Under the pieces are notes generated by a model, which did not search any database, had not been told where the DNA came from, and saw only the letters and a list, made by a program, of their open reading frames with translations. A stretch of 64,000 nucleotides of DNA from NCBI GenBank assembly GCA_030628945.1, contig DAOVPY010000001.1, positions 136,124-200,123 on the forward strand. Direction: 5' to 3'. Shown here one piece after another: positions 1-64,000 of the stretch. Source of the DNA: Candidatus Nealsonbacteria bacterium. Its GTDB lineage: Bacteria > Patescibacteriota > Minisyncoccia > Minisyncoccales > DAOVPY01. Both the position numbers and the translations under genes were made by a program. How positions within the stretch are numbered: the stretch's first letter is position 1; each line of letters begins with the position of its first letter.

Positions 1-2
1 CA

Positions 3-488
3 ATAATTACAAAATTAAATAAATTAATTAAGAATCCAAGGAATTTAAAACTTAGAGAAGAGATAATGTTTAGCGCAACATTAGGAGGAATCGTTATAAC
101 TAATGCCAGAACTGGAGTTATTCATACTATGGCTGCCGCTATAGAGCCTTACTGTCATTTATCTCACGGTGAAGTAGTAGGGAGAATGTTACCCAAAGTA
201 TTAAGATTTTATATTAATCAGGGGAAATGCCGGAAGGAGATGGTAAAGATGTTTCAGTATATATACGGTCAAAAAATAAATAGTCCTGAAGTATTTATAA
301 AAAAAGTTGAAGATTTTATTTTAGATATATTTAAAACAAATAATTTTAAAGATCAAAATATTTCTGAAGATTTAATTGATGAATTTATAAAAAGAGTATT
401 TATGGATAAAGGATTACCTGAGGTTTCACCTATAAATATTAATGTAAAAAATATTCAAAAATTATTTAAAATAGTGCTTTATACTTAA
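3..488 (+). CDS. Iron-containing (group III) alcohol dehydrogenase, C-terminal part; 5' end lies outside the window
   Basis: The reading frame is open from the window edge to the stop at 488, with no stop before the first Met at 66. GVIHTMAAAIEPY-HLSHGEVVGRMLPKVLRF resembles the His-rich metal-site/C-terminal helical region of Fe-ADHs. A substrate such as phosphonoacetaldehyde is inferred only from the neighbouring genes. Confidence 0.55.
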   Translation: MITKLNKLIKNPRNLKLREEIMFSATLGGIVITNARTGVIHTMAAAIEPYCHLSHGEVVGRMLPKVLRFYINQGKCRKEMVKMFQYIYGQKINSPEVFIKKVEDFILDIFKTNNFKDQNISEDLIDEFIKRVFMDKGLPEVSPININVKNIQKLFKIVLYT

Positions 489-502
489 TTTTAATAAAAT
501 TT

Positions 503-1009
503 ATGGAAAATATTTTAACTTCTAAAGAATTTTTTGATGAGTTGATTAGTCAAAAAATAAATTTTTTTTGTGGGGTTCCTTGTTCGGTAATAGACAAATT
601 AATCAAGATTGTGTCTGAAACTGGTTTGACTTATATAAATGCCACCTGTGAAGATGTCGCTGTCGCTGTCGCTGTAGGCGCCTATTTGGCAGGAAAAAAT
701 CCTTGTGTATTGATGCAAAATTCGGGATTTGGAAATGCTGTTGATACTATAATTACTTTAAATCAATTATATAAAACGCCTATTCTATTTGTAATTACTT
801 GGCGGGGTTTTGATGGAACTGACGAGGTTCAGCATTTAGATTGGGGAAAAATTACTCTTCCGCTTTTTAATGTTATTGGATTGCCATATTTTTTAATTTC
901 AAAAGATAATTATAAGGAAAATATAATTAAAGCTATGGATAAAATAAGACATCAGAATAAATCTGTTGCCTTGATTATTCGTAGAGGATATTTAAATGAG
1001 AAGAGATGA
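503..1009 (+). CDS. TPP-dependent sulfopyruvate/phosphonopyruvate decarboxylase, alpha (PYR-domain) subunit
   Basis: 168 aa. FFCGVPCS...MQNSGFGNA fits the pyrimidine-binding half of TPP enzymes. It overlaps the partner subunit gene by 14 nt. Confidence 0.6.
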   Translation: MENILTSKEFFDELISQKINFFCGVPCSVIDKLIKIVSETGLTYINATCEDVAVAVAVGAYLAGKNPCVLMQNSGFGNAVDTIITLNQLYKTPILFVITWRGFDGTDEVQHLDWGKITLPLFNVIGLPYFLISKDNYKENIIKAMDKIRHQNKSVALIIRRGYLNEKR

Positions 1010-1556
1010 AGCTATAAAAAATATATATAAAGCAGTTGATAACAAAAGTGTTTTTATTTTTGCCAATGGCAAAATAAGTAGAGAGGGTTATCTAAAATGT
1101 GATAATAAAAGAAATTTTTATATGTTGGCATCTATGGGTAAAGCATCGTCTATTGGTCTTGGAGTCGCATTAAATAAGCATGACAGAACCGTTATTGTGT
1201 TTGATGGCGATGGAAATATTTTAATGAATTTAGATAATCTTGCGATGATTGGATATTTTCATCCAAAAAATTTGATTCATGTCGTGCTGGATAATAAAAG
1301 TTATGCCACCACTGGTGGACAAAAAACTTTATCAAAAAAAATAGAACTGGATAAAGTTGCTAAGTCTTGTGGCTATAACCGGATTTTCAATGTTAAAACC
1401 AACGAAGAAATTTTAACTGCAACAAAGGAATGCTGTAATTCGAATGGTCCCTATTTTATTTTAGTTAAAATAGATAAAGAGCAAATTGAAGGCACAAAAA
1501 TAATTCCTTATAGTCCTGAAGAAATAAAACAAAGATTTATAGAGTCGCTATATTAG
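996..1556 (+). CDS. TPP-dependent sulfopyruvate/phosphonopyruvate decarboxylase, beta (PP-domain) subunit
   Basis: FDGDGNILMNLDNL matches the GDG...N thiamine-diphosphate/Mg-binding motif. It is translationally coupled to the alpha subunit. Confidence 0.65.
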   Translation: MRRDEAIKNIYKAVDNKSVFIFANGKISREGYLKCDNKRNFYMLASMGKASSIGLGVALNKHDRTVIVFDGDGNILMNLDNLAMIGYFHPKNLIHVVLDNKSYATTGGQKTLSKKIELDKVAKSCGYNRIFNVKTNEEILTATKECCNSNGPYFILVKIDKEQIEGTKIIPYSPEEIKQRFIESLY

Positions 1557-1580
1557 AAAAATATTTATGTTTAGAAATAT

Positions 1581-2630
1581 ATGATACATACATTTAAAAT
1601 AAAAAATAAAATAATTGGAGGAGATAATGCTTGTTTTATAATAGCTGAAATTGGATTGAATCATAATGGAGATATAAAAATTGCCAAGAAGCTCATTGAT
1701 CAAGCGGTGAAGGCTGAAGCTGATTGCGTAAAATTTCAAAAGAGAAATGTAGATACTTTAGCCATTAAAGAAGTTTTAGATGCGGAAGATGATAGATTTC
1801 CTGAGTTTGGAAAAACATATCGAGCAATAAGAGAATATCTTGAATTTTCAGAAAGGCAATATAAAGAAATAAAGGATTATTGTGATAAAAAGAACATTAT
1901 TTTTTTGTGTACTGCTTTTGATATTGAATCTGCTGATTTTTTAGAAAAACTTGGCGTTGAAGCATATAAAATTGCTAGCCATTCCCTAACTAATTTGCCA
2001 TTGATAGAGCATATAGCGAGAAAAGGCAAACCTATGTTTGTTTCAACTGGGATGTGTACGCTGAATGAGATTGATAAGACCGTAAATTTAATAAAAAAAT
2101 ATCATTGTCCTCTTTTATTGTTTCATTGTATATCCGTATATCCTCAATCTCCAAAAGAATCAAATTTAAAAATGATTGATATATTAAATAGAAGATATAA
2201 AGATATACCTATCGGCTATTCGGGACATGAAATTGGTATAACTATATCTTTAGCCGCAATAGCTCTTGGAGCCAAAGCCGTTGAAAGACATTTTACTCTT
2301 AATAGAAATATTGCGGGCTTTGATCATAAATTATCTATTCATCCTGAAGAATTAAAAGAATTAATAACAAAAGGAAGAGAAATTGAGGATGCCTTAGGCT
2401 CTGGCAAAAAGAGTATCCTTGGTAAAGAATGGATCACAAGAAAAAAATATCACGCTTCAATTGTTTCTAAAGTAAACATTCCTAAAGGAACAATAATTAC
2501 TAAAAATATGTTAACTTTTAAAAATCCGGGTATTGGTCTTGAAACCTACTATCTCCCAAAAATAATAGGCAAGAAAGCAGTAATAGACATAAAAGGAGAT
2601 GTGCTTATAACTTTTAATATGATTAAATAA
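1581..2630 (+). CDS. NeuB-family nonulosonic acid (sialic/legionaminic/pseudaminic) synthase
   Basis: The N-terminal signature is FIIAEIGLNHNGD. The C terminus looks like a SAF domain (NIPKGTIITKNMLTFKNPG). Length is 349 aa. Confidence 0.75.
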   Translation: MIHTFKIKNKIIGGDNACFIIAEIGLNHNGDIKIAKKLIDQAVKAEADCVKFQKRNVDTLAIKEVLDAEDDRFPEFGKTYRAIREYLEFSERQYKEIKDYCDKKNIIFLCTAFDIESADFLEKLGVEAYKIASHSLTNLPLIEHIARKGKPMFVSTGMCTLNEIDKTVNLIKKYHCPLLLFHCISVYPQSPKESNLKMIDILNRRYKDIPIGYSGHEIGITISLAAIALGAKAVERHFTLNRNIAGFDHKLSIHPEELKELITKGREIEDALGSGKKSILGKEWITRKKYHASIVSKVNIPKGTIITKNMLTFKNPGIGLETYYLPKIIGKKAVIDIKGDVLITFNMIK

Positions 2631-2644
2631 TATTTGATATAAAG

Positions 2645-4618
2645 ATGAAAACCAAGAAACTTTGTTTATACACAATATTCCATTTGAATTTGGCTTATTC
2701 TTCCATTCCTGAAAAAGATTATCCATTAGTAATAAAGAGGTGTTACGCGCCTCTTTTTGATATCTGCGAGGAAATGGATATTCCGTTGGGGATAGAGGCG
2801 TCAGGATATACCTTAGAGAAAATTAAAGAAATATCACCGGCATTGATTTTAAAATGGAAAAAATTATTAAAAAATAAAAAATGCGAATTGATCGGCTCTG
2901 GCTATGCCCAAATTATTGGCCCCTTGGTACCGGCTGAAGTAAATTTTTACAATTTGAAAATAGGTCATCAGGTTTATCAATCAATTTTAGGAATAAAACC
3001 AAGGGTTGCTTTGGTAAATGAACAGGCATATTCCCAGGGATTAATAGAACATTATCTTAAAGCCGGCTATAAAGCGATTATGATGGAATGGAATAACCCC
3101 AGGCAATATCATCCTGAATGGAATGATTTATGGCGATATTATAAACAGAATGCCATGGGAGCAGACAACCGATGTGTGCCGCTGATATGGGTTGATACAA
3201 TTGCTTTTCAAAAATTTCAAAGATATGTTCATGGAGAATCAGGATTAGATGAATATATTGATTATTTAAAGACCCATTTAGGAAAATCAGATAGGTTTTT
3301 TCCTCTTTACGGAAACGACGCCGAGATATTTGATTACCGCCCTGGTCGGTATGGCAGTGAAGCCGGAATATGCCAAGAAGGAGAATGGAACAGAATAAAT
3401 CTGTTATTTGAATATTTTGCAAAAAATAAGGAATTCAAATTTCTTTTACCCTCCCAAATTATTAAATTACCAAAATGTGAATTTTCAGACAAGAAATTAC
3501 GGTTGGAATCTCCTCAACAGCCCATTTCGGTTAAAAAACAGGAAAAATATAATCTCTACAGATGGGCCCTTACAGGGCGGGACGACCTCGGGATTAACAC
3601 TAAATGTTATCGCATTTACAAATCTTTACTGGAAAGCAAGAATGAAAATCTTGAGGACTGGAAAGAATTGTGTTATTTATGGTCCAGCGATTTCAGGACG
3701 CACATCACAGAAGATAGGTGGACTAAATATCTAAAGCGACTGGATAGATTCTTGGAAAGTAACCTCAAAGCAGATACATCTCTGGCAAAGAAATCTCAAC
3801 GAACAATAAAAACACCTTGCAGTAATAAGCTTTTTCAATGTTTTGAAGACAGGCGGTATTTAACCATTGAGACCGATTCAATAAAATGCGTTTTTGATAA
3901 ATTAAAGGGTTTATCAATAAATTCATTTTGGTTTAAAAATAAATCAAAGAAACCCTTGTTTGGAACCTTGCCGCTTGATTATTACGATGACATATCGTTT
4001 GGCGCGGATTTTTATACCGGACATATGATTATTGAAAAACCTGGAGAACATAAAATTACCGACTTAATTATTTGCGTTCCAGAGCTCTTATTTGACGGCG
4101 AATTTTCGCTAACCGTTAGAACCGAAATTAGCGCCAGGGGCGCTTTCCTTAAAAAGGAATATCATATTAATCTTAAAAAGCCCTGTTTTGAAATTGAGAA
4201 AGAAATTAGTATGCCGGCGAGGGAACTCGGCGTTATACATATTGGCAATATTACTTTTATACCTGCTTCATTTGACAGGACATCTCTCTTTTTCGCGACG
4301 CATAATGGAGGCAAAGAAATGGAAAAATTTAAAATTAAAGACGATATTATTAATCACGCTCAGGGACTTTCTTCCCTTATCTCGGCAAAACACGGCTTGG
4401 GCGCGACTGAAGGAATAGTAGTGGTGGGCGATAAAGAAAAAAAAATAACCATTGAGCATGGTCAAACAATTTCAGCTTTAATTCCGTCTATCCGCTATGA
4501 GCCAATGGCTCACGGGCTATATTTCTTGCGTCTTCAATACTCTGCCAAGGAGATGGATGAAACATTTAGGGAGAGTCGCAAAGAACAGAAACTGAGGTTT
4601 TACTGGAAAATAACATGA
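2645..4618 (+). CDS. GH57-like glycan-processing protein (weak assignment)
   Basis: The N terminus IFHLNLAYSSI...LGIEASGYT resembles the start of GH57 catalytic domains. The remaining ~400 aa are unassigned. Confidence 0.35.
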   Translation: MKTKKLCLYTIFHLNLAYSSIPEKDYPLVIKRCYAPLFDICEEMDIPLGIEASGYTLEKIKEISPALILKWKKLLKNKKCELIGSGYAQIIGPLVPAEVNFYNLKIGHQVYQSILGIKPRVALVNEQAYSQGLIEHYLKAGYKAIMMEWNNPRQYHPEWNDLWRYYKQNAMGADNRCVPLIWVDTIAFQKFQRYVHGESGLDEYIDYLKTHLGKSDRFFPLYGNDAEIFDYRPGRYGSEAGICQEGEWNRINLLFEYFAKNKEFKFLLPSQIIKLPKCEFSDKKLRLESPQQPISVKKQEKYNLYRWALTGRDDLGINTKCYRIYKSLLESKNENLEDWKELCYLWSSDFRTHITEDRWTKYLKRLDRFLESNLKADTSLAKKSQRTIKTPCSNKLFQCFEDRRYLTIETDSIKCVFDKLKGLSINSFWFKNKSKKPLFGTLPLDYYDDISFGADFYTGHMIIEKPGEHKITDLIICVPELLFDGEFSLTVRTEISARGAFLKKEYHINLKKPCFEIEKEISMPARELGVIHIGNITFIPASFDRTSLFFATHNGGKEMEKFKIKDDIINHAQGLSSLISAKHGLGATEGIVVVGDKEKKITIEHGQTISALIPSIRYEPMAHGLYFLRLQYSAKEMDETFRESRKEQKLRFYWKIT

Positions 4619-4633
4619 CAGCCGAATTTGCGC

Positions 4634-5914
4634 TTATTCTTTAGAATATTTTGCCACTATTAATTTCCATTGAGTTAAGCCCAGAGCAATACCGAACAAG
4701 AAGAATATAATTCTGCTCATCACCACCCCGGTCAGACCATAAGGTTTTATAAGAAAGAACAAAGCGATTATTAAAACAATATGAGGTATAATACCCCAGT
4801 AGAGCCAGCTTTTTGGGTAATAAGTTAGTTTAGACTGCTTTGCGGCGCTTAACAAAGAAATGGGCGCCACCAAAGCGATTGTAATGGCGAATAATTGCGA
4901 GAAGAATATGGAATCCAGATATTTGGGAAAAAATATTTTAAATAGATAGGGAGCGAGCAGTATATAAATCAAAGCAACACAGCTGCCTATTAAAAATAAT
5001 TTAACAAGCCGTTTATGTAAAAGAGCGTTAATTTCCTTAAAAGAATGTCGGACAAGTTTAGGCAGGGCAAGGGTCGGGATTTTACTAAATAAATCTCTAA
5101 GTTGCGTCGGAGGAGCGAGAGCAAAAGAATAGATAGCCACCTCTGCGGCGCCAAGATAATGAAAAATAAGCAAGCGGTCCAGATAGATAGTTACTCTGCC
5201 GATAACATTAACAAAACTTAGATGTTTTCCGTAAGAGAGGGTCTTGGAGTCCTCTTTTTTATTTGGCTGAAATTTTATTTTAGTAAGGACATAAAAGAAA
5301 TAATTTAAAGAAGTGCGGGAGATGAGATAAACCGCAATTAACCAAAAAAGATTTTTAGTAAGGAAAAGAGCGATAATCATCGCTCCGACCGAGATAATTT
5401 GGTTGGGAATGTTGTATTTTGTCTGAACCTTAAACAATTTTCTTCCAGCTAAAAAATTTCCGTAAATTCCGGATGCGTGCATTAAGGGCAAAAAGACAGC
5501 CGAGATTAGCAGGGGAATGGGTAAAAGTTCATTTCCCTGAAGCCAATAGTAGCCGGCCAACCCCATGGCGGCTAAACTTCCTAACGCCCCCCATTTTAAT
5601 TTAGTTTTAAAACCGACATAAAAAGAACCTTCCAATCCCCGGGCAACTGATTGAGTAACCGCTGTTTTCATTTCCGTGAGAGTAAAAATCCCTAAAATTC
5701 CAACCAAAGAAAGGATATATTTGTAATTTCCATAAGTGGCGGGATCAAGCAAATTAGCAAAAGCAATAGCCAATAAAAAAGCGGCGGCAGTTGAAACGAG
5801 CTGCTCCGTAGTCAGCCAGAATCCGCCTTTAGCCAAATAGACATTGTCGGTGCCGGTGTATTTTTGAGACCAAATCAGCCAATCGCGGATTTTAATTTTT
5901 AGTTGGCTTAACAT
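4634..5914 (-). CDS. Wzx-like oligosaccharide flippase (MOP superfamily)
   Basis: 426 aa with about 12 hydrophobic helices. The glycan-locus context supports the call. Confidence 0.55.
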   Translation of the reverse strand: MLSQLKIKIRDWLIWSQKYTGTDNVYLAKGGFWLTTEQLVSTAAAFLLAIAFANLLDPATYGNYKYILSLVGILGIFTLTEMKTAVTQSVARGLEGSFYVGFKTKLKWGALGSLAAMGLAGYYWLQGNELLPIPLLISAVFLPLMHASGIYGNFLAGRKLFKVQTKYNIPNQIISVGAMIIALFLTKNLFWLIAVYLISRTSLNYFFYVLTKIKFQPNKKEDSKTLSYGKHLSFVNVIGRVTIYLDRLLIFHYLGAAEVAIYSFALAPPTQLRDLFSKIPTLALPKLVRHSFKEINALLHKRLVKLFLIGSCVALIYILLAPYLFKIFFPKYLDSIFFSQLFAITIALVAPISLLSAAKQSKLTYYPKSWLYWGIIPHIVLIIALFFLIKPYGLTGVVMSRIIFFLFGIALGLTQWKLIVAKYSKE

Positions 5915-5929
5915 AGGTTTAATATGTGT

Positions 5930-7645
5930 TTATCTTATTATATTTAAGAGCCAGATTTTATTCGGAGATGGCTTGATTTGAGTAAACTCCACTGAATTGT
6001 CAGCAATGTTAACTACTTGAGATTGCTCAATGATTTTTTTGCTGAGTTCATCGGAATAACCCAAGATATATCTTATTTCAAATTTTTCAAAAGCGGAATT
6101 TAACTCCCCATTATCTAATAAATCCTTAATGGTTTTTTCCTGAAAGGCAACCAAAGATTTATTGGTCAAATAATTCAGGCGATAGATGTCAGAAGCGCGA
6201 AGGGGACAAGCTATAACTTTTTCGTCAGAAATATTGAGTTCTTCAATTTTTTGGCTGTAGGCCTTGATTCTTAGAGAGTTTTTTTGGTCCTGGTCAAATA
6301 ACGTGTTCCAAGCCGTATGATTAGCCAGAAGCAGGCCATATAGTGTTGTTAAAACTATGACTGCCAGTAAAATCTTGGATTTTATTTGGCTAAAACAAAA
6401 ATGTTCGTTAATGATTTTAACAAGCATTACAATTCCCAAGGTTATCCATAAGGCGAGAATCCAGCCAAAATCCATTAAATGATTTCTTCCGGCTAGGGCT
6501 GCGAAAGAAAGCAAAAAAATAACAGAAAAAATCCAACCCAAAGATAATTGATAAAGCTCTTTATTTTTTCGCCTCAAAGTATAAATTCCCAGAATCATTA
6601 ATAAAGAAACAAAAGGCCCCCCAATGTCTTCTAAAGAAAAGAATCTGGAAAGGTGGTCCAAAGATAAAATTAATCCCACTTTAATTCTTTCTAAAAGGCC
6701 TGGGGTTCTGATTCCAGCATTGGAGGCATTTTTAATTAAACCCTTTTTAACATAGAAATCTATTTTTTTATCGTTTAGCTGATTTTGATGATTTTGAAGA
6801 AATTCTTCTTTATTAAAATGATAGGTGTAGGGATCGGGAAAAAGATGACAATAACGGCCAAAACCAGATGATTTTAGTTCTTCCGGTGCTTCGCTTGTAA
6901 AATGAAGCAGATAAGTATTGCCCCCATTTTTCATCGTTAAAGCATCGGGCAGCCACAAACAGCTGAATAAAATTATAAAAGGAATAAAGATATATAATAG
7001 ATAACGTTTTTGGTTTTTCCACCAAAGAAAAAAGAAAAAGAAAGGAATGAATAAGAAAAAGGTATCTTTTGCCAGACAGGATAAGACCAGGAAAATTCCC
7101 GAGAGCCCTAAATAAATATAGTTGTGTTTTTGCTTGATACCACCAAAATAAAATAAAAAGAAAAGGGAAAAAAACAGCAAAGCAAATTCGTAGTTGCTTA
7201 AAAGATAAGACATTTGCCAATTAAAAGGCAGCAAGATATAGATTAAAGAAAAAATTCCAGATATCTTAAAACCAAATAAATATAAAACAATTAAGGCGAG
7301 AATAACCAGAATAAGAGCATAGAGAGCCATAGACAGCCAAATCAAATTTTTTTCTTTAAGCGGACCCGTTAATTCAAAAAGTTTTCCGTAAAGCGCAACA
7401 GTAAGCTTATTGCGGGAAGATGAAGTGTGTCCCTGTTCTTTAATCAAATTAGAAGATAGGACGACATTAAGGTCGTTTTCCATGCCGTATATCCCGGTTT
7501 GAGCAAGGTTTCGGGACAAAATAAGCGCGCCTCCGATTTGATGGGGAGTATAACCCTTAAGTAAAATAGTGGAATACCAGACAGAAATAGCCAATAAAAA
7601 AACAGCCAATAGAAAGATTGTTATTTTTATGATATTTTTTATCAT
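5930..7645 (-). CDS. Polytopic membrane protein, candidate GT-C (ArnT/PMT-like) glycosyltransferase
   Basis: 571 aa with many hydrophobic segments followed by a soluble C-terminal domain. It overlaps the upstream methyltransferase gene by 4 nt. Confidence 0.4.
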   Translation of the reverse strand: MIKNIIKITIFLLAVFLLAISVWYSTILLKGYTPHQIGGALILSRNLAQTGIYGMENDLNVVLSSNLIKEQGHTSSSRNKLTVALYGKLFELTGPLKEKNLIWLSMALYALILVILALIVLYLFGFKISGIFSLIYILLPFNWQMSYLLSNYEFALLFFSLFFLFYFGGIKQKHNYIYLGLSGIFLVLSCLAKDTFFLFIPFFFFFLWWKNQKRYLLYIFIPFIILFSCLWLPDALTMKNGGNTYLLHFTSEAPEELKSSGFGRYCHLFPDPYTYHFNKEEFLQNHQNQLNDKKIDFYVKKGLIKNASNAGIRTPGLLERIKVGLILSLDHLSRFFSLEDIGGPFVSLLMILGIYTLRRKNKELYQLSLGWIFSVIFLLSFAALAGRNHLMDFGWILALWITLGIVMLVKIINEHFCFSQIKSKILLAVIVLTTLYGLLLANHTAWNTLFDQDQKNSLRIKAYSQKIEELNISDEKVIACPLRASDIYRLNYLTNKSLVAFQEKTIKDLLDNGELNSAFEKFEIRYILGYSDELSKKIIEQSQVVNIADNSVEFTQIKPSPNKIWLLNIIR

Positions 7646-8409
7646 TTTTTAACGCAGATGAATATTCTTCTTAACCCCAGCCAGGGCATTAAAGTTTTTT
7701 CAAATTTTTTTTCAAACCATTTTCCAAATCTGATTAAAAATTTTGGTCCGACCGGAATAAGAATGGTTGTTTTTTCTTTTTTAACCTTTAAGCCGGCCCG
7801 GTTAAACATTTTTAGGATGGTTTTTCTTCGTTGGAAACGATGAGGCCCCTCGCTGTGGTGCAATCCCGTAATTGCCGCTAACCAGTGAACCGGCTCCCAT
7901 AAAACATTGGGGCAGGTGAGCAATAGCTCCCCGTTGGGTTTGAGCACCCGTCCCAGTTCTTTAACAAAGACATCCGGCGGATAGATATGCTCCAATGTTT
8001 CAAAACAGAGGATTGCCTCAAATTCGTTGTCAGGGAAGGGAAGGGGAAATTTTGAAAATAATTTTGTTTCAAAATTTATTTTATTATCGGTTAGATTCTT
8101 CGCGCAAATTTCCTGCATTTTTTCAGTGACGTCGGCGCAGATAACTTTTTTGATTTTGTTTCTTTTGTGAAAATAAACACTGCCGTTGCCGGTTCTGCTG
8201 CAAATATCTAAGATATAGCTTTGGTTTGGAATAGTGCAGAAATTATACCCGTCAATAAACCGTCGGAAATAACTGTATGTTCTTTCGTTGACGTCGTCAT
8301 AATCAGTGGTTTCGTCCCAATGTTGACCGACCTCTTTTAGTGTCCATTTGCTTTTTTTGACGTAATTTATTTCTTTTTTTAAGTTTTGCCAGATTTTTTT
8401 AAAATTCAT
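7642..8409 (-). CDS. Class I SAM-dependent methyltransferase
   Basis: Motif I is ILDICSRTGNGS. LCFETLEHI and LKPNGELLL are post-I motifs. Confidence 0.7.
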   Translation of the reverse strand: MNFKKIWQNLKKEINYVKKSKWTLKEVGQHWDETTDYDDVNERTYSYFRRFIDGYNFCTIPNQSYILDICSRTGNGSVYFHKRNKIKKVICADVTEKMQEICAKNLTDNKINFETKLFSKFPLPFPDNEFEAILCFETLEHIYPPDVFVKELGRVLKPNGELLLTCPNVLWEPVHWLAAITGLHHSEGPHRFQRRKTILKMFNRAGLKVKKEKTTILIPVGPKFLIRFGKWFEKKFEKTLMPWLGLRRIFICVKK

Positions 8410-8411
8410 AT

Positions 8412-9827
8412 TTAATTCATGGTTATAACTTTAAGGCCGGCCCTAACTTTCCTTTTTAATTCAGGCAAGGATTTAATTTGAAGAATTTTTTTGATGATAT
8501 AATTTGGTCTCAAGTAGAATTGTTTATAAGCGTAAATCACTAAGTCCTGAAGTTCTTGGATGGAAAGATTTTCTTCCCAATATTTTGTTTTAAAGTTTGA
8601 GTTGGGATTTTTAGCGAATTCCAACCAATAATCATTAGTAAATATTTTTTGCTCCAATCCTGTTTGATAAATTTTGGTGGCTGGGAAAGGGGTGAAGAGA
8701 GTAATTTGCGCAAAATCAGGGTTGAGTTCTTTGGCGAATTTAATTGTTTGCAAGATATCTTCTCTTGTTTCAGTCGGGCAGCCAATCATAAAATAAGCCA
8801 AAGTGGCAATGCCATTTTTTTTAGTTAATCTAAAAGTTTCTTTTACTTGTTGAAGAGAGATGCCTTTATTCAAGACCTTAAGTATTTTTTCGGTTCCGGC
8901 CTCAACGCCGTAATGGATTCTTGCGCAGCCGGCTTGTTTCAATTTTTTGAGCATTGCTTCGTCAACCGTATCAACCCGGGTTCGGATGTCCCAGCTAAAA
9001 TTCAACTTCCTTTTAGTTATCTCGTCGCAGATATCAAACACCCGTTGGCGAATAACCGAAAAAGTGTCGTCATAAATAAAAATTTCCTGGATGCCCATTT
9101 TGAGGCATTCTTCCATTTCATCAACTACATTTTTCCCTGAACGATAGCGAAAATATCTGCCCATATTTGGTCTGTAGCAAAAAGCGCATTGATAGGGGCA
9201 GCCGCGGCTGGTGAACATAGTGGTAATCGGATTTTTTTTAGCCAAGAGAGAGAAATATTTTTGAAAAGGAATTAAGCGCCTGGGCGGAAAAGGCAGGTCA
9301 TCAAGGTTTTTAATATAGCTTTTTTGTCCCGCGTTTACAATTTCATCGCCGATTTTAAAAACTAATCCTTTGATTTTTCTTAATTTTTTAACATCATCAA
9401 GATTATTGAGCAATTCATAAAAAGTTATTTCTCCTTCGCCCAGAACCACATAATCAACTCCCTGAAGATTGATGGTTTCTTGAGGATAAATCTGGGCATG
9501 GGGTCCGCCCAAAACCACTTTGGTTTTCGGGTTGATTTCTTTAACGATTTTGATGGTTGCCAGAACATCCAGGAGAGTAAAAGTCATAGCCGTGAGCCCG
9601 ACTATATTCGGCTGGTATTTTTCAATTTTTTCTTTCAGTTGTTGGTAGCTTAATTTTTCTACTTGGGCGTCAATAATTTTAAGGTCAAAGCAAGAATATT
9701 TTTCTAAATAACCGGCTAGATACAAAAGGCCCAACGGCGGTTCATAACCCCTTTCTTCTTTGATAATTTGAGGATTGCAGCTAAGAATTTCATTGATAGC
9801 CGGCGGATTAATAAGCAGAACTTTCAT
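8412..9827 (-). CDS. B12-binding-domain radical SAM enzyme
   Basis: The N-terminal region is cobalamin-binding-like. SRGCPYQCAFCY contains the CX3CX2C cluster motif. Confidence 0.8.
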   Translation of the reverse strand: MKVLLINPPAINEILSCNPQIIKEERGYEPPLGLLYLAGYLEKYSCFDLKIIDAQVEKLSYQQLKEKIEKYQPNIVGLTAMTFTLLDVLATIKIVKEINPKTKVVLGGPHAQIYPQETINLQGVDYVVLGEGEITFYELLNNLDDVKKLRKIKGLVFKIGDEIVNAGQKSYIKNLDDLPFPPRRLIPFQKYFSLLAKKNPITTMFTSRGCPYQCAFCYRPNMGRYFRYRSGKNVVDEMEECLKMGIQEIFIYDDTFSVIRQRVFDICDEITKRKLNFSWDIRTRVDTVDEAMLKKLKQAGCARIHYGVEAGTEKILKVLNKGISLQQVKETFRLTKKNGIATLAYFMIGCPTETREDILQTIKFAKELNPDFAQITLFTPFPATKIYQTGLEQKIFTNDYWLEFAKNPNSNFKTKYWEENLSIQELQDLVIYAYKQFYLRPNYIIKKILQIKSLPELKRKVRAGLKVITMN

Positions 9828-9828
9828 T

Positions 9829-10497
9829 TTAATTGGTAAATTTTTTGATTAAAAATTTGTTGATTAAAGGGAAAATCAGTTTTTTAACAGAATTAGGCAG
9901 GAAGTAATAGATTTTTTTGAAAAATCTTTTTATTTTAATTTTTGCTTGAGCCGTTTTTTTAAAATTAAAATTAAATTGGTTGTAACTGATTAGTTCTAAT
10001 GTTTTGAGCTTTCTGGGCGCGGGAGCGGGTGGTTGAACCGGGTAGCCGAGCAGGACATAAGCGATGGGGTTGAAATTTTTAGGAATAGAAAATATTTTTC
10101 TCAAAGTTTTTTTTGGCGGCAAGTGACAAATCCAGCAACCGCCCAATCCCAGGGAATGAGCGGTAAGAAGCATGTTTTGAATAGCGGCGGCAGCGCTTTG
10201 GATATAATCTTGATATTCAAGATTTTCACTTACATCTTCATAAAGAACCAATATACCCATAGGCGCGTATTTGATTGTTGGGGCTCCGCCGGCCGCAACC
10301 ATTTCTTTTTTTATTTGTTCATTTTTAACTACGATAAATCGCCAGGCCTGGGTGTTGCAGTGGCTGGGCGCCCAATGTCCTGCTTCAATTATTTTTTCAA
10401 TTAAAGAATTGTCTATTGACTGGTTAGAAAATTTTCTAATGCTTCTTCTATTTTTGATAGCTTCGTTAAGTTCCATTATATTTGTTTGTTTTAACAA
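9829..10497 (-). CDS. Nitroreductase-family flavoprotein
   Basis: The signature is RRSIRKF...APSHCNTQAWRFIVV. An alternative start lies at 10476 (MELNEAIK). Confidence 0.7.
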   Translation of the reverse strand: MLKQTNIMELNEAIKNRRSIRKFSNQSIDNSLIEKIIEAGHWAPSHCNTQAWRFIVVKNEQIKKEMVAAGGAPTIKYAPMGILVLYEDVSENLEYQDYIQSAAAAIQNMLLTAHSLGLGGCWICHLPPKKTLRKIFSIPKNFNPIAYVLLGYPVQPPAPAPRKLKTLELISYNQFNFNFKKTAQAKIKIKRFFKKIYYFLPNSVKKLIFPLINKFLIKKFTN

Positions 10498-11449
10498 TTA
10501 AATCAGCCAGCATGCCGATAGCTGACATTTGGATAGCCGAAATGAAGAAAATAATGGTGGTGGTGTCCATAATTCGCGGGGTGAAGAAGTAACTATAGAT
10601 AAAAACCCCAAAGCTGAGCAAAAGCAAAATTAAACTGGCTGGAATAAAAATTCTAAGAGGGTTGAAATAGAGCACGGTTCTTAAAATTAATTGGATGAAA
10701 TTGAGGGTATCCTTGATTGGTTTTATTTTTGATTTGCCCTTTCTTTTATAATAATTAATGGGAAAATATTTGACTCGGTAGTTATTGGTTAATAAAGCCA
10801 GGGTGATGGTGGTAGTAAAGGAGAATCCATTAGGCAGGAGATGGATAAATCGGTTAAGAACGTCTTTTTTAATTATTCTTAGTCCGGAATTTAGGTCTGG
10901 AATTTTGCTTTTTGTGAGATAATTGGCTAAGCGATTAAGCGCCCATTTTATTGGTCTGCGAATGAGAGGTATTTGCGCTTTGGGATTTGTTCTGGCTCCG
11001 ACTACCATATCGTAATTATCTTTCTGCTTTATCAACTTAGCGATGTCTTCTATGGGATAGCTGCCGTCAGCGTCAATAATTAAAACATATTCTCCTTGAG
11101 ATTTTTCAATGCCGGATTTAATAGCCGCCCCGTAGCCCCGGTTTTCCAAATGGTTAATGATTTTAATATTAGAATCAGATATTTGTTGCAGTATTGTCTT
11201 TGTTTTATCAGTAGAAGCATCGTTAACCACTATTATTTCACATTCTTGATTGAGATAAATTCTAAGGCCGGCGACTACTTTTTCAATAGAATTTTCTTCG
11301 TTATAGGCTGGGACAATAATTGAAATTTTCACCCCCACACCACAACAAGGACTTCCGTCAAACCCTTTAAGGGTTTGACGGCTTGTGAATTCAGTTTGTG
11401 ATTGTGAATTCGTTTGTCCTTGTTTGGTGTGGGGGTTTATTTGAGACAT
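10466..11449 (-). CDS. GT2 polyprenol-phosphate glycosyltransferase (GtrB/ArnC/DPM1-like)
   Basis: Motifs are IIVPAYNEE and DADGSYP (DxD), with two C-terminal TM helices. The first ~39 codons lie inside a nested inverted repeat, so GTG at 11332 (VKISIIVPAYN) is a plausible true start. Confidence 0.75.
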   Translation of the reverse strand: MSQINPHTKQGQTNSQSQTEFTSRQTLKGFDGSPCCGVGVKISIIVPAYNEENSIEKVVAGLRIYLNQECEIIVVNDASTDKTKTILQQISDSNIKIINHLENRGYGAAIKSGIEKSQGEYVLIIDADGSYPIEDIAKLIKQKDNYDMVVGARTNPKAQIPLIRRPIKWALNRLANYLTKSKIPDLNSGLRIIKKDVLNRFIHLLPNGFSFTTTITLALLTNNYRVKYFPINYYKRKGKSKIKPIKDTLNFIQLILRTVLYFNPLRIFIPASLILLLLSFGVFIYSYFFTPRIMDTTTIIFFISAIQMSAIGMLADLIVKTNKYNGT

Positions 11450-11454
11450 GTTTT

Positions 11455-12771
11455 TTATTCTTTTTTGAAGAATAATTGAAAAGTTCTTAATAGGATTCCT
11501 AAGTCCAGCAACAAACTTCGGTTTTTGAGATAATATAAATCGTATTGGAATTTTTCCTTACTGTCCATTACTGAACGGCCGTACCTGAATTTGAGCTGGG
11601 CCCAGCCCGTAAAGCCGGGCTTTATTAAGTGGCGAATATGATAGTGCGGGATTTCTTTTTCCAATTTTTCCACGAATTCCGGTCTTTCCGGCCTGGGGCC
11701 TACCAAGGAAATTTCGCCCCTTAGAATGTTGAGCATCTGCGGCAGTTCGTCAAAATGGGTTTTCCGTAAAAATTTTCCAACTTTAGTTACCCTTGGGTCT
11801 TGTTTTTCAGCCCAGACCGCGCCGTTTTTTTCAGCGTCTTTTTTCATTGACCTGAATTTGAACAGAGAAAAGCTATTTCTGTTTTTCCCGATTCTTTCCT
11901 GGCGATAAAATATCGGGCCTTTGTCTTCTATTTTAATCGCAAGTCCGATAAACGGCCAAAGGGGCAGGGATAAAATAAAAATAAAAAGAGAGAGAATAAT
12001 ATCCAGCCCTCTTTTTATTTTGTTATAGAATTCTTTTTCTCCCTCTTTGAGGTTTTCCAAAAACCAGGTTTGGCTGATTAAAGAAAGAGGAACTTTATGG
12101 GTAATGGTTTCATACGCTTCCGCAGAATTAATGAAATTTATCTGAAAGGGCAGGCATTGGTAAAGATTTTGAAGCAATTTGGGATTTGTTCCCAAGTTTT
12201 CAGCGATAATTAAGGTGTCAATTTTCTCTTTTTCAATTTTAGAAAGAAAATTATCCTCTGTATGCCAGATACCCGCCAATTTATATCCCAGATAGGGCCG
12301 GGCGTTAATTTCTTCGCTTAATTTTTGAACCGAAGAATTGTTGCCGATAATCGCCACCCTGATAAGAAAATACGAGGAAAACAAGGAATAAAAAAGTTTC
12401 CGCCAGATGAAAATCAGAGCCGTGAAAATTAAAATATTGAGAACTAAATTTGTTTTCGGAGTAATTCCAAACCAAGGGATTAAATAAAAAAATATCATTC
12501 CCATTGCTATGTTTACAGAGGTTGCGCTTAACAGACGGGGATAAAAAAGAAGTTTGGTTTTAACCAAATTAAGGTCGTAAAGGCCGAAAATATAAAAAAC
12601 AATCAGCCAGAAAAAGTATAAAACAGAAAAAGGAAACAAGTGTTCAAGAAAAAGTTTTTGGTCAAATTCTTTAAAAAAACCGAAAAAAACCGTTAGGAAT
12701 AAACAAAAATAAAGCAGAGATACGTCTCCGAAAAGCAAAAGAATTTTTCTAAAATTTAAAACTCTTGACAT
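11455..12771 (-). CDS. Polyprenyl glycosylphosphotransferase (WbaP/CpsE-type initiating sugar transferase)
   Basis: TM helices sit at the N terminus. The C-terminal sugar-transferase domain carries FRSMKKDAE, GPRPERPEF and PGFTGWAQ. Confidence 0.8.
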   Translation of the reverse strand: MSRVLNFRKILLLFGDVSLLYFCLFLTVFFGFFKEFDQKLFLEHLFPFSVLYFFWLIVFYIFGLYDLNLVKTKLLFYPRLLSATSVNIAMGMIFFYLIPWFGITPKTNLVLNILIFTALIFIWRKLFYSLFSSYFLIRVAIIGNNSSVQKLSEEINARPYLGYKLAGIWHTEDNFLSKIEKEKIDTLIIAENLGTNPKLLQNLYQCLPFQINFINSAEAYETITHKVPLSLISQTWFLENLKEGEKEFYNKIKRGLDIILSLFIFILSLPLWPFIGLAIKIEDKGPIFYRQERIGKNRNSFSLFKFRSMKKDAEKNGAVWAEKQDPRVTKVGKFLRKTHFDELPQMLNILRGEISLVGPRPERPEFVEKLEKEIPHYHIRHLIKPGFTGWAQLKFRYGRSVMDSKEKFQYDLYYLKNRSLLLDLGILLRTFQLFFKKE

Positions 12772-12850
12772 TAATCCATTTTAAATTAAAAATCGTAAAA
12801 TTTCAAGGGAAATTTGATTTTTTATTTTATCTGATTTAGAATTATAAAGT

Positions 12851-15106
12851 ATGGGCAAGAAATCAAGAGAAAAACGGGAACGTCGGCTTCAAGATGAATC
12901 AGGGGTTGCGGTCTTTGCGCCCAAGGTTTATTTTGGCTTGGAAAAAATCTGTCTTTTAGTCATACAATTGGGAACATATTTAGTTTTGTTTGCCCCTCTT
13001 TTGGTGATGAAGAGTTCTTTTTTTCCTTTTGTTACGCCCAAAACAATTTTTTTCAATATCCTAATAGAAATTATTCTTGCCGCTTATTTGATTTTAATTA
13101 TTTTCCATCCCGGGTGGCGGCCCCGGCTTACCGGTTTGACAATCGGGGTCGGGCTTTTTTTAATAATCCTTGTTTTGACTTCTTTTGCCGGCATTAATCT
13201 TGAACGGAGTTTTTGGAGCACTTTTGAGCGAATGACCGGACTTTTCACCTTTTTTCATCTTTTCGCTTTTTTTATTGTTTTGAGCGCCGTGTTCAGGAAA
13301 CGGGAAGATTGGGAGAAAATATTAGGCGTTTCAATTTTAACAGGGGTTCTTCTTTCTGTTTATATTTTGCTGGGCGATGAAATTTCCAGCCGGGGCGGCG
13401 GCACCATCGGCAACACCTCTTTTATGGCCGCTTACCTGCTTTTTGATATATTTTTCGCTTTGATTCTTTTTTTGAGCAATTTTTTAACAAAAAGAATTGG
13501 TTGGCAGGTTTATTCCGGAATTGCTTTGGCGATTATGCTTCCGGTTTTATTCACCTCCAGCTGCCGGGCCGGTGTTGCGGCTTTCTGGCTGGGACTTTTC
13601 CTCTTTGGCTTGGGTTATCTGTTTTTTTCCAAAAATAAACTCTTTAAGCGAATTGCTTGGGGAATTGTTTTGATTGTTCTTATTTTTAGCGGTTTTGTTT
13701 TTGTAGTCCAACCTGATTTTGCTAAGAATAAGGTTGATAATTTAATGTATGAAATGAAGCCCAGATTTACTGTTTGGCAAATGGGTTGGCAGGCATGGCA
13801 AGAAAGGCCTTTGCTTGGCTGGGGTTCGGAAAATTTCAATGTCCCGTTTAACAAACATTTTAATCCCTGTTTGTTTTTAAGCGAATGCGGCGGAGAAATC
13901 TGGTTTGACCGTTCTCACAACATTATTTTTGATGTCGGTGTCACTTCCGGTTTGATTGGCCTCTTGAGTTATTTGGCTATTTTCGGCATTGCCATTTACG
14001 GGTTGCTGAGGTATTGCTTAAAAGAGATGACACGGGATATTTTCCTTTTCCTGGGCATGGCCGCGCTTTTAATTGTCTACTTTTTTCAGAATCTCTTTGT
14101 GTTTGATATGATAAATACTTATATGATGTTTTTTCTCTCCCTGGCTTTTATTAATGTTTTAACTAAAAAAGAAGAAGAGGAAGAGGCGTCGAGACCGGCG
14201 AGAAAAATCGGTTCAATTTCAGGGCTTTTAGGAGTAGCAGTTATTGTTCTTGTTTCGTTTATTCTCTGGAAGGGGAATATTCAGCCGGCGCAAAGCGCGT
14301 ATTTTACGGTTAAGATGGTTGGCGCCCGGCAAGCGGAACAAGCCAATGTTTTTTTTCAGAAAGCATTGAATTCCTGGATGGAAAAATATGAGCCAAGAGA
14401 ACATTTCGCCACTAAGATTTCTCAACTCTCTTTTGATTCCAAACAAAATAAGGAGGCAGTGGCGAAAGGGTTTGAGCTGGCTGAAAAAGAAATGGAAAAA
14501 AGCGTTAAAAAGAATTCCCTGGATTTCCGGCCTCATCTTTTCTTGGGCAAGCTTTATAATAGTTCTTCTTTCTTTTTTCAGGACCCCAAAAAATTTGAAC
14601 GGGCTCAAGAGGTTTTGGAGCGCGCCATTGCGCTGAGTCCGTGTAATCAGCAGGGATATTGGTATTTAGCCGAAGTTAAGTTGGCGCAGGGAAGACAGCA
14701 AGAAGCGATTGATTTGCTTCAGAAAGCTATTGATTTGGAGCCGCGCTTGGCGCGGTCTCACTGGTATTTAGCTATGGCTCATAAAATTGGGGGAGAGTAT
14801 CAGTTGGCTCTGGAAAAAATAAAACAAGCCGAACAAATCGGCTATAACTGGAAAGGAAACACAGGAGAACTCAAGAAAGTAATTGAGATTTATCTCGCTC
14901 TGAACGACGATGCTAACTTAGTTCCTCTTTATCAAATAGGTCTGAAGATTGAACCCGGGAATGCTCAGTTCTGGGCCTCTTTGGCGGCAAGTTACGCTAA
15001 TTTGGGTATGTTTGACAATGCCAGGGGAGCGGCCCAAAAACTTTTAGAGATTGATCCCGGGCTTAGTTCTCAAATTGAAGAATTTTTGAAAACATTGCCT
15101 GAATAG
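12851..15106 (+). CDS. O-antigen ligase/polymerase-like (Wzy_C) membrane protein fused to C-terminal TPR repeats
   Basis: About 450 aa are polytopic membrane domain. They are followed by ~250 aa of TPR-like repeats (AIALSPCNQQGYWYLAEVKLAQGRQQEAIDLLQKAIDLEP...). Confidence 0.6.
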   Translation: MGKKSREKRERRLQDESGVAVFAPKVYFGLEKICLLVIQLGTYLVLFAPLLVMKSSFFPFVTPKTIFFNILIEIILAAYLILIIFHPGWRPRLTGLTIGVGLFLIILVLTSFAGINLERSFWSTFERMTGLFTFFHLFAFFIVLSAVFRKREDWEKILGVSILTGVLLSVYILLGDEISSRGGGTIGNTSFMAAYLLFDIFFALILFLSNFLTKRIGWQVYSGIALAIMLPVLFTSSCRAGVAAFWLGLFLFGLGYLFFSKNKLFKRIAWGIVLIVLIFSGFVFVVQPDFAKNKVDNLMYEMKPRFTVWQMGWQAWQERPLLGWGSENFNVPFNKHFNPCLFLSECGGEIWFDRSHNIIFDVGVTSGLIGLLSYLAIFGIAIYGLLRYCLKEMTRDIFLFLGMAALLIVYFFQNLFVFDMINTYMMFFLSLAFINVLTKKEEEEEASRPARKIGSISGLLGVAVIVLVSFILWKGNIQPAQSAYFTVKMVGARQAEQANVFFQKALNSWMEKYEPREHFATKISQLSFDSKQNKEAVAKGFELAEKEMEKSVKKNSLDFRPHLFLGKLYNSSSFFFQDPKKFERAQEVLERAIALSPCNQQGYWYLAEVKLAQGRQQEAIDLLQKAIDLEPRLARSHWYLAMAHKIGGEYQLALEKIKQAEQIGYNWKGNTGELKKVIEIYLALNDDANLVPLYQIGLKIEPGNAQFWASLAASYANLGMFDNARGAAQKLLEIDPGLSSQIEEFLKTLPE

Positions 15107-15125
15107 GGTTAGGGCTTGTGGGGGC

Positions 15126-15153
15126 TTGACAGATTTTTTGATTGGTGTATAAT
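15126..15153 (+). promoter_or_regulatory. Sigma70-type promoter, consensus -35/-10 with extended -10
   Basis: TTGACA (15126-15131), a 16-nt spacer ending in TG, then TATAAT (15148-15153). A GGGG run sits just 5' of the -35. An RBS (AAGGTGA) precedes the ATG at 15208. Confidence 0.55.
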
Positions 15154-15207
15154 TTGGATAGGAGGATTTAAAACAGCATAAAGGAAAAGGAAAAAAGGTG
15201 AGAAAAA

Positions 15208-16506
15208 ATGAGAAAACAAAAAGAAGGTGAAGTAAGAATTGAGGCTGGAGCAGGGGTGAATTCTGGGGATTGGTTTGAAGGCAGAAAAGAGGTGAAAGAA
15301 GTTGTAGGAAATTCGGCGCAAGAGGCACGGGTTTCCAAGGCAAAGGAGAAGCCGAAAGAAGCAGCGGAGTCGGTGAAGGTAGTGGAGATAGAGAAGGTAG
15401 AGGAAGCGGTTGCGCTTCCGGATCTTGGAAAGATAAAGACCAAGAAGCTCACGAAGAAAGATATAGCGGAACAGGAGAAGGAATACCGGAGAAGGAAAGA
15501 ATATAGTGAGCAGGCCGGGAAACGCCTGACGGAAATTGAGGCAGAGATAGCGAAGATCAGCGAGAAATTTCCTGATTGGGAGTTGGTTCCTAAAGTCAGG
15601 GAAGAAATGAAGGGTCTTAAGATAGAGCGCCAGACCATAACCGGAATCGCGGATGAAGGATTGCAGGCCCACATTGGTCTGTCCCAGTATATTGAGGAAA
15701 TCAGGGAAGCAGTGAAAGAGGAAAATATAGACAAGGTAGATTCTCTCGTTGAGAAGGCAGTAGAGCTCGGCAGATACGAGTGGGGGACAGAAGAGAAAAC
15801 AGTAGGTAAGTCCAATAAGATTTACTACCGAAGAGGAGTTTTGATACCCACCTCGGACAGTCCCGCAACCAAGGCAGTGGCGACCGAACTGAGAAAGCTG
15901 GTTGCAGCGTCTAAAGGGTGGCGCAGAGATGTCTACAGAGAAGCAGTAAAGGCGTTGAAGGCAAAACCTGTAGATATGACCGTCAGAGACATAGTTCATC
16001 ACCACCCAACACCTGGAACCGCGCCCGAAGGAATAGTGTATTGTTTCCTGCCCTCTTATGAGAGAAAGGACGATAAGAGCGGCGAAAACAGGAGAGTTTC
16101 AGAGAGCCACTTTTTGGTAGTGTGCGACGGTACAGTGATAAAACCTTTAGAAGCCGCGGGTCGGCTTGAGAAGGTTTTTAAGGAGTGGAAGAGCAAAAAA
16201 CGCTTCTTGCCGGTAAGCTTTCTGCGGAGCGGAAGAGTCAGCGAAACAGTCACAGAAGAAGTCAAAAGCGATCTCATACGATTCCTTGGACTTCTGAGAG
16301 CGGTCTACTGGCGCGAGCAGGAGGAATACAAACTTCAGCAGGAAGCCGCAGTAGCCAGGAAACTCGAAGAGCAAAAGAAAGTCGCGAAGGCCAAGGCAAA
16401 AAAGAAGGTAGTGAAAACTGAGACCGAGGCGCCGATGTCTTTTGAGGAAAAGCTTCTCACGGAGCAGGTACAGATAGGGTTGACAGCCGACCCTATCAAA
16501 ATGTGA
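15208..16506 (+). CDS. Hypothetical Lys/Glu-rich protein, compositional outlier
   Basis: 432-aa ORF with its own promoter, RBS and terminator. The coding strand is purine-rich. I recognise no family motif. Confidence 0.5.
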   Translation: MRKQKEGEVRIEAGAGVNSGDWFEGRKEVKEVVGNSAQEARVSKAKEKPKEAAESVKVVEIEKVEEAVALPDLGKIKTKKLTKKDIAEQEKEYRRRKEYSEQAGKRLTEIEAEIAKISEKFPDWELVPKVREEMKGLKIERQTITGIADEGLQAHIGLSQYIEEIREAVKEENIDKVDSLVEKAVELGRYEWGTEEKTVGKSNKIYYRRGVLIPTSDSPATKAVATELRKLVAASKGWRRDVYREAVKALKAKPVDMTVRDIVHHHPTPGTAPEGIVYCFLPSYERKDDKSGENRRVSESHFLVVCDGTVIKPLEAAGRLEKVFKEWKSKKRFLPVSFLRSGRVSETVTEEVKSDLIRFLGLLRAVYWREQEEYKLQQEAAVARKLEEQKKVAKAKAKKKVVKTETEAPMSFEEKLLTEQVQIGLTADPIKM

Positions 16507-16538
16507 AGTACACCCCATTGCGAAAAAAAACAAGAAAT

Positions 16539-16589
16539 CCCCTTGGTAGTAGAAGAGCAATCTTCTGACTATCAGGGGCTATTTTTTTT
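16539..16589 (+). terminator. Rho-independent terminator
   Basis: Long hairpin CCCCTTGGTAGTAGAAGA-GCAA-TCTTCTGACTATCAGGGG followed by a T run (16583-16589). Confidence 0.6.
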
Positions 16590-16621
16590 GTGTTGTTTTT
16601 TTGAAAAATTTTTGCTAATAT

Positions 16622-18541
16622 ATGTTAATGGCGAATCAAAAAACAAAAAAAGCTCAGGGAATTAAAAATTTAATCAGGAATTTGGCTTCCATTTTTCTTA
16701 TTTTTTTGATTATTTCCGGCATTTTTGCCTTGTTTTCCCAGTCCTTTGAAGAAAAAAACGAAATTTCTTTAACTCAATTAAGGGAAGACATAAATCAAGA
16801 AAAAATTGAAAAAATAATTGTTTCAGGCAGCGACCTTTCTATTGTTTATTTGGACGGAACCGAGGCCGCGTCAAAAAAAGAAGCCGAGATTGCTTTTTCC
16901 GAATGTTTATTGAATTATGGAGTTGAGCGGGAAAAACTTGGTAAAATAGCCGTTGAATTTAAGGAAAAGGGAGGTCTTGCGGTTTGGCTTGGTCCGATTT
17001 CTTTTTTGCTGCTGCCTCTTTTGATTTTCGGACTTTTTTTCTGGATGATTTTTCGCCAGGCGAAAACCGGAGCCATGCAGGCGTTTAATTTCGGCAAAGC
17101 CAGGGCCCGGTTGTTTGGCGCGGAAGGCCAGGACAAAGAAAAAATTACTTTCAAAGACGTTGCCGGCTTAAAAGAAGCCAAAGAAGAATTAAAAGAAGTG
17201 GTTGATTTTTTGAAAAATCCCAAGAAATTTTTAAAAATGGGCGCCAAAATTCCCAGGGGCGTTTTATTGATGGGACCCCCGGGCACGGGAAAGACGCTTT
17301 TGGCAAGAGCGGTTGCCACCGAAGCGAATGTTCCTTTCTTTTCTATTTCCGGCTCAGAATTTATTGAGATGTTTGTCGGTGTTGGCTCAAGCAGAGTTAG
17401 GGATTTATTTTCCACTGCCAAGAAGCAGCAGCCGAGCATAATTTTTATTGATGAACTTGACGCTATTGGCAGGGTGAGGGGAGCGGGAATCGGCGGCGGA
17501 CACGATGAGAGAGAGCAGACCTTAAATCAGATTTTAGTTGAAATGGACGGGTTTGACAGGGATGCCACAACTTTGGTTTTCGCGGCAACGAATCGTCCGG
17601 ATGTCCTTGACCCCGCGCTGCTGCGGCCCGGCAGATTTGACCGCCGGGTGATTTTAGACCTTCCGGATATTAATGAGCGGGAGGCAATTTTGAAAATTCA
17701 CTGCCGCGGCAAACCTCTTGCCCTGGATATTAATTTAAGAGAAATCGCTGAAAGAACTCCGGGATTTTCCGGCGCGGATTTAGCGAATTTAGTCAATGAA
17801 GCCGCTATTTTGGCGGCGCGGAGAAACAAAGAACGAGTTTATCAGGAAGAAATGCTTGAATCAATAGATAAGGTGCTTTTAGGGCCGGAAAGAAAGAGCC
17901 ATATTTTGTCTGAAAAAGAGAAGAAAATTACTTCTTATCATGAGGCGGGCCATGCTTTGGTTTCCAGTTCTTTGCCGAATACCGAGCCAATCAGAAAAAT
18001 TTCCATTGTTGCCCGGGGCCGGGCCGCCGGTTATACCTTAAAACTGCCAACTAAGGAAATACATCTAAAGACAAAATCTCAGTTTTTGGAAGAACTGGCA
18101 ACTTTATTGGGCGGTTATTGCGCGGAGAAGCTTGTTTTTGGAGAAATTACCACTGGCGCGGCAAATGATTTGGAAAAGGCGTCAGATATTGCCAGAAAAT
18201 TAGTAAAGGAATATGGAATGTCTTCCTTGGGACCGATTTCTTTTGGAGAAAAAGAAGAATTTGTTTTTTTGGGAAAAGAAATCAGCGAGCAAAGGAATTA
18301 TTCCGAGAAAGTGGCCACAGAGATTGATAAACAAGTGGCTCAGTTGATTAGAAACGCTGAGAAAACAGCCCAAAAAATTCTCAGGAAAAGAAGAAAATTA
18401 CTGGATAAAATCGCTGAAACTTTAACTGAAAAAGAAACCATTGAGAGAGAAGAATTTGAAGAACTTATTAAACCTCAAAAAAAACAAAAGAAAATACCGA
18501 GAAAAGAGAATAAGGAATTTAGGGTTCACCCTGTTAAATAA
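16622..18541 (+). CDS. ftsH: ATP-dependent zinc metalloprotease FtsH
   Basis: It has two TM segments, Walker A GPPGTGKT, an AAA SRH region and the zinc motif HEAGHA. Confidence 0.95.
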
Positions 18542-18605
18542 TCCCGCTTCCGGCGGGATTGCGCTGAAAGCGCATTTAACAGGGTAAATCCTGTTAAATA
18601 ATTGC

Positions 18606-18679
18606 GCGCGTGTAGCTTAGCTGGTTAAAGCATCCGGCTTATATCCGGAAGATCGTTGGTTCGAATCCAACCACGCGCA
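18606..18679 (+). tRNA. tRNA-Ile, anticodon UAU
   Basis: Hand-folded cloverleaf. Acceptor GCGCGTG/CACGCGC, D stem GCTT/AAGC, anticodon stem TCCGG/CCGGA with loop CTTATAT, T arm GTTGG-TTCGAAT-CCAAC, discriminator A. CCA is not encoded. Confidence 0.85.
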
Positions 18680-18680
18680 C

Positions 18681-18818
18681 ATGAATTTTTGGATACCATT
18701 TTGGTATACAAAAATTCATTTAGGCAGTGGTTCGGGGGCGCTAATTCCCGAATTCCGAACTCCGCTGAAAGCGGAGCGAGGGAATGCCTTCGGGCAACTC
18801 TCCAACCACGCGCACATG
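18681..18818 (+). other. Structured GC-rich insert bounded by an 18-nt duplicate of the tRNA-Ile 3' end
   Basis: TCCAACCACGCGCACATG occurs at 18666-18683 and again at 18801-18818. Between the copies lie a 17/18-bp hairpin (18681-18719) and three stacked hairpins (18730-18802). One of these is TGCC-UUCG-GGCA. Confidence 0.5.
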
Positions 18819-18829
18819 TCTTTCAAAAA

Positions 18830-18903
18830 GGGCGGTTAGCTCATTTGGTTAGAGTGCTTCAGTGACATTGAAGAGGTGACAGGTTCGAATCCTGTACCGC
18901 CCA
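18830..18903 (+). tRNA. tRNA-Val, anticodon GAC
   Basis: Acceptor GGGCGGT/ACCGCCC, anticodon stem CTTCA/TGAAG with loop GTGACAT, T arm ACAGG-TTCGAAT-CCTGT. Confidence 0.9.
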
Positions 18904-18904
18904 C

Positions 18905-19528
18905 ATGGAATTAAAAATTATTTTTGAGGATGATGATTTATTGGTAATTGACAAGCGCGCAGGAAAAAATTCTGACGATTTTGAAAAAAGGGTTCACCGG
19001 TTGGATAAAGATACCTCTGGCATTCTTTTAATCGCCAAAAATAACAAGACGCTTGATTTTTTTCAGAAACAGTTTAAAGATAGAGAAGTAGGCAAAAAAT
19101 ATATTGCGTTAGTAAACGGGAAAATTGAAACAAGCGAAGGAGAAATTAAAACCTTAATAGGCAGAGACAAAAAAAATTACAAAAAGCAAAGAGCGTATTT
19201 GTCAATTGAGCCAGACGCCAAAAGAAGGGGATTGAGAGAGGCGATAACTAAATACAAGGTTTTAGAAAAATTTCAGGATTATACTTTGATTGAAGTTGAA
19301 CCGAAGACCGGCAGAAAACATCAAATCAGATGCCATCTCGCTTATTTGGGACATCCAATTGCTGGCGATAAATTATACGCATTTAAGAATCAACCCTGCC
19401 CCAAGGGTTTAAACAGGCAGTTCCTGCACGCTTTTCAACTGGAAATTAAGATGCCGAATGGAGAGAAAAAAAAGTTTGAAGCAAAATTGCCAAAGGAATT
19501 AAAACAGATATTACAAAATTTATGTTAA
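18905..19528 (+). CDS. RluA-family pseudouridine synthase (no S4 domain)
   Basis: HRLDKDTSG is the catalytic motif. The conserved C-terminal block is HQIRCHLAYLGHPIAGD. Confidence 0.8.
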   Translation: MELKIIFEDDDLLVIDKRAGKNSDDFEKRVHRLDKDTSGILLIAKNNKTLDFFQKQFKDREVGKKYIALVNGKIETSEGEIKTLIGRDKKNYKKQRAYLSIEPDAKRRGLREAITKYKVLEKFQDYTLIEVEPKTGRKHQIRCHLAYLGHPIAGDKLYAFKNQPCPKGLNRQFLHAFQLEIKMPNGEKKKFEAKLPKELKQILQNLC

Positions 19529-19878
19529 CTAAACTTCAAAAATTTATTAAACCTCAGCTTAAAGATGATGTGCCCGACATTAGACCGGGTGATATTGTTC
19601 AGGTTTATCAAAAAATTAAAGAAGGCAAGAAAGAAAAAACTCAAATGTTTAAGGGTTTGGTTTTGGCTCGGAAGCACGGGAAAGGCGCCGGGGCAACCAT
19701 TACCGTAAGAAAAGTAATATCAGAAATCGGGGTAGAAAAAATTTTTCCCATTCACTCTCCGAGCATAGAAAAGATAGAAATAGTTAAACGAAGCAAAGTA
19801 AGGAGGGCAAAGCTTTATTATTTAAGAACCGCAAAAGGAAGAAAGGCGCGGTTGAAGAAAAAAGAGATTAAAAAATGA
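19522..19878 (+). CDS. rplS: 50S ribosomal protein L19
   Basis: PDIRPGDIVQVYQKIKEG...FKGLVLARK...ITVRK...GVEKIFPIHSP is typical of L19. Confidence 0.9.
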   Translation: MLTKLQKFIKPQLKDDVPDIRPGDIVQVYQKIKEGKKEKTQMFKGLVLARKHGKGAGATITVRKVISEIGVEKIFPIHSPSIEKIEIVKRSKVRRAKLYYLRTAKGRKARLKKKEIKK

Positions 19879-19962
19879 GCCCAGGTGGTGGAATTGGTAT
19901 ACACACATGGTTGAGGGCCATGGTTCATTTTGGACGTGCGGGTTCAAGTCCCGCCCTGGGCA
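19879..19962 (+). tRNA. tRNA-Leu, anticodon GAG (type II, long variable arm)
   Basis: Acceptor GCCCAGG/CCTGGGC, anticodon stem CATGG/CCATG with loop TTGAGGG, 15-nt variable arm, T arm GCGGG-TTCAAGT-CCCGC. It starts directly after the rplS stop. Confidence 0.85.
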
Positions 19963-19968
19963 CAAATT

Positions 19969-20042
19969 GGGCGTATAGCTCAGTTGGCTAGAGCGTCTCG
20001 TCTACACCGAGAAGGTCTCCCGTTCAAGTCGGGATACGCCCA
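19969..20042 (+). tRNA. tRNA-Val, anticodon UAC, with C at position 33
   Basis: Acceptor GGGCGTA/TACGCCC, D arm GCTC-AGTTGGCTA-GAGC, anticodon stem TCTCG/CGAGA with loop TCTACAC, T arm TCCCG-TTCAAGT-CGGGA. Confidence 0.75.
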
Positions 20043-20056
20043 CATAAAATTAGGGG

Positions 20057-20085
20057 TTGACAAATTTTTCAAAAAGAGTTATCCT
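20057..20085 (+). promoter_or_regulatory. Sigma70-type promoter candidate
   Basis: GGGG followed by TTGACA (20057-20062), a 17-nt spacer, then TATCCT (20080-20085). Confidence 0.4.
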
Positions 20086-20145
20086 TTATAAAGAAGGAAT
20101 TTGAAAACTTCATATAGGAGAAAAGTAAAAAAAGAGGTGATAGGA

Positions 20146-21615
20146 ATGACAGAAGAAAAAGAAAAGTTTGAGGAACGGATAGAAAAAATCAGGGTTTTAA
20201 GACGCCAGCGCGAATTTTCAAAAGCAAAAAAAGCGCTGGAGAAACTGAAATCCAAATTAAGCCAGGAAGTGCCGAGTGAAGAATATTTCGGCGAGGCTTT
20301 CGTAGGGACCCCTGGAAAATTTCGTTTGATTAAACCGGAGATTCAGCGCAAAATATCGGCCATTATCTACGAAGAGGGCATGATTTGGCAGGAATTAGAG
20401 GATTTCGCCAAAGCAAGAGAACAGTTTGTCACTGCTCTGGAAATGCGGGAGGAAACTCTTCGGAACGCCATTGAAGATAAATCGGCGATTGTGGAGTTTG
20501 CCCTTTCTTCATTCGGGCTTGCCAGAGTGGAGTATTTCAGAATAGGAGCAGTTGACGAGCGTGTATTGTTTTTCTTTAAAATTGCCCGGCAACGAATTAA
20601 AAGAGCCGTGAGAGCCATTGAAGCGTCGGAAAAGGAAGATTTCAATGGCCTGGCAACCCTGTACTATAATCTTTCGTTTATGGAGCAGGCGCGCGGCAAT
20701 TTTAAGAAAGCGATACATGGATATAGACATACCCTGCTATTGCAGAAACAATCTGGCGATGTAAGGGGAGCTTCTTTAGCCCTCGCGGGGATTATTAAAT
20801 CCCTTGATGAGTTTGTTAAAATAGATCCTCTTAGCGCGCTAAGAGTTTTCCAGGAGATAGACCATCTCACATGGATCCCGCAGCAAATAAGAATCATAAA
20901 GGATGCCACCAATGCTTTGAATTGGCAGTTTAGGGAGCAATATCTGGGAGTAAGAGCAGCAATAGACCAAGAAGATTTGTTAGACACATTAGTTGGGATT
21001 GAAACGCCTGATACCTCGGTGGTTCACAGGGAGCCGTCAAGAAGGGCGATAAGCATTCTCAATTTAATGGATAGGAGTATAGAGAGAGCGGAAGAAGCGC
21101 TTTTAGGCCATAATGGAGCGGAGCCGAGCTTGTTGATTTCTTTGCTTGACCAGTCGTTCTTAGAAGAGATAAGACAGGATTATATTGAAGTCAATGATTT
21201 TTTAGAACAACTGGAGCAAAGCGTTCCTGATGTAAGAGAGATGAGCGTTGGCCGTTTGTCCCGGCGAATCAAGAAAGCAATGGCTTTTTTGAAAGAGAGC
21301 GAGTTTACGGGTCAAGAAGAAAGATGCGAATTTGCCCAGGAAGGCATTGATGTAATCCGCCAAATAGTGCTAACTTCAAAGAGCTTAAGTAAAGTAAGAG
21401 AAACGCTCTTGGCGAATTACGGGGTTGATTTAAAGATAGCCCAGCTATGGAAGGATTACCTGGCGAAATCGAATTTTTCAAAAGATTTGGAGCGGCTTGC
21501 GTTAGCGTTCGGGAAAGGATGTAAGTTCGGACCTAAGGACGAGAAATACAACGTTCCTGCAATTAAGAAAACGTTTCAAGAACTCGAAAAAAAACAAAAA
21601 ACAGAGGAAGCCTAA
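20146..21615 (+). CDS. Hypothetical all-helical (TPR-like?) protein, relatively G+C-rich
   Basis: The ATG at 20146 is preceded by GAGGTGA. The TTG start at 20101 in the ORF track is less likely. I recognise no family motif. Confidence 0.5.
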   Translation: MTEEKEKFEERIEKIRVLRRQREFSKAKKALEKLKSKLSQEVPSEEYFGEAFVGTPGKFRLIKPEIQRKISAIIYEEGMIWQELEDFAKAREQFVTALEMREETLRNAIEDKSAIVEFALSSFGLARVEYFRIGAVDERVLFFFKIARQRIKRAVRAIEASEKEDFNGLATLYYNLSFMEQARGNFKKAIHGYRHTLLLQKQSGDVRGASLALAGIIKSLDEFVKIDPLSALRVFQEIDHLTWIPQQIRIIKDATNALNWQFREQYLGVRAAIDQEDLLDTLVGIETPDTSVVHREPSRRAISILNLMDRSIERAEEALLGHNGAEPSLLISLLDQSFLEEIRQDYIEVNDFLEQLEQSVPDVREMSVGRLSRRIKKAMAFLKESEFTGQEERCEFAQEGIDVIRQIVLTSKSLSKVRETLLANYGVDLKIAQLWKDYLAKSNFSKDLERLALAFGKGCKFGPKDEKYNVPAIKKTFQELEKKQKTEEA

Positions 21616-21629
21616 AAAACTTCCTTTTT
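21605..21629 (+). terminator. Terminator candidate
   Basis: AGGAAG-(9 nt)-CTTCCT followed by TTTTT. It overlaps the stop codon. Confidence 0.45.
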
Positions 21630-21681
21630 AATTTGACCAAAATTTGGAAATTAGCTAAACTGAAAATGAACTAAGCAGTAA

Positions 21682-21753
21682 GCCGGGGTAGCTCAGTGGT
21701 AGAGCATTCGCCTGAAAAGCGAAGGGTCGTCAGTCCAATTCTGACCCCCGGCA
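21682..21753 (+). tRNA. tRNA-Phe, anticodon GAA
   Basis: Acceptor GCCGGGG/CCCCGGC, anticodon stem TTCGC/GCGAA with loop CTGAAAA. The T loop reads TCCAATT, which is an unusual C at position 55. Confidence 0.85.
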
Positions 21754-21754
21754 C

Positions 21755-21826
21755 GCGGGAGTAGTTCAGTGGTAGAATGTCTCGTTGCCAACGAGAAGAT
21801 CGCGGGTTCAATCCCCGTCTCCCGCT
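21755..21826 (+). tRNA. tRNA-Gly, anticodon GCC
   Basis: Acceptor GCGGGAG/CTCCCGC, anticodon stem TCTCG/CGAGA with loop TTGCCAA, T arm GCGGG-TTCAATC-CCCGT. It lies 1 nt after tRNA-Phe. Confidence 0.9.
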
Positions 21827-21840
21827 CAAAATAAAAATAT

Positions 21841-24537
21841 ATGAACGGAGGAAATTTTACCCACAAAGCGCAGGAAGCGATAATGCTCGCGCAGAATATG
21901 GCAAGGAAGAGGAATCAGCAGCAGATAGACGCATGCCATCTTCTTTTTGCTTTGCTTTCCCAGGAAGAAAGCCTGGTTTTGACTTTGCTTCAGAAAATGG
22001 GAGTGGATGTTGACGATTTAAAGAAAAAAACGGAAAAGACCTTAGAAGCCATTCCGGTTATTACCACTCCTCAAACCCTTGGCCAATTTTATCTAACCCA
22101 GGATATGGCAAAGATTTTAGACAGAGCCAGGGAAGAATCGGCAAAAATGGGCGACGAATTTATTTCAATAGAGCATTTCTTTTTAGCCCTGCTTGACACG
22201 AAAACCAGGGCAAAAGAAATTTTAGACAAGGCAAATGTTTTACGGTCGGAAGGAGGACCCGCTGTTTTGGAATCCGGGAGTCTGAACTATAACGATGTTT
22301 TGCAAATTTTAGCCAAAATTCGCGGAGGGGCAAGGATTACCGATCCTGAGCCGGAAACAAAATACCAGGTTTTGGAGAAATACGCGCGCAATTTAACCCA
22401 ATTAGCCAGGCAAGGCAAGCTGGACCCGGTGATAGGGCGGGAAAAAGAGATTCGCCGTCTTATGCAGGTTTTGTCCAGAAGAACAAAAAATAATCCGGTT
22501 TTAATCGGCGAAGCCGGAGTTGGAAAAACAGCCGTGGTTGAGGGGTTAGCTCAGAGAATTGTCAGAAGAGAAGTGCCGGAAAGCTTAAAAGACAAAGAAA
22601 TTATTAATTTGGACTTGGGTTCAATTGTTGCCGGAACAAAATACAGGGGAGAGTTTGAAGACAGGATAAAAGCCCTTCTTAAAGAAATTAATCAGTCCAA
22701 GGGAAAATATATTCTCTTTATTGACGAGCTTCATACCCTGGTTGGCGCCGGAGCCGCCGAGGGCGCGATTGACGCGTCCAATCTTTTAAAGCCGGCTTTG
22801 GCGCGCGGCGAGCTAAAAGCAATCGGAGCCACCACTCTGAAAGAATATCAAAAATATATTGAAAGAGATGCGGCATTAGAGAGGAGATTCCAGCCAATTC
22901 ATGTTGCCGAGCCCTCGGTGGAAGACACTGTGGCTATTTTGCGCGGTTTGAAGGGAAAATACGAGCTTCATCACGGCGTTAGGATTAATGATTCAGCCCT
23001 TCTGGCCGCGGCTGAATTGGCTTCACGATATATCACGGACAGGTTTTTGCCGGATAAAGCCGTGGATTTAATGGACGAGGCCGCCTCGGCCTTGCGGCTG
23101 GAACTTGAGTCCGAGCCCGCGGAATTTGACGAGTTCAAAAAACAAATTCAACGTTTAGAAATAGAAAAACAAGCTTTGAAAAATGACGCTTCGCTAAAAA
23201 CCGTCGTGGCAAAGAAAAAAATAAAGGTCTGCGACAGGGCTTTGGGTGATTTGAAAGAAAAAGCAAAAACAATTGAACTCCAATGGAAAACCGAGAAAGA
23301 TTTAATTCAGAGCGTCAGAAATTTAAAAAAAGAGATTGACGGTCTTAGTTTTCAGGCCGAAACCGCGCAAAGAGAAGCCAAGCTTGAAAAAGTGGCTGAA
23401 ATTAAATACGGCAAAATTCCCTTGCTCTTGAAAAAGAAGAAAGCAAAAGAAAAGGAATTAACCCGTTTCCAGAAAAACCGCAAAATTTTGAAAGAAGAGG
23501 TTGGAGAGGAAGAAGTTGCCGACGTTGTTTCTCGCTGGACCGGAATTCCGGTAACTCGGCTTGTAGAAGAGGAAGCCAGAAAATTGGAAAAAATGGAAGC
23601 GCTTATTCAGAAAAGGGTGGTTGGACAAAAACAAGCGATTATTGCGGTTTCCAACGCTATTCGGAGAAGCCGGGCAGGAATTTCCGAGGAGAACAAGCCC
23701 CTGGGTTCGTTTATGTTTTTAGGTCCCACAGGAGTGGGAAAAACCGAATTAGCCCGGGCTTTAGCGGAATTTTTATTTAACGACGAGAACGCTCTGATTA
23801 GATTGGATATGTCGGAATATATGGAAAAACATACTGTTTCCAAAATTATTGGTTCGCCTCCGGGATATGTTGGTTATGAAGAAGGCGGCCAGCTTACCGA
23901 GAAAATCCGACACAGGCCTTACAGCGTTGTTTTGCTTGATGAAGCGGAAAAAGCCCACCCCGAGATTTTTAATATCCTGCTCCAGATTTTTGAGGACGGC
24001 CGTCTTACCGACGCCAAAGGAAGAATGGTTTCTTTCAAAAACGTTATTTTAATTATGACCTCTAATATCGGTTCGGAGCATATTGCTAAAATGAGCACTC
24101 TTGGTTTTATAGGGAGCGAAGACAAAAGAACCAGACAGACATTGGAAGAAAAAGTGCTTGATTCGTTGAGAGAGCGATTTCGTCCGGAATTTTTGAATCG
24201 GATTGACGAAGTTATTATTTTTAATTATCTGGGCAAAACAGAGATAAGAAATATAGTTGATTTAGAATTGGAGAAAGTGATTAAGCGATTAAAAGCCAAA
24301 AATATTGATATAAAAATAAGTCAAACCGCTAGAAAATTTTTAGCGGAGCGGGGTTTTGACCCGAATTTTGGAGCCCGACCCTTGAAAAGAGTTATTCAAA
24401 AATTAGTTCTTGACCCTTTGGCTTTAAAAATCGTTACCAACGAAGTAAAGGAAGACGATAAGGTAACAGTTGATTTCGCAACCGGTCAAATTGTTTTCAA
24501 AGTTTCCAGGGGTTCAACGCGGACCAAAAATCAATAA
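21841..24537 (+). CDS. clpB: Chaperone disaggregase ClpB
   Basis: It has a Clp N-domain and two AAA modules ([18 protein letters not shown]). A long coiled-coil M-domain lies between them. Confidence 0.95.
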
Positions 24538-24541
24538 TCAT

Positions 24542-24577
24542 TTGGGCTGTGCTTAACCGAGTTAAGCACAAGCCCAA
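24542..24577 (+). terminator. Strong hairpin after clpB (terminator candidate, no clear U tract)
   Basis: TTGGGCTGTGCTTAAC-cga-GTTAAGCACAAGCCCAA, 16 bp with one bulge. Confidence 0.4.
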
Positions 24578-24583
24578 TTAGTT

Positions 24584-25321
24584 ATGTTAAACGTGATTTT
24601 TAAAATTTTAGGGATTTTAATTTTAGGCATATTTGGCGGGTTTTTAAGCCAGGCCTTTGTTCTGCCTTATCTTGCCGGACAGCCTTATGCCCAAGATTTT
24701 CAGTTTATCAAGGAGTTTAAAGAAAAGGAGGTGATTATAGAACCAAAGCAGGAGATTATAATTCAGGAAAACACGGCTTTAAAAAAAGCGGTCGCAAAAG
24801 TAAAAAAAGTAGTGGTGGGAATAAAAAGCGAAACAAAGACCGGGAAAATTTTAAAGGGGTCCGGGTTGATTGTGTCTTCCGACGGTTTAGCGATAACGCT
24901 AACAGATATTGCGCCTCCGGGCTCCGAGGTAAGATTGTTTTTAGGCGATGAGGAATTATCCGTTGAGATTTTACAAAGAAAATCCGGCTTGGTCTTGTTA
25001 AAAATTAAGGGAAATAATTTTCCCACCATTGGGTTTGCCGAGTTTGAGAAGATAAAATTAGGGGAAAGAGTTTTTTTAGTCGGAAAGATTTTTCAATTGT
25101 CTAAGGACGAACAAGAGATTACTCAGACAATGGTAAATCAGGGAATTGTTAAATATTATGGACAGGATTCAATTCATACCAACATTTTTGAAAAATATTA
25201 TCTTTGGGGCAGTTCCCTTTTCAATATAAAAGGCAATCTCTTGGGAATAAACACTATTGACCAAGAGGGAAAGGTAATAGCTATCCCAGTTGTTGAAATT
25301 CAAGAATTCCTCGGCTTTTAA
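24584..25321 (+). CDS. Membrane-anchored trypsin/HtrA-like domain protein, catalytic triad not evident
   Basis: GSGLIVSSDGLAITL, LVLLKI and GNLLGINT resemble the S1C protease fold. The His and GNSGGP-type Ser motifs are not conserved. Confidence 0.4.
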   Translation: MLNVIFKILGILILGIFGGFLSQAFVLPYLAGQPYAQDFQFIKEFKEKEVIIEPKQEIIIQENTALKKAVAKVKKVVVGIKSETKTGKILKGSGLIVSSDGLAITLTDIAPPGSEVRLFLGDEELSVEILQRKSGLVLLKIKGNNFPTIGFAEFEKIKLGERVFLVGKIFQLSKDEQEITQTMVNQGIVKYYGQDSIHTNIFEKYYLWGSSLFNIKGNLLGINTIDQEGKVIAIPVVEIQEFLGF

Positions 25322-26889
25322 TGACTTATTCTCAGCTTTTTTTAGGTTTTTGTTTGGCTTTTATCGGAGGTATTTTTTTAAGCTCTGTAATTTATGTTCC
25401 TCAACTTATAATGTTGGGGTTTTTGATTTTAGGAGTTTTTTGGATTTTTGCGTTTTGGAGGCATAAAAAAGTAGTAATTGGCTTTTGTTTATTATTTTTG
25501 ATTTTTGGCGCCTGGCATCATCAGCAGGCAGAATTAAAAACCGTTGAGTTCGGGCCCGGAGACATTGCTTATTACAATAATTTAGAGGCGTTGGTTAGTT
25601 TTCAGGGTCAGGTTGTCAAAGAGCCGGACATAAGAGAAAGCAATATTAAGCTGACCATAATGAGCGCAAAAATATTCATAGAGGACAAGCAAATAACAAC
25701 AACCGGCAAGGTGTTGGTGAGCGTTAATCGCTATCCAAAATATAATTATGGAGATGAATTAAAAATTACTGGCGTCTTGAAAACTCCTTTTACTTTTGAG
25801 GATTTTAATTATAAGAATTATCTGGCTAAAGACGGAATTTATTCAGTGATGTATTATCCCAAAATTGAGAAAAATAAAGGAGGACAGGCCTCCTTTATTT
25901 CTATAATTTATGGCAAGATTTTGGGTTTTAAAAATAAATTAAGGGAATCTGTTTATCAAAATTTATCGCCGCCGCAAAGTTCAATTTTAGGCGCTATTAT
26001 TTTAGGAGATAAACAGAGAATTTCCGCTCAATGGAAGGAGAAGTTTAATATTACCGGCGTGAGGCACGTTACTTGCGTGTCCGGGATGCATATAATAATT
26101 CTCAGCGGGATATTGATGTGGCTGGGGCTTTGGCTGGGCCTCTGGAGGGGCCAGGCGTTTTATTTCGCCATTATTTTACTTTTCCTTTTCATACTTATAG
26201 TTGGAGCGCCGGCCTCGGCAATAAGGGCTGGAATTATGGGCGGCCTTTTTCTTTTTGCCCAAAAGCTCGGGCGGCTGAGGGCGGCTGGAAGGGCGCTCGT
26301 ATTTGCCGCCGCGCTAATGTTAATTCACAATCCCTTGCTTTTAATGTCTGATGTCGGGTTCCAGCTTTCATTTTTAGCCGCTTTGGGAATAATTTATCTG
26401 ATGCCGATTTTTCAATATTGGTTCGCCCCGCGCCAGCCCGTTCCTTTTTGCCCCGCGCCTTTTTTTACGAAAAGGTGCGTGTTTTATATTAAAAAGTTTT
26501 TTTCTCCGGTGAGCGGTCTTCTGGCTATGACTTTCGCGGCTCAGATTTTTACTTTGCCGATTTTAATTTATAATTTCGGTTATATGTCCAGAATCGCGCC
26601 ACTTACCAATATATTGGTTGTCCCTCTTCTGCCCTATATTATGGTGCTGGGTTTTATATTTGCTTTAGCCGGCCTTTTTTCACAGCCCTTGGGTTTGCTC
26701 CTTTCCTTGCCCGCTTGGTTTCTTTTAACCTATATTATTAAGCTCGTTGATTGGTTTTCCGGTTTTTCCTGGGCGTCTTTAACCATAGAGAACATTCACT
26801 GGCTCTGGCTGATAGTCGCTTATCTGGTTTTGGGCTGTCTTACCTATTATCTGACGGAAAAGCAAAGATGGAAATTCTTGGAGTATTAA
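25321..26889 (+). CDS. comEC: ComEC/Rec2 DNA-uptake channel protein (no beta-lactamase domain)
   Basis: It has an N-terminal OB-like region followed by the competence domain. ITGVRHVTCVSGMHIIIL sits within a polytopic membrane region. Confidence 0.8.
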   Translation: MTYSQLFLGFCLAFIGGIFLSSVIYVPQLIMLGFLILGVFWIFAFWRHKKVVIGFCLLFLIFGAWHHQQAELKTVEFGPGDIAYYNNLEALVSFQGQVVKEPDIRESNIKLTIMSAKIFIEDKQITTTGKVLVSVNRYPKYNYGDELKITGVLKTPFTFEDFNYKNYLAKDGIYSVMYYPKIEKNKGGQASFISIIYGKILGFKNKLRESVYQNLSPPQSSILGAIILGDKQRISAQWKEKFNITGVRHVTCVSGMHIIILSGILMWLGLWLGLWRGQAFYFAIILLFLFILIVGAPASAIRAGIMGGLFLFAQKLGRLRAAGRALVFAAALMLIHNPLLLMSDVGFQLSFLAALGIIYLMPIFQYWFAPRQPVPFCPAPFFTKRCVFYIKKFFSPVSGLLAMTFAAQIFTLPILIYNFGYMSRIAPLTNILVVPLLPYIMVLGFIFALAGLFSQPLGLLLSLPAWFLLTYIIKLVDWFSGFSWASLTIENIHWLWLIVAYLVLGCLTYYLTEKQRWKFLEY

Positions 26890-26915
26890 AAAAGGACTGA
26901 GTTTTCTCAATCCCT

Positions 26916-27218
26916 TTAACCGAACATAGGTCCTGTTTTTTCATCTTTTCCTACAAAATCGTCAATCATTTTTCTTAACGCTTTTAATTGTTCTTTTTGT
27001 TTTTTCTTAAATATGACGTGATACGCCTTTTGGGTTTCATCTCGGTAAATAGTGATGAAGAATACTTTTTCTCCATTTTCCTTATCAACGCCCCAAGCTA
27101 CCCATCGGCATTTAATTTTCCTATAATTTTCCCGGAGATTAAATTCTTCTAGTGCATTATCCAAAAAATCTTCTTCTTCTTCGGTAAGTTCTGATTCTTC
27201 TTCTTCGGCTTCGACCAT
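26916..27218 (-). CDS. Hypothetical acidic protein
   Basis: 100-aa ORF with a Glu-rich N terminus. No family was recognised. Confidence 0.4.
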   Translation of the reverse strand: MVEAEEEESELTEEEEDFLDNALEEFNLRENYRKIKCRWVAWGVDKENGEKVFFITIYRDETQKAYHVIFKKKQKEQLKALRKMIDDFVGKDEKTGPMFG

Positions 27219-27303
27219 TTTTCCTTTCCTATTTTTAATGAACCTTGATTATTCTTTTATACTCCAAAATAAAAAATAAGTCAAATTTTTAGGTGTGGGG
27301 GTG

Positions 27304-27331
27304 TTGATTAAAACAAGATTTAGGTTATAAA
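27304..27331 (+). promoter_or_regulatory. Promoter candidate for tRNA-Thr/prfB
   Basis: GGGGG-TG followed by TTGATT (27304-27309), a 16-nt spacer, then TATAAA (27326-27331). Confidence 0.4.
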
Positions 27332-27362
27332 GAGAATAAAGAGCAATCCCGTTTTTTATTAT

Positions 27363-27435
27363 GCCGATGTAGCTCAGCTGGCAGAGCAGACGCTTCGTAA
27401 GCGCCAGGCCGTCGGTTCGACCCCGACCATCGGCT
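27363..27435 (+). tRNA. tRNA-Thr, anticodon CGU
   Basis: Acceptor GCCGATG/CATCGGC, anticodon loop TTCGTAA (stem has one A-C mismatch), T arm GTCGG-TTCGACC-CCGAC. Confidence 0.85.
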
Positions 27436-27471
27436 CTTTTATTTTTAGGAATTTTATGCTATATTTGAAAA

Positions 27472-28582
27472 ATGAAAAGCATTTCTGAGAGAATTAAAGA
27501 TTTACAAACTCATTTCCTCCAAATGGAGGAACGTCTTTGACTTATCCGAGAAGCGAAAAGAAATAAACAGGATAGAAAAAGAAATTCAAAAGCCGGATTT
27601 CTGGCAAAACAAAGAAAAAGCGGCAAAAGCCTCCCGTAGAATAGCCGAATTGAAAGAATTTCAGGAAAGATTTGCCGGTTTCAAAAAGGAGATTGAGGAA
27701 ATACGCGAATTTCAAAAATTAAGAGAGCCGGGACTGGAGAAAGAGATTGAAAAAAAACTTTATGACCTGGAAAAAATGTTTGAGCAGGAAGAGCAAAAAG
27801 TTTTAGCAGAGCGTCTTTCGGGAAAGTATGATAAGGGAAAAGCGATTCTTTCAATATATTCCGGAGCCGGCGGAGCGGACGCGCAGGACTGGGCGACAAT
27901 GCTCTTGCGAATGTACCAGAGATATTCCGAGCGAAAAGGATTCAAAACCAAAATTCTACATCAGTCGTTTGGCCAGCCCGGGGGTCCGGATGGGAGAATC
28001 GGAACAAAATCCGTTACCTTGGAAATTAAAGGGCCATACGCTTACGGTTTCCTGAAAAAAGAAACAGGGGTTCATCGCTTGGTCCGAATTTCTCCCTTTT
28101 CCAGCCAGGATTTACGCCATACTTCCTTTGTTTTGGTGGATCTTCTGCCCGAGATTTCCAAAGTTGAAGAACAGGAAATTGAGGTCAGGCCCGAGGATCT
28201 GAAAATTAATACCTTCAGGGCTTCGGGACCAGGGGGCCAGTATGTCAACCGGAGAGAAACAGCGGTTCGGATTACGCATATTCCCGCGAAAATCAGCGTT
28301 TCCTGCCAAAGCGAGCGGCTTCAGGGATTAAACAAGCAAAGAGCCATGAAACTGCTTTTTGCCAAACTATATCAATTGAAAGAAAGAGAGCGGGAAAAAG
28401 AACTGGCAAAAATAAAAAGCGAAACATCTTCCATTGAGTGGGGAAGTCAAATCAGGTCGTATGTTTTACATCCTTATCAATCGGTCAAAGACCACAGAAC
28501 GGGAGTTGAAACATCAGATGTGGAAAACATCTTAGACGGCGATTTGGATGAATTTATTAATGCGGAACTAAGATATGATTAA
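27472..28582 (+). CDS. prfB: Peptide chain release factor 2, with programmed +1 frameshift (join 27472..27537, 27539..28582)
   Basis: ORF1 reads MKSISERIKDLQTHFLQMEERL and ends at CTT TGA C (27535-27541). An SD-like GGAGG (27525-27529) precedes it. The +1 frame continues DLSEKRKEINRIEKE..., with the SPF motif (RISPFSS) and GGQ (SGPGGQ). Confidence 0.9.
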
Positions 28583-29270
28583 ATTTCAGAATCTTAGCAA
28601 AATTTATTCTTCCAGTTTAGGCCAGAATCCCATTTTTGCCCTAAGAAATGTTTGTTTTGAGATACAAGACAAGGAGTTTATTTCCATTGTGGGGAGGTCA
28701 GGGGCAGGCAAGACCACTTTATTTAGATTGCTTCTTGCCCAGGAAGAGCCAACCCAGGGCAAAATTTTTTTTCAGGACCAGGATGTCCAGGAAATTAAAT
28801 CCAAGCAGATTTTCAATTTGCGAAGAAAGATAGGAATGATTTTCCAAAATTATGAATTATTTCCCACAAGGACAGCTTATGAGAATATTGCTTTTCCAAT
28901 GGAGATAATAGGAGCGAACAGAGGACAAATTGCCAAAGACGTTGCCGAAGTTCTGGAAATTGTCGGGCTTAGCGACAGGAGCCGCAACCTTCCAAAGGAA
29001 CTTTCAGAGGGGGAGAAACAAAGAGTGGCGATTGCCCGGGCTTTAATTCATCGGCCCCAGGTCATTATTGCCGACGAACCCACTGGCAATCTTGACCCCT
29101 GCAATACTCAGGACATAATCAGATTGCTTTATAAAATTTATGAATTTGGAACAACAATGATTTTAGCCACCCACGACAAAGAAGTAATTAACAGTTTGGG
29201 AAAAAGGGTAATAACCCTGGAAGACGGGAGGCTGATTCGCGATGAAGAGAGGGGAAGATTCATACTTTAA
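28575..29270 (+). CDS. ftsE: Cell-division ABC ATPase FtsE
   Basis: Walker A is GRSGAGKTT, the ABC signature is LSEGEKQRVAIARAL and Walker B is IIADEPTGNLD. It is followed by ftsX. Confidence 0.85.
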   Translation: MIKFQNLSKIYSSSLGQNPIFALRNVCFEIQDKEFISIVGRSGAGKTTLFRLLLAQEEPTQGKIFFQDQDVQEIKSKQIFNLRRKIGMIFQNYELFPTRTAYENIAFPMEIIGANRGQIAKDVAEVLEIVGLSDRSRNLPKELSEGEKQRVAIARALIHRPQVIIADEPTGNLDPCNTQDIIRLLYKIYEFGTTMILATHDKEVINSLGKRVITLEDGRLIRDEERGRFIL

Positions 29271-30180
29271 TATGTTTGCTTTACTCAAAAAAATAATTCA
29301 TTACGGCTGGCTGAATTTTCATCGGCAAAGCAGTTTTAGCGTGGTAACCATTTTTATTATGATGGTGGTTATTTTTTTGTTCACCTCTCTTTTTCTTTTT
29401 CAGGGAGCGGTCCAATTTTTAACTTTGAATTTGCAGGAAAAAATTGATATCAGCGTTTATTTCAATCAAGAGTCGTCAGAGCAGGAAATTTTAAAAATTA
29501 AAGAGGAATTAGCAGGAATTCCGCAAGTGGAAGACGTTGAATATGTTTCAAACGAAGACGCTCTGGAAAAATTTACCCTGAGACACCAAAACGATTCAAT
29601 GATAATGGAATCATTGGCTGAAGTCGGCGGCAATCCCTTTTTAGCTTCTTTAAATATCAGGGCGCGGGACTCGGCCCAATATGCCGGTATTTTCAATTTT
29701 ATAACCAATAGTTCTTTCAAGGAAACCATTGCCAAGGTTGACTATATTGAGAAAAAATCGATTATTGAACGACTTTTTTCTTTAACCTCTGATATCAACA
29801 AAGCCGGCATTATTTTTAGTTTGGTTCTGGCTTTCTTCGCTGTTTTGATAGCTTTTAATCAGGTTCGTCTGGCGATTCACAACTCCGGGAAAGAAATTAA
29901 AATTATGCGTTTGGTCGGGGCTCCGGATTTGCTGATTACCGGACCCTTTCTGGTTCAGGGAGTAATTATTGGAATTTTGTCGGTTCTTTTCTGTCTTTTG
30001 ATTTTCTTTCCCGCCTGCTTCTTTTTAAGCCCGAAATTAGAAATAATAATGCCGGGTTTTCATATCTTTCATTATTTTGTCAGCAATTTTTTCTTTATTT
30101 TCTTGATTCAGATGTTGGTCGGCGTGGGCATAGGGGCGTTTTCCAGTTTCATCGCCGTCAGAAAATACCTCAAAATTTAA
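29242..30180 (+). CDS. ftsX: Cell-division permease-like protein FtsX
   Basis: The topology is 4 TM helices with a large first extracytoplasmic loop. IKIMRLVGA is the conserved block. An alternative start lies at 29272. Confidence 0.8.
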   Translation: MKRGEDSYFNMFALLKKIIHYGWLNFHRQSSFSVVTIFIMMVVIFLFTSLFLFQGAVQFLTLNLQEKIDISVYFNQESSEQEILKIKEELAGIPQVEDVEYVSNEDALEKFTLRHQNDSMIMESLAEVGGNPFLASLNIRARDSAQYAGIFNFITNSSFKETIAKVDYIEKKSIIERLFSLTSDINKAGIIFSLVLAFFAVLIAFNQVRLAIHNSGKEIKIMRLVGAPDLLITGPFLVQGVIIGILSVLFCLLIFFPACFFLSPKLEIIMPGFHIFHYFVSNFFFIFLIQMLVGVGIGAFSSFIAVRKYLKI

Positions 30181-30251
30181 TGCCGGGTCGGCTAACGGTA
30201 GGCCAAATGCCCCTGGAGCATTGAATCTTGGTTCGAATCCAAGCCCGGCAG
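30181..30251 (+). tRNA. tRNA-Gln, anticodon CUG, with C at position 33
   Basis: Acceptor TGCCGGG/CCCGGCA (U1-A72) with discriminator G. D stem GGCT/GGCC, anticodon stem AATGC/GCATT with loop CCCTGGA, T arm CTTGG-TTCGAAT-CCAAG. It starts directly after the ftsX stop. Confidence 0.75.
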
Positions 30252-30416
30252 CACTTCGACTTCGCGGAGCGAAGGCGAAGTGCCCTGAGCTTGCCGAAGG
30301 GCAATCTCAGATAGGGCACTTTGATTTATAAAACATCACATTTTCGCTCCGCTACGCTCAGCGCAAGCTCTTCGCCGCGCGTCGAAGTGGGCTGAGTTCG
30401 TCGAAGCCCATTTTTT
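30252..30416 (+). other. GC-rich multi-hairpin element between tRNA-Gln and the GIY-YIG gene
   Basis: Hairpins lie at 30252-30282 (CACTTCG.CTTCGC-GGA-GCGAAG.CGAAGTG) and 30285-30310 (CTGAG.TTGCC-GAAG-GGCAA.CTCAG). A TGGGC...GCCCA+T6 hairpin (30388-30416) ends at the ATG. The element shares GCGGAGCGA and the TGCC-tetraloop-GGCAA hairpin with 18760-18802. Confidence 0.5.
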
Positions 30417-30674
30417 ATGTATTTTGTATATCTTCTACAGTGTGAAGATGGAAGTTTTTACACCGGAGTAACCTCAAATTTTGAAAAAAGATTTGATGAG
30501 CATAAAACAAAAAGTGGGGGTTGGCATACAAAAATTCATAAACCAGTTGAGATTTTATATACGAAAAAGTATCCAACAAAATTAGAGGCGCTCAGACGCG
30601 AAAAACAAATTAAAGGATGGAGGAGAGAAAAGAAGTTAAATCTAATTAAATTCGGCAAACCAATCATTCAATGA
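30417..30674 (+). CDS. GIY-YIG nuclease-family protein (UPF0213-like)
   Basis: The start MYFVYLLQCEDGSFYTGVTSNFEKRFDEH matches GIY...YIG with the conserved downstream R and E. Confidence 0.8.
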   Translation: MYFVYLLQCEDGSFYTGVTSNFEKRFDEHKTKSGGWHTKIHKPVEILYTKKYPTKLEALRREKQIKGWRREKKLNLIKFGKPIIQ

Positions 30675-30775
30675 ATTCAGGGTTATCCTGAACGAGTTTG
30701 AAGGCCAATTCTTAGCGCTCGGCCGGCCCTGAATTTATTGAAGGGTTCTCCCGACCGAGAGGCCTCTATAAATTT

Positions 30776-31096
30776 ATGGAAAAAGAAGATTTTAAAAAAG
30801 CAGAAAAGCTATTTAATGCCACACAAAAAGTAGTAGATTCTAAAATTCTCTCAGAGAAAGAAAAAGAGCCTTTCCAAAAAATAAATGCTCAACTTGCTGG
30901 TGTTCTGCTTAGTTCGTGGCTACCAAGGGATTGGGGACGGAAAATTATAATGTTAATTATTCTCCTCTTAGCTGTTTTTGGTGCCCTTAAGATAGATGTT
31001 TTATTTTTATTACTATTATTAATATTGCCAATTTTTTCGCCGAGAATGATGGGTGGATTAATAATGTTTATTGGTAGAATAATGGGAAATAAATAA
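30776..31096 (+). CDS. Small membrane protein, unknown function
   Basis: 106 aa with a soluble N-terminal half followed by two hydrophobic helices. Confidence 0.45.
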   Translation: MEKEDFKKAEKLFNATQKVVDSKILSEKEKEPFQKINAQLAGVLLSSWLPRDWGRKIIMLIILLLAVFGALKIDVLFLLLLLILPIFSPRMMGGLIMFIGRIMGNK

Positions 31097-31100
31097 ACCT

Positions 31101-31562
31101 ATGTTCGATTTTAAGAAAAAAAATCAAGCCGTTGAAGACGAATTACTCAAAGAATTTTTTCCGCATATTTTTGATAAATTCAAAAATTCTATTAGGGAAT
31201 ATTGGGGCAAGAAAGATAAAGAAAATTGGCAAACTATTTCTGAAAAATTAAAAGAAATAAACATAAAAACCACAGAAAAAACGGCGAAAATGATAGGTGT
31301 TAAGGAAATAAATAAAGAAATTATAGAAAGATTAGACGCCACCGGTAGTATTATAAGCAATATGCTTATCGCTCAGGGAGAGCTTTGTTCCAAAGAATGT
31401 AGTAGAAGAGAAATGACAGATGAAGAGACTAATTTTACACTCTATTTTTTTTGGAAAACTTTGAGCCAAAGGCAATTCATATTTCCGAAAGATATTTCTT
31501 TATTGGAAGAATTTTTTACTTGGTTTTCGTTGAAAAAGGAGAATAAAAAAATTAAAAAATAG
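31101..31562 (+). CDS. Hypothetical protein
   Basis: 153-aa ORF, 4 nt after the previous stop. No motif recognised. Confidence 0.45.
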   Translation: MFDFKKKNQAVEDELLKEFFPHIFDKFKNSIREYWGKKDKENWQTISEKLKEINIKTTEKTAKMIGVKEINKEIIERLDATGSIISNMLIAQGELCSKECSRREMTDEETNFTLYFFWKTLSQRQFIFPKDISLLEEFFTWFSLKKENKKIKK

Positions 31563-31615
31563 GGGATATTGACCCTTATTTTTTAGTTAATTTTGACAAA
31601 ATCAACTGGTGACCA

Positions 31616-31711
31616 ATGAGCGAAGGAGTTTTTTACCGCTTTGGCATTTTAACCGACCGGCTAAAGGGCTTTGAGTCTGAGGAGGATTTACTAAAATTAA
31701 TTGAAAAATAG
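31616..31711 (+). pseudogene. 31-codon ORF/remnant MSEGVFYRFGILTDRLKGFESEEDLLKLIEK, homologous to a start-less remnant at 32318-32410
   Basis: The two copies encode ...LTDRL(K/R)GFESEEDLLKLI.... Several differences between them are synonymous (cta/tta, gag/gaa). Confidence 0.4.
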
Positions 31712-31766
31712 AACTATTTTAAAGAAATATAAAGAATAATTAGATTAGAGAATTAATTTAAAACTT

Positions 31767-32366
31767 ATGATTAAATCAAGAGATGAATATTCAGAAAATC
31801 TTGAAAGCCAATATAGAAGAATGGGAAGAATTTATGAAGAAATTATAAAAGATTTTGAAAGCACGACTTTTTCAAAAAGTTTCCAAGAAAGATTAGATAA
31901 AGTCTATGATTTTTTTTTAATCTGTTACCACCTTAGAGAATGGGTTAAAAAAGATGCTAAGGTTGGTCAGACAATCAAAGATAAATTGCCCACTTTTGAA
32001 AAAGAAGATTCTCCCGTTCACTTCCAAATGTGCAGAGATTTATGTAATAGGTCTAAACATGTCACACTAGAAACGAAAGAACATTATAAACCTAACGATG
32101 TTAATACAAAAATTGTTCCTTGTGGAGGTGGTATTTTTTCGGTCCACAAAAAAGAATTAGAAGAAGCACGAAATAAAAAAGAGACTATTCATCTTAAAGA
32201 AGAAGATGAAATATTTTTAGGTAACTTTTTCGTCACTTTTAGGGGTAGAAATTATGACTTAAAGGGAGTTGTTCAGGCCTGCATGCATGAGTGGAAAGTC
32301 TTTTTTGAAGAAAATGATTTATTATTACCGAGGAGTACCCCTTTTCCTATCTCACCGACCGGTTAA
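31767..32366 (+). CDS. Hypothetical protein
   Basis: 199-aa ORF. FFLICYHLREWVKKD ... LCNRSKHV is faintly reminiscent of HEPN-type helical nuclease families. This resemblance is very weak. Confidence 0.45.
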   Translation: MIKSRDEYSENLESQYRRMGRIYEEIIKDFESTTFSKSFQERLDKVYDFFLICYHLREWVKKDAKVGQTIKDKLPTFEKEDSPVHFQMCRDLCNRSKHVTLETKEHYKPNDVNTKIVPCGGGIFSVHKKELEEARNKKETIHLKEEDEIFLGNFFVTFRGRNYDLKGVVQACMHEWKVFFEENDLLLPRSTPFPISPTG

Positions 32367-32415
32367 GGGGTTTTGAGTCTGAAGAAGATTTATTAAAATT
32401 AATACAATAAATAAA

Positions 32416-33222
32416 ATGTCTTTAAAGCTAATACAATTTAAAAATAAGAAAAGGGACATCATTGTCGTTTTAATAACTTTTATATCAACTATTTTACTTA
32501 ATAGTTTTGTTTTTACTACTAATAAGTTAATCGAAAAAGAATTTTTTACGGATAAAAATTATGAATTCACCATAGAGGATTCTCTGGGTTATTTACCGTT
32601 GATAGAGGGTAATAGGTGGGTTTATGAAGGATACATCGAAGAGCAGGTAGGGCATAAAAATAACGAACCGATAACAGAAAAAGAAGAATTTGATAATTAT
32701 GAGGTCACAGCAAAAGAGGTAATAAAACGTGCGGATGCCTTAGTCGTCTTGATAGAAAATTCATTCTCTATCCTGTCTTTAGAAGAAATAAGAGAGAAGA
32801 AAAGATGTTATGAGTTATGGTTTATAACTGGTGGGAAAATTTATACGATTCAAAACAGCGATTTGGCTATTCATTATTTTCAACAAATAAAAAATAAGGA
32901 AAATGTGGCAATAGATCATTCTTTGGTTGGTTTAAAGTGGGAATTCCCATTTTACGTGGACAAGAAATACGATTTTTTTCAAGAAGGAGGATTTATTTGG
33001 GAATATAATTGGTATAAGAAAAAAATAACTGAAAGTAAAAAGTTAAATATCGCGGGCGTTATATATGATAAAGAATGTTTTAAGATTGAGAACGCTGGCG
33101 TAGGATTTACGCAATCAAGTTGGTTCTGTCCCGGTATGGGCGAAGTCGAGTATGATTATCATCACAACGGTGCTGTAACTAACGTTCACTACATTCTTAA
33201 GAATTCTTTTATTAAGTATTAA
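32416..33222 (+). CDS. N-terminally membrane-anchored hypothetical protein
   Basis: 268 aa with one TM helix (IIVVLITFISTILLNSFVF). Confidence 0.45.
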   Translation: MSLKLIQFKNKKRDIIVVLITFISTILLNSFVFTTNKLIEKEFFTDKNYEFTIEDSLGYLPLIEGNRWVYEGYIEEQVGHKNNEPITEKEEFDNYEVTAKEVIKRADALVVLIENSFSILSLEEIREKKRCYELWFITGGKIYTIQNSDLAIHYFQQIKNKENVAIDHSLVGLKWEFPFYVDKKYDFFQEGGFIWEYNWYKKKITESKKLNIAGVIYDKECFKIENAGVGFTQSSWFCPGMGEVEYDYHHNGAVTNVHYILKNSFIKY

Positions 33223-33247
33223 AAACTAAAATATAAGTTTTATAAAA

Positions 33248-34132
33248 ATGTTCAAAATAACAATTGGGAGAAACATAAATGAAGTAATCAAGAATATTGG
33301 AAAATTGTTGGCTTTTTTAATTTTTCTATATGGTTTAGTTAATGCCATTATTGGACTTCACGGATATTTTAAAGACCTTATTTTTAAAAACAATAATTTA
33401 TATCAGAGGTTGTCTCAAATAAATACATTGGCGAGTGATGGTTATGTAACTGAATTATTCGGAGAGCCATTCTTAATAAGAAAATTACCGGCAGATTATC
33501 AATTTTCTGGAGACTCCGTTGCGAGCATAGAAAATTTAACCGAGAGAATTTATAGTGATGAAAAATTTTATTTACAGACGATAAGTGGAGAAAATAATGA
33601 GGTTGTGGCCTATTCTATTACAACTAGAGATAATGATTTTAATCCGTTAGTTCCTTTGGAGTTATCACGAGGAGTTCAGAATAGTGATGGTTCTTATGGT
33701 GCAAAAAAATTTATATCTGACTTAAAATTAGGAAAATCACATTTCCAAGACTTAAAAGATGAAACTCCTTTAAAAATTAGTTTCAATAGTCCAAATCAAC
33801 ACACCTTTTATTTAGAGGGGCATTATTTTGGTAGGCCCGGTGGTTATAAATATTATTTGTTTGGCATTTCTCCTTATGGAAGTCACGAAGAAAGAGACGA
33901 AATGTATGATTTGGCCCATGCCTTTATGGAGGGAAATAATGTTTTAGATGACGCAGATTTTTTGAGATGGCGTTCGGAACAGAAGTTTAATACATTCGGG
34001 ATAATCGATCTTACATTACTCTCTTTCGACATTTCTACTTCAACAGCAGAGATTAACTCAGATTTATTAGATTACTTCTTTTATCTTGGTTTAGGTCCGA
34101 CAGCAGATGTAATTTATAATTTAAATTGGTAA
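33248..34132 (+). CDS. N-terminally membrane-anchored hypothetical protein
   Basis: 294 aa with one TM helix (LLAFLIFLYGLVNAIIGL). Confidence 0.45.
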   Translation: MFKITIGRNINEVIKNIGKLLAFLIFLYGLVNAIIGLHGYFKDLIFKNNNLYQRLSQINTLASDGYVTELFGEPFLIRKLPADYQFSGDSVASIENLTERIYSDEKFYLQTISGENNEVVAYSITTRDNDFNPLVPLELSRGVQNSDGSYGAKKFISDLKLGKSHFQDLKDETPLKISFNSPNQHTFYLEGHYFGRPGGYKYYLFGISPYGSHEERDEMYDLAHAFMEGNNVLDDADFLRWRSEQKFNTFGIIDLTLLSFDISTSTAEINSDLLDYFFYLGLGPTADVIYNLNW

Positions 34133-34294
34133 CTCGAATTTATTAGTATTATATTTTATATTCACTATTCTTTCCATTGCCGTGGTCCTTTTAAGTGGGA
34201 CACCCTACTGTCCCAAACGGAACACCCCTATTCTGTGTCCCATTTTAACTTCAAAACACCCCTGACCGAGAGGCGTTATTTGTAAAATAATTAG

Positions 34295-34320
34295 AAAATT
34301 CGCCAAACAGGCGAATTTTT
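34295..34320 (+). terminator. Rho-independent terminator (bidirectional shape)
   Basis: AAAATTCGCC-AAACA-GGCGAATTTT followed by a further T. Confidence 0.55.
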
Positions 34321-34337
34321 GCTATAATCAAACAATG
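34320..34337 (+). promoter_or_regulatory. Extended -10 promoter (TGcTATAAT) only 6 nt upstream of the methyltransferase ATG; probable leaderless mRNA
   Basis: TG at 34320-34321, TATAAT at 34323-34328, ATG at 34335. There is no SD sequence. Confidence 0.4.
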
Positions 34338-35138
34338 AAGCCGTACTACCAAAAAGATAATTTTACTTTATATAATGCGGATAGTTTGGAATTTTTGAAA
34401 GAACTTCCTGAAAATTCAGTAGATATGATTTTTGCCGACCCGCCGTATTTACTTTCAAACAACGGATTTACCGTTCATGCCGGCAGGCGAGTGAGTGTAA
34501 ATAAGGGCGAATGGGATAAAAGCAATGGATTTAAAAAAGATTTTGATTTTCATCTGAATTGGATTAAGGCCTGCAAAAGAACCTTAAAGCCGCAGGGGAC
34601 TATTTGGATAAGTGGGACTTATCACTCTATTTATCAATGCGGATTTATTTTACAAAATACTGGATTCCATATCTTAAATGATATTTCATGGTTTAAACCG
34701 AATGGGTCGCCAAATTTAAGTTGTAGATATTTTACCGCAAGCCACGAAACTTTGCTTTGGGCAAAAAAAGATAAAAAGACAAATCATGTTTTTAACTATG
34801 CAAGAATGAAAGTCGGAGATTGGCCAGAGGACTTTCTAAAAAAACCAAATACACAAATGCGTTCGGTTTGGGCTATAAATACTCCAAAACCAATAGAGAA
34901 AAAATTTGGCAAACACCCAACGCAAAAACCAACAGATTTATTGAAGCGAATTGTTCTCGCGAGCACCAATAAAGGCGATTTGATTATAGATCCTTTTACT
35001 GGAAGCTCTACAACAGGACTTGCCGCTTATCTTTTTGACAGGAGATTTATTGGCATTGATAATGAAAAAAAATATTTAGACTTATCAATAAAACGATTTA
35101 AGGAGTTGGATAAAAATTTAAAAAATAAATTAAAATAA
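34335..35138 (+). CDS. Type II DNA methyltransferase, beta-class N6A/N4C (N6_N4_Mtase family)
   Basis: Motif IV is FADPPY near the N terminus. Motif I is DPFTGSSTTG near the C terminus. Confidence 0.85.
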   Translation: MKPYYQKDNFTLYNADSLEFLKELPENSVDMIFADPPYLLSNNGFTVHAGRRVSVNKGEWDKSNGFKKDFDFHLNWIKACKRTLKPQGTIWISGTYHSIYQCGFILQNTGFHILNDISWFKPNGSPNLSCRYFTASHETLLWAKKDKKTNHVFNYARMKVGDWPEDFLKKPNTQMRSVWAINTPKPIEKKFGKHPTQKPTDLLKRIVLASTNKGDLIIDPFTGSSTTGLAAYLFDRRFIGIDNEKKYLDLSIKRFKELDKNLKNKLK

Positions 35139-35142
35139 TTTT

Positions 35143-35670
35143 ATGAAAAAAGGCGGCATAGGCGGAGCTAATACAAAAACAGGACTTTATTTTGAGGGTA
35201 AAGTTGATTTTTTGACTTTCATAGCAAAGCAACAGAATTATAGTGTAAAAGGAAACACAATTTTTTATAATGGTGAAAAAGTTGCCTTGTCTTTTAAGAA
35301 ATATGGACTGTATAAATATTTAGAGAAAAATGGAGTAGATTATAAAAAATTTATTTCCAGCAAACTTTTACCTGATGACGCGATATTTGTTATTACTAAT
35401 AATACTTTTTTTATTCTTGAAATAAAATTTCAGCAAGGTGGCGGCTCTACAGATGAAAAATTACAGACATGCGATTTTAAGATTAAACAATATAGAAAAC
35501 TGTTATCGCAATTAAATGTTGAGGTGGAATATATTTATATTTTGAATAACTGGTTTAAGCAACCTAGATATAAAGATGTTTTAGATTATATTATTTCAAT
35601 AGATGGTTGTTCGTATTATTTTAATTATTTGCCGTTACAAAAAATAGGTTTACCGGTACCGAAGAATTAA
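35143..35670 (+). CDS. Type II restriction endonuclease candidate (PD-(D/E)xK)
   Basis: 175 aa, starting 4 nt after the methyltransferase gene. PDDAIFV...ILEIKFQ fits the D...ExK motif. Confidence 0.6.
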   Translation: MKKGGIGGANTKTGLYFEGKVDFLTFIAKQQNYSVKGNTIFYNGEKVALSFKKYGLYKYLEKNGVDYKKFISSKLLPDDAIFVITNNTFFILEIKFQQGGGSTDEKLQTCDFKIKQYRKLLSQLNVEVEYIYILNNWFKQPRYKDVLDYIISIDGCSYYFNYLPLQKIGLPVPKN

Positions 35671-35716
35671 TTGAAAAATAAAATTATAAATTTAGGAGAA
35701 ATAATTATTTTAATAT

Positions 35717-36325
35717 ATGTTAGATCCCAAAACATTAAATGAATTTACCAATAAAGCTAATCACGCATATCAGCAATTTTGTGTGTGGATGTATGCGAAT
35801 AACGAATTTGTTAAATATCAGGAAGAGTGGAATAAAATTCCAGAATCAAGAAAACTTTTTAAAACAGAGGAGTTTTCTAGAGAAAAATGTTGTAAGTATA
35901 AAAATTTTTGGGATGTTGTGATCACAAGCCTTCAACAGGGTTGGATAATGGGAGTTATTCGACTTTTTGATTCACCTTATTTTTTAAGAGATATAAAAAA
36001 AGAGCACCCGAGACTATCTTTATACTATATATTAGAATTACTAGAAGATAGTGATTTGGAGCAATCCATTAAAGAAGAAGTAGATAGACATAAAAACTTT
36101 ATTGATTCAATCAAAAAACAACGTCCTATTTTAGCCCATAATGAGATAAAGCCAGTTGACAGGAAAATAGAGGCTGGCATCGAAAATTTATTCGAGGCTT
36201 TAGACAATATAATTACAAAGATAAAAAGCCAGAAACCCCATCTTAAGAACTGTAATAATATCGGTCGTGAATATATGGAAAAGTTGTCCAAGTGTGGCGT
36301 TGAGGAAGTTTTTGAGAAATTATAA
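35717..36325 (+). CDS. HEPN-like (AbiU2-type) protein
   Basis: 202-aa helical protein. KKQRPILAHNE contains an R-x4-H HEPN motif near the C-terminal third. Confidence 0.45.
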   Translation: MLDPKTLNEFTNKANHAYQQFCVWMYANNEFVKYQEEWNKIPESRKLFKTEEFSREKCCKYKNFWDVVITSLQQGWIMGVIRLFDSPYFLRDIKKEHPRLSLYYILELLEDSDLEQSIKEEVDRHKNFIDSIKKQRPILAHNEIKPVDRKIEAGIENLFEALDNIITKIKSQKPHLKNCNNIGREYMEKLSKCGVEEVFEKL

Positions 36326-36335
36326 TTAAATTAAA

Positions 36336-36692
36336 ATGACAAATAAAATAAAAAGGAAAATAAAGGATTGTGAGTTAGAAATTAATCTATTTAGGACTTG
36401 TATTACTGATGGCTCTTGGCTTGTTTCTCGTATCGATGTTTTGCATATAAATACGGGTAAAAAGGCGGCTTATGTTTTTGGCACTGATGCCATTGAGGCG
36501 ACTATTTACGAGAAAAATAACCCAACCCAAAAATTGGTCGATTTAGCTATAGACACATTGATAAATCATCTTGAAAAAACTCCGGACGATTTTAAGATCG
36601 GTTTCTTTAGATTTGAATTCGATGGTTGTCAATTTGATTTTTGCGAGCAAGAACCTCGTTGGGCTAATTATGATTGCGGGATAATAGATTAA
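36336..36692 (+). CDS. Hypothetical protein
   Basis: 118-aa ORF, 10 nt after the previous stop. Confidence 0.45.
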   Translation: MTNKIKRKIKDCELEINLFRTCITDGSWLVSRIDVLHINTGKKAAYVFGTDAIEATIYEKNNPTQKLVDLAIDTLINHLEKTPDDFKIGFFRFEFDGCQFDFCEQEPRWANYDCGIID

Positions 36693-36697
36693 AGATT

Positions 36698-37123
36698 ATG
36701 GAAGATAATAAGCCAGAATTAAATATTTCGATAAGCAGAGAACATAAGGAAAATTTAGAAGCGGTAAAGGAAGCTTTTAAGGGTTTTGATGTGCATATAG
36801 ATGCAGGCTACATGAGGTTTTCGGAGGGAGATTTGCCGATGCAAATTTTTATATTTATCTCTAAGGCTTTTATAGTTAGAGCCGCTTGGGATTTATTTAA
36901 AATCGGAATTAAAAAGATTTATGAAAAGTTTCCCAAAGCTCGACTTGTTATAAGGGACAAGGATTCGATTATGTACACGGTCAAGGTAGATTTTACGGTT
37001 AATGTCATAGTCGTGCCGGATAGGTGGAAGGAATTTGAAGATATAAAAACTCTTGATGACGTGATTGAACATCTGAAATCAAAGGATAATATAAATGATG
37101 CCAAGAAAAATGAGACATCTTGA
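36698..37123 (+). CDS. Hypothetical protein
   Basis: The ATG at 36698 (MEDNKPELN) is preferred over the overlapping TTG at 36674. Confidence 0.45.
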   Translation: MEDNKPELNISISREHKENLEAVKEAFKGFDVHIDAGYMRFSEGDLPMQIFIFISKAFIVRAAWDLFKIGIKKIYEKFPKARLVIRDKDSIMYTVKVDFTVNVIVVPDRWKEFEDIKTLDDVIEHLKSKDNINDAKKNETS

Positions 37124-37157
37124 ATTATTCCTAGATATTGTCTCATTTGTCTCATTT
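37109..37157 (+). repeat. Repeat R1, copy 1: hairpin AATGAGACA/TGTCTCATT plus tandem TGTCTCATT x2
   Basis: It spans the stop of the 36698-37123 gene. Copy 2 is at 42849-42898. Confidence 0.6.
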
Positions 37158-37204
37158 CCCGAACAAAACGCTCTGGCTGTGAATTTCTGTGAAACACCGC
37201 TAAA

Positions 37205-37295
37205 GTTCCAAAACGGAACATAGCACTGTTCCATTGGAACACTGCCTTTCTGTGTTCCGTTTGTTCCGTTTTAGTTTCAAAACGTCCCGACCGAG
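37205..37295 (+). repeat. GGAAC-hairpin module, copy 2 (copy 1 at 34195-34272)
   Basis: It contains GTTCC-AAAAC-GGAAC, GTTCC-ATT-GGAAC and GGAACAC-N9-GTGTTCC (37236-37258), then TTCAAAACGTCCCGACCGAG. IG4 carries GGAACAC-N9-GTGTCCC (34219-34241), then TTCAAAACACCCCTGACCGAG. Confidence 0.55.
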
Positions 37296-37360
37296 ACGGG
37301 TCGGTGGGACACCATAAAAACCGCCTAATTTACCCTTAAAACTCGGGTTCCAAAACCGAG
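37286..37360 (+). repeat. Repeat R2, copy 1 (75 nt)
   Basis: The sequence is CCCGACCGAGACGGGTCGGTGGGACACCATAAAAACCGCCTAATTTACCCTTAAAACTCGGGTTCCAAAACCGAG. It shows about 6 differences from the copy at 42923-42996. Confidence 0.7.
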
Positions 37361-37489
37361 TACGGCAGAATCATTATTATCGCAGGGTCAAAAATCCCTG
37401 TTTTTTGTTTCCAAATTTTATCAATTTATGTTATTATTGAATTGTAAAAATCAAATAGCCTAACCCTCGTAGATTTTCTATGAGATATG

Positions 37490-37643
37490 GCACAAAAAAC
37501 CCGCTACAGGATAGAAAGCTCGTCGTCAGAGCACCTGTAGCGGGTCATATCTCGAAAGGGGTATGGGTGGCGCAAGCCATCGCTGGCGGCGAGCTTTGTG
37601 CTTTTCGTTAGAAGGTATAAATAATAAAAAACCCGCTACAGGT
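37490..37643 (+). promoter_or_regulatory. Candidate structured 5' leader (three-element switch/pseudoknot) upstream of the metallophosphoesterase gene
   Basis: ACCCGCTACAGG occurs at 37499-37510 and 37631-37642. Its exact complement is at 37534-37545. AAAGCTCGTCG (37515-37525) is complementary to CGGCGAGCTTT (37587-37597). A GNRA hairpin GGTGGC-GCAA-GCCATC lies at 37566-37581. Confidence 0.35.
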
Positions 37644-38645
37644 ATGCCAAATCAAAATAAACTTTGGAAAACTAATAAACTTATAATTTATTTTTCTGTT
37701 TTGTTAGTAATCTTTTTACTTGGCGGATTGTTTTATAGAATAGGTTTTTATCACCAGATTTTAGATAAAACAGGATTAGATAAATTATTATGTTCATCGC
37801 AATCTGATTACTTATATCCCAATGAGCAAATAAAACAGCCAGAATTATTTAACAAAGACACTGATTATCCTTTTACTTTTATTGTATATGGAGATAGCAG
37901 AGAACCGGCAGGAATTGAAAAACAGATGATAATAGATAAAATTATTAAAGAAAATCCTGATTTTGTAGTTCATACTGGCGATATGGTTTATTACGGGAAC
38001 GAACACCAATGGAACATCTTTGACATTTTTGAGGGACGAATTATTAAAAAAGGTATCCCATTTTATCCGGTATTAGGAAATCACGAATATAATATAATAG
38101 AAAGTTATCATCCGAAAGAAATTGACAAGCAACTCCAGCTTTATTTTAATCGCTTTCCAGAACTTGAAAATAGACAATGGTATTCTTTCATATACGGCAA
38201 TAGCGAGTTTATTATTTTAGACAGCAATTCTCATTTGTTAGATAGTTATCAATATGATTATCTTGTTGAAAAAATGAAGGATAAAAATGGTTTTCTTTTC
38301 ATTTTTTTACACCATCCTTTTTACACGAAAGCAATCGGAAAAATAATATCGCCCGAAAGAAAAAAGGTTGCTAAAATGATTAAAAATACAGATATAGTGT
38401 TTGCCGCAGATATTCATAACTATGAAAGGTATAAAATTGATGGAATAGATTATATCACTACTGCTGGGGGCGGGGCTAATCCAAGACAAATTAACAGAAG
38501 TCAAGATGATTTTTACAATAAAAAAGGAGCAACCTATCATTATTGTAAAATCAAAGTTTTTGAAGGCCATTTTATTTTTCAGATGATACGATTAGATAAA
38601 AATAAATGGATAATATCAGATACTTTTACTAAATATATTAAATAA
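37644..38645 (+). CDS. Membrane-anchored calcineurin-like metallophosphoesterase
   Basis: The start is taken at MPNQNKLW, followed by a TM helix. Motifs are GDSRE, HTGDMVYYG, GNHEY, LHHP and DIHNYER. The 27-codon upstream extension in the ORF track (from 37563) overlaps the structured leader. Confidence 0.75.
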   Translation: MPNQNKLWKTNKLIIYFSVLLVIFLLGGLFYRIGFYHQILDKTGLDKLLCSSQSDYLYPNEQIKQPELFNKDTDYPFTFIVYGDSREPAGIEKQMIIDKIIKENPDFVVHTGDMVYYGNEHQWNIFDIFEGRIIKKGIPFYPVLGNHEYNIIESYHPKEIDKQLQLYFNRFPELENRQWYSFIYGNSEFIILDSNSHLLDSYQYDYLVEKMKDKNGFLFIFLHHPFYTKAIGKIISPERKKVAKMIKNTDIVFAADIHNYERYKIDGIDYITTAGGGANPRQINRSQDDFYNKKGATYHYCKIKVFEGHFIFQMIRLDKNKWIISDTFTKYIK

Positions 38646-38744
38646 AATCAAACAAAGTTTTGAAAAAGATAAAACAAAAAGCCGAAAATTTAATTGAGAA
38701 ATAAAATTGTGGAAAATACTGAGAAAAAAAGTTTTTGGAAAAAT

Positions 38745-38987
38745 ATGAGAAGGGATAGCGGAGAGCTTAGAGTCCTGATTGTTTTTTCCTTTTCGCTTAT
38801 TGCTTTAATGTTTGGGATTTCAGGAGAAAAGATAATAAAAAGTGGCGTTGCCGGAGAGTGGGAGATTGTTTCAAGTTTTAAGGGGTGGACGCTTTATATT
38901 ACTAGCATTTCTCCTGGTTTATTGGTTTTTGTTTTAGCTACTTTAATTCTTTGTTGGGGATTGCCGAGAGTATTAAAAAATCTATGA
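38745..38987 (+). CDS. Small two-TM membrane protein
   Basis: The ATG at 38745 (MRRDSGELRVLIVFSF...) is used here. The ORF track begins at the TTG at 38694. Confidence 0.4.
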   Translation: MRRDSGELRVLIVFSFSLIALMFGISGEKIIKSGVAGEWEIVSSFKGWTLYITSISPGLLVFVLATLILCWGLPRVLKNL

Positions 38988-39010
38988 AAGAAAAAATTAA
39001 GAAATAATCT

Positions 39011-39142
39011 ATGAAATGGATTAAAGATTTTACAAATTGGCTAACCGATGATGATAGCGGGGTAAGAATTATTATCTTTATTATTATCGTAATCTTTTTG
39101 GTTGGCATTTTCCTTACGGGGGGGGTTCAAATTATCTACTGA
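39011..39142 (+). CDS. 43-aa single-TM peptide candidate
   Basis: MKWIKDFTNWLTDDDSGVRIIIFIIIVIFLVGIFLTGGVQIIY. It is not in the ORF track because it is shorter than 60 aa. Confidence 0.3.
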   Translation: MKWIKDFTNWLTDDDSGVRIIIFIIIVIFLVGIFLTGGVQIIY

Positions 39143-39258
39143 GGAGGATAGAACTCTTGATGATTCGGGGTGGCAATCTCCTGGAAATTAAAATTTTCCT
39201 ACTTAAGAAATAGTGAGTGGCAGGGTGAAACAAAATATACTAAATTGAGTTTTTATTT

Positions 39259-39735
39259 ATGAATAAAGAAAAAAGAAAAAAAGTAGAAGTAATAGTGGCG
39301 GCGACAAGATTGGAAAATTGGAATGTCGCGAGGCGAAGAGGGATTGCTTCTCAAGAAGAAGCCGCAGCCGATGCAGATTATATTGCATTTTTTCAGGTTG
39401 GACGAAAAAATGAACCTTCAGCGATTACTCATATTGCAAGGGTAAAAAAAATTAATCATAAGGCGATAGTGGATGAATTTTTTAAAAAAAATCCAGAAAT
39501 TCTTATGCTGTCTCAGAAAGAAAACAAAGGGTGGGAGAACGATATACATCATACAGAATATCAATTAGAAGAGATAAAGGAATTGCCAAGGCCAATTATA
39601 GAAAGAAAAAGAGTGGGCACTAGATGCCAAGTAAGGCTTTATACTAAGTATGAACAAATTAAAAAAGCAAAGTATTTAAGCGACATTAAAACCATCAGTC
39701 AGATTGAGATGAATGAAAAGAAAAAGCACAAATAA
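39259..39735 (+). CDS. Hypothetical protein
   Basis: 158-aa ORF. No motif recognised. Confidence 0.45.
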   Translation: MNKEKRKKVEVIVAATRLENWNVARRRGIASQEEAAADADYIAFFQVGRKNEPSAITHIARVKKINHKAIVDEFFKKNPEILMLSQKENKGWENDIHHTEYQLEEIKELPRPIIERKRVGTRCQVRLYTKYEQIKKAKYLSDIKTISQIEMNEKKKHK

Positions 39736-39744
39736 AAATAAAAA

Positions 39745-39952
39745 ATGATTTCTGAAGAAAGACTGAAAGAATTCAAAAAGATTTATAAAAAAAGTGTTCA
39801 AAAACGCAGAGAAGAAACAAAATAGCAAAAAGGAATCAGAGGAAGCGAAAAATAATTTATTAGGATTTTTTGATTTACTTCTCAAGATTGATAGGAGAGT
39901 AAATCCTCAAAGATATAAATTAAAAAGAGGAGAGACCTGTTGGAATCAGTAA
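39745..39952 (+). pseudogene. Disrupted small ORF, copy 1 (+1 frameshift in an A7 run)
   Basis: It reads MISEERLKEFKKIYKK, then shifts frame and continues VFKNAEKKQNSKKESEEAKNNLLGFFDLLLKIDRRVNPQRYKLKRGETCWNQ. The length 39745-39952 is 3n+1. Confidence 0.5.
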
Positions 39953-39961
39953 AATTATAAA

Positions 39962-40984
39962 ATGGTTAAAATAAAAAGAATTCGTGGCATATTAAGTGAC
40001 AAGCTTCTTAATTTTTTTATAGAACGAAGGATAAATAATCTTGGTGCTTTGCGATTTTTTATTTACATTTACGCTTTATTAACAAAAGGTTTTTATGTAG
40101 GGGGACATAAAAATGCAAATCACCATTTTATCCCAAAGTTTTTACTTAAAAAATTTCGTATTATAAATACCGGAAACATTTTCATGTATATGAGAGGAAA
40201 AAGATCTACTCCAGTTTCTATTAAGAAGGAGGCCGCAGTTGTTCCAAATTTATACTCATTTCGTGATAAAAAAACCAAAGAATTGAGCGACTTTATGGAG
40301 AAACATATTTTTGCACATGTGTTGGAAAAATATGGATCGAGAATAGTCAGCCGTATTTTAAAAACTGACAAAATTGATCTAACGCATTTAGAAGAAAGCG
40401 TTCTTGTAAACTTTATTGCATTTCAATATACACGCACCCCGAGATTCTTTTTTCAATTAGAACGCGTTTTAACTTATCTCGTGAAGGAAAAGAGTGTTAC
40501 GCCAAAAGAAATGGTAAAGCCGAATTTCGCAAGAGATGTATTTATAAATAATAGTTATCAATTGCGACCTCCGGAAATCGCTCAATTTCTACAAAAAACA
40601 TCACTGAGAATTACTGGCGTGAAAAATTTAATGTTGGGTCTATCTGTTCAGATAGCGGATGACATATCGGTAAATATATTTTCCGGTAAGCTGAACTTAT
40701 TGCGCGCTACGGGATCAGAGTTCTTTTTTTTATCAGACAGTCCAGTCGAAATATTTAATTTTGGTAACAATAGATCGGTCGGTCCATTTTTTTGGGAATT
40801 GAACAATGACTTATTAATATATCTCCCTATATCGCCGACACGTTGCATTTATTATACTCATCGGATCAGTCCAGTATATCCAACTATCAACGCTAGTCTG
40901 ATAGAGAAGTTGTCGCTTCAAAGCATCCACGAATTTGCTTATTCGAATAGAAATTCATCAGTTATTGATAACGCATTGAAATAA
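39962..40984 (+). CDS. DUF4238-family protein
   Basis: The N-terminal motif NHHFIPKFLLKKF is the hallmark HxxP.FYL..F motif of DUF4238. Length is 340 aa. Confidence 0.6.
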   Translation: MVKIKRIRGILSDKLLNFFIERRINNLGALRFFIYIYALLTKGFYVGGHKNANHHFIPKFLLKKFRIINTGNIFMYMRGKRSTPVSIKKEAAVVPNLYSFRDKKTKELSDFMEKHIFAHVLEKYGSRIVSRILKTDKIDLTHLEESVLVNFIAFQYTRTPRFFFQLERVLTYLVKEKSVTPKEMVKPNFARDVFINNSYQLRPPEIAQFLQKTSLRITGVKNLMLGLSVQIADDISVNIFSGKLNLLRATGSEFFFLSDSPVEIFNFGNNRSVGPFFWELNNDLLIYLPISPTRCIYYTHRISPVYPTINASLIEKLSLQSIHEFAYSNRNSSVIDNALK

Positions 40985-40989
40985 TAGTT

Positions 40990-41178
40990 ATGCAAATTTC
41001 AGAACAAACCGTTAAAAGACTTCAGGAAATATTTAAATAAGATTACGGCAGAAAATTAAGCGAAAAAGAGGCCTTCGACGCCGCTTATAATTTATTAGGA
41101 TTTTTTGATTTACTTCTCAAAATTGATATGAGAAAAAACCCTCATATATATAAATTAAAAAAGAAAAAGATTTATTAA
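40990..41178 (+). pseudogene. Disrupted small ORF, copy 2 (in-frame TAA at 41038-41040)
   Basis: It reads MQISEQTVKRLQEIFK, then a stop, then DYGRKLSEKEAFDAAYNLLGFFDLLLKIDMRKNPHIYKLKKKKIY. About 50 nt are near-identical to copy 1 (39851-39900 versus 41086-41135). Confidence 0.5.
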
Positions 41179-41202
41179 AGTTATTAAATATAAGAAAATA
41201 AT

Positions 41203-42843
41203 ATGGTTTATCAATCAAGCAGCAAAAAAGGGGATAAAGCTAGGCTACTTTTTGAGGATTGGAACAAATATGTAGAATCAACCCTTGGTACTGAACCATG
41301 GATTATTGTTTACGCATACCATAAGGATAATTATGAAAGAATGGCATACTATTCTGCTTTAATTCCAAGGAGTATGAGAGAACAAGTTCTTAGCAAAAAT
41401 GATTGGGATTTATTACTTGGTTGGGGTCGTCCTGGTCATATTTATTATGGACAAACAAATGAAGAAAAATACTTTAGATTTGGTAACGATGAAGGCATTG
41501 AACCATTAGTTGTTTATCGTAGTTTTCCGGGAACTGGTATGAAAAGCTACGCAGAGGTATCCGAGGAATTTCGCCATTATTTTAGTCTTTATGATGATGC
41601 AAAGCATAAAAAATATATCGCATTTGACGAAGATGGCGAGCCAGAAGATGTTATCGTATTAGATGAAAACGAAATTAAAATAAAACTAAGATATATAAAA
41701 GAATTTCTTACTAATAAAGATATGTATTTGGCTTTGTTTTTTGAGCACGATAGGGATTCTATATACTCTTTAAAAGAATTAGAGCTACCGAAAATATCAA
41801 AAACTATCAAGGGAGAAAATTTTATTTATGACTACTATACAGCTGATCTTGAATTTATTCCCGAAGGAGAAAAAACAAAATCATTTGCTAGAGTAATGGG
41901 GAAGAAAATGATAGAAGGGCTTAAGGATTATAAACCACTAAGTATTTGGTCCACTAACGAAAATAAAAAATATGTCAGTTTTATAATCGATACCGACAAC
42001 GAAGGAAAAGATATTGAATATATTTGTAATCCTAAGAAATTATCTAATTACTTCGGAGCTAATCCTGGCGCTCCTCACTACTTAACCTCCGTATTTTTTA
42101 AAAGAGAAGTCTTAGGTAAGTATTATGCAGATCCAAATAGGTTTTCGGTTGAAGATGGGTATTTACGGGGCAGAGGATTAAGAATAGATAATAATCACGA
42201 AAAATATGTGATAGTATTTTTGGGTGACTTAGGATATCTATCAGAAAAAGAACAACTCTATTGGAAAAGCTATAATGTTCATTCAGATGGTGTCATAAGT
42301 AAGGTTACTTTTAAAAGAGGTTTTTTGGCTCAATTTACTGATCCCGAAAGAGAAGATTTACTTTTCAAATATAAATTTGAAATTTTTAAAAATAAATGGT
42401 TTAAAAAATTCAACTGGTATTTATTTAAACCTTTCTTGGAACAGGATGAGCATTTTTATACTTCCCTTCGCATTCCTTTATCTGAGAATCAATTAGAATT
42501 TGATCAACAAATACTTTCATTGACCAAAACATTGATTGATTCTTTGAACGAAGAAAAAATTTCTGAATCTATCACTAAAAAAGAGAATCAAGGAGGGATT
42601 ACGAAACTAGAAGAATACCTTAAAGCAAGGGGAGTATCTAATGGCAATCAACAAATAATATTTTTGAGAAGATTGCAAGATTTAAGAGATGGAGTTGGGC
42701 ATAGGAAAGGGACAAAATATTTGAGGGGTGCTAGTTATTTTAGATTAGCCGAAAATAATTTTTCTGAGGTTTACGGGGAGATTTTAAATCAAGCTATTCA
42801 ATTATTAGATTTTCTAGAACAACATTTTTTAGACCTTAAATAA
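41203..42843 (+). CDS. Hypothetical 546-aa protein with HEPN-like C-terminal tail
   Basis: LRRLQDLRDGVGHRKG contains R-x4-H within a helical C-terminal region. The N-terminal ~400 aa are unassigned. Confidence 0.45.
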   Translation: MVYQSSSKKGDKARLLFEDWNKYVESTLGTEPWIIVYAYHKDNYERMAYYSALIPRSMREQVLSKNDWDLLLGWGRPGHIYYGQTNEEKYFRFGNDEGIEPLVVYRSFPGTGMKSYAEVSEEFRHYFSLYDDAKHKKYIAFDEDGEPEDVIVLDENEIKIKLRYIKEFLTNKDMYLALFFEHDRDSIYSLKELELPKISKTIKGENFIYDYYTADLEFIPEGEKTKSFARVMGKKMIEGLKDYKPLSIWSTNENKKYVSFIIDTDNEGKDIEYICNPKKLSNYFGANPGAPHYLTSVFFKREVLGKYYADPNRFSVEDGYLRGRGLRIDNNHEKYVIVFLGDLGYLSEKEQLYWKSYNVHSDGVISKVTFKRGFLAQFTDPEREDLLFKYKFEIFKNKWFKKFNWYLFKPFLEQDEHFYTSLRIPLSENQLEFDQQILSLTKTLIDSLNEEKISESITKKENQGGITKLEEYLKARGVSNGNQQIIFLRRLQDLRDGVGHRKGTKYLRGASYFRLAENNFSEVYGEILNQAIQLLDFLEQHFLDLK

Positions 42844-42848
42844 CTGTT

Positions 42849-42898
42849 AAATGAGACACTATAATATACCCCTAAGTAGTGTCTCATTTGTCTCATTT
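42849..42898 (+). repeat. Repeat R1, copy 2
   Basis: A 12-bp hairpin AAATGAGACACT/AGTGTCTCATTT is followed by a second GTCTCATTT. Confidence 0.6.
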
Positions 42899-42922
42899 GT
42901 GCTATAATTTGGCAATAAAGAG

Positions 42923-42996
42923 CCCGACTGAGACGGGTCGGTGGGACACTCTAAAAATCGCCTAATTTACCCTTAAAACTCGGGTTCCAGACCGAG
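42923..42996 (+). repeat. Repeat R2, copy 2 (74 nt)
   Basis: See copy 1 at 37286-37360. Confidence 0.7.
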
Positions 42997-43131
42997 GTTG
43001 CCAGCCACGAAAAGTGGCTTCGCCACCTCGTGGCAAGCCGCTTTGAAGTGAGTCGGGCGATGAATTGCGTAGCAATTCATTTTCATTTTGCGCGATAACT
43101 TAGCGCTCGGTTCTCCCGACCGAGCTACTAC

Positions 43132-43156
43132 AAAATCGCCAAAATGGCGGTTTTTT
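43132..43156 (+). terminator. Rho-independent terminator
   Basis: AAAATCGCC-AAAAT-GGCGGTTTT followed by further T residues. Confidence 0.5.
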
Positions 43157-43297
43157 GTTAGAATAAAGCAAGAAAGAAAAAATTAATTGAGAAATAAACA
43201 TCATGCGCAATAAATATAACACCCTTACAAACTTGAGAATGTAAGGATGTTATAATTGATAAATGTAGATGTGAGGGGAAAAATGGGGTTAGGTCTG

Positions 43298-43328
43298 TTT
43301 TTTTTCGCCAAGAAGGCGGTTTTTTTTG
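43298..43328 (+). terminator. Rho-independent terminator (A-run/T-run flanked, bidirectional shape)
   Basis: T-run, CGCC-AAGAA-GGCG, then G and T8. Confidence 0.5.
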
Positions 43329-43367
43329 ATATAATCAATATTATGTCAAGCATTCTTACTTATCCAC

Positions 43368-43395
43368 TTGACAAGATTTCTTTACACGCTATAAT
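43368..43395 (+). promoter_or_regulatory. Consensus sigma70 promoter of the TA operon; near-leaderless
   Basis: TTGACA (43368-43373), a 16-nt spacer, then TATAAT (43390-43395). The ATG at 43404 is only 8 nt downstream. Confidence 0.55.
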
Positions 43396-43403
43396 AGAAA
43401 TGT

Positions 43404-44183
43404 ATGGTTAAAAATTTACACCAAAAAATTAAACTGTTGAGGCAAAAAAACGATTTCTCGCAGGAGTATATGGCTAAAGCATTGAAAATGTCCCGCCCAA
43501 CCTATATGCAAATTGAGCAGGGTGAGCGTGAACTCACCATAACCGAAGCAAAAAAACTTGCCAGTATTTTTAGTATTTCGTTTGAGGACTTTCTTGCCGG
43601 TAAAGCGCCGAAGTACAAAGTGACTATAGAGCGGAAGAAAACATCCAATAAACCTTCTGATTTTCAAATTCGTGTAACGAAAAAGAATTTAGAGAAATTT
43701 AAGCAAGTATTATTGTATGTACTTGGAAAAGTTGGCAGTAAGCCGAATGTTGGTGAAACTGTTATTCATAAATTGCTTTATTTTATTGATTTTGACTACT
43801 ATGAGAAATTTGAAGAAAGTTTGATGGGAGCCACATATATTAAAAACTATCATGGACCAACTTCAAAAGAGTTGGGGCCAATTCTTGCGGATATGCAGAA
43901 AAAAGGAGAGATTGAGGCAGTAAAAAGTAAGTATTTTAAGTACGAACAAAAAAAATATCTCCCACTCAAGCGGCCAAACCTTGATGTGCTTTCAGCGCGC
44001 GAAATAGAACATATTGATGATGTTTTAGCGCGCCTATCTGATAAAAACGCGCGAGAAATAGAAAATTATTCGCATAACGATATCCCATGGAAGACCGCTG
44101 AAGATGGCAAGCCGCTTTCTTATGAAAGTGTTTTTTATCGTGATGAGCGCTATTCCGTAAGAAATTATGACGATGAACTTTAA
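43404..44183 (+). CDS. HTH-XRE / Panacea (DUF4065, SocA-like) domain antitoxin
   Basis: The N-terminal region LRQKNDFSQEYMAKALKMSRPTYMQIEQGER is an XRE-type HTH. The central region VIHKLLYFIDFDYYEKFEESLMGATYIKNYHGP is typical of DUF4065. Confidence 0.7.
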   Translation: MVKNLHQKIKLLRQKNDFSQEYMAKALKMSRPTYMQIEQGERELTITEAKKLASIFSISFEDFLAGKAPKYKVTIERKKTSNKPSDFQIRVTKKNLEKFKQVLLYVLGKVGSKPNVGETVIHKLLYFIDFDYYEKFEESLMGATYIKNYHGPTSKELGPILADMQKKGEIEAVKSKYFKYEQKKYLPLKRPNLDVLSAREIEHIDDVLARLSDKNAREIENYSHNDIPWKTAEDGKPLSYESVFYRDERYSVRNYDDEL

Positions 44184-44511
44184 TGAGTTGCCAGAGTTCA
44201 CAAAAGAATGTAAGCGGCTTGCAAAAAAGTATAAATCTCTCCCGAATGATTTGCAGGAATTTAGAAAGGTCGTCTCTGTGGCGCCACTCGGCAACAGCAA
44301 ACATTTTAATATCGTCACCCAATCTGAAAGCGTCAAAATAGTTAAGGCGCGCTTTTTTTGTAGATATTTGAAAGGATCATCCCTGCGAATTATTTACGCA
44401 TATATTGAAAGGAAAAAAAGAATTGAGTTTATTGAGATGTATTTCAAAGGAAATAAGGAAAATGAAGATAGAGAAAGAATAAAACAATATTTGAAATCTT
44501 TTGATATTTAA
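44167..44511 (+). CDS. RelE/ParE-superfamily-like toxin partner
   Basis: 114 aa, overlapping the antitoxin gene by 17 nt. The LRIIYAYIERKKRIEFIEMYFKGNKENED pattern is typical of this class. Confidence 0.5.
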   Translation: MTMNFNELPEFTKECKRLAKKYKSLPNDLQEFRKVVSVAPLGNSKHFNIVTQSESVKIVKARFFCRYLKGSSLRIIYAYIERKKRIEFIEMYFKGNKENEDRERIKQYLKSFDI

Positions 44512-44593
44512 CTCTGCCCACCGCCCTTTTAAATCCGCAGATGATTAAAAGATTTCAAGTGTTTAAGATCCGTGCTTAAACATTAGAAAATAA

Positions 44594-44625
44594 CTATTCT
44601 CTTATTCGCGCGAATAAGAGAATAG
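44594..44625. repeat. Perfect 32-bp palindrome
   Basis: CTATTCTCTTATTCGC|GCGAATAAGAGAATAG, two exact 16-nt arms with no spacer. Confidence 0.9.
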
Positions 44626-44653
44626 CAAATGAGAAATGAAGCAGAAATTTTTG

Positions 44654-44682
44654 CCGCTATCTCGCCAAAAAAGCGGTTTTTT
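44654..44682 (+). terminator. Rho-independent terminator
   Basis: CCGCT-(13 nt)-AGCGG followed by T6. Confidence 0.45.
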
Positions 44683-44741
44683 GGTAGAATGGAAACGAAA
44701 GGTCAGACATAAATAAACAATTTTGAATAAAATTAAAAAAT

Positions 44742-44963
44742 ATGGACAACAAAATTTTAAAAAATTTAAGAGAGGATTTGATAGGAGAACTGCAAGCCAT
44801 TAATCAGTATCAGGAGCATATAGACGAAACAAACGATGAAGAAATTAAAAAGGTTTTAGGCCATATCAGAGACGACGAAAAAGAACATTTTGCGGAATTG
44901 ACGAAACTCATCAGAAAAATAGACGAAACCCAGGAACAAAAATTCCAAAAACAGGAACTTTAG
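44742..44963 (+). CDS. Small ferritin-like (half-ferritin/EncFtn-like) protein
   Basis: 73 aa. GELQAINQYQEHI ... DDEKEHFAELTKL gives the E...ExxH metal-ligand pattern of a two-helix ferritin-like unit. No encapsulin gene is adjacent. Confidence 0.45.
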   Translation: MDNKILKNLREDLIGELQAINQYQEHIDETNDEEIKKVLGHIRDDEKEHFAELTKLIRKIDETQEQKFQKQEL

Positions 44964-44971
44964 ATTGGGGG

Positions 44972-45000
44972 TTGACTTATTTTTGTTTTTATACTAAACT
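44972..45000 (+). promoter_or_regulatory. Promoter candidate of the cold-shock gene
   Basis: GGGGG followed by TTGACT (44972-44977), a 17-nt spacer, then TAAACT (44995-45000). The ~110-nt leader ends with the tandem repeat AACTTTATTCTTA x2. Confidence 0.4.
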
Positions 45001-45113
45001 TTTCATTGTATAGTTGCCTATAGAAAAATGTGGTCGGGTTTTCTCGGGAGCTAAATTTTAAGAAAAAATCTTAAAATTATTAATTAACTTTATTCTTAAC
45101 TTTATTCTTATTT

Positions 45114-45314
45114 ATGGAAGGAACAATTAAGAAACTTATCACAGACAAAGGATTCGGTTTTATTACCGTTGACGGAGAGGAAAAAGATTTGTTTTTTCAC
45201 AGCAACGAACTTCAGGGAGTAAGCTTTACAGAGTTGAAAGAGGGAGACAGGGTATCTTTTGAAAAAGCCGATTCTCCGAAAGGAGAAAACGCTGTAAAGG
45301 TATCACGCGTTTAA
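45114..45314 (+). CDS. cspA: Cold-shock domain protein
   Basis: KGFGFI is RNP1 and LFFHSNEL is RNP2-like. Length is 66 aa. Confidence 0.9.
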   Translation: MEGTIKKLITDKGFGFITVDGEEKDLFFHSNELQGVSFTELKEGDRVSFEKADSPKGENAVKVSRV

Positions 45315-45331
45315 CCGATTATTTGAATTGC

Positions 45332-45358
45332 AAAAAATCGCCTAAAAGGCGATTTTTT
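45332..45358 (+). terminator. Rho-independent terminator
   Basis: AAAAAATCGCC-TAAAA-GGCGATTTTTT. Confidence 0.65.
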
Positions 45359-45408
45359 GGTTTCAAGGATTTAAACTTTTTGGAAATTTTTGGTATAATA
45401 AAGACGAA

Positions 45409-46299
45409 ATGATAAAAATTGAAAAATATTCTAAAAATCCAATATTGACCCCGACATTGAAAGACAACAGTTTTGAAAAAGTTTGCGTATATAATCCCGG
45501 AGCAATAGTAAAAAACAATAAAGTTTATTTGCTTTACAGAGCCGAAGCGACATGTGAAGAATATATTTCCCGGATTGGCATGGCTTTCAGCAAAGACGGC
45601 TTTAAATTCAAGAGATATTCTAAAAATCCAATAATCCAGGGCAAGGGAAAATCAGAAAAAAGAGGATGCGAAGATCCCAGGGTGGTAAAAACAGATTGTG
45701 GTTATTTTTTGACCTATACGGCTTATAGCGGGAAACATGTTCGTCTTTGCGGCGCGATTTCCAAGGATTTAATACATTGGAGAAAAATAGGGATATTGGT
45801 TCCGAGAGCGAAAAAGTCGGGAGCAATTATCCGGGATTATAAATATAATGGAAAGTATGTAATGTATTTTGGAGTTGGAAAAAGTTTAAAGCTCGCGGTT
45901 TCCGAAGATTTAAAAAAATGGCAAATTATAGAAAAATCGGTTCTATCGGCGCGAAAGAGATTTTTTGACAGCTGTTTAGTGGAAGCCGGGCCGCCTCCTT
46001 TTGTCGCCAAAGACAAAATTTTTGTAATTTATAATTCCGCCAAAGAAATAAAAAATTATAAAAATGAGAAAGACCGGTTGAGTTATTCTTTGGGATTAGC
46101 CATTTTTGACAAAAATAATCCCGCTAAACTTTTATACAGGTCAGATAAGCCGATATTAAAAGCGACAGAATATTGGGAAATGTATGGAAAAGTGAACAAC
46201 GTAATCTTTGCCACGGGACTTGTCTATTTTAAAAGAAAATGGATTTTATACTATGGGGGAGCGGATAAAAGCATAGGCGCGGCCGTAATTGATTTTTAA
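45409..46299 (+). CDS. GH130-family glycoside phosphorylase/hydrolase (DUF377)
   Basis: NPILTP...VYNPGAIVKNNKVYLLYRAE...GCEDPRVV is typical of GH130. Confidence 0.7.
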   Translation: MIKIEKYSKNPILTPTLKDNSFEKVCVYNPGAIVKNNKVYLLYRAEATCEEYISRIGMAFSKDGFKFKRYSKNPIIQGKGKSEKRGCEDPRVVKTDCGYFLTYTAYSGKHVRLCGAISKDLIHWRKIGILVPRAKKSGAIIRDYKYNGKYVMYFGVGKSLKLAVSEDLKKWQIIEKSVLSARKRFFDSCLVEAGPPPFVAKDKIFVIYNSAKEIKNYKNEKDRLSYSLGLAIFDKNNPAKLLYRSDKPILKATEYWEMYGKVNNVIFATGLVYFKRKWILYYGGADKSIGAAVIDF

Positions 46300-46301
46300 A
46301 T

Positions 46302-47804
46302 ATGAAAAAATTAATATTATCAATAATTATTCTATTGTTTTTGTCTGGAGCAGTAGTTTTTGCCCAAGGCGCTGACCTGCCGTCTCCTGGGTTAACTCCT
46401 GACAGCCCTTTTTATTTTCTTGACACTCTGGGAGAAAAAATAGGAATGTTTTTTGCTTTTTCCGCCGAGAAAAAAGCAGAGAAAGCCATGCAATACGCCG
46501 GAGAAAAACTTATGGAAGTAAAAGCAATGGCAGAGAAAAATAAAATTGACGCTCTGAACAAATCCGGTCAGAAGTATCAGGAGTATTTAATCTTGTTTTT
46601 TAAAAAAGGCGGAGAAGCCTCTGAGGAGGGCAAGGACATTTCAGAGATGGAAAAAGTGTCAAAACTGAAAGCTTTAGATTACTTAAGAATTTTATCAGAT
46701 ACCTATAAAAAAATCACGGAAGAAAAAGTTAAAAATAAGATTGATGAGCTTCGCAATGTAAGTCGGGAAGCTTTTGGAGAAACGATTTGGAGCCAGCATG
46801 AAAAAATAATGAAAGAATTACGAGAAGAAAAAATGAAAGAACAATCAGAAAAAGCAACCAAAATGCTTGAAATCCTTGAAAAAGAGGGAATAAGCGCGGA
46901 AGCGCAGGAGAAGGTGATAGCCCTGATTAACGGCGCGGAGATTACTAAGGATGAATTTATCCAAAAACTCAGGGTTTATATCCTGGGCAACAAATTCCAA
47001 ATTAGCAGGCAAGACGGGATGGGGCAGATGGCTGGCGAAACAGAGGATGAATTTATTCAACGGCTTATGCCTGTTTTTGGCAAGCCCGTTTTTGAGAAGA
47101 TGATTAATGAAATCATTATTCAACAGAAAGCAGAAGAGCAAGATGTAAAAGCAATGCCGGAAGAAATTAATGAAAAGATAGATGAAATAAAAAAGCAATC
47201 CGGCGGCGAAGCAATTTTTAAGCAAAAACTCTCTGAAACCGGCATGACTAGTGAGGAATTGATGCAGCAAGTAGAGGTCCAAATTTTAATAGAAAAACTT
47301 GTTGCCAAACAAGCCGTGATTAGCGAACAAGACATCAAGGATTATTTTTATAGAAACAAAGCCAGATTTGCCAAGCCGGAAGAGGTAAGGGCATCTCATA
47401 TTCTGGTTAGAACAGAACAAGAAGCCAAAGAAGTTTTGAGCCGTTTGAAAGCAGGAGCCGATTTTATTGAATTAGCCATGGAAAAGTCAATAGATCCCGG
47501 AACCAAGGATAAAGGCGGAGATCTCGGCTTTTTTTCTCAAGGCAAGATGACCCCTGCCTTTGAACAAGCGGCTTTCGCCCTTGAATCAGGAGAAATCAGC
47601 GAAGTGGTGAAGACGCCTTATGGATATCATATTATTAAAGTTGAAGAAAAGAAGCCGGCTCAGGAACCCAACCTTGAATTAGCAAGAGAAGAAATTAAAG
47701 AGACCCTTACACAACAGAAAATATGGACTGTTAGGTCTGATTTTCTCCAAAATTTAAGGGAAGAAGCCGAAATTGAAATAAGGCTGTTTGAACTTGGGGA
47801 TTAA
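46302..47804 (+). CDS. Secreted parvulin-type PPIase (PrsA/SurA-like) with DUF5667-like N-terminal module
   Basis: It has a signal peptide and GLTPDSPFYFLDTLGEKIGMFF. The C-terminal PpiC domain reads ASHILV...GGDLGFF...PYGYHIIKVEE. Confidence 0.75.
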   Translation: MKKLILSIIILLFLSGAVVFAQGADLPSPGLTPDSPFYFLDTLGEKIGMFFAFSAEKKAEKAMQYAGEKLMEVKAMAEKNKIDALNKSGQKYQEYLILFFKKGGEASEEGKDISEMEKVSKLKALDYLRILSDTYKKITEEKVKNKIDELRNVSREAFGETIWSQHEKIMKELREEKMKEQSEKATKMLEILEKEGISAEAQEKVIALINGAEITKDEFIQKLRVYILGNKFQISRQDGMGQMAGETEDEFIQRLMPVFGKPVFEKMINEIIIQQKAEEQDVKAMPEEINEKIDEIKKQSGGEAIFKQKLSETGMTSEELMQQVEVQILIEKLVAKQAVISEQDIKDYFYRNKARFAKPEEVRASHILVRTEQEAKEVLSRLKAGADFIELAMEKSIDPGTKDKGGDLGFFSQGKMTPAFEQAAFALESGEISEVVKTPYGYHIIKVEEKKPAQEPNLELAREEIKETLTQQKIWTVRSDFLQNLREEAEIEIRLFELGD

Positions 47805-47809
47805 AAAAT

Positions 47810-49219
47810 ATGTATATAAAAATAGCGTCAATTACTGAAATATTACTGGGATTGGCAATCGGAGGATTTGGAGGATTTGCCCTCTGGGTTTCCAGTCTCA
47901 CTCCCGGACCCGCGGCAATTACGGGTTTTGTGCTTGGCGCGCCGATGATTTTCTTGGGCATTTTTTTGATTATTTTTGGAATAAATTTATGGAGATTCAA
48001 AAAATGGGCATGGATAGCGTCAACGGTGATATTAATAATTGTGATTGCGTTTTTGCTTGCGTTGATTATAGGGTTTAAGGATAACCCTCAGCCAGTCCTT
48101 ATTTTTTCATGCGCAGGCGCTGTTGTTTGTTTAATATTATTAGTATTGGGGAAAAGAAAAATTTTTTCCGTCAGAAAGACAATAATTCCTGCCAAAAAAG
48201 CAATAAAAGGTTTGCAAAAAGTTCAAACAGAAAAGAGAATGAGCGCGCCTTGGAAAAAGATATTAATTATTGCAATTTCAATTCCGATTTTAATTTTAAT
48301 TTCGGTGATAGAGGTACCAAAGGAAATGGTAATGCCGACGGCAGAGGAACCAATTCAACCCAAAATTGCCAGTGATTGCGAAAAAGAAACTTTCATTGAT
48401 AGAAAGGACTGGTGTTACAAAGGGGTGGCGCAAGAAACTAAAAATAGCGGTTTATGCGGAAAAATAATTAATGAAGATACGCAAAATTCATGTTATGCTA
48501 TTGTTATAAAAGACGTTAGCTTTTGCGAGAAACTAACTAACAATTTTAAAAAAGAAATGTGTTACAGCAGTGTTGCAAAAGAAACTAAGGATAGCGCTTT
48601 ATGCGAGAAAATAATTCTCAGTATACACAATCGTGATAATATGGATGGATGTTATGCTGATGTTGCAAAAGAAACTAAAGATACTGGCCTATGCGAAAAG
48701 ATAACTAGAAGTTTCACAAAGGACGGTTGTTACTTTGGTATTGCGATAGAAACTAAAGATGCTAATGTATGCGAAAAAATAATTGCTACCGAAGGTATAT
48801 CCTCCCGCGACAGGTGTTACGATACCATTGCGCGAGAAATTAAAGATGCTAACCTATGTGAAAAGATAAGTTATAGTCTCGCAAAGTATGTATGTTATGC
48901 TTTTGTTACAAACGACGCCAGCATATGTGAAAAAATGGCTGGCGAGGGAAAGGATAGGTGTTACTTTGGTATTGCGACAGACACTGAAGACGCCAGCTTG
49001 TGCGAAAAAATAATAGATACTGCCAGAGAGAGTGGTACGCAAGACCAGTGTTATGAGAACATTGCGCGACATACCAAAGATAGCAGCCTGTGTAAAAGAA
49101 TAATTGGAAGACCCGACAGTCGATGGAGGGATAGATGTTACTTTGAGACTCCGTGCAGAAGTATAGCAGCCTGCGTGAAAAAATTGCTGTTAAGATTGAA
49201 AAAAGGCATTGAGACATAA
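47810..49219 (+). CDS. Polytopic membrane protein with ~10 extracytoplasmic two-Cys tandem repeats
   Basis: About 5 hydrophobic helices lie in the first ~165 aa. The repeat array CEK-x-CY-xx-VA-x-ETKD-x-SL follows. Confidence 0.6.
   Translation: MYIKIASITEILLGLAIGGFGGFALWVSSLTPGPAAITGFVLGAPMIFLGIFLIIFGINLWRFKKWAWIASTVILIIVIAFLLALIIGFKDNPQPVLIFSCAGAVVCLILLVLGKRKIFSVRKTIIPAKKAIKGLQKVQTEKRMSAPWKKILIIAISIPILILISVIEVPKEMVMPTAEEPIQPKIASDCEKETFIDRKDWCYKGVAQETKNSGLCGKIINEDTQNSCYAIVIKDVSFCEKLTNNFKKEMCYSSVAKETKDSALCEKIILSIHNRDNMDGCYADVAKETKDTGLCEKITRSFTKDGCYFGIAIETKDANVCEKIIATEGISSRDRCYDTIAREIKDANLCEKISYSLAKYVCYAFVTNDASICEKMAGEGKDRCYFGIATDTEDASLCEKIIDTARESGTQDQCYENIARHTKDSSLCKRIIGRPDSRWRDRCYFETPCRSIAACVKKLLLRLKKGIET
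48372..49150 (+). repeat. Two-Cys repeat array (coding), ~10 units
   Basis: CEKI/CY..VA.ETKD..L units are visible in translation. Confidence 0.7.
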
Positions 49220-49272
49220 TAAGGTATAATAAAGATGAAAAGTTAATTTATAAATAAGAAGTTAAAATTAAT

Positions 49273-50880
49273 ATGAAAAAATTAATATTATCAATCATTA
49301 TTTTATCACTTTGCCTTGGGACTGGGGTTTTCGCCCAAGGAACAGAACTTCCAAGTCCCGGGCTAACTCCTGACAGCCCTTTTTATTTTCTTGACACTCT
49401 GGGCGAGAAAATTGGAATGTTTTTTGCTTTTGGGGCTGAGAAAAAAGCAGAGAAAGCCATGCAATACGCCGGAGAAAAACTTATGGAAGTCAAAGCAATG
49501 GCAGAAAAGAACAAGCCCAAGGCCATAGAAAAAGCTAACCAGAAATATCAGGAATTTTTAGGCGCGGCTAATCAAAAAACGCAGGAAGCTAAAGAGCAGG
49601 GTAAAGATGTAGAGAGATTGGTCGTTTTGATTTCAGAAAAGACCTTAAAACATCAGGAAATTTTAGCAGAAGTATTTGAGAAAGTTTCGGAACAAGCAAA
49701 AGCCGGAATTGAAAAAGCGATTGAAATGTCGCAAAAAGGCTTTGAAGAAGCGATTAAGGCAGTTTCCGGAGCAAAGAAACAAGAGCTGCAAAAGAGGTTT
49801 GTAGAAATAACCGAAAAGGTCCCGGTTTATCCGGGCGCCTCAGAAGTTGAAGTTCCTTTAAGAATAAAACAAGAAATTCAACGCGATTTATCCCTAAATG
49901 TTGAGATAATAATTCATAGTTCGGACGACTCGCCCGAGAAAGTCGCAGATTGGTATGAATCTCAGCTTGTTAATAGGGGATGGGAGAAAATAATAACAGA
50001 AAAACACGAAATGCCTCAATACAAGAAAGACGAAATCGGTTTAGGGATAGTTGTAATTCTAGGAAAGGAGTTTGAAATAAAGGAGATAGAGGAAGAAAAA
50101 ACAGCAATTCTTCTTGTAAAAGATGAATTTGAGGCTTGGGAAAAATTTTTAGGAATTTCTAAGGAAGAAGGAGCATTAATAACTAAAACTGCTGATGATT
50201 GTGAAAAGATAACCTCCGGAGAAATAAAGGATACATGTTACCTCAACGTTGCATTGGAAACCAAAAATGCTAGTCTATGTGAAAAAACAATTAACAAGGA
50301 TGGGTGTTATGCTTCTATCGCAAGAGAAACTGAAGATGTTAGTCTCTGTGAAAAGGTAATGGACATCATTAACAAGAACGTGTGTTATATAGCTCTTGCC
50401 CAAAGAACTCAAGATAGTAACCTGTGTGAAAAAGCACCTAAGAAGGATATGTGTTACTGGAACCTTGCGCTACATGCTAAGGATAGTAGCTTGTGTGAGA
50501 AGATAATTGACAGTGCTATAAGATATAGCTGTATAGCAGCTAAAGAGGAAGAAATTTTGGCCCGAAATCGGCAGCGGAAGATTGATATAAACCAAATTGT
50601 TGTTGTAATGGAGGTGTATTACAGTGATAACAATCAATATTTTCAGTCCAAAATGATGCCCGCCACTATTAGAGATTATCTTCCAATAGTTCCAAAAGAT
50701 CCTTTAACTGGAAATCCCTATTTTTGGTTAGATAATACTTCGGGTTCTTCTACTGGTTGCGACGCTCAACACTATTGTGTTTGGGCAGAACTTGAGGGGG
50801 GTGGTTTTCAGGCGGCTTCGGAAAAAAGTCCCAGAGTTAAAGAGATAGACGCGCAACCGGCTAAATGTCCTTGTTGGTAA
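49273..50880 (+). CDS. Secreted chimeric protein: DUF5667-like module + two-Cys repeats + type IV pilin-like head domain
   Basis: The N-terminal 81 aa are near-identical to those of 46302-47804. There are 4-5 Cys repeats. The C-terminal ARNRQRKIDINQIVVVMEVYYSDNNQYF...PKDPLTG...C...C resembles the post-helix globular part of pilins/pseudopilins, but the prepilin helix is absent. Confidence 0.6.
   Translation: MKKLILSIIILSLCLGTGVFAQGTELPSPGLTPDSPFYFLDTLGEKIGMFFAFGAEKKAEKAMQYAGEKLMEVKAMAEKNKPKAIEKANQKYQEFLGAANQKTQEAKEQGKDVERLVVLISEKTLKHQEILAEVFEKVSEQAKAGIEKAIEMSQKGFEEAIKAVSGAKKQELQKRFVEITEKVPVYPGASEVEVPLRIKQEIQRDLSLNVEIIIHSSDDSPEKVADWYESQLVNRGWEKIITEKHEMPQYKKDEIGLGIVVILGKEFEIKEIEEEKTAILLVKDEFEAWEKFLGISKEEGALITKTADDCEKITSGEIKDTCYLNVALETKNASLCEKTINKDGCYASIARETEDVSLCEKVMDIINKNVCYIALAQRTQDSNLCEKAPKKDMCYWNLALHAKDSSLCEKIIDSAIRYSCIAAKEEEILARNRQRKIDINQIVVVMEVYYSDNNQYFQSKMMPATIRDYLPIVPKDPLTGNPYFWLDNTSGSSTGCDAQHYCVWAELEGGGFQAASEKSPRVKEIDAQPAKCPCW
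50194..50550 (+). repeat. Two-Cys repeat array (coding), 4-5 units
   Basis: The repeat consensus is the same as at 48372-49150. Confidence 0.65.
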
Positions 50881-50892
50881 AATAATAACCAA

Positions 50893-52068
50893 ATGATTAT
50901 ATCCAAAAAACAATCAGGTTTTGCTCCAATAGTAGTAATTTTAGTAATGGTGGTTTTAATTGTCGCGGGAGGAGGGGGATATTATTTTTATAAAAGTTCA
51001 CAAGAGCAGAAAGAAGCTGAAGGGGTTATACCAATCCAAACCGCAACTGCCAGTGATTGTGAAAAAGTAACTGATAGTTGGACGAAGGGCCATTGTTACC
51101 ATTACGTTGCATTAGAAACTAAAGATGGTAGTCTGTGTGAAAAGAGTTATTGGGCGGAGAAGTGTTACCTTTCGGTTGCAGTGGAAACTAAAGATATTAG
51201 CCTATGTGAAAAAATAATTAGCGGTGTTGACAAGAACAACTGTTACTATGGGATTGCATTAGAAACCAAAGATGCTAGCTTGTGTGAAAAAGTAACTACC
51301 ACGGTCATACCTTTTGGCAGTATAAGTGACAATCCTAGAAAGGACCAGTGTTATCGGGAAGTTGCATTAATAACTAAAAATAGTAGCTTGTGTGAAAAAA
51401 TAACTAACCGGACTGTTGCAAAGGACGAGTGTTATATTGATATTGCACAACAAACCGGAGATATTAGCCTATGTGAAAAAATAACTTATAGCTTGAGAAA
51501 GGGCCGGTGTTACATTGGGTTTGTAATAAAAACTAAAGACAGCAGTCTTTGTGAAAAAATAACTGACAATGTACAAGAACATATATGTTATGCCATCGTT
51601 GCAAACGACGCTAATATATGTGAAAAAAGTAATTCAAAGCTCAAGTGTTACAAAGACCTTGCCCTGGAAACTAAAGATGCCAGCCCCTGTGAAAAAATAA
51701 CTGACAGTTTCGGAAGGGATCAGTGTTATAAATTCGTTGCCCGAGAGGCTAGAGATGGTAGCCTATGCGGAAAAATAAATATCCGAAAATGGAGGGACGA
51801 GTGTTACGGCAACATTGGGCAAGAAACTAAAGATAGCAACCTGTGTGAAAAAATGAGCGCCGGTACTGGAAGGGATTGGTGTTATGGTGATGTTGCAGTA
51901 AAAACTCAAGACGCTAACCTTTGTGAAAAAATACTTAGTGCTAATAGTAAGGATTCATGTTATGTTGACGTTGCGCTAAGAACTAAAGACGCTAACCTTT
52001 GTGAAAAAATAATTGATAATTATAATAAGGAAAGATGTCACCGTGGACTCTTTCTAGAAATAAAATGA
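50893..52068 (+). CDS. Membrane-anchored protein made almost entirely of 13 two-Cys repeats
   Basis: The N-terminal anchor is QSGFAPIVVILVMVVLIVAGGGGYYFY. Thirteen C(E/G)K...CY units follow, giving 26 Cys. Confidence 0.65.
   Translation: MIISKKQSGFAPIVVILVMVVLIVAGGGGYYFYKSSQEQKEAEGVIPIQTATASDCEKVTDSWTKGHCYHYVALETKDGSLCEKSYWAEKCYLSVAVETKDISLCEKIISGVDKNNCYYGIALETKDASLCEKVTTTVIPFGSISDNPRKDQCYREVALITKNSSLCEKITNRTVAKDECYIDIAQQTGDISLCEKITYSLRKGRCYIGFVIKTKDSSLCEKITDNVQEHICYAIVANDANICEKSNSKLKCYKDLALETKDASPCEKITDSFGRDQCYKFVAREARDGSLCGKINIRKWRDECYGNIGQETKDSNLCEKMSAGTGRDWCYGDVAVKTQDANLCEKILSANSKDSCYVDVALRTKDANLCEKIIDNYNKERCHRGLFLEIK
51052..52060 (+). repeat. Two-Cys repeat array (coding), 13 units
   Basis: Counted by hand in the translation. 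Confidence 0.7.
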
Positions 52069-54113
52069 GTCAATCCCAAAAATCCCATGCCAAAATCAAA
52101 GATTTGCCGCAGGGCAGGCAATCAGGTTTTGTTCCTTTAATAGCCATTTTGATAGTTGCGGTTTTAATCGCTGCCGGAGGAACGGGTTATTATTTTTATT
52201 TGTCCCGCGACGAAGTTTTACAGGACAAAACCTCCCAGAAATTAGAAGAAATTGGTGAAGAGGCAGCTGATGAAACCGCGGATTGGAAAGTTTATGAGAA
52301 TGAAAAATATGGATATTTCTTTAAATATCCTTTGGAATGCAGATATGGTTCGTGGACATCCGAGATACCTTCCATAGAACACTTTTGTTTTTTAAGCATT
52401 AAAAATCCAGACGATGTACTTCTTAATATCCGGTATGTTGGCGAAGAAAATAAGCTGGTATCAGCGGCCTTTTCAGTTTGTCATTGTACCGTTTCTTGGG
52501 ATAAAGAGCCAGATTCTCCATGTTCTCCGGCCGACTTTTTGATTCATAATCCTCCTCCCGGTACAGAGCTTGTTAATTGGCTCAAGGAGAATTATAAGGG
52601 GTTAAATGGAGATATTCCGGACAAGCCAAATTTTGAAATTGATGGGATTCAGGCAGTAAAAGTTCTTAATGAGTTCCCGCTTGATTCCCCGAACGAGAGA
52701 ATCTTCTTTATTAAGAACGATAGACTTTTTGATATTACGTTATGGTATGTGGACAAAGAAAGCAATAAAGAATTGTATAATCAAATCCTTTTCACTTTTA
52801 AATTTGTAGAATTAGAAGAGGTTGATGAAGAAGCGCCAAAAGTTAAAGAGAAGCCGTATATTAAAGTAATTTCCCCTAATGGAGGGGAGAAATGGAAAGC
52901 AGGAGAGACCTATGATATTATATGGACAGCTAGTGGAGTTGATAAGGTTGTTATTGATGCAATGGGTTATGGACCAGGTAATGGTGGTGTGGAACTAGGA
53001 AAAATTGATGCTATCCTCGGAAAATTTTTTTGGAAAATTGATCCTAATGTTTCCTATGTGCCAGGAAATAATTTGAAGATAAGAATTACAGAGGCCAGTG
53101 ACTCAGCCTTCTATGATGAAAGCGATAATTATTTTAGTATTATTGAAAGAGAAACCAGTCCTTCTATAAATGAAATAGATATATTTCTGTTTAAAAATTT
53201 CAAAACTTGTATTGTTGGCGATAAATGTACTACTGGCAGCGATAAATGTATTTCTGTAACCAGAAAGGACGATATAGGTTATTTAGAATTTGAAGATAAT
53301 AATAATTTTAAGGCGCTTAAACCAAGCGATTCAACCATTAAGAATTATCAACAGAAAATTTGTTTAAATCCTGTTTTAGATAATACTGAAATAGAATATC
53401 TTAAAAATGAAGTAAATCAGTTTATTTCAGAAGTTAATCAGTGGACTAATGAAAGTATATCTCTTTTTCCGAAATTTATAGAAATTTCAGGCGAAATAAC
53501 AATGAGCAAATGGGGGCAGGGTCTGTATGTCGCTCCTTGGAATGCGGAGCCGTTGATAAAATCATTTATAACAAAAGACACGGATTTTGTTACGGTTTCC
53601 AATGATATGTATGATGACGTCCTTAATATAGTAATTCCGGTCCCTGCCTGCGGCGGTACCCTGGGCAGCGATGTTGGAGTTGGCGGAGCAGGTTATAATT
53701 GGGTTCCGAAAACTCATCCCGGTGTTTGGTTTGAGTGCGCTAACAAAGGTAATTATATGCACGAATGGTTAAATTTAATGGATTGGGTTTTGTTTAATGT
53801 ATCTGGCATAAGTGATATATATAAAGATGGTTATCCTTCCTGCGGGCAAGGAAACCAAGATACTTATTTATGGTTTCCCAGCGCTTCCTATAATTCTACA
53901 AAAGATCCAGATTTTGAAGCTTGTGGACAGAATTGGGGTAATTATTGTGAATCAGTTAAACCTGAGGATTGCAATTTAATATGGCATAAACATATTTTAA
54001 CAGAACACTATAATACGGGTACAAATTTGATTGGTAATTATTGTAGAAACGGAAAACAGGATTTTGATGAAACAGGGATTGATTGTGGAGGGAAATGCGT
54101 TCCTTGTATGTAG
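52065..54113 (+). CDS. Membrane-anchored surface protein with Ig-like module and Cys-rich C-terminal tail
   Basis: The start ATG overlaps the upstream TGA (ATGA). The anchor is QSGFVPLIAILIVAVLIAAGGTGYYFY. An Ig-like segment reads VISPNGGEKWKAGETYDIIWTA. The C terminus is NGKQDFDETGIDCGGKCVPCM. Confidence 0.6.
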   Translation: MSQSQKSHAKIKDLPQGRQSGFVPLIAILIVAVLIAAGGTGYYFYLSRDEVLQDKTSQKLEEIGEEAADETADWKVYENEKYGYFFKYPLECRYGSWTSEIPSIEHFCFLSIKNPDDVLLNIRYVGEENKLVSAAFSVCHCTVSWDKEPDSPCSPADFLIHNPPPGTELVNWLKENYKGLNGDIPDKPNFEIDGIQAVKVLNEFPLDSPNERIFFIKNDRLFDITLWYVDKESNKELYNQILFTFKFVELEEVDEEAPKVKEKPYIKVISPNGGEKWKAGETYDIIWTASGVDKVVIDAMGYGPGNGGVELGKIDAILGKFFWKIDPNVSYVPGNNLKIRITEASDSAFYDESDNYFSIIERETSPSINEIDIFLFKNFKTCIVGDKCTTGSDKCISVTRKDDIGYLEFEDNNNFKALKPSDSTIKNYQQKICLNPVLDNTEIEYLKNEVNQFISEVNQWTNESISLFPKFIEISGEITMSKWGQGLYVAPWNAEPLIKSFITKDTDFVTVSNDMYDDVLNIVIPVPACGGTLGSDVGVGGAGYNWVPKTHPGVWFECANKGNYMHEWLNLMDWVLFNVSGISDIYKDGYPSCGQGNQDTYLWFPSASYNSTKDPDFEACGQNWGNYCESVKPEDCNLIWHKHILTEHYNTGTNLIGNYCRNGKQDFDETGIDCGGKCVPCM

Positions 54114-54186
54114 TACAGGGACGGGCGAATTTTAATAAGAGAAATTTGATCGTAAAAAATAATCATTAAAAAAGTAAAAAAAGTTT

Positions 54187-57100
54187 ATGTTTGATTATTT
54201 CAAAAAATTATCCAAAGAAAAACGTTTTATTTTGATTCTCGTTATAATAGCAATTGTCGGCACCGGTTTTTATTTTTGGCAGAAAGGAGTTCCGACAGAT
54301 GTTAAGCCGGCATATAGCCAGACCTATAGATTAGTGAACGAGAAAATATCCCAATCAGCGGGCATTACGGTTTATTTGCCCGGGGCGATAGACAAATTAA
54401 TTGCCCAAGAAAATACTAAATTTTATCCTGAGATAGAAGGGCAGTGGATAGATTCAGGCAAAGAAAAAATAATTGTTTTTAAACCCGCGGAAAAGTTAAA
54501 ATTAGACAGATATTATTCCGCTCGGTTGGCTATCGCCCAATCAGAAGAAACCATTATCAAAGCGGATTTTTTGGCGGTTGAAGACCCAAAAATAATCGCT
54601 GTTTTTCCCAAAGAGAATTCAGAGGCGCCGGAAAACTCGGAAATTACCATTGTTTTTAACCGGCCCATGGTGCCGCTGACTACACTCGGCTATTTGGAAG
54701 AGCAAGAAGTTCCGGTGAAGATTACTCCCGCTACCAAGGGAAGATTTAAATGGATTACGACCAGAAATTTACAGTTCATTCCGGAAGAACGGTTGGCAAG
54801 GTCCTCTCATTATAAAGTTAAAATAAAATCAGGACTGGTTTCAATGGATGGTTTAGATGTAAAAGCGCAGGAAAAGGAATTTATTACCCGGAAGGCAAGA
54901 TACCTTAATTTAACCCAGGGCGAAATTATTTATAACCAGCCCGTTTCTATCTATTTTAACCAGCCAATGAATTTAGAAAAAACAAAAAGAGAAATATCTT
55001 TAAAAAATAATACCAATGGAAAAGAAATATCTTTTATCGCTAAATACGCGTCTGGCCCGGGTTTGCCAGAAACACAATTAGAAATCCTTGACCGCGGAGA
55101 CGACCGCGGAGAATACGATAAAGAAAAGGACTTGGTTTTCGGAAACATAAACATTGATAAATTATTCGCCGGATTAACCAACGCCTTTGGAATTAATTTG
55201 TGGCCTTTTAAAAATAAAGAAAAAAAGGAAGAGAAAATAAATCAGTCAATTCTCCAAATTTATCCCAAAGAAGACAGATTTGGCAGAGAAAAGTTTTGGG
55301 ACAGCAATAATGACTATTCTTTAACCATTAGCAAGGCGTATCCAGCGGAAGGCGATATTATTTTAGACGAAAGCCGGATTGCCAATATCCGCGCGTCCGG
55401 CATTATTAAATCCCTTATTGCTGAATCAGAAAGAACTAAATACGCGGAACCCGGGTTTTTTGACCCCCAGGGAAAACTCTGGATTAGTTTTTATGAAGAA
55501 ATTAACTTAGATAAAAGTAAAATAACAGCCTTGAAATTAAAAAACATTGGTTATGGGGAAAAATGCAAAGACGAGGAGCAAAGAGTTTCCAGGGACGTGG
55601 AATGCGAGAAAATAGCAGATAAAAAAAGAATTTATATTACTTTTAAAGAAGCGGAAATCGGCTTGCGGGAAACATTAGAGATTAACTTTGAAAAAATTGT
55701 TAATATTGACGGCTTGGCTCTTAATCAAGAGCCGATTTTTAGAGATATTGTTTCTTATCCCGAGTTTAAAATTCTAAGCGTCTTTCCCGGCAATAATTCA
55801 GCAGGCGCCTCGCTTACTCAATTTGTTTTTTGCAGCAATTCTTTGATTTCCGCGCCCGCAAAAGAAGATTTTGGAAAACACTTTGAGGCGAATCTGGACT
55901 ATGAATTATACTCCTGGGGAAATTCCTATAAAGTTAATCATTGGTATTCGGGCGAGAAATGCCGGGTGGGCGAGTTTCACACCAATATCAGGTACGGATT
56001 AATGCCTTTGGCTGATTACGAATTAAAATTTAAATTAGAAGATGTTTTTTCGCAGAAACTTGATTATTCTTCAGGTTTTACTACCGGCTCAATGCCAAGC
56101 AAGCATTTGAATTTTTTTCATTTTCAGGGACCATATAATGTTAGCTCGCCGCAAAAAACCAAATTGACTTACGCAGTCCAGAATATGGAGTATGTTAATA
56201 TGGAAATTTGCAAGCTGAAACCTTTGGATTTCCTTTATGAGATTGAGCAGCGGCCCGGCTCTCATCAATTTTCAGGCAGTATCAGCAATTGTCAAAAAAT
56301 AATCCGGGACAGGATTGAATTGCCAGAAAGATTTTGGCTCAAAAATTATTTTCAAGTGAATATTGAAGATTATTTTCAAGAGCCGATAGGCCATTATATT
56401 TTAACTTTTTCCCATCCAAATTATACAACTTATTTTTGGGAAAAAGGAGTAAAGACATACAGGCAGGCTTATGAGAGAAGCTATCTTACCATTACTAATT
56501 TAGCCGCGGTTGAAAAAAAGATTCAATCTCAATATGCCGGCTATGGCGCGAATGAACCGTTAACAACCGAACAATTGAATAGATTGGACAATCTTTATTG
56601 GATAACTGATATTGCCACATTAGAACCGGTTGAAGGCGCTAAAATAGATCTTTATCAAAAAATCTTGACTCAAAACTTTCGCTTAATTTTTGTTGGTTCT
56701 TTTACCACCAACAAACAGGGACTGGCTTTTACCGATGTAATTCATAATTTAAGAGGAGCAATTATTACCAAGGGCAAAGACAGCGCCATTATTCCGGGCA
56801 GCGAGAGCAAGCTGCAATGGGCAAGTTCGGCTTTTTCAGCCAGAAAAATTTATCTTTACATTGACAAGCCCATTTACCGGCCAAGCCACGAGGTTTTTAT
56901 CAAGGGCATTTATCGTCTCGGTTATGACGGCAATTATGAAATCTTTCAGAATAAAAAAATCAATCTAAAGGTTTTTAATTCCAAAAATGATGAAATTTTA
57001 AGCAAAGATATATCTATTAATGATTTCGGCACCTTTAACGCAAAACTTATTTTAGACAAGGGAGCTCCTCTGGGAATGTACCGAATTTGCGCTGAAAAAC

Positions 57101-60100
57101 ACAGCTGTATCTATTTTGACGTCCAGGAATACGCGCCTGCTCCTTTTGAAGTGAATGTTAAAAGCGACAAAGAAGAATATATTTCCAAAGACATTGCGGA
57201 TTTAGAGGTAGAAGCAAATTATTATTTCGGAGTGGCTCTGGAAAGAGGCGAGGTAAATTACACTATTAGTTCCCAAAATTATTATTTTGACAGATATTCA
57301 GACGGCTATTTCAATTTTGGGCAAAGATGGCATTATTGGTCGCCCTATGATTACGGAGACAAGTTTATTTTAAGAGGCAAAACCTATCTTGACGCCGAGG
57401 GCAAAGCAAAGATTTCTCAATTATTGGATTTCCCCGCTTTATTTAAAAATAAAGAAGACAGGAAAAGCAAACTCATTGTGGTGGATGTGACAGTGAAAAA
57501 TCCCCAGGGCAGGAGTGTTTCATCCCAAAAATCTTTTATTGTCCATAACGGCGAATTTTATTTGGGGCTGGCGCCGGATAAATCATTTTTAGGCAAGAAT
57601 GAGGCAGTGAAGATAAAAGTAAAATCAGTTGATATTACGGGCAAGGAAACCAAAGTAAAAAATATTACTTTAAGTTTGTACAAAATAGATTGGATTCACA
57701 GCAAGCGGCTTGGCGCGGACGGTGGCTATCATTACAAATGGGAAAAGCAAAGAGAATTAGTCAAAGAATATAAATTTAACACGGATAGAAAAGGAAATTA
57801 TGTCCAGGAATTAAAAATAGCAAAAGAGGGGAGTTACGAACTTGAAGCCAGCGCCTCTGATAAAAGAAATAATTTAGTTTGGACCACTTATAATCTCTAT
57901 GTTTACGGCGAGAGAGAAGTGAGCATCAAGCCGACCAAAGACACCAAATTAGAACTAGAAGCGGAAAAAATCAATCTGAACGTTGGCGATGAGGGAAGTA
58001 TTATAATTAAGTCGCCTTTTGCGAGAGCTAAAGCCCTTATTTGTATTGAGCGGGGCAGGATTTTTGATTTTCAAATCAAAGAGATTAAGGGCAATCTTTA
58101 TAATTATAAATTTATAGTTAAGGAAGAATATCTGCCCAATGTTTATGTGTCGGTTTTACTGCTTTCCGACGAGCCGGAAGTAAAGTTTGGAAAGGTTGAA
58201 TTCAAAATCAATACCGAGAGAAAAGAGCTTAATATAGAAGTTGAGACGAATAAAACCCATTATTTGCCGGGCGAGGAAGTAATTTTAGATATTTCCAGCA
58301 AAGATTATCAGGGGAAACCGGTTTCAGCCGAGGTTTCAGTGGCAGTGGTTGATTTGAGCGTTTTAGCCCTAAAAGGCAATCCGAAAAAGAATCCCTTGAT
58401 ATTTTTCTACAGCGGTTTTCCTTTAACTGTTTCCACTGCCAGCAATATAAAAGATATTCTTGTTGAGGTTGAAATTCCCACAAAGGGCGGCGGCGGCGGC
58501 GCTGAAGAAGCGCTGGCAAGAAAAAAGCGCGGCGTTTTCAAGGAGACCGCTTTTTGGCAGGCCGTGATAAGGACCGGCGCAAATGGAAAAGCACAGATTA
58601 AATTTACTTTGCCTGACAATTTGACTACCTGGCAAGCAGAAACAATCGGTTTGACCAAAGACACTAAATTAGGGGTTGCTTATCAGGAGTTTATTACCAG
58701 AAAGGAATTAATGGTTATTCCCTTAAAGCCCCGTTTTGTTGTGCCCGGGGATGTATTTTACATTGGAGCCAAGCTCTTTAATCAGAGCGGGGAAAAACAA
58801 AAATTAACAATAAGTTTTGATAGTTCAACACTAATTTTGAAAGAGAGCAAAAGAGAAAAGAAAATCACAATTAAGCCGGATAAAACCGGTGTAATTTATT
58901 TCCAAGTTCAAGCTCCTGCCCAGTTTGAAACAGGGGAGCATAAATTTACGCTTTCGGCAAAAAGCAAAAAATTAGAAGATACTGTTGAACAATCAATTAA
59001 TATTACCAGAAACAATACCTATGAAGTTGCGGCAACGGCTAATTATACCGCGGAGCCCCTCAGCAAAGAGTATGTTTTTCTGCCTGATAATATAAATAAA
59101 GACAAGGGCTGTCTTTCCATTAAGAGCAGCGCCACTTTGTGCGTTTTCCTTTCCGACGCCTTGAATTATTTATTAGGATTTCCTTACGGGTGTTCAGAGC
59201 AGATTGCCAGCCGTTTAAATGCGATTGCCATTGTAAAAACAGGACTTAATTTGCCGAACATCAGCGATAAATTTCAATTAGAAAAAATTAAATATCAAAA
59301 TAAAGAATATACCATAAGCGAAGTAGCGGAAATCGGTCTTGTAGAACTTTATAATAACCAGAAATATGACGGCGGATTTGCTTATTGGAGAGGAGGCGGA
59401 GAAAAATCCGATTTTTATCTGACCCTGCATATAACAGACACCCTTTATAATCTTTCCTTGGCCGGATTTGATATTAATCAGAATGCTCTGGACAGAGCCG
59501 TTAATTATCTGGAAACAGAAATTAAAAAGGGCAAATCACAATATGAGACAGAAGATATGTATAGAAACAGGCTCATTCTAACAGCTTATACTTTATTTCG
59601 CATTCCTGATTTTCAGAATAACTATTTCCTTAGACAAAAATTAATTCAAATAGCCCGGGACGATTTATTCCTGCAGGAAAAAATAAGCAACAGTTCCCTT
59701 GCCTATTTGGCTATTTCATTAAGCCACGGATTTGATCCAAGTTTGAAAAATAAAATTTTTGATATTCTGGATAATCAAATAGATATTGATTCCCGCGGCG
59801 CTTTTTTGGAAACCAATAAAAACATAATCTGGAGATATTACGAAACCCCGATTAAAAACACGGCCCTCTACTTAAAGGCCTTGGTTGCTGGCAAAAATGA
59901 AAGCCAGATTTTAGACAAGGTTTTAAGATGGCTTTTGAATTCCCGGGCAAAAGACGGGGCCTGGGGTTCAACTCATAATACCATTACAGTGATTGACGCT
60001 TTTACTGATTTTCTTAAATGGAAAAGAGAGACAGAATCAAATTTCCTTTTGGAATTCTTTATTAATGAGGAAATAGAAGGCAGTTTTGATTTTAATCCAG

Positions 60101-60711
60101 AGACGATTTTAGACCAGTTCAGAAAAGAAATTCCTTTGTCTAATTTAGAGTTTAATAAAAATAATACTCTTGAATTCTTAAAAACCAATCGCAATGATTT
60201 GCCTAACAACCTTTATTACGACCTTTCCTTGAAATATTATTTACCAGCAGAACAGATTCCTCCACGCGATGAGGGATTTAGCATTATCAGGGAATTTTAC
60301 GCCTTGGACGATAAGGAAAATAAAAATCCCCTTAAGCAGGCTCAGGTAGGGGATATTTTGCGCGGCCATTTGCAAATAACCGTACCAACAACGCGAAATT
60401 TCGCGATGATTGAGGATTATATTCCAGGGGGAATGGAAATAGTTAATTTGGATTTAGCCACCGAAGAAAAATCCTTGCGCCTGCGGGAAACAGAGTTAAA
60501 AGGCAGAGAACTGCGTCCTGATTTCAAGGAAATACGCGACGACAGGGTCTTTCTGTTCAAGGAAAATTTCAGCCCCGGAGTCTATGAATTTGATTATTAT
60601 GCAAGGGCGCTAATAAAAGGCACGTTTATTCATTTGCCGGCTGTGGTTTCAGAAATGTATTTCCCGGAAAATTTCGGCAGAACAAACGGAGGATATTTTG
60701 AGATTAAATAA
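54187..60711 (+). CDS. Bacterial alpha-2-macroglobulin family protein with intact thioester motif
   Basis: 2174 aa with an N-terminal signal-anchor helix and no lipobox Cys. It has a long run of MG/Ig-like beta domains. GFPYGCSEQIASRL carries the CxEQ thioester site (CSEQ at nt 59191-59202). Confidence 0.85.
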   Translation: MFDYFKKLSKEKRFILILVIIAIVGTGFYFWQKGVPTDVKPAYSQTYRLVNEKISQSAGITVYLPGAIDKLIAQENTKFYPEIEGQWIDSGKEKIIVFKPAEKLKLDRYYSARLAIAQSEETIIKADFLAVEDPKIIAVFPKENSEAPENSEITIVFNRPMVPLTTLGYLEEQEVPVKITPATKGRFKWITTRNLQFIPEERLARSSHYKVKIKSGLVSMDGLDVKAQEKEFITRKARYLNLTQGEIIYNQPVSIYFNQPMNLEKTKREISLKNNTNGKEISFIAKYASGPGLPETQLEILDRGDDRGEYDKEKDLVFGNINIDKLFAGLTNAFGINLWPFKNKEKKEEKINQSILQIYPKEDRFGREKFWDSNNDYSLTISKAYPAEGDIILDESRIANIRASGIIKSLIAESERTKYAEPGFFDPQGKLWISFYEEINLDKSKITALKLKNIGYGEKCKDEEQRVSRDVECEKIADKKRIYITFKEAEIGLRETLEINFEKIVNIDGLALNQEPIFRDIVSYPEFKILSVFPGNNSAGASLTQFVFCSNSLISAPAKEDFGKHFEANLDYELYSWGNSYKVNHWYSGEKCRVGEFHTNIRYGLMPLADYELKFKLEDVFSQKLDYSSGFTTGSMPSKHLNFFHFQGPYNVSSPQKTKLTYAVQNMEYVNMEICKLKPLDFLYEIEQRPGSHQFSGSISNCQKIIRDRIELPERFWLKNYFQVNIEDYFQEPIGHYILTFSHPNYTTYFWEKGVKTYRQAYERSYLTITNLAAVEKKIQSQYAGYGANEPLTTEQLNRLDNLYWITDIATLEPVEGAKIDLYQKILTQNFRLIFVGSFTTNKQGLAFTDVIHNLRGAIITKGKDSAIIPGSESKLQWASSAFSARKIYLYIDKPIYRPSHEVFIKGIYRLGYDGNYEIFQNKKINLKVFNSKNDEILSKDISINDFGTFNAKLILDKGAPLGMYRICAEKHSCIYFDVQEYAPAPFEVNVKSDKEEYISKDIADLEVEANYYFGVALERGEVNYTISSQNYYFDRYSDGYFNFGQRWHYWSPYDYGDKFILRGKTYLDAEGKAKISQLLDFPALFKNKEDRKSKLIVVDVTVKNPQGRSVSSQKSFIVHNGEFYLGLAPDKSFLGKNEAVKIKVKSVDITGKETKVKNITLSLYKIDWIHSKRLGADGGYHYKWEKQRELVKEYKFNTDRKGNYVQELKIAKEGSYELEASASDKRNNLVWTTYNLYVYGEREVSIKPTKDTKLELEAEKINLNVGDEGSIIIKSPFARAKALICIERGRIFDFQIKEIKGNLYNYKFIVKEEYLPNVYVSVLLLSDEPEVKFGKVEFKINTERKELNIEVETNKTHYLPGEEVILDISSKDYQGKPVSAEVSVAVVDLSVLALKGNPKKNPLIFFYSGFPLTVSTASNIKDILVEVEIPTKGGGGGAEEALARKKRGVFKETAFWQAVIRTGANGKAQIKFTLPDNLTTWQAETIGLTKDTKLGVAYQEFITRKELMVIPLKPRFVVPGDVFYIGAKLFNQSGEKQKLTISFDSSTLILKESKREKKITIKPDKTGVIYFQVQAPAQFETGEHKFTLSAKSKKLEDTVEQSINITRNNTYEVAATANYTAEPLSKEYVFLPDNINKDKGCLSIKSSATLCVFLSDALNYLLGFPYGCSEQIASRLNAIAIVKTGLNLPNISDKFQLEKIKYQNKEYTISEVAEIGLVELYNNQKYDGGFAYWRGGGEKSDFYLTLHITDTLYNLSLAGFDINQNALDRAVNYLETEIKKGKSQYETEDMYRNRLILTAYTLFRIPDFQNNYFLRQKLIQIARDDLFLQEKISNSSLAYLAISLSHGFDPSLKNKIFDILDNQIDIDSRGAFLETNKNIIWRYYETPIKNTALYLKALVAGKNESQILDKVLRWLLNSRAKDGAWGSTHNTITVIDAFTDFLKWKRETESNFLLEFFINEEIEGSFDFNPETILDQFRKEIPLSNLEFNKNNTLEFLKTNRNDLPNNLYYDLSLKYYLPAEQIPPRDEGFSIIREFYALDDKENKNPLKQAQVGDILRGHLQITVPTTRNFAMIEDYIPGGMEIVNLDLATEEKSLRLRETELKGRELRPDFKEIRDDRVFLFKENFSPGVYEFDYYARALIKGTFIHLPAVVSEMYFPENFGRTNGGYFEIK

Positions 60712-60721
60712 AATAAAATTT

Positions 60722-62032
60722 ATGAGCCAATCTTTTTCTAAAATTTGGGTTGCGGTTATTGCTGCTGTTTTTATTATCGGAGGAATTTTAGTTTGGCATT
60801 ATGATTGGTTTCCGGAAGAAAAAACTGGAGCGCCAGAGATTAAAGAGTTGAAACTAAATTTAAAAACTACAAAGTTAGCAACAATTCCCATCGGTCTTTA
60901 CGCTGAACATATTACTTTCGGCCCGAACGGTAAAAAAGTCGCGTACGCGGCAGAAAAGGAAGAGAAATGGTATATAATTCTAAATGGAGAAGAGCATGGA
61001 CCTTATGAAAATATCTGTTGGGGAACAGAGCCTACTTTTAGTTCCGATGGCGAGAGATTTGCCTACGGGGCGAAAAGGGAGAGCGAATATTTTATAGTTC
61101 TTGACGGAATAGAGAAAAGAACTTACGATAACGTTTACTGTTTTCATTTTAGCCCCGATGGCGAAAATTATTCTTACAAAGCGAAGAGAGGAGATGAGAT
61201 ATTTATAGTGTTAAACGGAGAAGAGGGTAAACCTTACGATAGAATTTGGCACTCTGCTTTTAGTCCAGATGGTAAAAGTTTTGTTTATAAAGCAAAGCAA
61301 GGCGATAACTTTTTTGTAGTTTTAGATGGAAAAGAAATGGGCCCCTATGATAATATTTTAAGCGAGATACCTGTTTTTAGTTCTAATAGTGAGAAATTAG
61401 CTTACGCAGCAGAAGAAGAAGGCAAACAATTTGTGGTAATTAACGGAAAAAAAGAGAAAGGTTATGATAATATTTGGGATATTACCTTTAGCCCGGACAG
61501 CGAAAATTTGGCTTATGCGGCAAGAAAGGGGAAATTTTCCTTTACAATTTTAAATGGAAAGGAAGGCGAAAGTTATTATGAGAATCTTTGGGGTTTAATT
61601 TTTAGTCCCGATAGCAAAAGATTTGCTTTCAAGGTTCAACAAAAAATCGAAGGGGAACTCAAAGAGTTTGCGGTTTTAGACGGAAAAATAGGCGAGAAGT
61701 ATTCTACCGTTAGTTGGCTTACCTTTGGCCCCGATAGTAGAAAATTTGCTTATCGAGCGGATGAAAGCCGGATTATTATTTTTGATGAGAAAAAAAGCAC
61801 AATTTATGATGGCATGGGAATGCTTGCTTTCAGCCCCGACAGCAACAATTTGGCTTATGCAATGGAAGAAAACTTTAAAAATTTTATAGCCCTTAACGGA
61901 GAGAAAGTCCGGCCTTATGATTTTCTTGCGACAAATCTTACTTTTACTTCTGATAGTAAATATCTTTATTACGGAATTCAAATCAGCAATGAGGTTTGGT
62001 GGATAGTAGATAAAATCGAGAATTTCAAATAA
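60722..62032 (+). CDS. Membrane-anchored PD40/TolB-like beta-propeller repeat protein (~10 repeats)
   Basis: The ATG at 60722 is preferred over the TTG at 60698. The repeat unit is FSPD(G/S)xx(L/F)AYxAxxxxxxFxVLNGxExxxYDxI, about 38-40 aa long. Confidence 0.6.
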   Translation: MSQSFSKIWVAVIAAVFIIGGILVWHYDWFPEEKTGAPEIKELKLNLKTTKLATIPIGLYAEHITFGPNGKKVAYAAEKEEKWYIILNGEEHGPYENICWGTEPTFSSDGERFAYGAKRESEYFIVLDGIEKRTYDNVYCFHFSPDGENYSYKAKRGDEIFIVLNGEEGKPYDRIWHSAFSPDGKSFVYKAKQGDNFFVVLDGKEMGPYDNILSEIPVFSSNSEKLAYAAEEEGKQFVVINGKKEKGYDNIWDITFSPDSENLAYAARKGKFSFTILNGKEGESYYENLWGLIFSPDSKRFAFKVQQKIEGELKEFAVLDGKIGEKYSTVSWLTFGPDSRKFAYRADESRIIIFDEKKSTIYDGMGMLAFSPDSNNLAYAMEENFKNFIALNGEKVRPYDFLATNLTFTSDSKYLYYGIQISNEVWWIVDKIENFK

Positions 62033-62054
62033 TTGAATCTAAATATAAAGAACT

Positions 62055-64000
62055 TCATTGATTGATATAAACAGCGATTATTTCCTGAAAGCCATTATCG
62101 CTTTCGGCTTTTATTTGAAATTGACCGGTTTCAGTTGGAATAAAAATAGCGGTTTTGCTTCTGCTTAAAAATTCATTATTTATAGACCATTTTACATTTT
62201 GTTTGGCTTGTAAAATTATTTTAAAGTTTTTTCCCGAGAGAAAAGCGTCTCCGTCGTGTGGATGAAGAATTAAAGAAACATCTCTCTCTTTCAGGGCGTT
62301 TAGCGAGTGTTCGTAATCATCATCTGGCAAGCCGTATTCTATCCCGCTTTGAGCGGGGTAAAACTCCTTTAAAAGAGCAAATTCAAAAGGAGTTTTTTTA
62401 TTGTATTCTGAGTTTAAAAGCAGTTCCATTGTCTCTGCCCAGATTCTGCCGGCTCCAAGCTGGCCCGAAATTCCGCCCATAGGAGCATTGTCGTGATTGC
62501 CGAGCCAGACCCCGACCAGGAAGTCGGGAGTATAGCCGATTACCCAGCTGTCTCTGAAATCCCGGGAAGTGCCGGTTTTTAAGGCGTAATTTTGCTGGAA
62601 CAAATTGAAATCGCTTTTTAAACCAAATTGTTCAATTCCTGTTTTGCGATCGCTTAGGATTTTATTGATTAGCTGGATATATTTTGGATTGGCAATCTTT
62701 TTCTCAGAACATGGATTTTGAGCATTGTATATTTTCAAATCCTTCAAAATTCCATTATTCGGGAAAATAGTAAAATATCTGGATAAATTTAATAAGTCCA
62801 TCTCTAAAACGCCCAGGGCTATTCCTAATTGGTAATTTTCTAAATTCTGAATCGGTTTAAATTCCAGGTCCTGCTCCAAAAATTTATAAAAATCTTCCAA
62901 TCCGACATATTCCAAAACCTTTACCGCCGGCACATTCAAGCTGTTGCTTAAAGCGTAATGCAAATTTACTTCGCCGCGGTATTTATAATCAAAGTTTTTA
63001 GGATAAAGAGGGAAACCAATGGCAGTGATATATTTATATTCTCTGTCGTCTGCCAAAGTATAAGGCCTTAAATCTTTTTCAAACGCTTTAAGAAAGACAA
63101 AAGGTTTGATGGTTGAGCCAATGGGCCGGGGCTCTAATAACATATTAATTTGGCAGCCCTCTTCAAAAGATTTTGGGTTTGGCGAGCCGACAAGGGTTAA
63201 GATTTCATTTTCCGGCAATTTAATCACTGCTACGGCTCCATTTTTAACGTTTTTCGCCTTTAGGTCTGCGATGTTTCTTTCCACTATTTCTCTTATTTTT
63301 TCAGTGAGTTCCTTGTCAATGGTTAACGAGTGGTCATCGGAGGAATCGTCAATAAAATTTTGAATCTCAAAATATGTATTGCTGGAATGAGAATATTGCC
63401 CCATGGTTTCTTTTACAACACAAGAATCTATCAGAAATAATTCATGGCTTAAGCCCAATCTTTGGGCTAAAGCAAGGGCAATTTCTTTGTTTTTCGCTTT
63501 AGCCGGATTATTTTTGGTTGGGCTGCTGATAGCGGCTAAGAGCTGCAAAATTTGCCCGTCAGCAAGTAAATCCGGCGATAAATTAAAATAAAGCCGGCTG
63601 GCTTCTGTTAATCCCCGGGCTTGATTGCCGAAATAAACAGAATTAACATACATTTTTAAAATCGTTTCTTTGCTTTGAAAAAGTTCCAGACCAAAAGTAT
63701 AAAATGCCTCAACAATTTTATTTTTCAGATTTCTTTCCAGCTCTTTTCCCTTTAAAATCTTTACCAATTGCTGGGTGATGGTGCTTGAAGCTCTTTTGGG
63801 ACAGATATTAAAATATCCCAAGGCGGCTTTATATGTGGTCCAGGGATTAAAGCCAAAATGAAAATAAAAATATTTATCTTCTTTTTTGAGCAAAAGCTTT
63901 TCAAATCCAGAAGGAATTTCATCTGAATATCTTGCCCAAGAGCCATTTTTATCGCGTTCAATAAAAATTATTTTTCCCGTTCTGTCCCTGATTAGCAAAG
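62055..64000 (-). CDS. pbpC: Penicillin-binding protein 1C (bifunctional GT51 transglycosylase/transpeptidase), N terminus outside the window
   Basis: GT51 motifs are EDKYFYFHFG and RASSTITQQLVK. Transpeptidase motifs are STIK, SLN and KTGT. A PBP1C-type C-terminal beta domain is present. The frame runs off the window edge. Confidence 0.85.
   Translation of the reverse strand, partial: LLIRDRTGKIIFIERDKNGSWARYSDEIPSGFEKLLLKKEDKYFYFHFGFNPWTTYKAALGYFNICPKRASSTITQQLVKILKGKELERNLKNKIVEAFYTFGLELFQSKETILKMYVNSVYFGNQARGLTEASRLYFNLSPDLLADGQILQLLAAISSPTKNNPAKAKNKEIALALAQRLGLSHELFLIDSCVVKETMGQYSHSSNTYFEIQNFIDDSSDDHSLTIDKELTEKIREIVERNIADLKAKNVKNGAVAVIKLPENEILTLVGSPNPKSFEEGCQINMLLEPRPIGSTIKPFVFLKAFEKDLRPYTLADDREYKYITAIGFPLYPKNFDYKYRGEVNLHYALSNSLNVPAVKVLEYVGLEDFYKFLEQDLEFKPIQNLENYQLGIALGVLEMDLLNLSRYFTIFPNNGILKDLKIYNAQNPCSEKKIANPKYIQLINKILSDRKTGIEQFGLKSDFNLFQQNYALKTGTSRDFRDSWVIGYTPDFLVGVWLGNHDNAPMGGISGQLGAGRIWAETMELLLNSEYNKKTPFEFALLKEFYPAQSGIEYGLPDDDYEHSLNALKERDVSLILHPHDGDAFLSGKNFKIILQAKQNVKWSINNEFLSRSKTAIFIPTETGQFQIKAESDNGFQEIIAVYINQ

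Follow-up and report, generated by a model that had tools for sequence, protein, structure and literature searches.

What is the structured DNA that separates tRNA-Ile from tRNA-Val in the window, that is, in the whole 64-kb stretch of DNA analysed here? tRNA genes are classic landing sites of mobile DNA, and the original prediction held that a duplicated tRNA-Ile 3' end brackets 117 nt of GC-rich, hairpin-forming DNA, which could be either the scar of an integration event or a small RNA linked to the tRNA. The reading that we prefer, at a probability of about one half and on the basis of sequence comparisons, is that the insert would be one copy of a family of non-coding, non-autonomous cassettes of approximately 135 bp that target tRNA 3' ends within one Patescibacteria-type order.

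The insert between tRNA-Ile and tRNA-Val

An exact pattern search placed the 18-nt sequence TCCAACCACGCGCACATG at exactly two sites in the 64-kb window, 18666-18683 and 18801-18818, and no further site was found in the window with up to three mismatches. The pair exceeds chance (0.02 expected; two or more copies in 0 of 100 shuffles). The locus is composed of the following features.

18606-18680 (3' end at 18679/80), plus strand: tRNA-Ile(TAT), intact, the target gene (ARAGORN; Rfam tRNA, 76.8 bits)
18666-18683, plus strand: direct repeat copy 1, covering T-loop base 60, the 3' strand of the T-stem, the 3' strand of the acceptor, the discriminator and 4 trailer bases (exact pattern search)
18681-18719, plus strand: AT-rich hairpin with 17 of 18 pairs (sequence and fold), missing at empty sites and therefore part of the inserted DNA
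18724-18738, plus strand: inverted arm GCAGTGGTTCGGGGG, a degenerate reverse complement of the T-stem 3' and acceptor 3' strands of the tRNA (folds and family-wide arm analysis)
18741-18801, plus strand: conserved core (covariance models R1, 89.5 bits, and R2, 75.6 bits; pair counts and column make-up)
18747-18750 with 18791-18794, plus strand: core stem P2a (family pair counts)
18752-18756 with 18781-18785, plus strand: core stem P2b (family pair counts)
18760-18776, plus strand: core hairpin P3, CTCCGC-TGAAA-GCGGAG (sequence and family pair counts)
18786-18800, plus strand: near-invariant core segment GCCTTCGGGCAACTC (column make-up)
18786-18797, plus strand: TGCC-TTCG-GGCA hairpin (sequence)
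18801-18818, plus strand: direct repeat copy 2, followed by the native 11-nt spacer ahead of tRNA-Val (pattern search and empty-site comparison)
18830-18904, plus strand: tRNA-Val(GAC) (ARAGORN), 149 nt from tRNA-Ile here and 10-11 nt from it in relatives

The originally described hairpins are present, with pairing at 18681-18719, 18760-18776 and 18786-18797, and the bracketed DNA is indeed not tRNA-like: ARAGORN and Rfam detected neither a tRNA nor any Rfam family at E ≤ 1 in the 117 nt between the repeat copies. The insert had no Rfam match at E ≤ 1 to the RtT RNA (RF00391) and none to known small ribozymes or introns, and cmscan at E ≤ 1 over 17000-32000 returned tRNAs only, plus one sub-threshold antisense match on a tRNA. 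Neither a gene nor an ORF remnant was found within the 117 nt, and neither a sigma-70-like promoter nor an intrinsic-terminator-like site in 18400-19000.

The Ile-Val stretch of 138 nt folds with -54.8 kcal/mol (z = -4.6 against shuffles). In the fold of the Ile copy the arm GCAGTGGTTCGGGGG pairs with CTCTCCAACCAC..GC of repeat copy 2, which is predicted to create a helix resembling the acceptor and T-stem, with bulges, in which the core replaces the T-loop. The opposite strand of the same stretch folds equally well (-54.7 kcal/mol, z = -5.3), an observation that speaks against reading the insert as a mobile cassette.

The region 18622-18858 is bridged with 0 differences by contigs from three DNA runs of one study, possibly made from the source sample, and because these contigs bridge it identically the Ile insert is not an assembly artefact of one record alone. 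A run from a second study produced one 173-nt contig containing tRNA-Ile and the hairpin, followed by a differing arm and AATTCCCGAA; this single contig suggests that a related strain may also carry an Ile cassette.

Empty sites in relatives

The gap between tRNA-Ile(TAT) and tRNA-Val(GAC), 149 nt here, measures 11 and 10 nt in two relatives without the insert, namely the one genome of the same family and another genome of the same order. Synteny is kept at the locus, with a long ORF, tRNA-Ile(TAT), tRNA-Val(GAC), a pseudouridine-synthase-like gene, tRNA-Leu and tRNA-Val following one another. Because the tRNAs of the relatives stand 10-11 nt apart, about 135 bp have been gained here, made up of the hairpin, the arm, the core and one repeat copy. 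A second cassette of the genome lies between tRNA-Tyr and tRNA-Thr in a gap of 147 nt, and the corresponding gap is 6 nt, and empty, in a relative. The hairpin is missing at the empty Ile-Val and Tyr-Thr sites of relatives and is thus not native to them, and the closest relative has no cassette. The insert is a gain relative to these genomes that left the tRNA intact, which bears out the original idea that a duplicated tRNA 3' end flanks inserted DNA (Ile-Val empty in two relatives, Tyr-Thr in one); other copies of the insert exist elsewhere.

Size and distribution of the family

The genome to which the window belongs comprises 825 kb in 17 contigs with 34-41% G+C per contig. In four of its 49 tRNA genes, Ile-TAT, Tyr-GTA, Ser-TGA and Arg-GCG, the last 13 nt recur 121-149 nt downstream with at most two mismatches, and in none do they recur upstream. 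A fifth core was found at the start of contig C13 with no tRNA upstream, and a core of about 60 nt is common to all five. Covariance searches of the genome and the lineage, as proposed originally, were run with models of this core. The first model, R1, gave exactly five full-length matches in the genome (E values from 2.5e-22 to 9.1e-14) in addition to five weak partial ones, and had matches in 10 of 100 relatives. Within the 825-kb genome the core is found at tRNA tails only, without dispersal.

The second model, R2, was rebuilt from 18 copies; of 151 genomes sampled from the same order, 17 had matches to it, 37 in total. In a class-wide sample, also of 151 genomes, matches occurred only in the window's genome and one other of the same order, and the genomes marked as the same class in that sample gave no family match. 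A same-strand tRNA is located at most 260 nt upstream of 23 of the 37 R2 matches, and in 19 of these 23 the core is followed directly by an exact copy of the tRNA end of 16-33 nt. Among the 14 matches without a tRNA, five lie less than 140 nt from a contig end and nine have ample upstream sequence, and the tRNA-less copies still have the arm, the core and a tRNA-like tail. The nine with ample upstream sequence are to be counted against the mobile-cassette reading. Many cassette copies are situated at contig ends.

When GTDB species representatives were scanned with an exact pattern of the core, 75 loci were found, and 40 of these are in low-GC records titled Nealsonbacteria, Staskawiczbacteria, Patescibacteria group or 'uncultured Saccharibacteria'. 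An upstream tRNA accompanies 31 of these 40 Patescibacteria-titled loci compared to 0 of the 35 loci from other phyla, and the latter (34 high-GC loci and one from Bacteroidota) were taken as chance matches of a GC-rich pattern. The core pattern had 0 matches in viral contigs. The partner tRNAs, taken from the R2 matches and the pattern scan, represent at least 20 anticodons.

Selection on the core fold

When 67 distinct copies were aligned to the model, an alignment that leans towards the model structure, 94.6% of the core cells were paired compared to 83.8% in shuffles, 10 of the 15 pairs were changed on both sides, and no slid pairing register came close. Compensatory changes were present in four of the five pairs of P2b (AAUUSC/GSAAU) and in all six pairs of P3, a hairpin of variable length; P2a (CCCG/CGGG) showed one-sided variation only, from C to U, with a wobble pair kept. 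The core is a selected fold in which P2b and P3 covary, and together with the many copies that the covariance model finds this agrees with the predicted selection on the structure of the bracketed DNA. Wobble cells outnumber A-C cells in the core by 16 to 3, and the tRNA-sense strand is therefore favoured.

The unpaired GCCUUCGGGCAAC is nearly invariant in the 67 distinct copies. Such very strong conservation of unpaired bases suits an RNA used by the host equally well, and to that extent it tells against the mobile-cassette reading.

A single-sequence fold of the Ile copy prefers local hairpins, and the family data favour P2a, P2b and P3. One of the hairpins in the original description, GTTCGG...CCGAAC, does exist in the Ile copy, but it is not the pairing conserved by the family, which joins AATTCC with GGAAT and CCCG with CGGG. 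The local GCC-UUCG-GGC hairpin, whose bases never vary in the family, may also form.

Anatomy of the cassette

The order of the parts is constant. An intact tRNA is followed by an AT-rich hairpin, a degenerate inverted arm, the core and an exact direct copy of the tRNA end, with 48-75 nt between the tRNA end and the core in single units. The direct copy extends from the T-loop to 2-12 or more nt past the mature end and has no CCA, and the length of the duplication varies between 16 and 35 nt; two tRNA-Gln loci have a downstream copy in which several positions do not match the end of the tRNA itself. As read by eye from 34 elements, the direct copy starts at the first T-loop base (±1) in 29, at base 6-7 in four including the Ile copy, and at an unclear position in one. 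These starts are the two stem-loop junctions of the T-arm.

The hairpin is present in every family member with a sequence that differs between copies. Its loop is the centre of a long imperfect palindrome in which the tRNA end, the trailer and the hairpin face the arm, and because of this palindrome the arm can pair with either copy of the tRNA end. It is the target tRNA that the inverted arm copies and not the other end of the element. MITE-type terminal inverted repeats and a fixed-length target-site duplication are absent from the cassette, and none of the loci inspected showed an autonomous partner sharing its ends; what the cassette has in common with MITEs is many copies, a conserved sequence and no coding capacity.

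Across the 34 elements the pairing between arm and direct copy amounts to 261 G-C, 196 A-U and 80 G-U pairs, and some arms, for example L081 and L093, are near-perfect mirror copies of the T-arm. The specificity of the arm for its own tRNA is real but moderate. Ranked by duplex energy, the cognate tRNA comes first in 5 of 34 elements and among the top three in 11, and ranked by identity to the 13 most variable tail bases it comes first in 10 and among the top three in 16. The strand preference of the arm is weak (-15.4 vs -14.0 kcal/mol, and in 21 of 34 elements the plus strand is the better one), and wobble-type mismatches number 55 vs 38. We read the arm as target-derived and thereafter drifting, with the core and the direct copy being kept. 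The possibility that the arm acts as a strict guide was dropped since its cognate specificity is only moderate. This moderate specificity and the weak strand preference also weigh against a mobile cassette.

Movement between tRNA genes

For 29 of 34 cores the nearest core is found at a tRNA of a different amino acid (from another genome in 23 cases and from the same one in 6), and for 5 at a tRNA of the same amino acid. Cores identical over 40-47 nt are present at Gln, Val and Ser, and at Leu and Gln, in different genomes, and the Ile and Tyr cores of the window's genome are 95% identical over 58 nt. Among 50 copies from genomes with at least two distinct cores, 22 have their nearest core in the same genome. 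Tandem arrays exist as well, and at L127 two adjacent units have a near-identical arm and core and hairpins that cannot be aligned.

The core has moved between tRNA loci, with the proviso that short and strongly conserved cores may look identical without recent transfer. Taken together, the relatedness of the cores, the empty sites and the patchy distribution point to repeated insertion at different tRNA genes and not to one old inherited RNA gene.

A putative mechanism of insertion

If the family is mobile, the cassette would be copied in by machinery encoded elsewhere, and the insertion event would take place at the two stem-loop junctions of the T-arm. Because the copies include the trailer and lack CCA, the template would be DNA or a precursor and not the mature tRNA. 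The form that is recognised is probably, by analogy with folded recombination sites, the tRNA-sense single strand, with the inverted arm and the direct copy paired and the core closing the stem. Candidate enzymes would be a tyrosine recombinase of the host or a tiny GIY-YIG nuclease, a kind of protein that is abundant in this order. The genome has only two integrase-family (PF00589) genes, at C13:35078 and C17:74566, both on other contigs, and a single reverse-transcriptase gene, also on another contig.

Two further candidates were considered and dropped. In tRNA-primed reverse transcription the arm would be the primer-binding site, but the arm and the direct copy follow the trailer and lack CCA/TGG. 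A tRNA-like gene on the opposite strand conflicts with the core wobbles, which favour the tRNA-sense strand, and its T-loop would be TTCTCG, by eye without the conserved A58.

The Ile-Val and Tyr-Thr cassettes are most likely transcribed passively, as precursor spacer inside tRNA operons. Transcription is probable because each of the two cassettes separates a pair of tRNAs with a gap of 6-11 nt in relatives and because no promoter-like site lies in the Ile-Val cassette, and it is this probable transcription that keeps alive the host-RNA alternative discussed below. Among the sequencing runs listed for the stretch there was no RNA run.

A bolder version of the preferred reading would make the family a mobile element of a new class. 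In this version the cassette, about 135 nt long and without genes, would imitate its own target when folded as a single strand and would act as a self-retargeting integration module. A host or trans-acting enzyme would then insert it behind any tRNA gene, at the junctions of the T-arm, and both the tRNA end and the target mimic would be rebuilt from the new target each time. We consider this version speculative and rather unlikely.

Alternative explanations

The alternative that survives best is a structured RNA of about 100 nt that is used by the host and cut from the tRNA precursor, with ends that mimic the acceptor/T-arm helix of the neighbouring tRNA. The core would bind a protein or an RNA, for example titrating or guiding a factor that processes or binds tRNA, and new copies would arise by duplication. 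We regard this as unlikely, but as an explanation to be taken seriously. The covarying core stems, the near-invariance of the unpaired GCCUUCGGGCAAC and the wobbles that favour the transcribed tRNA-sense strand (16 vs 3) all fit such an RNA, and so does a direct copy that stays exact as the arm drifts; furthermore, two copies stand between tRNAs that are 6-11 nt apart in relatives, where the downstream tRNA needs read-through. It is harder to reconcile with a family that is present in 17 of 151 genomes of the order, in none marked as the same class in the class-wide sample, and not in the closest relative. Moreover, the partner tRNAs vary by genome and the cores are independent of tRNA identity, the acceptor-like helix is degenerate with bulges and mismatches, and tandem arrays and tRNA-less copies exist.

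Template switching without any dedicated machinery could in principle take place between the T-arm and the downstream hairpin, with the core copied from an already existing cassette via T-arm microhomology common to tRNAs. We find this improbable, since the hairpin is foreign to the Ile-Val and Tyr-Thr sites, since the same precise junctions at dozens of loci and the strong purifying selection on the core are hard to obtain by accident, and since the family is restricted to one order although T-arms are universal. The forward/inverted/forward order with breakpoints at the T-arm junctions is nevertheless what two inverted repeats would be expected to produce, and a target-derived arm and direct copy around a shared core, with hairpins that vary from copy to copy, are in keeping with it.

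A third alternative is that the cassettes are stripped-down derivatives of the tiny GIY-YIG nuclease cassettes that occupy tRNA 3' ends in the same order. One such gene is found in the window behind tRNA-Gln, preceded by a GC-rich folded leader.

30253-30416: GC-rich leader after tRNA-Gln
30417-30674: 85-aa GIY-YIG ORF, the only PF01541 match of the genome

NCBIfam gave this ORF a weak sub-threshold match to a group I intron endonuclease family. The element after tRNA-Gln at 30260-30310, originally thought to be related to the Ile insert, turned out to be part of this leader and not a member of the family: its first hairpin received a partial match of 8.8 bits from R2 with the filters off, and the plan that it shares with P2b-P3 (outer-stem / GA / inner-hairpin / GCC) is a resemblance and not membership. 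The 9-mer GCGGAGCGA that had suggested the relationship is present three times in the window compared to 0.23 expected, but all three copies are in the locally GC-rich Ile insert and tRNA-Gln regions, and the excess is inflated by this GC-richness, which whole-window shuffles do not model.

Tiny GIY-YIG genes were found in 117 of the 151 genomes of the order, in 16 of the 17 with cassettes and in 101 of the 134 without, a weak co-occurrence. Ten GIY-YIG ORFs were inspected: a same-strand tRNA precedes four of them at a distance of 34-240 nt and a fifth at 391 nt with other sequence between, and in one relative the direct copy of a family member has a GIY-YIG cassette immediately behind it. The core-like hairpin was found at none of 12 other GIY-YIG loci, where the model gave a single match of 10.5 bits. 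With this co-occurrence and no core-like hairpin at the 12 loci, the link between GIY-YIG genes and the cassette was given up. The neighbouring position in that relative, the gene behind tRNA-Gln and the shared hairpin plan speak for a derivation from GIY-YIG cassettes; against these stand the low scores of the leader and of the 12 loci, the weak co-occurrence and the lack of ORF remnants in the cassettes, and we consider the derivation highly improbable.

Finally, integration into tRNA genes classically leaves direct repeats that cover the tRNA 3' end from the T-loop onwards, and one of the two original suggestions was an att-like scar, which would be the decayed attL/attR remains in tRNA-Ile of a prophage or integrase-borne island that had once been larger. 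This is hardly credible in view of a unit of about 135 bp with a conserved core that recurs at 5 loci here and at dozens elsewhere with no ORF remnant or anything else protein-coding inside, integrase-family genes that are on other contigs, and 0 matches of the core pattern in viral contigs.

Relation to known systems

As an insertion at a tRNA gene that regenerates its target the cassette would be of a known kind, with a core that has no Rfam match. It resembles the integrative elements of tRNA genes (tyrosine-integrase islands, prophages and CIMEs) in its site at the tRNA 3' end, in the intact gene, in the empty sites, and in direct repeats that begin in the T-loop and run beyond the 3' end. 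It differs from them in being 135 bp long and gene-less with no integrase nearby, in carrying an inverted copy of the target and a conserved folded core, and in using at least 20 tRNA species.

The RtT repeats behind E. coli tyrT (RF00391) are non-coding, contain a copy of the tRNA 3' end and can be tandem. The cassette is likewise a non-coding unit behind a tRNA gene with a tRNA 3'-end copy and with tandem arrays, but it differs from them in core, lineage and range of tRNA partners, in agreement with the missing Rfam match at E ≤ 1.

Integron attC sites and the CTX-phage attP(+) site used by XerCD are folded single-strand recombination sites with an imperfect inverted repeat, where the target is regenerated and arrays are formed. 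The likeness of the cassette is by analogy only, in a stem that would imitate the target and a variable or structured closing region, and shape alone is comparable. The stem sequence of the cassette changes with each tRNA target, unlike that of attC, and the R-box consensus of attC is not evident.

Single-domain GIY-YIG (Ssn) proteins can be strand-specific single-stranded DNA nucleases, binding to hairpin repeats in the vicinity of their own genes (PMC11893778). The hairpin repeats described there (NTS/SRM) are similar to the cassette in being small and oriented with a tolerated variable loop, and the window's genome likewise encodes a single-domain GIY-YIG protein flanked by GC-rich hairpins. 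The cassette differs in that its core is found at tRNA tails only and is not dispersed, and no significant model match lies beside GIY-YIG genes. Because Ssn nucleases bind nearby hairpin repeats, the 85-aa protein may by analogy be called a testable candidate enzyme, no more. The phage T4 SegB protein is reported to be a free-standing GIY-YIG homing endonuclease in a tRNA cluster that spreads by break and repair (PMC2330249). The analogy would extend to mobile DNA at tRNA genes; unlike SegB the cassette is gene-less, and dependence on a nuclease is a guess. We found no description of the cassette in the literature on tRNA-gene repeats, minihelix RNAs, GIY-YIG proteins at tRNA genes or Ssn nucleases.

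Implications

The cassette breaks assemblies, and it accounts for some of the 'extra tRNA ends' in genome annotations of these bacteria. The known kinds of mobile DNA that use tRNA genes are kilobase-sized and have an integrase, and here we find a gene-less unit of about 135 bp at no fewer than 20 tRNA species. If it is a host RNA, it would be a new mimic of the tRNA end that is made from tRNA precursors. If it is mobile, the reading that we prefer, bacteria with very small genomes would possess a way of inserting DNA that has so far gone unrecognised, and the cassette may offer a compact way of placing DNA at tRNA genes harmlessly.

A GIY-YIG gene and its leader at the end of tRNA-Gln

30253-30674, flank to about 30770: end of tRNA-Gln(CTG), leader and GIY-YIG ORF

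Directly 3' of tRNA-Gln(CTG) lies a 164-nt GC-rich folded leader that begins CACTTCGAC, followed by a single-domain GIY-YIG ORF of 85 aa, which is the sole match to PF01541 in the genome. Because sequence resembling the 3' flank of tRNA-Gln in relatives (TTAGCGCTCGG...CCGACCGAGAGG) is found here only downstream of the ORF, the GIY-YIG cassette looks like an insertion at the tRNA-Gln end. A GIY-YIG gene in relative L063 is preceded by a leader similar to this one.

A second repeat family and a dispersed mini-hairpin

18527-18604, upstream of tRNA-Ile: CCCTGTTAAAT...ATTTAACAGGG repeat unit
18762-18774 and whole genome: small hairpin CCGCTGAAAGCGG

The CCCTGTTAAAT...ATTTAACAGGG units form a second repeat family, present at about 17 places in the genome (e.g. 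C3:17573, C9:11708 and C13:51739, each named by contig) and built as an outer palindrome around two GC-rich hairpins that are small and variable (54-66 nt). They frequently sit at the exact end of an ORF, and the long ORF preceding tRNA-Ile takes its final codons and stop codon from the unit at 18527-18604. In contigs of two runs 18542-18603 is replaced by 13-23 different letters, and judging from these contigs this unit is therefore variable among strains or relatives.

Counting both strands, the genome contains 11 occurrences of the small hairpin CCGCTGAAAGCGG, which also turns up within CCCTGTTAAAT repeat units. One copy of this dispersed element may be nested in the conserved cassette core as its hairpin P3.

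The tRNA-Ile neighbourhood and cassettes lacking an upstream tRNA

tRNA-Ile(TAT)-type genes are uncommon in bacteria. One is encoded at 18606-18680, and in relatives it is conserved together with the adjacent tRNA-Val.

Relative L031, about 1499-1900: apparent tRNA halves

Here two apparent tRNA 5' halves lie between tRNA-Ile(TAT) and tRNA-Val(GAC), and two matching 3' halves follow downstream of tRNA-Val(GAC) in reversed order, an arrangement that would fit tRNA genes lying inside each other's anticodon loops.

Seven relatives (L018, L051, L057, L048, L138, L056 and L019) carry copies of the non-coding cassette without a tRNA upstream. Instead a GGTTCTAAC-like motif recurs upstream of these copies, followed about 25-30 nt on by ...AGCA, which would be a tRNA-end-like segment that is either decayed or non-canonical.

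Follow-up and report, generated by a model that had tools for sequence, protein, structure and literature searches.

The window (the whole 64,000-nt stretch of DNA analysed) differs from an integron in containing nothing that resembles attC, attI or intI. The five sites of its recurring core motif belong to two conserved elements, H1 (the hairpin that trails tRNA-Gln) and E (~100 nt). Because the repeats that large serine recombinases normally leave are very short, these enzymes alone do not explain the H1 duplication of ~30-40 nt or the 10-20-nt identity between H1 and E.

The locus is a genuine A+T-rich accessory/defence island next to tRNA-Gln in a genome of the Patescibacteria (CPR; Parcubacteria/Nealsonbacteria-like). 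It spans 30253 to ~43130, with an adjoining toxin-antitoxin pair to ~44600 (Table 1), and the tRNA gene, directly 3' of prfB-ftsE-ftsX, is the left anchor of a hotspot that extends across the lineage. The earlier note had described more than 20 plus-strand ORFs in ~14.4 kb of A+T-rich DNA. Consistently, when ORFs of 50 aa or more were counted, ~20 lay between tRNA-Gln and the genes for the EncFtn-like protein (44742) and csp (45114), with all plausible island genes on the plus strand, and GC was lower in the island than in the rest of the window (0.328 versus 0.382), as was GC3 of its ORFs compared with the core ORFs (0.277 versus 0.383). The plus-strand gene run extends from 12851 to ~62000, so the same-strand layout is not specific to the island. 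The earlier note had seen neither a recombinase or transposase ORF nor a right-edge duplicate of the tRNA-Gln 3' end. No recombinase or transposase was found in the island, the remaining window or ~9.6 kb beyond (~73 kb in total), and the tRNA-Gln 3' end gave one match only at up to 3 mismatches.

Table 1. Features of the tRNA-Gln island and its borders, in window coordinates.
Feature	Position	Strand	Evidence or remark
tRNA-Gln (anticodon CTG)	30181-30252	+	ARAGORN; Rfam tRNA 52.8 bits
GIY-YIG cassette	30253-30711	+	GC-rich nested hairpins 30253-30410; 85-aa GIY-YIG ORF 30417-30674; 3' hairpin
H1-left, native tRNA-Gln trailer hairpin	30712-30762	+	CTTAGCGCTCGG[23-nt nested insert]TTCTCCCGACCGAGAGG; core copy 1
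Segment S1 orphan ORFs (106, 153, 199, 268, 294 aa)	30776-34132	+	no significant Pfam or PADLOC match
31-codon micro-ORF (MSEGVFYRFGILTDRLKGFESEEDLLKLIEK)	31616-31711	+	holds the proposed junction site 31652
Partial out-of-frame copy of micro-ORF 3' end	32330-32410	+	overlaps end of 199-aa ORF; proposed site 32354
GGGAC/GGAAC inverted-repeat module, then E 5' fragment	34180-34318	+	core copy 2 at 34261
Type II restriction-modification candidate	34335-35670	+	N6/N4 methyltransferase 34335-35138; 175-aa ORF 35143-35670
202-aa AbiU2-like HEPN candidate	35717-36325	+	Pfam HEPN_AbiU2 E = 8e-6, 25.9 bits, below the 26.8 cut-off
AAATGAGACA...TGTCTCATTTGTCTCATTT module, then GGAACA/TGTTCC inverted-repeat array	37108-37285	+	upstream of E1
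E1, full-length E copy with degenerate 3' tail	37276-37374	+	core copy 3; nhmmer E = 1.5e-22
LOOT small RNA (Rfam RF03000)	37457-37581	+	90.2 bits versus gathering score 46.4; E = 8e-16
Calcineurin-like metallophosphoesterase	37644-38645	+	Pfam Metallophos E = 1.7e-13
DUF4238 gene and flanking decayed small ORFs	39744-41197	+	DUF4238 at 39962-40984, Pfam E = 7e-30
546-aa protein	41203-42843	+	RDGVGH motif near C-terminus
E2, best E copy	42850-43017	+	core copy 4 at 42923; nhmmer E = 1.3e-27, top score among all copies
GC-rich hairpin insert between E2 and H1-right	43018-43094	+	weakly similar to region just upstream of GIY-YIG ORF
H1-right, second trailer hairpin copy	43095-43126	+	AACTTAGCGCTCGGTTCTCCCGACCGAGC; core copy 5; direct repeat of H1-left
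Terminator-like hairpin and extended -10 (TCGCCAAAATGGCGGTTTTTTGTTAGAAT)	43132-43164	+	generic; more copies at 34300, 43305, 44662, 45338
14-bp-arm palindrome (ATAACACCCTTACA-N10-TGTAAGGATGTTAT) and flanks	43216-43302	+	84% identical to L009 19662-19746
HTH + SocA_Panacea antitoxin (259 aa) and overlapping 114-aa putative toxin	43404-44511	+	Pfam SocA_Panacea E = 1e-16, HTH_3 E = 7e-12

The gene content proposed earlier was borne out by profiles for the GIY-YIG ORF (Pfam E = 1.5e-19), the N6/N4 methyltransferase (Pfam E = 4e-57), DUF4238 and the HTH + SocA_Panacea antitoxin, but the AbiU2 match stayed under the Pfam cut-off. No significant profile match was obtained for the restriction enzyme (the 175-aa ORF has a PD...EIK motif and a sub-threshold PDDEXK_11 match only, E = 0.08), the HEPN tail of the 546-aa protein or the 114-aa putative toxin (Pfam and NCBIfam among the searches). 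PADLOC, which had been suggested as a check, recovered MTase_II (E = 2e-98) but nothing for the S1 ORFs or the 546-aa protein. The S1 294-aa ORF (33248-34132) carries an ETEC_3214 domain (NCBIfam NF043066, E = 3e-40). The 546-aa protein, with zero Pfam, PADLOC, NCBIfam or PDB matches, has 1322 homologues, 42-52% identical, in Bacillota, Actinomycetota, Chloroflexota and archaea; horizontal transfer has spread the family widely. The name 'ApeA N-terminal domain-containing' is attached to one of these homologues. The metallophosphoesterase likely starts at ATG 37644 (the mechanical ORF runs from 37563, and gene calls give 333 or 349 aa). Two decayed ~60-codon ORF copies, both with in-frame stops, flank the DUF4238 gene (39744-39962 and 40990-41197). 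The H1 direct repeats do not enclose the antitoxin/toxin pair, which is preceded by a consensus promoter (43368-43395, 12/12 positions matching). At least 12 unrelated loci carry the TCGCCAAAATGGCGGTTTTTTGTTAGAAT-type terminator/-10 module, and two of its window copies are outside the island; four copies of the palindrome surround an ArsR/HTH_5 gene in L009.

The locus is variable among relatives. tRNA-Gln follows ftsX in 57 of 73 related loci, and L010, L009 and L011 (FtsX 72, 66 and 56% identical) keep ftsX-tRNA-Gln with zero cargo in common with the window; cargo turnover between relatives is complete. In one subclade, FtsZ comes directly after tRNA-Gln in L082, and in L091 the interval to FtsZ holds no further gene reaching 50 aa, while FtsZ is reached only after 4-7 extra genes in L025, L042 and L049. 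Genes of at least 80 aa are common between loci in 28% of cases downstream versus 66% upstream. Ordinary synteny loss accounts for part of this variability: these are distant relatives, with FtsX identities no higher than 72%, and many of their downstream genes are housekeeping. Contig breaks showed no preference for the position after tRNA-Gln in the related loci. The search for a recombinase, empty in the ~73 kb here, succeeded at the equivalent site elsewhere: large serine recombinase genes occupy exactly this tRNA-Gln site in several relatives, where the gene immediately following tRNA-Gln, on the minus strand, encodes a ~500-aa Resolvase + Recombinase + Zn_ribbon_recom protein (6 loci: L046, L051, L073, L080, L089 and L090).

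At least seven gaps had been said to contain the core C(C/A)CGAC(C/T)G(A/G). This core fits 4 of the 7 listed sites and also 8770(-) and 36261(-), giving 6 matches in the window versus 0.83 expected. The refined core CCYGACYGAG has 5 matches (30750, 34261, 37286, 42923 and 43115) versus 0.09 expected, all five on the plus strand, intergenic and within the island, with zero copies in the remaining ~50 kb of the window and in 9.6 kb beyond. Recurring non-coding sequences specific to the island are real. Sites 31652 and 32354 are not junction hairpins but coding sequence, falling in the micro-ORF (intact in L027, with 74% amino-acid identity and 75% DNA identity over 111 nt) and its partial copy. 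The recurrence of larger modules held as well, with repeat pairs 94% (37286-37352 and 42923-42989; 67 nt of E1 and E2), 91% (39852-39926 and 41087-41161; 75 nt of the decayed ORFs) and 88% identical (31652-31701 and 32354-32403), together with CTTAGCGCTCGG...TTCTCCCGACCGAG at 30716-30759 and 43099-43124. The five core sites are members of H1 and E, which have a 10-13-nt core, GACCGAGASG, in common.

H1-left has homologues immediately 3' of tRNA-Gln in L010, L093, L076, L066 and others, and both window copies (30712 and 43095) align to the relatives' trailer hairpin, which begins 1-2 nt past tRNA-Gln in 12 loci (at least 12 related genomes). The pair 30716-30759/43099-43124 is a duplication of the sequence natively following tRNA-Gln; the earlier note had spotted the pair but missed that it was the right-edge repeat it sought. 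The two direct repeats bracket 12.4 kb. Around H1-right, 65 nt match L011 14099-14163 at 81.5% identity, and second plus-strand H1 copies lie 1.5-8.7 kb downstream in L011, L023, L040, L046, L048, L049 and L093. The GIY-YIG cassette (GC 0.407 versus ~0.31 in neighbouring island segments) separates the 3' end of tRNA-Gln from H1; because H1 of relatives starts 1-2 nt after the tRNA, it is a precise insertion at this joint. Of 14 small GIY-YIG genes in related loci, 13 adjoin a tRNA gene. The insert at 43018-43094 may be a remnant of a second cassette (local alignment of 30346-30426 with 43017-43090, score 35; shuffles 21.6 ± 3.4, maximum 34).

Element E is a non-coding, unannotated sequence with no Rfam entry, and the novel part of the locus. 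nhmmer gave 21 matches at E < 1e-6 in 18 loci (window included), all downstream of ftsX/tRNA-Gln (P ~1e-6; search space 396 kb upstream and 345 kb downstream of ftsX, with E and H1 surveyed within ±10 kb of ftsX). The 5' end of E bears the core, and its 3' end (GGTTCYAGACCGAGGTTGCCAGC) resembles the T-arm and acceptor end of tRNA-Gln (GGTTCGAATCCAAGCCCGGCAGC); the predicted fold is weak. Of the three copies in the window, E2 (with homologues in many loci) is intact, E1 is degenerate and the third is a 5' fragment. Upstream of E2 is a module of a AAATGAGACAC/GTGTCTCATTT hairpin, GTCTCATTT and TGTGCTATAAT, and a 19-nt exact repeat is common to 42880-42898 and the 37108-37285 module. The fragment (nhmmer match 34257-34318, profile positions 9-58, E = 0.006) leads into a terminator-like hairpin and extended -10 (TGCTATAAT), and its module at 34180-34318 is alignable with 37124-37400. 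E may be no more than a stable chromosomal feature in most genomes. A copy of the local tRNA trailer follows it in only 3 of ~19 loci: L021 (59 nt), L007 (69 nt, identical) and the window. In L007, tRNA-Gln is inverted and detached from ftsX, yet E is still 3' of it on the same strand. L066 and L068 have genome-specific core variants common to their own H1 and their own E.

The island is ~100% identical in three samples, with no visible flux except a single co-occurring strain variant, the sister-sample contig L015. This contig is non-homologous to the window left of ~37373-37383, that is, from the 3' edge of E1; all 13 mismatches fall in 37377-37490, identity resumes inside the LOOT gene, and 37491 to 43775 is identical. 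The variant could be an assembly chimera. Read as it stands, it gives at least one population-level breakpoint at the edge of E1, the kind of breakpoint that the earlier note had proposed to look for at the junctions.

A sedentary integron-like cassette array, with a structured junction for each promoter-poor ORF, was rejected: there are five core sites among ~20 ORFs, all of them H1 or E, E folds weakly, two proposed sites are coding, attC, attI and intI are absent, and the flanks of the nearest homologue of the 546-aa gene are unrelated to those in the window. The recurring motif is likewise not a per-cassette recombination site but the core common to H1 and E. The observation in the earlier note was largely real, and its interpretation partly right.

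The best reading, to which we give slightly better than even chances, is that successive insertions or replacements have filled a hotspot anchored at tRNA-Gln and left the H1 and E copies as scars. Since no recombinase lies in the island or within ~73 kb, the mechanism of insertion can here only be inferred. Insertion or replacement of DNA would have recurred in the interval from the tRNA-Gln/H1 anchor to E. The likely routes are recombinases supplied in trans or since lost, and homologous recombination with tRNA-Gln, H1, E and LOOT as the conserved anchors. The leftover H1 and E copies would then delimit the segments S1 (30.8-34.3 kb), S2 (34.3-37.3 kb) and S3 (37.3-42.9 kb).

Our results best support the reading of this locus as a tRNA-Gln-anchored hotspot that was filled by serial insertion and replacement. 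The island lies directly after prfB-ftsE-ftsX and a tRNA-Gln(CTG) gene, begins 1 nt past the tRNA, and is followed on the right by an EncFtn-like gene, csp, a GH130 gene and a PpiC-type gene. The earlier note counted more than 20 ORFs here, and about 20 ORFs of at least 50 aa do fill 30.4-44.5 kb, on the + strand throughout. The flanks are also co-oriented, from 12.8 kb to ~62 kb, so the single-strand orientation is not a feature of the island. Its A+T richness was borne out, with a GC of 0.328 versus 0.382 in the rest of the window and an ORF GC3 of 0.277 versus 0.383. Two reported absences also held: no gene for a recombinase or transposase was found anywhere in the window, island included, or in the adjoining 9.6 kb, and the tRNA-Gln 3' end has no second copy. 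A tblastn search of the window with the serine recombinases of relatives found nothing. Elsewhere in the window there is a tRNA-Ile with the anticodon TAT (UAU), which is uncommon in bacteria. Downstream of the island, a Cys-containing repeat of 78 nt (26 codons) is present more than 20 times across three large ORFs.

Profile searches gave solid hits for the GIY-YIG, N6/N4 methyltransferase, DUF4238 and HTH plus SocA_Panacea antitoxin modules named earlier, and also for a calcineurin-like phosphoesterase; the remaining modules were weaker. The AbiU2-like HEPN protein scored just under the Pfam cut-off. The supposed 175-aa restriction enzyme, 114-aa toxin and HEPN-tailed 546-aa protein had no significant hit in Pfam, PADLOC, NCBIfam or PDB searches. 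A defence-system scan of the island with PADLOC recovered the methyltransferase as type II (MTase_II, E = 2e-98) and otherwise weak HTH hits only. As a candidate defence island, the locus has, besides the methyltransferase, a sub-threshold AbiU2 and a putative nuclease partner, ApeA-like 546-aa protein and toxin. In the putative Panacea-type pair, the antitoxin domains are present and the hitless 114-aa protein is the overlapping partner; the pair is placed outside the H1 repeats described below. The 546-aa protein belongs to a large cross-phylum family without a Pfam domain, one member of which is named 'ApeA N-terminal domain-containing'. Because its 42-52% identity spans Bacillota, Actinomycetota, Chloroflexota, Elusimicrobiota and one archaeon, frequent horizontal transfer of this family is suggested.

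A LOOT RNA (Rfam RF03000), missed in the earlier note, was detected inside the island with 90.2 bits against a gathering threshold of 46.4, covering model positions 1-121. Because its 5' arm (AAAAAACCCGCTACAGG) is duplicated 1 base before the likely metallophosphoesterase ATG and its 3' arm (CCTGTAGCGGG) could pair with either copy, a cis-regulatory role is hinted at. A consensus promoter scan found 68 sites overall versus 63 expected, which is not above chance. Extended -10 and terminator modules stand upstream of several island genes, and a 12/12 promoter precedes the antitoxin gene.

Coordinates of the features discussed (window positions unless a related locus is named)
Feature	Position	Remark
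tRNA-Ile (TAT)	18606-18680	upstream of the island
tRNA-Gln(CTG)	30181-30252	left anchor
GIY-YIG gene	30417-30674	also beside a tRNA in L040, L041, L051, L056, L074, L085, L086, L087, L090
H1-left	30712-30762	with a 23-nt nested insert
Core sites	30750, 34261, 37286, 42923, 43115	CCYGACYGAG
Micro-ORF (MSEGVFYRFGILTDRLKGFESEEDLLKLIEK)	31616-31711	31 codons; listed site 31652
Partial copy of micro-ORF 3' end	32354	listed site
Micro-ORF in L027	15688-15780	intact
E, 5' fragment	34257-34318	
E1	37276-37374	
LOOT RNA	37457-37581	RF03000
LOOT 5' arm and its copy	37494-37510, 37626-37642	
LOOT 3' arm	37537-37547	
Metallophosphoesterase ATG	37644	likely start
Decayed ~60-codon ORF	39852, 41087	two copies
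546-aa protein gene	41203-42843	
E2	42915-43017	top score of all E copies
H1-right	43095-43126	
Palindrome	43216-43302	14-bp arms
Palindrome copies in L009	19315-20356	four copies
Terminator and -10 module	44662, 45338	outside the island
78-nt repeat	48350-52020	downstream of the island
Junction modules in L011	11700-19560	eight copies
Two tRNA-Gln(CTG) in L066	4210-4283, 10201-10275	same orientation

The earlier note read the island as an array of cassettes separated by a recurrent intergenic core. Its consensus as first written fitted four of the seven listed sites and misfitted the other three. We refined it to CCYGACYGAG, which occurs at five sites, all intergenic and on the + strand, with 0.09 expected by chance. 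A scan of ~73 kb of the 316-kb metagenomic scaffold, of which ~59 kb are not part of the island, found no copy of this core, or of the H1 and E sequences, beyond the island. Two of the listed junction sites belong to a separate repeat, one being a coding part of a 31-codon micro-ORF and the other a partial copy of its 3' end. This micro-ORF was missed by gene callers and is intact in the distant locus L027 (74% aa identity). Another repeat pair is a decayed ORF in two copies. The TCGCC-N-GGCG-T-run-TAGAAT module is a generic terminator and extended -10 unit that also turns up beyond the island and in 12 or more unrelated loci. The palindrome near the right end is, with its flanks, 84% identical to L009, where the copies surround an ArsR/HTH_5 gene; in the window the site is present with no ArsR/HTH_5 gene nearby.

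To place these repeats we compared 80 loci around FtsX homologues from metagenomes and three closer relatives (L-numbers). By its FtsX homologues, the window belongs to Patescibacteria, near bins of the Parcubacteria/'Nealsonbacteria'. A scan of GTDB genomes with FtsX alone found a sole relative, 39% identical and with different synteny, and literature searches returned nothing on the locus or on E. The ftsX-tRNA-Gln order was retained in 57 of 73 loci. In 12 loci a hairpin, H1, starts 1-2 nt past tRNA-Gln with the consensus AGTCTAGTGCTCGGTTCGAGAGACCGAGACGCC; the trailer of L010, the closest relative (FtsX 72% identical), is AACTTAGTGCGCGGTTCGAGAGACCGACC. The two H1 copies of the window, which had been noticed earlier as a pair of larger modules, are the direct repeats at the island flanks, and the repeated unit is the tRNA trailer rather than the tRNA 3' end. 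The GIY-YIG cassette consists of 459 nt separating tRNA-Gln from H1-left and is therefore an insertion at the tRNA-trailer joint. A 77-nt GC-rich insert occupies the equivalent joint before H1-right and is weakly similar to the region upstream of the GIY-YIG ORF.

Other small genes and repeats were seen around tRNAs in the compared loci. Of 14 small stand-alone GIY-YIG genes (~60-130 aa), 13 have a tRNA gene (Gln, Gly, Thr) as their immediate neighbour. In six loci (L030, L033, L040, L056, L062, L074) the T-arm and acceptor end of tRNA-Gln occur once more past the gene, and this second copy has a GC-rich hairpin inserted in the T-loop. A LAGLIDADG-domain gene (~250-300 aa) stands between ftsX and tRNA-Gln in eight genomes (L027, L047, L052, L059, L066, L069, L091, L094).

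Three of the five core sites fall in a ~100-nt non-coding element, E, with the consensus CCCGACCGAGACGCGTCAGTGGGACAC..AAAAA..AATTTCCCCTTAAAA..GGTTCTAGACCGAGGTTGCCAGC; it includes the 94%-identical repeat pair at 37286 and 42923. An nhmmer profile of E gave 21 strong hits in 18 loci including the window, all downstream of ftsX/tRNA-Gln with the upstream side sampled equally (P ~1e-6). In L007 the tRNA-Gln is inverted and detached from ftsX, yet E still follows the tRNA on the same strand. E keeps 70-81% nucleotide identity among genomes with FtsX only ~45-57% identical; its conservation is about that of the neighbouring tRNA. The 5' end of E and the 3' arm of H1 have a GACCGAGASG core in common, and genome-specific variants of this core are common to H1 and E within one genome. 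At its 3' end, E is similar to the tRNA-Gln T-arm and acceptor end. In L021, L007 and the window, a copy of the local tRNA-Gln trailer comes right after E; as a general rule this was rejected, being true in only 3 of ~19 loci.

Several identities for E were tried and set aside. As a structured RNA, E yielded only two short hairpins with modest covariation in single-sequence folds, RNAalifold and pair counts: its folding energy was no better than that of shuffles (z -1.9 to +1.4), the RNAalifold consensus was only -4 kcal/mol, and 72% of cells were paired versus 69% in shuffles. As a tRNA-like gene, it showed acceptor-stem pairing in E2 of the window alone and was undetected by the Rfam tRNA model and ARAGORN. 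Coding sequence was rejected on inspection, with stops in all frames. In viruses (IMG/VR), one exact pattern had no match, and the 52 matches to the other lay in GC-rich phage contigs, none with the full element. Ten genes found upstream of E are of unrelated families, and E does not travel with the 546-aa gene in the nearest homologue of the latter. Rfam 15 gave no family for E1 or E2 at E <= 1 except a spurious minus-strand L2-leader hit (E = 0.054), and none for E in 14 related loci.

The cargo beyond the tRNA differs widely among relatives. L010, L009 and L011 keep ftsX-tRNA-Gln and have no cargo in common with the window; restriction-modification, GIY-YIG and HEPN genes are among their cargo, too. 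When genes of 80 aa or more were counted, 28% of those downstream and 66% of those upstream were common to loci, a gap that is partly ordinary synteny loss among distant genomes, many of the downstream genes being housekeeping. A cleaner case is given by one subclade. FtsZ, a carbohydrate kinase and a thioredoxin-reductase-like gene lie directly past tRNA-Gln in L082, and no gene of at least 50 aa separates tRNA-Gln from FtsZ in L091, whereas in L025, L042 and L049 the same FtsZ group is reached only past 4-7 extra genes. The extra DNA of L049 is bounded by repeats of more than 100 nt that hold the tRNA-Gln 3' end and H1.

Recombinase genes occupy the same site in some relatives. A large serine recombinase (~500 aa) is encoded on the minus strand right past tRNA-Gln in L046, L051, L073, L080, L089 and L090, and in L046 the recombinase element parts tRNA-Gln from H1, which is back 6.7 kb downstream. 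L066 has two co-oriented tRNA-Gln(CTG) genes 6 kb apart with six genes between them, and an element flanked by whole-tRNA duplicates is suggested. In L011, eight junction modules resembling the tRNA-Gln 3' end lie between single small membrane-protein genes. Each consists of GGTTCTAAnAnCGTCCA..CCCGCAG, then a CCGAGAGTTTTTCTCGGGG hairpin, then TATAAT, and an inverted copy of the GGTTCTAAnAnCGTCCA..CCCGCAG motif is found just past tRNA-Gln. In appearance, L011 is closer to a true cassette array than the window is.

Variation within the population was limited. The same island was recovered at ~100% identity in three samples, SAMN18200505, SAMN18200506 and SAMN18200507, and alignment gave one breakpoint, in the sister-sample contig L015. 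This contig is identical to the window over 37491-43775, has 13 mismatches within 37377-37490, and is non-homologous left of ~37373-37383, which is the 3' edge of E1. The graded pattern fits a recombination tract that stops in LOOT and a structural boundary at E1; the contig end may also be chimeric. With the exception of the left end of L015, the ends of sister-sample contigs at the island borders were rejected as evidence of strain variation: the pieces tile the same island at ~100% identity, and contig breaks after tRNA-Gln were no commoner than before ftsX in 60 whole contigs.

In the hotspot account, the extra H1 and E copies would be scars bounding segments of 30.8-34.3, 34.3-37.3 and 37.3-42.9 kb, and the GIY-YIG cassette would have joined later, at the tRNA-H1 joint. 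The agents may have been recombinases, acting in trans or lost since; homologous recombination may also have taken place between the conserved anchors. The island is like tRNA-linked islands and tandemly accreted integrative elements in abutting a tRNA 3' end, in its deviant base composition, in its defence and toxin-antitoxin cargo with wholly different content in relatives, in its flanking direct repeats, in the internal partial repeats that split it into segments, and in the large serine recombinase gene at the same site in relatives. Unlike them, it duplicates the trailer hairpin and not the tRNA 3' end, lacks an integrase, has its distal side marked by the tRNA-end-mimicking E, and carries a GIY-YIG cassette in the tRNA-trailer joint.

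Two other known systems are partly similar. In E. coli pan-genomes, defence islands reportedly integrate at hotspots flanked by conserved core genes. The fixed place between conserved anchors and the strain-variable occupants, enriched in restriction-modification, Abi-like and toxin-antitoxin genes, are alike, whereas here RNA genes and non-coding elements (tRNA-Gln, H1, E) serve as anchors, the hosts are Patescibacteria with tiny genomes, and the cargo is mostly orphan genes with few recognised defence systems. Free-standing GIY-YIG homing endonuclease genes are known near tRNA genes, for example segB in the tRNA cluster of phage T4. They resemble our cassette as small ORFs precisely beside a tRNA, present or absent by genome and, in relatives, often with duplicated tRNA 3' fragments. 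The window protein differs in being 85 aa, a catalytic domain alone with no recognisable DNA-binding domain, and its host is a bacterial chromosome, where cleavage and homing would be putative.

The alternative that survives best, which we regard as possible and yet rather unlikely, is that no site-specific recombination took place. E would then be a small RNA gene, hitherto undescribed, whose 3' end is tRNA-like, and H1 a shared 3' trailer or a signal for processing. Both, like tRNA-Gln and LOOT, would serve as homology anchors only, between which cargo was swapped by natural transformation and homologous recombination, the extra E copies being by-products of unequal or illegitimate exchange. 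E may be a small-RNA gene because a AAATGAGACAC/GTGTCTCATTT repeat module and a TGnTAAAAT box often precede it and a terminator-like hairpin follows. E2 of the window and E of L097, L071 and L040 have an extended -10 (TGTGCTATAAT or TGTGCTAAAAT) 13-15 nt upstream, and the hairpin lies ~5-120 nt past E in several loci. The tRNA-like conservation of E across genomes with ~50%-identical FtsX, + strand G-U pairs and some compensatory changes in its two short hairpins, and the missing trailer repeat around E in most loci all agree with this alternative. So do the graded divergence of L015 ending in LOOT, a signature of homologous recombination, and a ComEC-type competence gene upstream in the window. 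Against it, E folds hardly differently from shuffles and matches no Rfam family, one locus can hold multiple and truncated (5'-only, 3'-only) copies of E, and the island is bracketed by H1 direct repeats.

A bolder possibility, to which we give little credence, is that an undescribed system for acquiring genes is anchored at tRNA-Gln throughout Patescibacteria, with E and H1 as its DNA sites. E, as a tRNA-end mimic, would give a second target, and with no recombinase in cis, orphan and defence genes would be inserted, stacked and exchanged by enzymes in trans. The candidates are large serine recombinases of passing elements and tRNA-adjacent GIY-YIG/LAGLIDADG endonucleases acting via break-induced repair. 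Such a system would be functionally analogous to an integron platform and mechanistically unrelated to it. E itself may be the arm or scar of an attachment site, a tRNA-end mimic serving as a second target, or a small RNA gene.

The integron-like platform proposed in the earlier note is still more doubtful. In it, single genes or small gene sets would be mobile cassettes, each bringing its own structured site (E or hairpin core) and inserted next to tRNA-Gln by a recombinase encoded elsewhere in the genome. The minimal loci L064, L076, L093 and L007 do resemble one gene plus E, flanked by the core; L011 has its eight near-identical modules, each with a hairpin; L049 has three tandem att-like copies; and no recombinase is present in cis. 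Like sedentary chromosomal integrons, in which the recombinase is likewise missing from most units, the island also has many co-oriented orphan genes, a toxin-antitoxin pair and a recurrent non-coding sequence between some genes. However, the tests of defining features failed: neither an IntI-type recombinase with attI and Pc nor an attC per cassette was found in the window. There are five core sites for ~20 ORFs, most gene junctions have no shared element, and coding sequence accounts for two of the seven listed sites. What is conserved in E is its sequence and not its structure, and it has no long imperfect hairpin or GTTRRRY/RYYYAAC ends. Several single genes have consensus-like promoters and terminators of their own, and the nearest 546-aa homologue (76% aa identity) has no E and unrelated flanks. 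A last reading, in which the repeats would be ordinary intergenic features of this genome, such as REP-like elements, terminators and promoters, and not tied to the island in any special way, is most improbable: it holds for the terminator and -10 module and agrees with the unenriched promoter-like sites, but is largely refuted for the core, H1 and E, which in relatives occur only downstream of tRNA-Gln and lack, in the sequence examined, the many-copy dispersal expected of REP/BIME-like repeats.

Patescibacteria have tiny, streamlined genomes, and the ways in which they gain accessory and defence genes are, to our knowledge, poorly understood. Our results point to a hotspot fixed just 3' of tRNA-Gln and common to many deeply divergent Patescibacteria, with occupants that vary by genome: large serine recombinases, homing-endonuclease genes, or recombinase-less gene stacks. 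E is a new and widely conserved landmark that is absent from Rfam. If E is a mere scar of old insertions, the locus would be an ordinary tRNA-linked island in an unusual lineage. If E instead serves as a target for recombination or is a tRNA-like small RNA, it would provide a searchable landmark for variable gene content in CPR metagenome bins and a candidate site for the genetic manipulation of Patescibacteria.

Follow-up and report, generated by a model that had tools for sequence, protein, structure and literature searches.

A LOOT RNA with a pseudoknotted 3' extension as a candidate bistable leader of an exported metallophosphoesterase gene in Candidatus Nealsonbacteria

Regulatory leaders that contain a pseudoknot or mutually exclusive helices are represented by translational switches of the preQ1-II and SAM-II type and by trp-type attenuators. 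Translation of a small membrane protein is blocked in the hok-type type I toxin mRNAs by long-range 5'-3' pairing and by fold-back pairing. Group I and II introns, RNase P, and the c-di-GMP-I riboswitch share a tertiary module in which a GAAA tetraloop contacts an 11-nt receptor. The name of the LOOT motif is an acronym of Latescibacteria, OD1, OP11, and TM7. It is reportedly one of 224 motifs in Weinberg et al. 2017. LOOT is among the orphan structured RNAs of the candidate phyla radiation; this part of the bacterial tree is very large, has hardly been cultivated, and is characterized by tiny genomes with few known regulators. In Rfam, it carries the type 'Gene; sRNA', i.e. that of a trans-acting sRNA and not of a riboswitch, and its published description comprises about 43 bp in six helices, without a pseudoknot (PMC7657543). 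We found no paper in the literature on the function of LOOT, and the main text of the 2017 discovery paper does not discuss it.

LOOT RNA in the window and in related genomes

The stretch of DNA analyzed here (the window) comprises 64,000 nucleotides of a Candidatus Nealsonbacteria contig and is AT-rich and tRNA-dense. A covariance-model search identified positions 37457-37581 as LOOT RNA (Rfam RF03000), with a score of 90.2 bits against a gathering threshold of 46.4. The match spans model positions 1-121 of 121 with E = 7.8e-16, and a local search agrees. The flagged stretch, which the initial annotation could match to no riboswitch class, is a full-length copy of LOOT, a known structured RNA; it starts at 37457, further upstream than had been claimed, with a P1 hairpin that had been missed. 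The closest relatives of this LOOT are found in MAGs labelled Saccharibacteria and Nealsonbacteria.

The hairpin series of LOOT is present here, and all elements of this locus described below lie on the + strand. By Rfam alignment, P1 occupies 37457-37492, and its conserved CCUAA/AUGG internal loop is made up of CCUAAC (37459-64) and UAUGG (37486-90). There follows the A-rich linker J1/2, in which A40-A42 are invariant in alignment A1; its A-run, together with element a, the 5' strand of P2, forms the first copy of a 17-mer (37494-37510). The 3' strand of the long P2 is element a' (37534-37545), which can partner either with a upstream or with a further element, a2, downstream. P3 (37546-37565), placed by Rfam alignment and pair counts, is capped by a GAAA loop at 37554-57, and P4 (37566-37581), a GNRA hairpin with a GNAA loop, marks the end of the Rfam model. 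The GGTGGC-GCAA-GCCATC hairpin picked out initially is P4 and the a/a' helix is P2, whereas P3 had been overlooked. The distal 8-bp part of the Rfam-model P2 is unformed in the window (5 positions flagged), with a 4-bp stem in its place. The 209-nt leader folds with z = -6.4 relative to dinucleotide shuffles, and the exact 12-mer of a, a', and a2 occurs at three places only within the 64 kb, indicating that the complementarity exceeds chance.

Relatives of this locus were collected by pattern scans. A strict pattern applied to species genomes gave 5 matches, 3 of them true LOOT RNAs, and a relaxed pattern applied to metagenomes gave 51 loci, of which about 38 are LOOT and the remainder are high-GC chance matches (L004, L006-8, L011, L017-18, and others). 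The comparative set consists of 32 distinct LOOT loci (the window and 31 relatives) and is a biased sample, because one pattern fixing P3 and P4 collected all loci. Pair counts over the 32 loci place 86-100% of cells of P1, P3, and P4 in the paired state, P4 reaching 100%. For the P3 helix (helix 5), 97.6% of cells are paired, 6 of 8 pairs show double changes, and the GAAA loop is invariant across the set.

The P1 internal loop, CCUAAC/UAUGG, has what we take to be the sequence of the 11-nt GAAA-tetraloop receptor. All 32 loci carry this motif, in variants that differ at the wobble position (CCUAAG/UAUGG, CCUAAA/CAUGG, and CCUAAC/UAUGG); five loci have the canonical CCUAAG/UAUGG and the window has the CCUAAC variant. 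Judging from the sequences, the P3 GAAA loop is likely the partner of the P1 receptor.

The pseudoknot and its competitors

Beyond the end of the Rfam model lies element b' (37583-37597), the 3' strand of a pseudoknot whose 5' strand, element b (37515-37529), is located in the P2 apical loop. The two strands match over 15 nt, with 87% Watson-Crick pairs and 15 of 15 positions paired when G.U pairs are included, and the duplex energy is -24.2 kcal/mol. Across the loci, 95.4% of b:b' cells are paired, compensatory changes occur in 8 of 15 pairs, and none of 500 shuffles scored as high. Sliding the partner out of register lowers pairing to 36-55%, and RNAalifold recovers the b:b' helix independently. 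G.U pairs are abundant in this helix, which fixes the RNA strand. The a-b-a'-b' pseudoknot topology suggested by the initial annotation is thus real. A second long-range helix proposed with it, GCACAAA (37490-96) with TTTGTGC (37595-601), fared differently: the sequences are present, but their pairing is unsupported, with 71% of cells paired versus 70% in shuffles, so that covariation among the homologous leaders is seen for the pseudoknot and not for this helix.

Right behind b' there is a U-rich tract, UUUGUGCUUUU (37595-37605), recognized by its base composition: in 31 loci, the U content of the 11 nt after b' is 68%, as opposed to 21% in the next 30 nt. The b:b' helix consists of 12 GC-rich bp plus an A:U extension, and it resembles a conditional intrinsic terminator because the conserved U tract follows directly. 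The 'loop' enclosed by this terminator-like helix comprises 53 nt of structured RNA, and relative to P2 the helix forms a pseudoknot; a simple terminator scan gave only a weak local hairpin.

Tail folds and duplex energies place element b2 at 37600-37611 as the 3' strand of an alternative hairpin, P5, in which its partner is b' (37583-94). The b':b2 duplex has a mean energy of -13.7 kcal/mol, compared with -7.6 kcal/mol for shuffled partners (p = 1.6e-9). Since b' is shared, pairing of b2 with b' competes with the pseudoknot, and the pseudoknot and P5 are mutually exclusive in most loci. The pseudoknot has another rival in a local stem of the P2 apical loop, P2b (37518-21 with 37529-32), for which 7 cells changed on both sides versus 2.0 in shuffles. 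In addition, P2 and the full pseudoknot may be unable to coexist.

The start region and the genes downstream of LOOT

The 17-mer AAAAAACCCGCTACAGG is found at 37494-37510 and again at 37626-37642, with its complement at 37534-37545 and the ATG at 37644, confirming all of the coordinates first given for this duplication. Element a2 (37626-37643) repeats the A-run and a, and ends 1 nt before the start codon. As had been proposed, the complement can pair in either direction: a' forms 12 bp with a upstream (duplex energy -24.3 kcal/mol) and 13 bp with a2 downstream (-26.2 kcal/mol). Furthermore, a2 recurs in relatives, where it matches each locus's own P2 and abuts the start codon. In nine loci it has 0-2 mismatches to the P2 of the same locus and is always 0-5 nt from the ATG, and in a tenth locus (L039) the copy differs at 3 positions. 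None of 791 cross-control comparisons fell within 2 mismatches. For the a2 loci, the LOOT/start-region duplex reaches z = -4.6. In the 22 loci without a2, the start region is complementary neither to LOOT (z about -0.4) nor to the b2 region (z about -0.1), which led us to reject start-site occlusion as a family-wide mechanism and indicates that it is a lineage add-on and not the general mechanism of LOOT. In these loci, start-site accessibility is alike in the pseudoknot and P5 states. The original suggestion was right in that a structured RNA is read from the + strand, but the start-codon-occluding element is lineage-specific.

We calculated the energies of the two competing folds in the window. 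Fold B, which contains the a':a2 helix, is the nested minimum at -78.2 kcal/mol, and Fold A, the native LOOT fold, has -62.8 kcal/mol plus -24.2 kcal/mol for the pseudoknot, with no pseudoknot penalty applied. The competition among a, a', and a2 is thermodynamically balanced in the window, each fold having roughly -78 kcal/mol. The start region of the downstream gene is A-rich and has no Shine-Dalgarno sequence.

Upstream of LOOT, a terminator-like hairpin with a T-run (37382-37410; GCAGGG-TCAAAAAT-CCCTGT then TTTTTTG) closes the preceding transcription unit, and a promoter-like site (37408-37437; TTTCCA, an 18-nt spacer, and TG-n-TATTAT) lies about 20 nt upstream of P1. Comparable TG-extended -10 boxes are found 25-45 nt upstream of P1 in other loci. 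The downstream gene (37644-38645) encodes a 333-aa calcineurin-like metallophosphoesterase (PF00149, E = 1.4e-13) with an N-terminal hydrophobic anchor (hydrophobicity 2.9). In the window, direct repeats flank a 5.7-kb block that holds LOOT.

Where the sequence extends far enough, nearly all loci have a same-strand ORF that begins 33-106 nt after P4. By our heuristic ORF calls and hydrophobicity test, an N-terminal hydrophobic segment is encoded by the first ORF of 26 of 32 loci (81%), compared with 26 of 133 other neighboring ORFs (20%; p = 1e-10). This segment is the sole trait common to the downstream proteins, which range from 51 to 354 aa. Among 28 of them, Pfam matches are limited to Metallophos, SNase, YceG, FtsK_gamma, and NucS_C, once each, and the rest have no match; the leader had been tied to phosphoesterases, a domain present in only 1 of the 28. 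The distance from the U tract to the ATG is 25 nt or less in 9 loci, leaving no room for a second promoter. The gene upstream of LOOT is on the same strand in 13 cases and on the opposite strand in 15, and no conserved protein partner was found, the upstream and downstream proteins of the LOOT loci being mutually unrelated. In three lineages, conservation spans the region from promoter to start codon and then falls to background level, and the ORFs differ. LOOT occurs once per contig (128 kb) and, in the genome scan, once per assembly. It was not found in viral contigs, phage records, or plasmid records, the single viral match (L058) being due to chance. Its neighborhoods often contain mobile or defence genes (integrase, ParB, primase, terminase, and restriction-modification), with an integrase near only 1 of about 33 loci.

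Interpretation of the locus

We propose, with about even confidence, that 37457-37643 is LOOT with a 3' extension past the Rfam model that forms the 5' leader of the mRNA for the exported metallophosphoesterase, acting in cis and in a bistable manner, and that it is not only a free-standing small RNA. In Fold A, P1 to P4 would form, the P3 GAAA loop would probably dock into the P1 receptor, and the P2 loop (b) would be joined to the tail (b') by a pseudoknot of 12-15 bp; in read-through transcripts, the start region would stay single-stranded. In Fold B, b2 would take b' into hairpin P5 and a2 would take a' into a 13-bp helix ending 1 nt before the AUG, thereby burying the start site. Given two competing folds, expression would depend on a stabilizer of Fold A, which could be a metabolite, a protein, or Mg2+. 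We infer that both termination and translation respond to the fold. The positional data favor a cis role. A role purely in trans is at odds with the position of LOOT next to ORFs that encode exported proteins. Two structural considerations count against a cis-acting leader: a 15-bp helix formed from a 23-nt hairpin loop is sterically demanding, and Fold A would form first during transcription, so the switch to Fold B could be slow. For the family as a whole, we suggest more tentatively that LOOT is a portable, single-copy promoter/leader/start-site module of candidate-phyla bacteria, not a trans-acting sRNA, that gates varied envelope or secreted protein genes by a bistable fold. Its native state would combine the tetraloop-receptor contact with the pseudoknot, the pseudoknot helix would act as a conditional terminator, and b2 (with a2 in some lineages) would unzip the native state and could bury the start codon.

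Further points that count against a cis-acting leader are its sRNA classification in Rfam ('Gene; sRNA'), its single-copy occurrence both in contigs (128 kb) and in assemblies, as expected of a housekeeping RNA, and downstream genes that share no common pathway, unlike a riboswitch regulon. These same observations would be accounted for if LOOT were a free-standing trans-acting or protein-binding housekeeping sRNA ending at the U tract, with the downstream gene living on leaky read-through and with b2 and a2 merely refolding read-through RNA against mimicry of the mature sRNA. Such a role would also agree with the variable flanks on both sides, with the terminator-like combination of a GC-rich helix and a conserved U tract, and with a compact tertiary design (tetraloop/receptor and pseudoknot) that is typical of stable functional RNAs. 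However, b2, a2, and the start region are conserved past the U tract and complementary to LOOT strands, the ORF has no space for its own promoter in 9 loci, and the next ORF, which shares the strand of LOOT at nearly all loci, encodes an exported or membrane protein in 81%, a pattern not predicted for a purely trans-acting gene. We therefore regard the sRNA explanation as possible but on the doubtful side.

The conserved arrangement could also reside in the DNA, the 17-mers being a duplication or recombination scar, such as an att-like core joining new ORFs to a portable promoter module, and the a':a2 pairing having no role in RNA. That a2 copies a including the unpaired A-run, beyond a mere complement of a', and in one locus (L003) matches a and not the complement of a', would fit such an origin, as would a conserved module whose end coincides exactly with the start codon and is followed by unrelated ORFs, the frequency of mobile or defence genes nearby, and the direct repeats around the 5.7-kb LOOT block. 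We nevertheless consider it unlikely: the core is absent from the far end of the downstream gene and from elsewhere in the 64 kb, recombinases are not regular neighbors, the viral, phage, and plasmid collections yielded no LOOT, and a2 has been kept in two diverged lineages, before at least 7 unrelated ORFs and always within 5 nt of the ATG. The folds are also nearly isoenergetic, pointing to selection on the RNA. By far the least probable explanation is that the region is coding, with the phosphoesterase starting at ATG 37563 (360 aa) or TTG 37596 (349 aa) and the complementarities falling inside an N-terminal extension. The frame is indeed open from 37563 to 37644, and a public record has the 349-aa product from TTG 37596, behind a Shine-Dalgarno-like GCGAG in b'. 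Yet 37563-37597 belongs to P3, P4, and the pseudoknot, whose covariation is that of an RNA and includes many G.U pairs; at other loci this RNA stands in front of unrelated ORFs, in differing frames and often separated from them by stop codons; and about a quarter of the loci have no start codon for a possible short upstream ORF behind b'. The product from 37644 opens with a typical charged segment followed by the hydrophobic anchor, and the ENA contig of a second assembly calls the gene from 37644. The initial annotation was thus correct in doubting the ORF start at 37563, a position inside the RNA.

Several other candidates were rejected. For an integron-like or site-specific gene cassette, the core 12-mer is found only inside the leader and not after the gene, and an integrase is near 1 of about 33 loci. 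For a type I toxin-antitoxin system, the downstream proteins of 51-354 aa include enzymes, and the minus strand of the leader has no RNA-family match and only weak promoter- or terminator-like consensus sites. The RNA lacks the G-binding core and adequate size of a group I-like intron and gives no Rfam match to SRP or 6S RNA. A SecM-like export monitor was dismissed because the neighborhood contains neither Sec nor YidC genes, and the lack of extra 17-mer copies led us to discard a surface-protein expression site with silent copies. We also rejected a leader peptide behind a Shine-Dalgarno-like GGAG in b' (NUG four nt on, M-F-...), because about a quarter of loci have GUA, AUA, UUA, or CAU at the start position and the peptides are unconserved.

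This work extends LOOT past its catalogued end by a well-supported pseudoknot, a U tract, and competing mimic strands, and ties it by position to the first gene of blocks for exported or membrane proteins. A catalogued sRNA thereby acquires a concrete model, of conditional termination plus start-codon occlusion in some lineages, and public gene calls that place the phosphoesterase start inside the RNA are corrected. If LOOT does act in cis, this would hint at shared control of surface proteins in episymbiotic bacteria, and if it is a portable module, it would represent a new class of cis-regulatory RNA with a signal linked to the cell surface.

Comparison with known systems

No Rfam riboswitch family matches the leader at E values up to 5. 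As in riboswitches, mutually exclusive structures lie beside the ORF (the pseudoknot and P5 in most loci, P2 and a':a2 in the lineage of the window), but the downstream genes form no coherent metabolic or transport regulon (five Pfam families, once each, among 28 proteins). The likeness to preQ1-II, SAM-II, and trp-type leaders lies in the location of LOOT in a 5' leader, in the exclusivity of b:b' with b':b2 and P2b and of a:a' with a':a2, and in a helix and U tract ahead of an ORF whose start site would be sequestered in one state. Unlike these leaders, LOOT has few conserved unpaired nucleotides, its gene context implies no ligand, the downstream genes share only an export or membrane location, there is one copy per genome, and start-site sequestration is confined to the a2 lineage.

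With hok-type toxin mRNAs, the LOOT leader shares predicted refolding through mimic strands, occlusion of the translation start, and downstream ORFs that often encode small hydrophobic proteins. It differs from them in that we saw no antisense RNA or overlapping reading frame, in that enzymes (Metallophos, SNase, and YceG) are found downstream, and in its unrelated sequence. The GAAA tetraloop/11-nt receptor module is matched by CCUAA(G/C/A)...(U/C)AUGG in LOOT P1 and by the invariant GAAA loop of P3, although the docking in LOOT is predicted from base sequence only and the window carries the CCUAAC variant. The closest comparison is with LOOT RNA (RF03000) as curated, of which the P1, A-rich linker, P2, P3 GAAA hairpin, and P4 GNRA hairpin are all in the window. 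Whereas the curated model ends at P4, the window locus and its 31 relatives add a covarying pseudoknot with the 3' tail, and the U tract and rival hairpin P5 also lie beyond the model, joined in one subgroup by a2 at the start codon.

LOOT identity of the leader and its relatives

Reading of positions 37000-38200, together with a repeat finder, bore out all of the sequence elements that the initial annotation had described in a putative cis-regulatory leader. The 17-mer AAAAAACCCGCTACAGG occurs twice (37494-37510 and 37626-37642), and the exact complement of its core (37534-37545) can form 12 bp with the upstream copy or 13 bp with the downstream copy. The complementary segments 37515-37529 and 37583-37597, the GCAA-capped hairpin (37566-37581), and the GCACAAA and TTTGTGC segments were likewise found, and the ATG of the downstream gene lies at 37644. 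No further copy of the core 12-mer was found across the 64-kb window. The 209-nt leader is far more stable than its dinucleotide shuffles (fold z = -6.4), and its region has a G+C content of approximately 50%, compared with about 31-35% for the surrounding island.

Positions 37457-37581 (+) match the LOOT RNA of Rfam (RF03000) over the full model (1-121), scoring 90.2 bits where the gathering score is 46.4. This was the sole strong match other than tRNAs when the entire window was scanned against Rfam, and a local search gave the same result. LOOT helix P2 is formed by the upstream 17-mer and the complement (strands a and a'), and the GCAA hairpin is P4; P1 (37457-37492) and P3, which carries a GAAA loop (37546-37565), were absent from the initial annotation. 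The P1 internal loop contains CCUAAC...UAUGG, which we identify by sequence as an 11-nt GAAA-tetraloop receptor motif. Among relatives this loop reads CCUAAG/UAUGG, CCUAAA/CAUGG or CCUAAC/UAUGG, and the GAAA loop of P3 is invariant. LOOT is catalogued in Rfam as an sRNA of unknown function, and the main text of its discovery paper does not discuss it. A later paper (PMC7657543) gives it about 43 bp in six helices, and the Rfam model, with its end at P4, has precisely these as its nested helices.

Relatives were collected with a sequence pattern spanning P3 and P4, which fixes parts of those helices and so biases the sample, although P1, P2 and the tails remain widely variable. Among species genomes, LOOT was recovered from two Saccharibacteria MAGs and one Nealsonbacteria MAG, and a further set of about 38 metagenome contigs also carried it, with only one LOOT per contig (128 kb scanned) and per assembly. 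The 32 distinct sequences were aligned with MAFFT, which is blind to structure.

The pseudoknot and the sequences beyond P4

The P2 apical loop (strand b) and the tail directly 3' of P4 (strand b') pair in 95.4% of alignment cells, with two-sided changes in 8 of 15 pairs (for example, C-G to G-C in six sequences and to A-U in one). None of 500 shuffles reached these values, pairing falls to 36-55% when the partner is slid by 1-3 columns, and RNAalifold predicts the helix unaided. Given this covariation, the failure of shuffled and slid partners, and the RNAalifold agreement, the proposed a-b-a'-b' pseudoknot is real; it falls outside the curated Rfam model. Two of its positions are G.U in 25-29 sequences, which settles that the RNA is read from the + strand. 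A 4-bp local stem in the P2 loop, P2b, shows modest covariation and competes with the pseudoknot, and the suggested GCACAAA/UUUGUGC helix shows no covariation.

The 11 nt 3' of b' are 68% U, compared with 21% in the following 30 nt. After this U tract, a strand that mimics b, which we call b2, forms a local hairpin (P5) with b' in most loci. The mean b':b2 duplex energy is -13.7 kcal/mol with the locus's own partner versus -7.6 kcal/mol with shuffled partners (p = 1.6e-9), and the b2 sequence depends on lineage, being either U-rich with G.U pairs or C-rich. Since P5 occupies b', P5 and the pseudoknot are mutually exclusive. At two loci (L015 and L029), the downstream ORF has a GGAGG-type Shine-Dalgarno sequence to which b2 (UUCCCCUCCA or UUCCUCUCCA) is complementary as well, and pseudoknot formation would release this anti-Shine-Dalgarno strand; modelled start-site accessibility at L015 falls from 0.45 to 0.22.

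A second copy of strand a, a2, is present in 9/35 loci with 0-2 mismatches to the 5' strand of P2 at the same locus (a tenth, L039, has three), and it always lies 0-5 nt from the start codon. It tracks its own P2, reading CTAGAGC in Saccharibacteria versus CTACAGG in the window, and it is absent from loci with other P2 sequences; cross-locus controls gave 0/791 within two mismatches. Only in a2 loci is LOOT strongly complementary to the start region (z = -4.6, n = 9, versus -0.4, n = 22).

The nested minimum-energy fold of 37457-37665 (-78.2 kcal/mol) is not the native one. It contains a junction of P3, P4 and P5 that is closed by the 13-bp a':a2 helix, as well as a pairing of UGCCA in the start region with UGGCA in P1. 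This alternative is likewise the nested minimum at the other a2 loci that were checked. The native fold amounts to -62.8 kcal/mol for its nested part plus -24.2 kcal/mol for the pseudoknot duplex, with the pseudoknot penalty not included, and the two folds are therefore about equal in energy.

Downstream genes and genomic surroundings

A same-strand ORF begins 33-106 nt past P4 in nearly all loci with enough downstream sequence. At 25-45 nt 5' of P1 there are promoter-like -10 boxes with a TG extension, and the upstream gene is on the same strand in 13 loci and on the opposite strand in 15. In nine loci the gap from U tract to ATG is at most 25 nt, so that the ORF there must use the LOOT promoter. 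In three lineages, conservation spans the promoter, LOOT and the start codon and then drops to background, and both flanks are unrelated. The first ORF encodes an N-terminal hydrophobic segment in 26/32 loci, versus 26/133 for other ORFs within 6 kb (Fisher p ~1e-10). Among downstream proteins, Metallophos, SNase, YceG, FtsK_gamma and NucS_C each matched once in Pfam, and the remainder had no Pfam match. Because these proteins are otherwise unrelated, LOOT is not a phosphoesterase leader as such. The initial observation stands, and its interpretation is supported in part: the structured RNA and its pseudoknot hold, and the phosphoesterase tie and the GCACAAA/UUUGUGC helix do not.

Near-alike LOOT modules (90-100% identity, from ~130 nt or ~15 nt 5' of P1 through the start codon) occur between wholly unrelated genes in L002, L020, L033 and L048 (Saccharibacteria) and in L009, L038 and L042; either genes turn over very rapidly at these loci or the module is itself mobile. 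The nearly identical loci L021 and L056 have downstream ORFs of 65 aa and, owing to an early stop, 8 codons, and the latter may be a pseudogene. Within 6 kb of ~33 loci, restriction-modification genes (four N6_N4 methylases, two Type ISP, a C5 methylase) and mobile-element genes (integrase, two ParB, two DnaG-type primases, terminase large subunit, Zeta toxin, RadC, PIF1) are frequent; these are raw counts, which do not establish enrichment.

In the window, eight tRNA genes (Ile, Val x2, Leu, Phe, Gly, Thr, Gln) are spread over 12 kb (18606-30252) among housekeeping genes that include release factor and FtsX. Directly past tRNA-Gln (30181-30252) begins an AT-rich accessory island (~30300-43200), whose ends might be marked by the 16-mer GGTTCTCCCGACCGAG (30744 and 43109). 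Its genes encode a GIY-YIG nuclease (30417-30674), an N6/N4 DNA methylase (34335-35138) adjoining an unassigned 175-aa ORF, an AbiU2-like HEPN protein (35717-36325), DUF4238 (39962-40984) and an HTH-SocA/Panacea antitoxin-like protein (43404-44183). Two copies of a 67-nt element, CCCGACyGAGACGGGTCGGTGGGACAC...CTCGGGTTCCA, share 94% identity (37286-37352 and 42923-42989), each copy preceded by a hairpin block, AAATGAGACA...TGTCTCATTTGTCTCATTT, at 78% identity (37108-37157 and 42849-42898). The 67-nt element has an unremarkable fold (z = -1.7) and, among fetched loci, it is restricted to contigs of the same organism. The 5.7-kb block between its copies holds LOOT, the phosphoesterase, small membrane ORFs, the DUF4238 gene and a 546-aa ORF. 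The latter two appear to have a common leader or promoter region, with a 111-nt direct repeat (78% identity; 39852-39962 and 41087-41197) just 5' of each. In the 330-nt spacer 5' of LOOT, GTTCC/GGAAC palindromes cluster with tandem TGTTCCGTT repeats (37197-37272) and could form a protein-binding array.

A proposed bistable leader and its alternatives

The most economical reading is that LOOT and its 3' extension constitute a bistable 5' leader of the next gene. Family membership, the covarying helices, the balance of the two energies and the position relative to the ORF are established by the analysis; a response of termination or translation to the fold is inferred. The native fold could provide a conditional terminator, made up of the GC-rich pseudoknot helix and the U tract behind it. 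In read-through transcripts, b2, joined by a2 at the window locus, would be able to unzip this native fold, and refolding through a2 and b2 at the window locus would bury the start codon. The main rival is a free-standing sRNA, as catalogued, with a promoter that serves the next gene as well. This would account for the single copy and the absence of a regulon, but it leaves unexplained both the conserved LOOT-complementary sequences past the U tract and the bias toward exported proteins.

A recombination scar at the DNA level is unlikely, since the core has no other copies and a recombinase is not consistently nearby. An N-terminal coding extension is also unlikely, because of the RNA covariation and because unrelated ORFs follow the same leader. 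Public start calls conflict on this point: one scaffold has a 349-aa protein from TTG 37596, which lies within b' after its Shine-Dalgarno-like GCGAG, whereas in another contig the protein starts at ATG 37644 and has 333 aa. Both the TTG and the ORF-track start at 37563, which the initial annotation had doubted, fall inside the LOOT RNA.

Compared with the catalogued motif, the window element is an additional LOOT family member that the pseudoknot, P5 and a2 extend, and through these three features an orphan RNA gains a testable cis-regulatory model.
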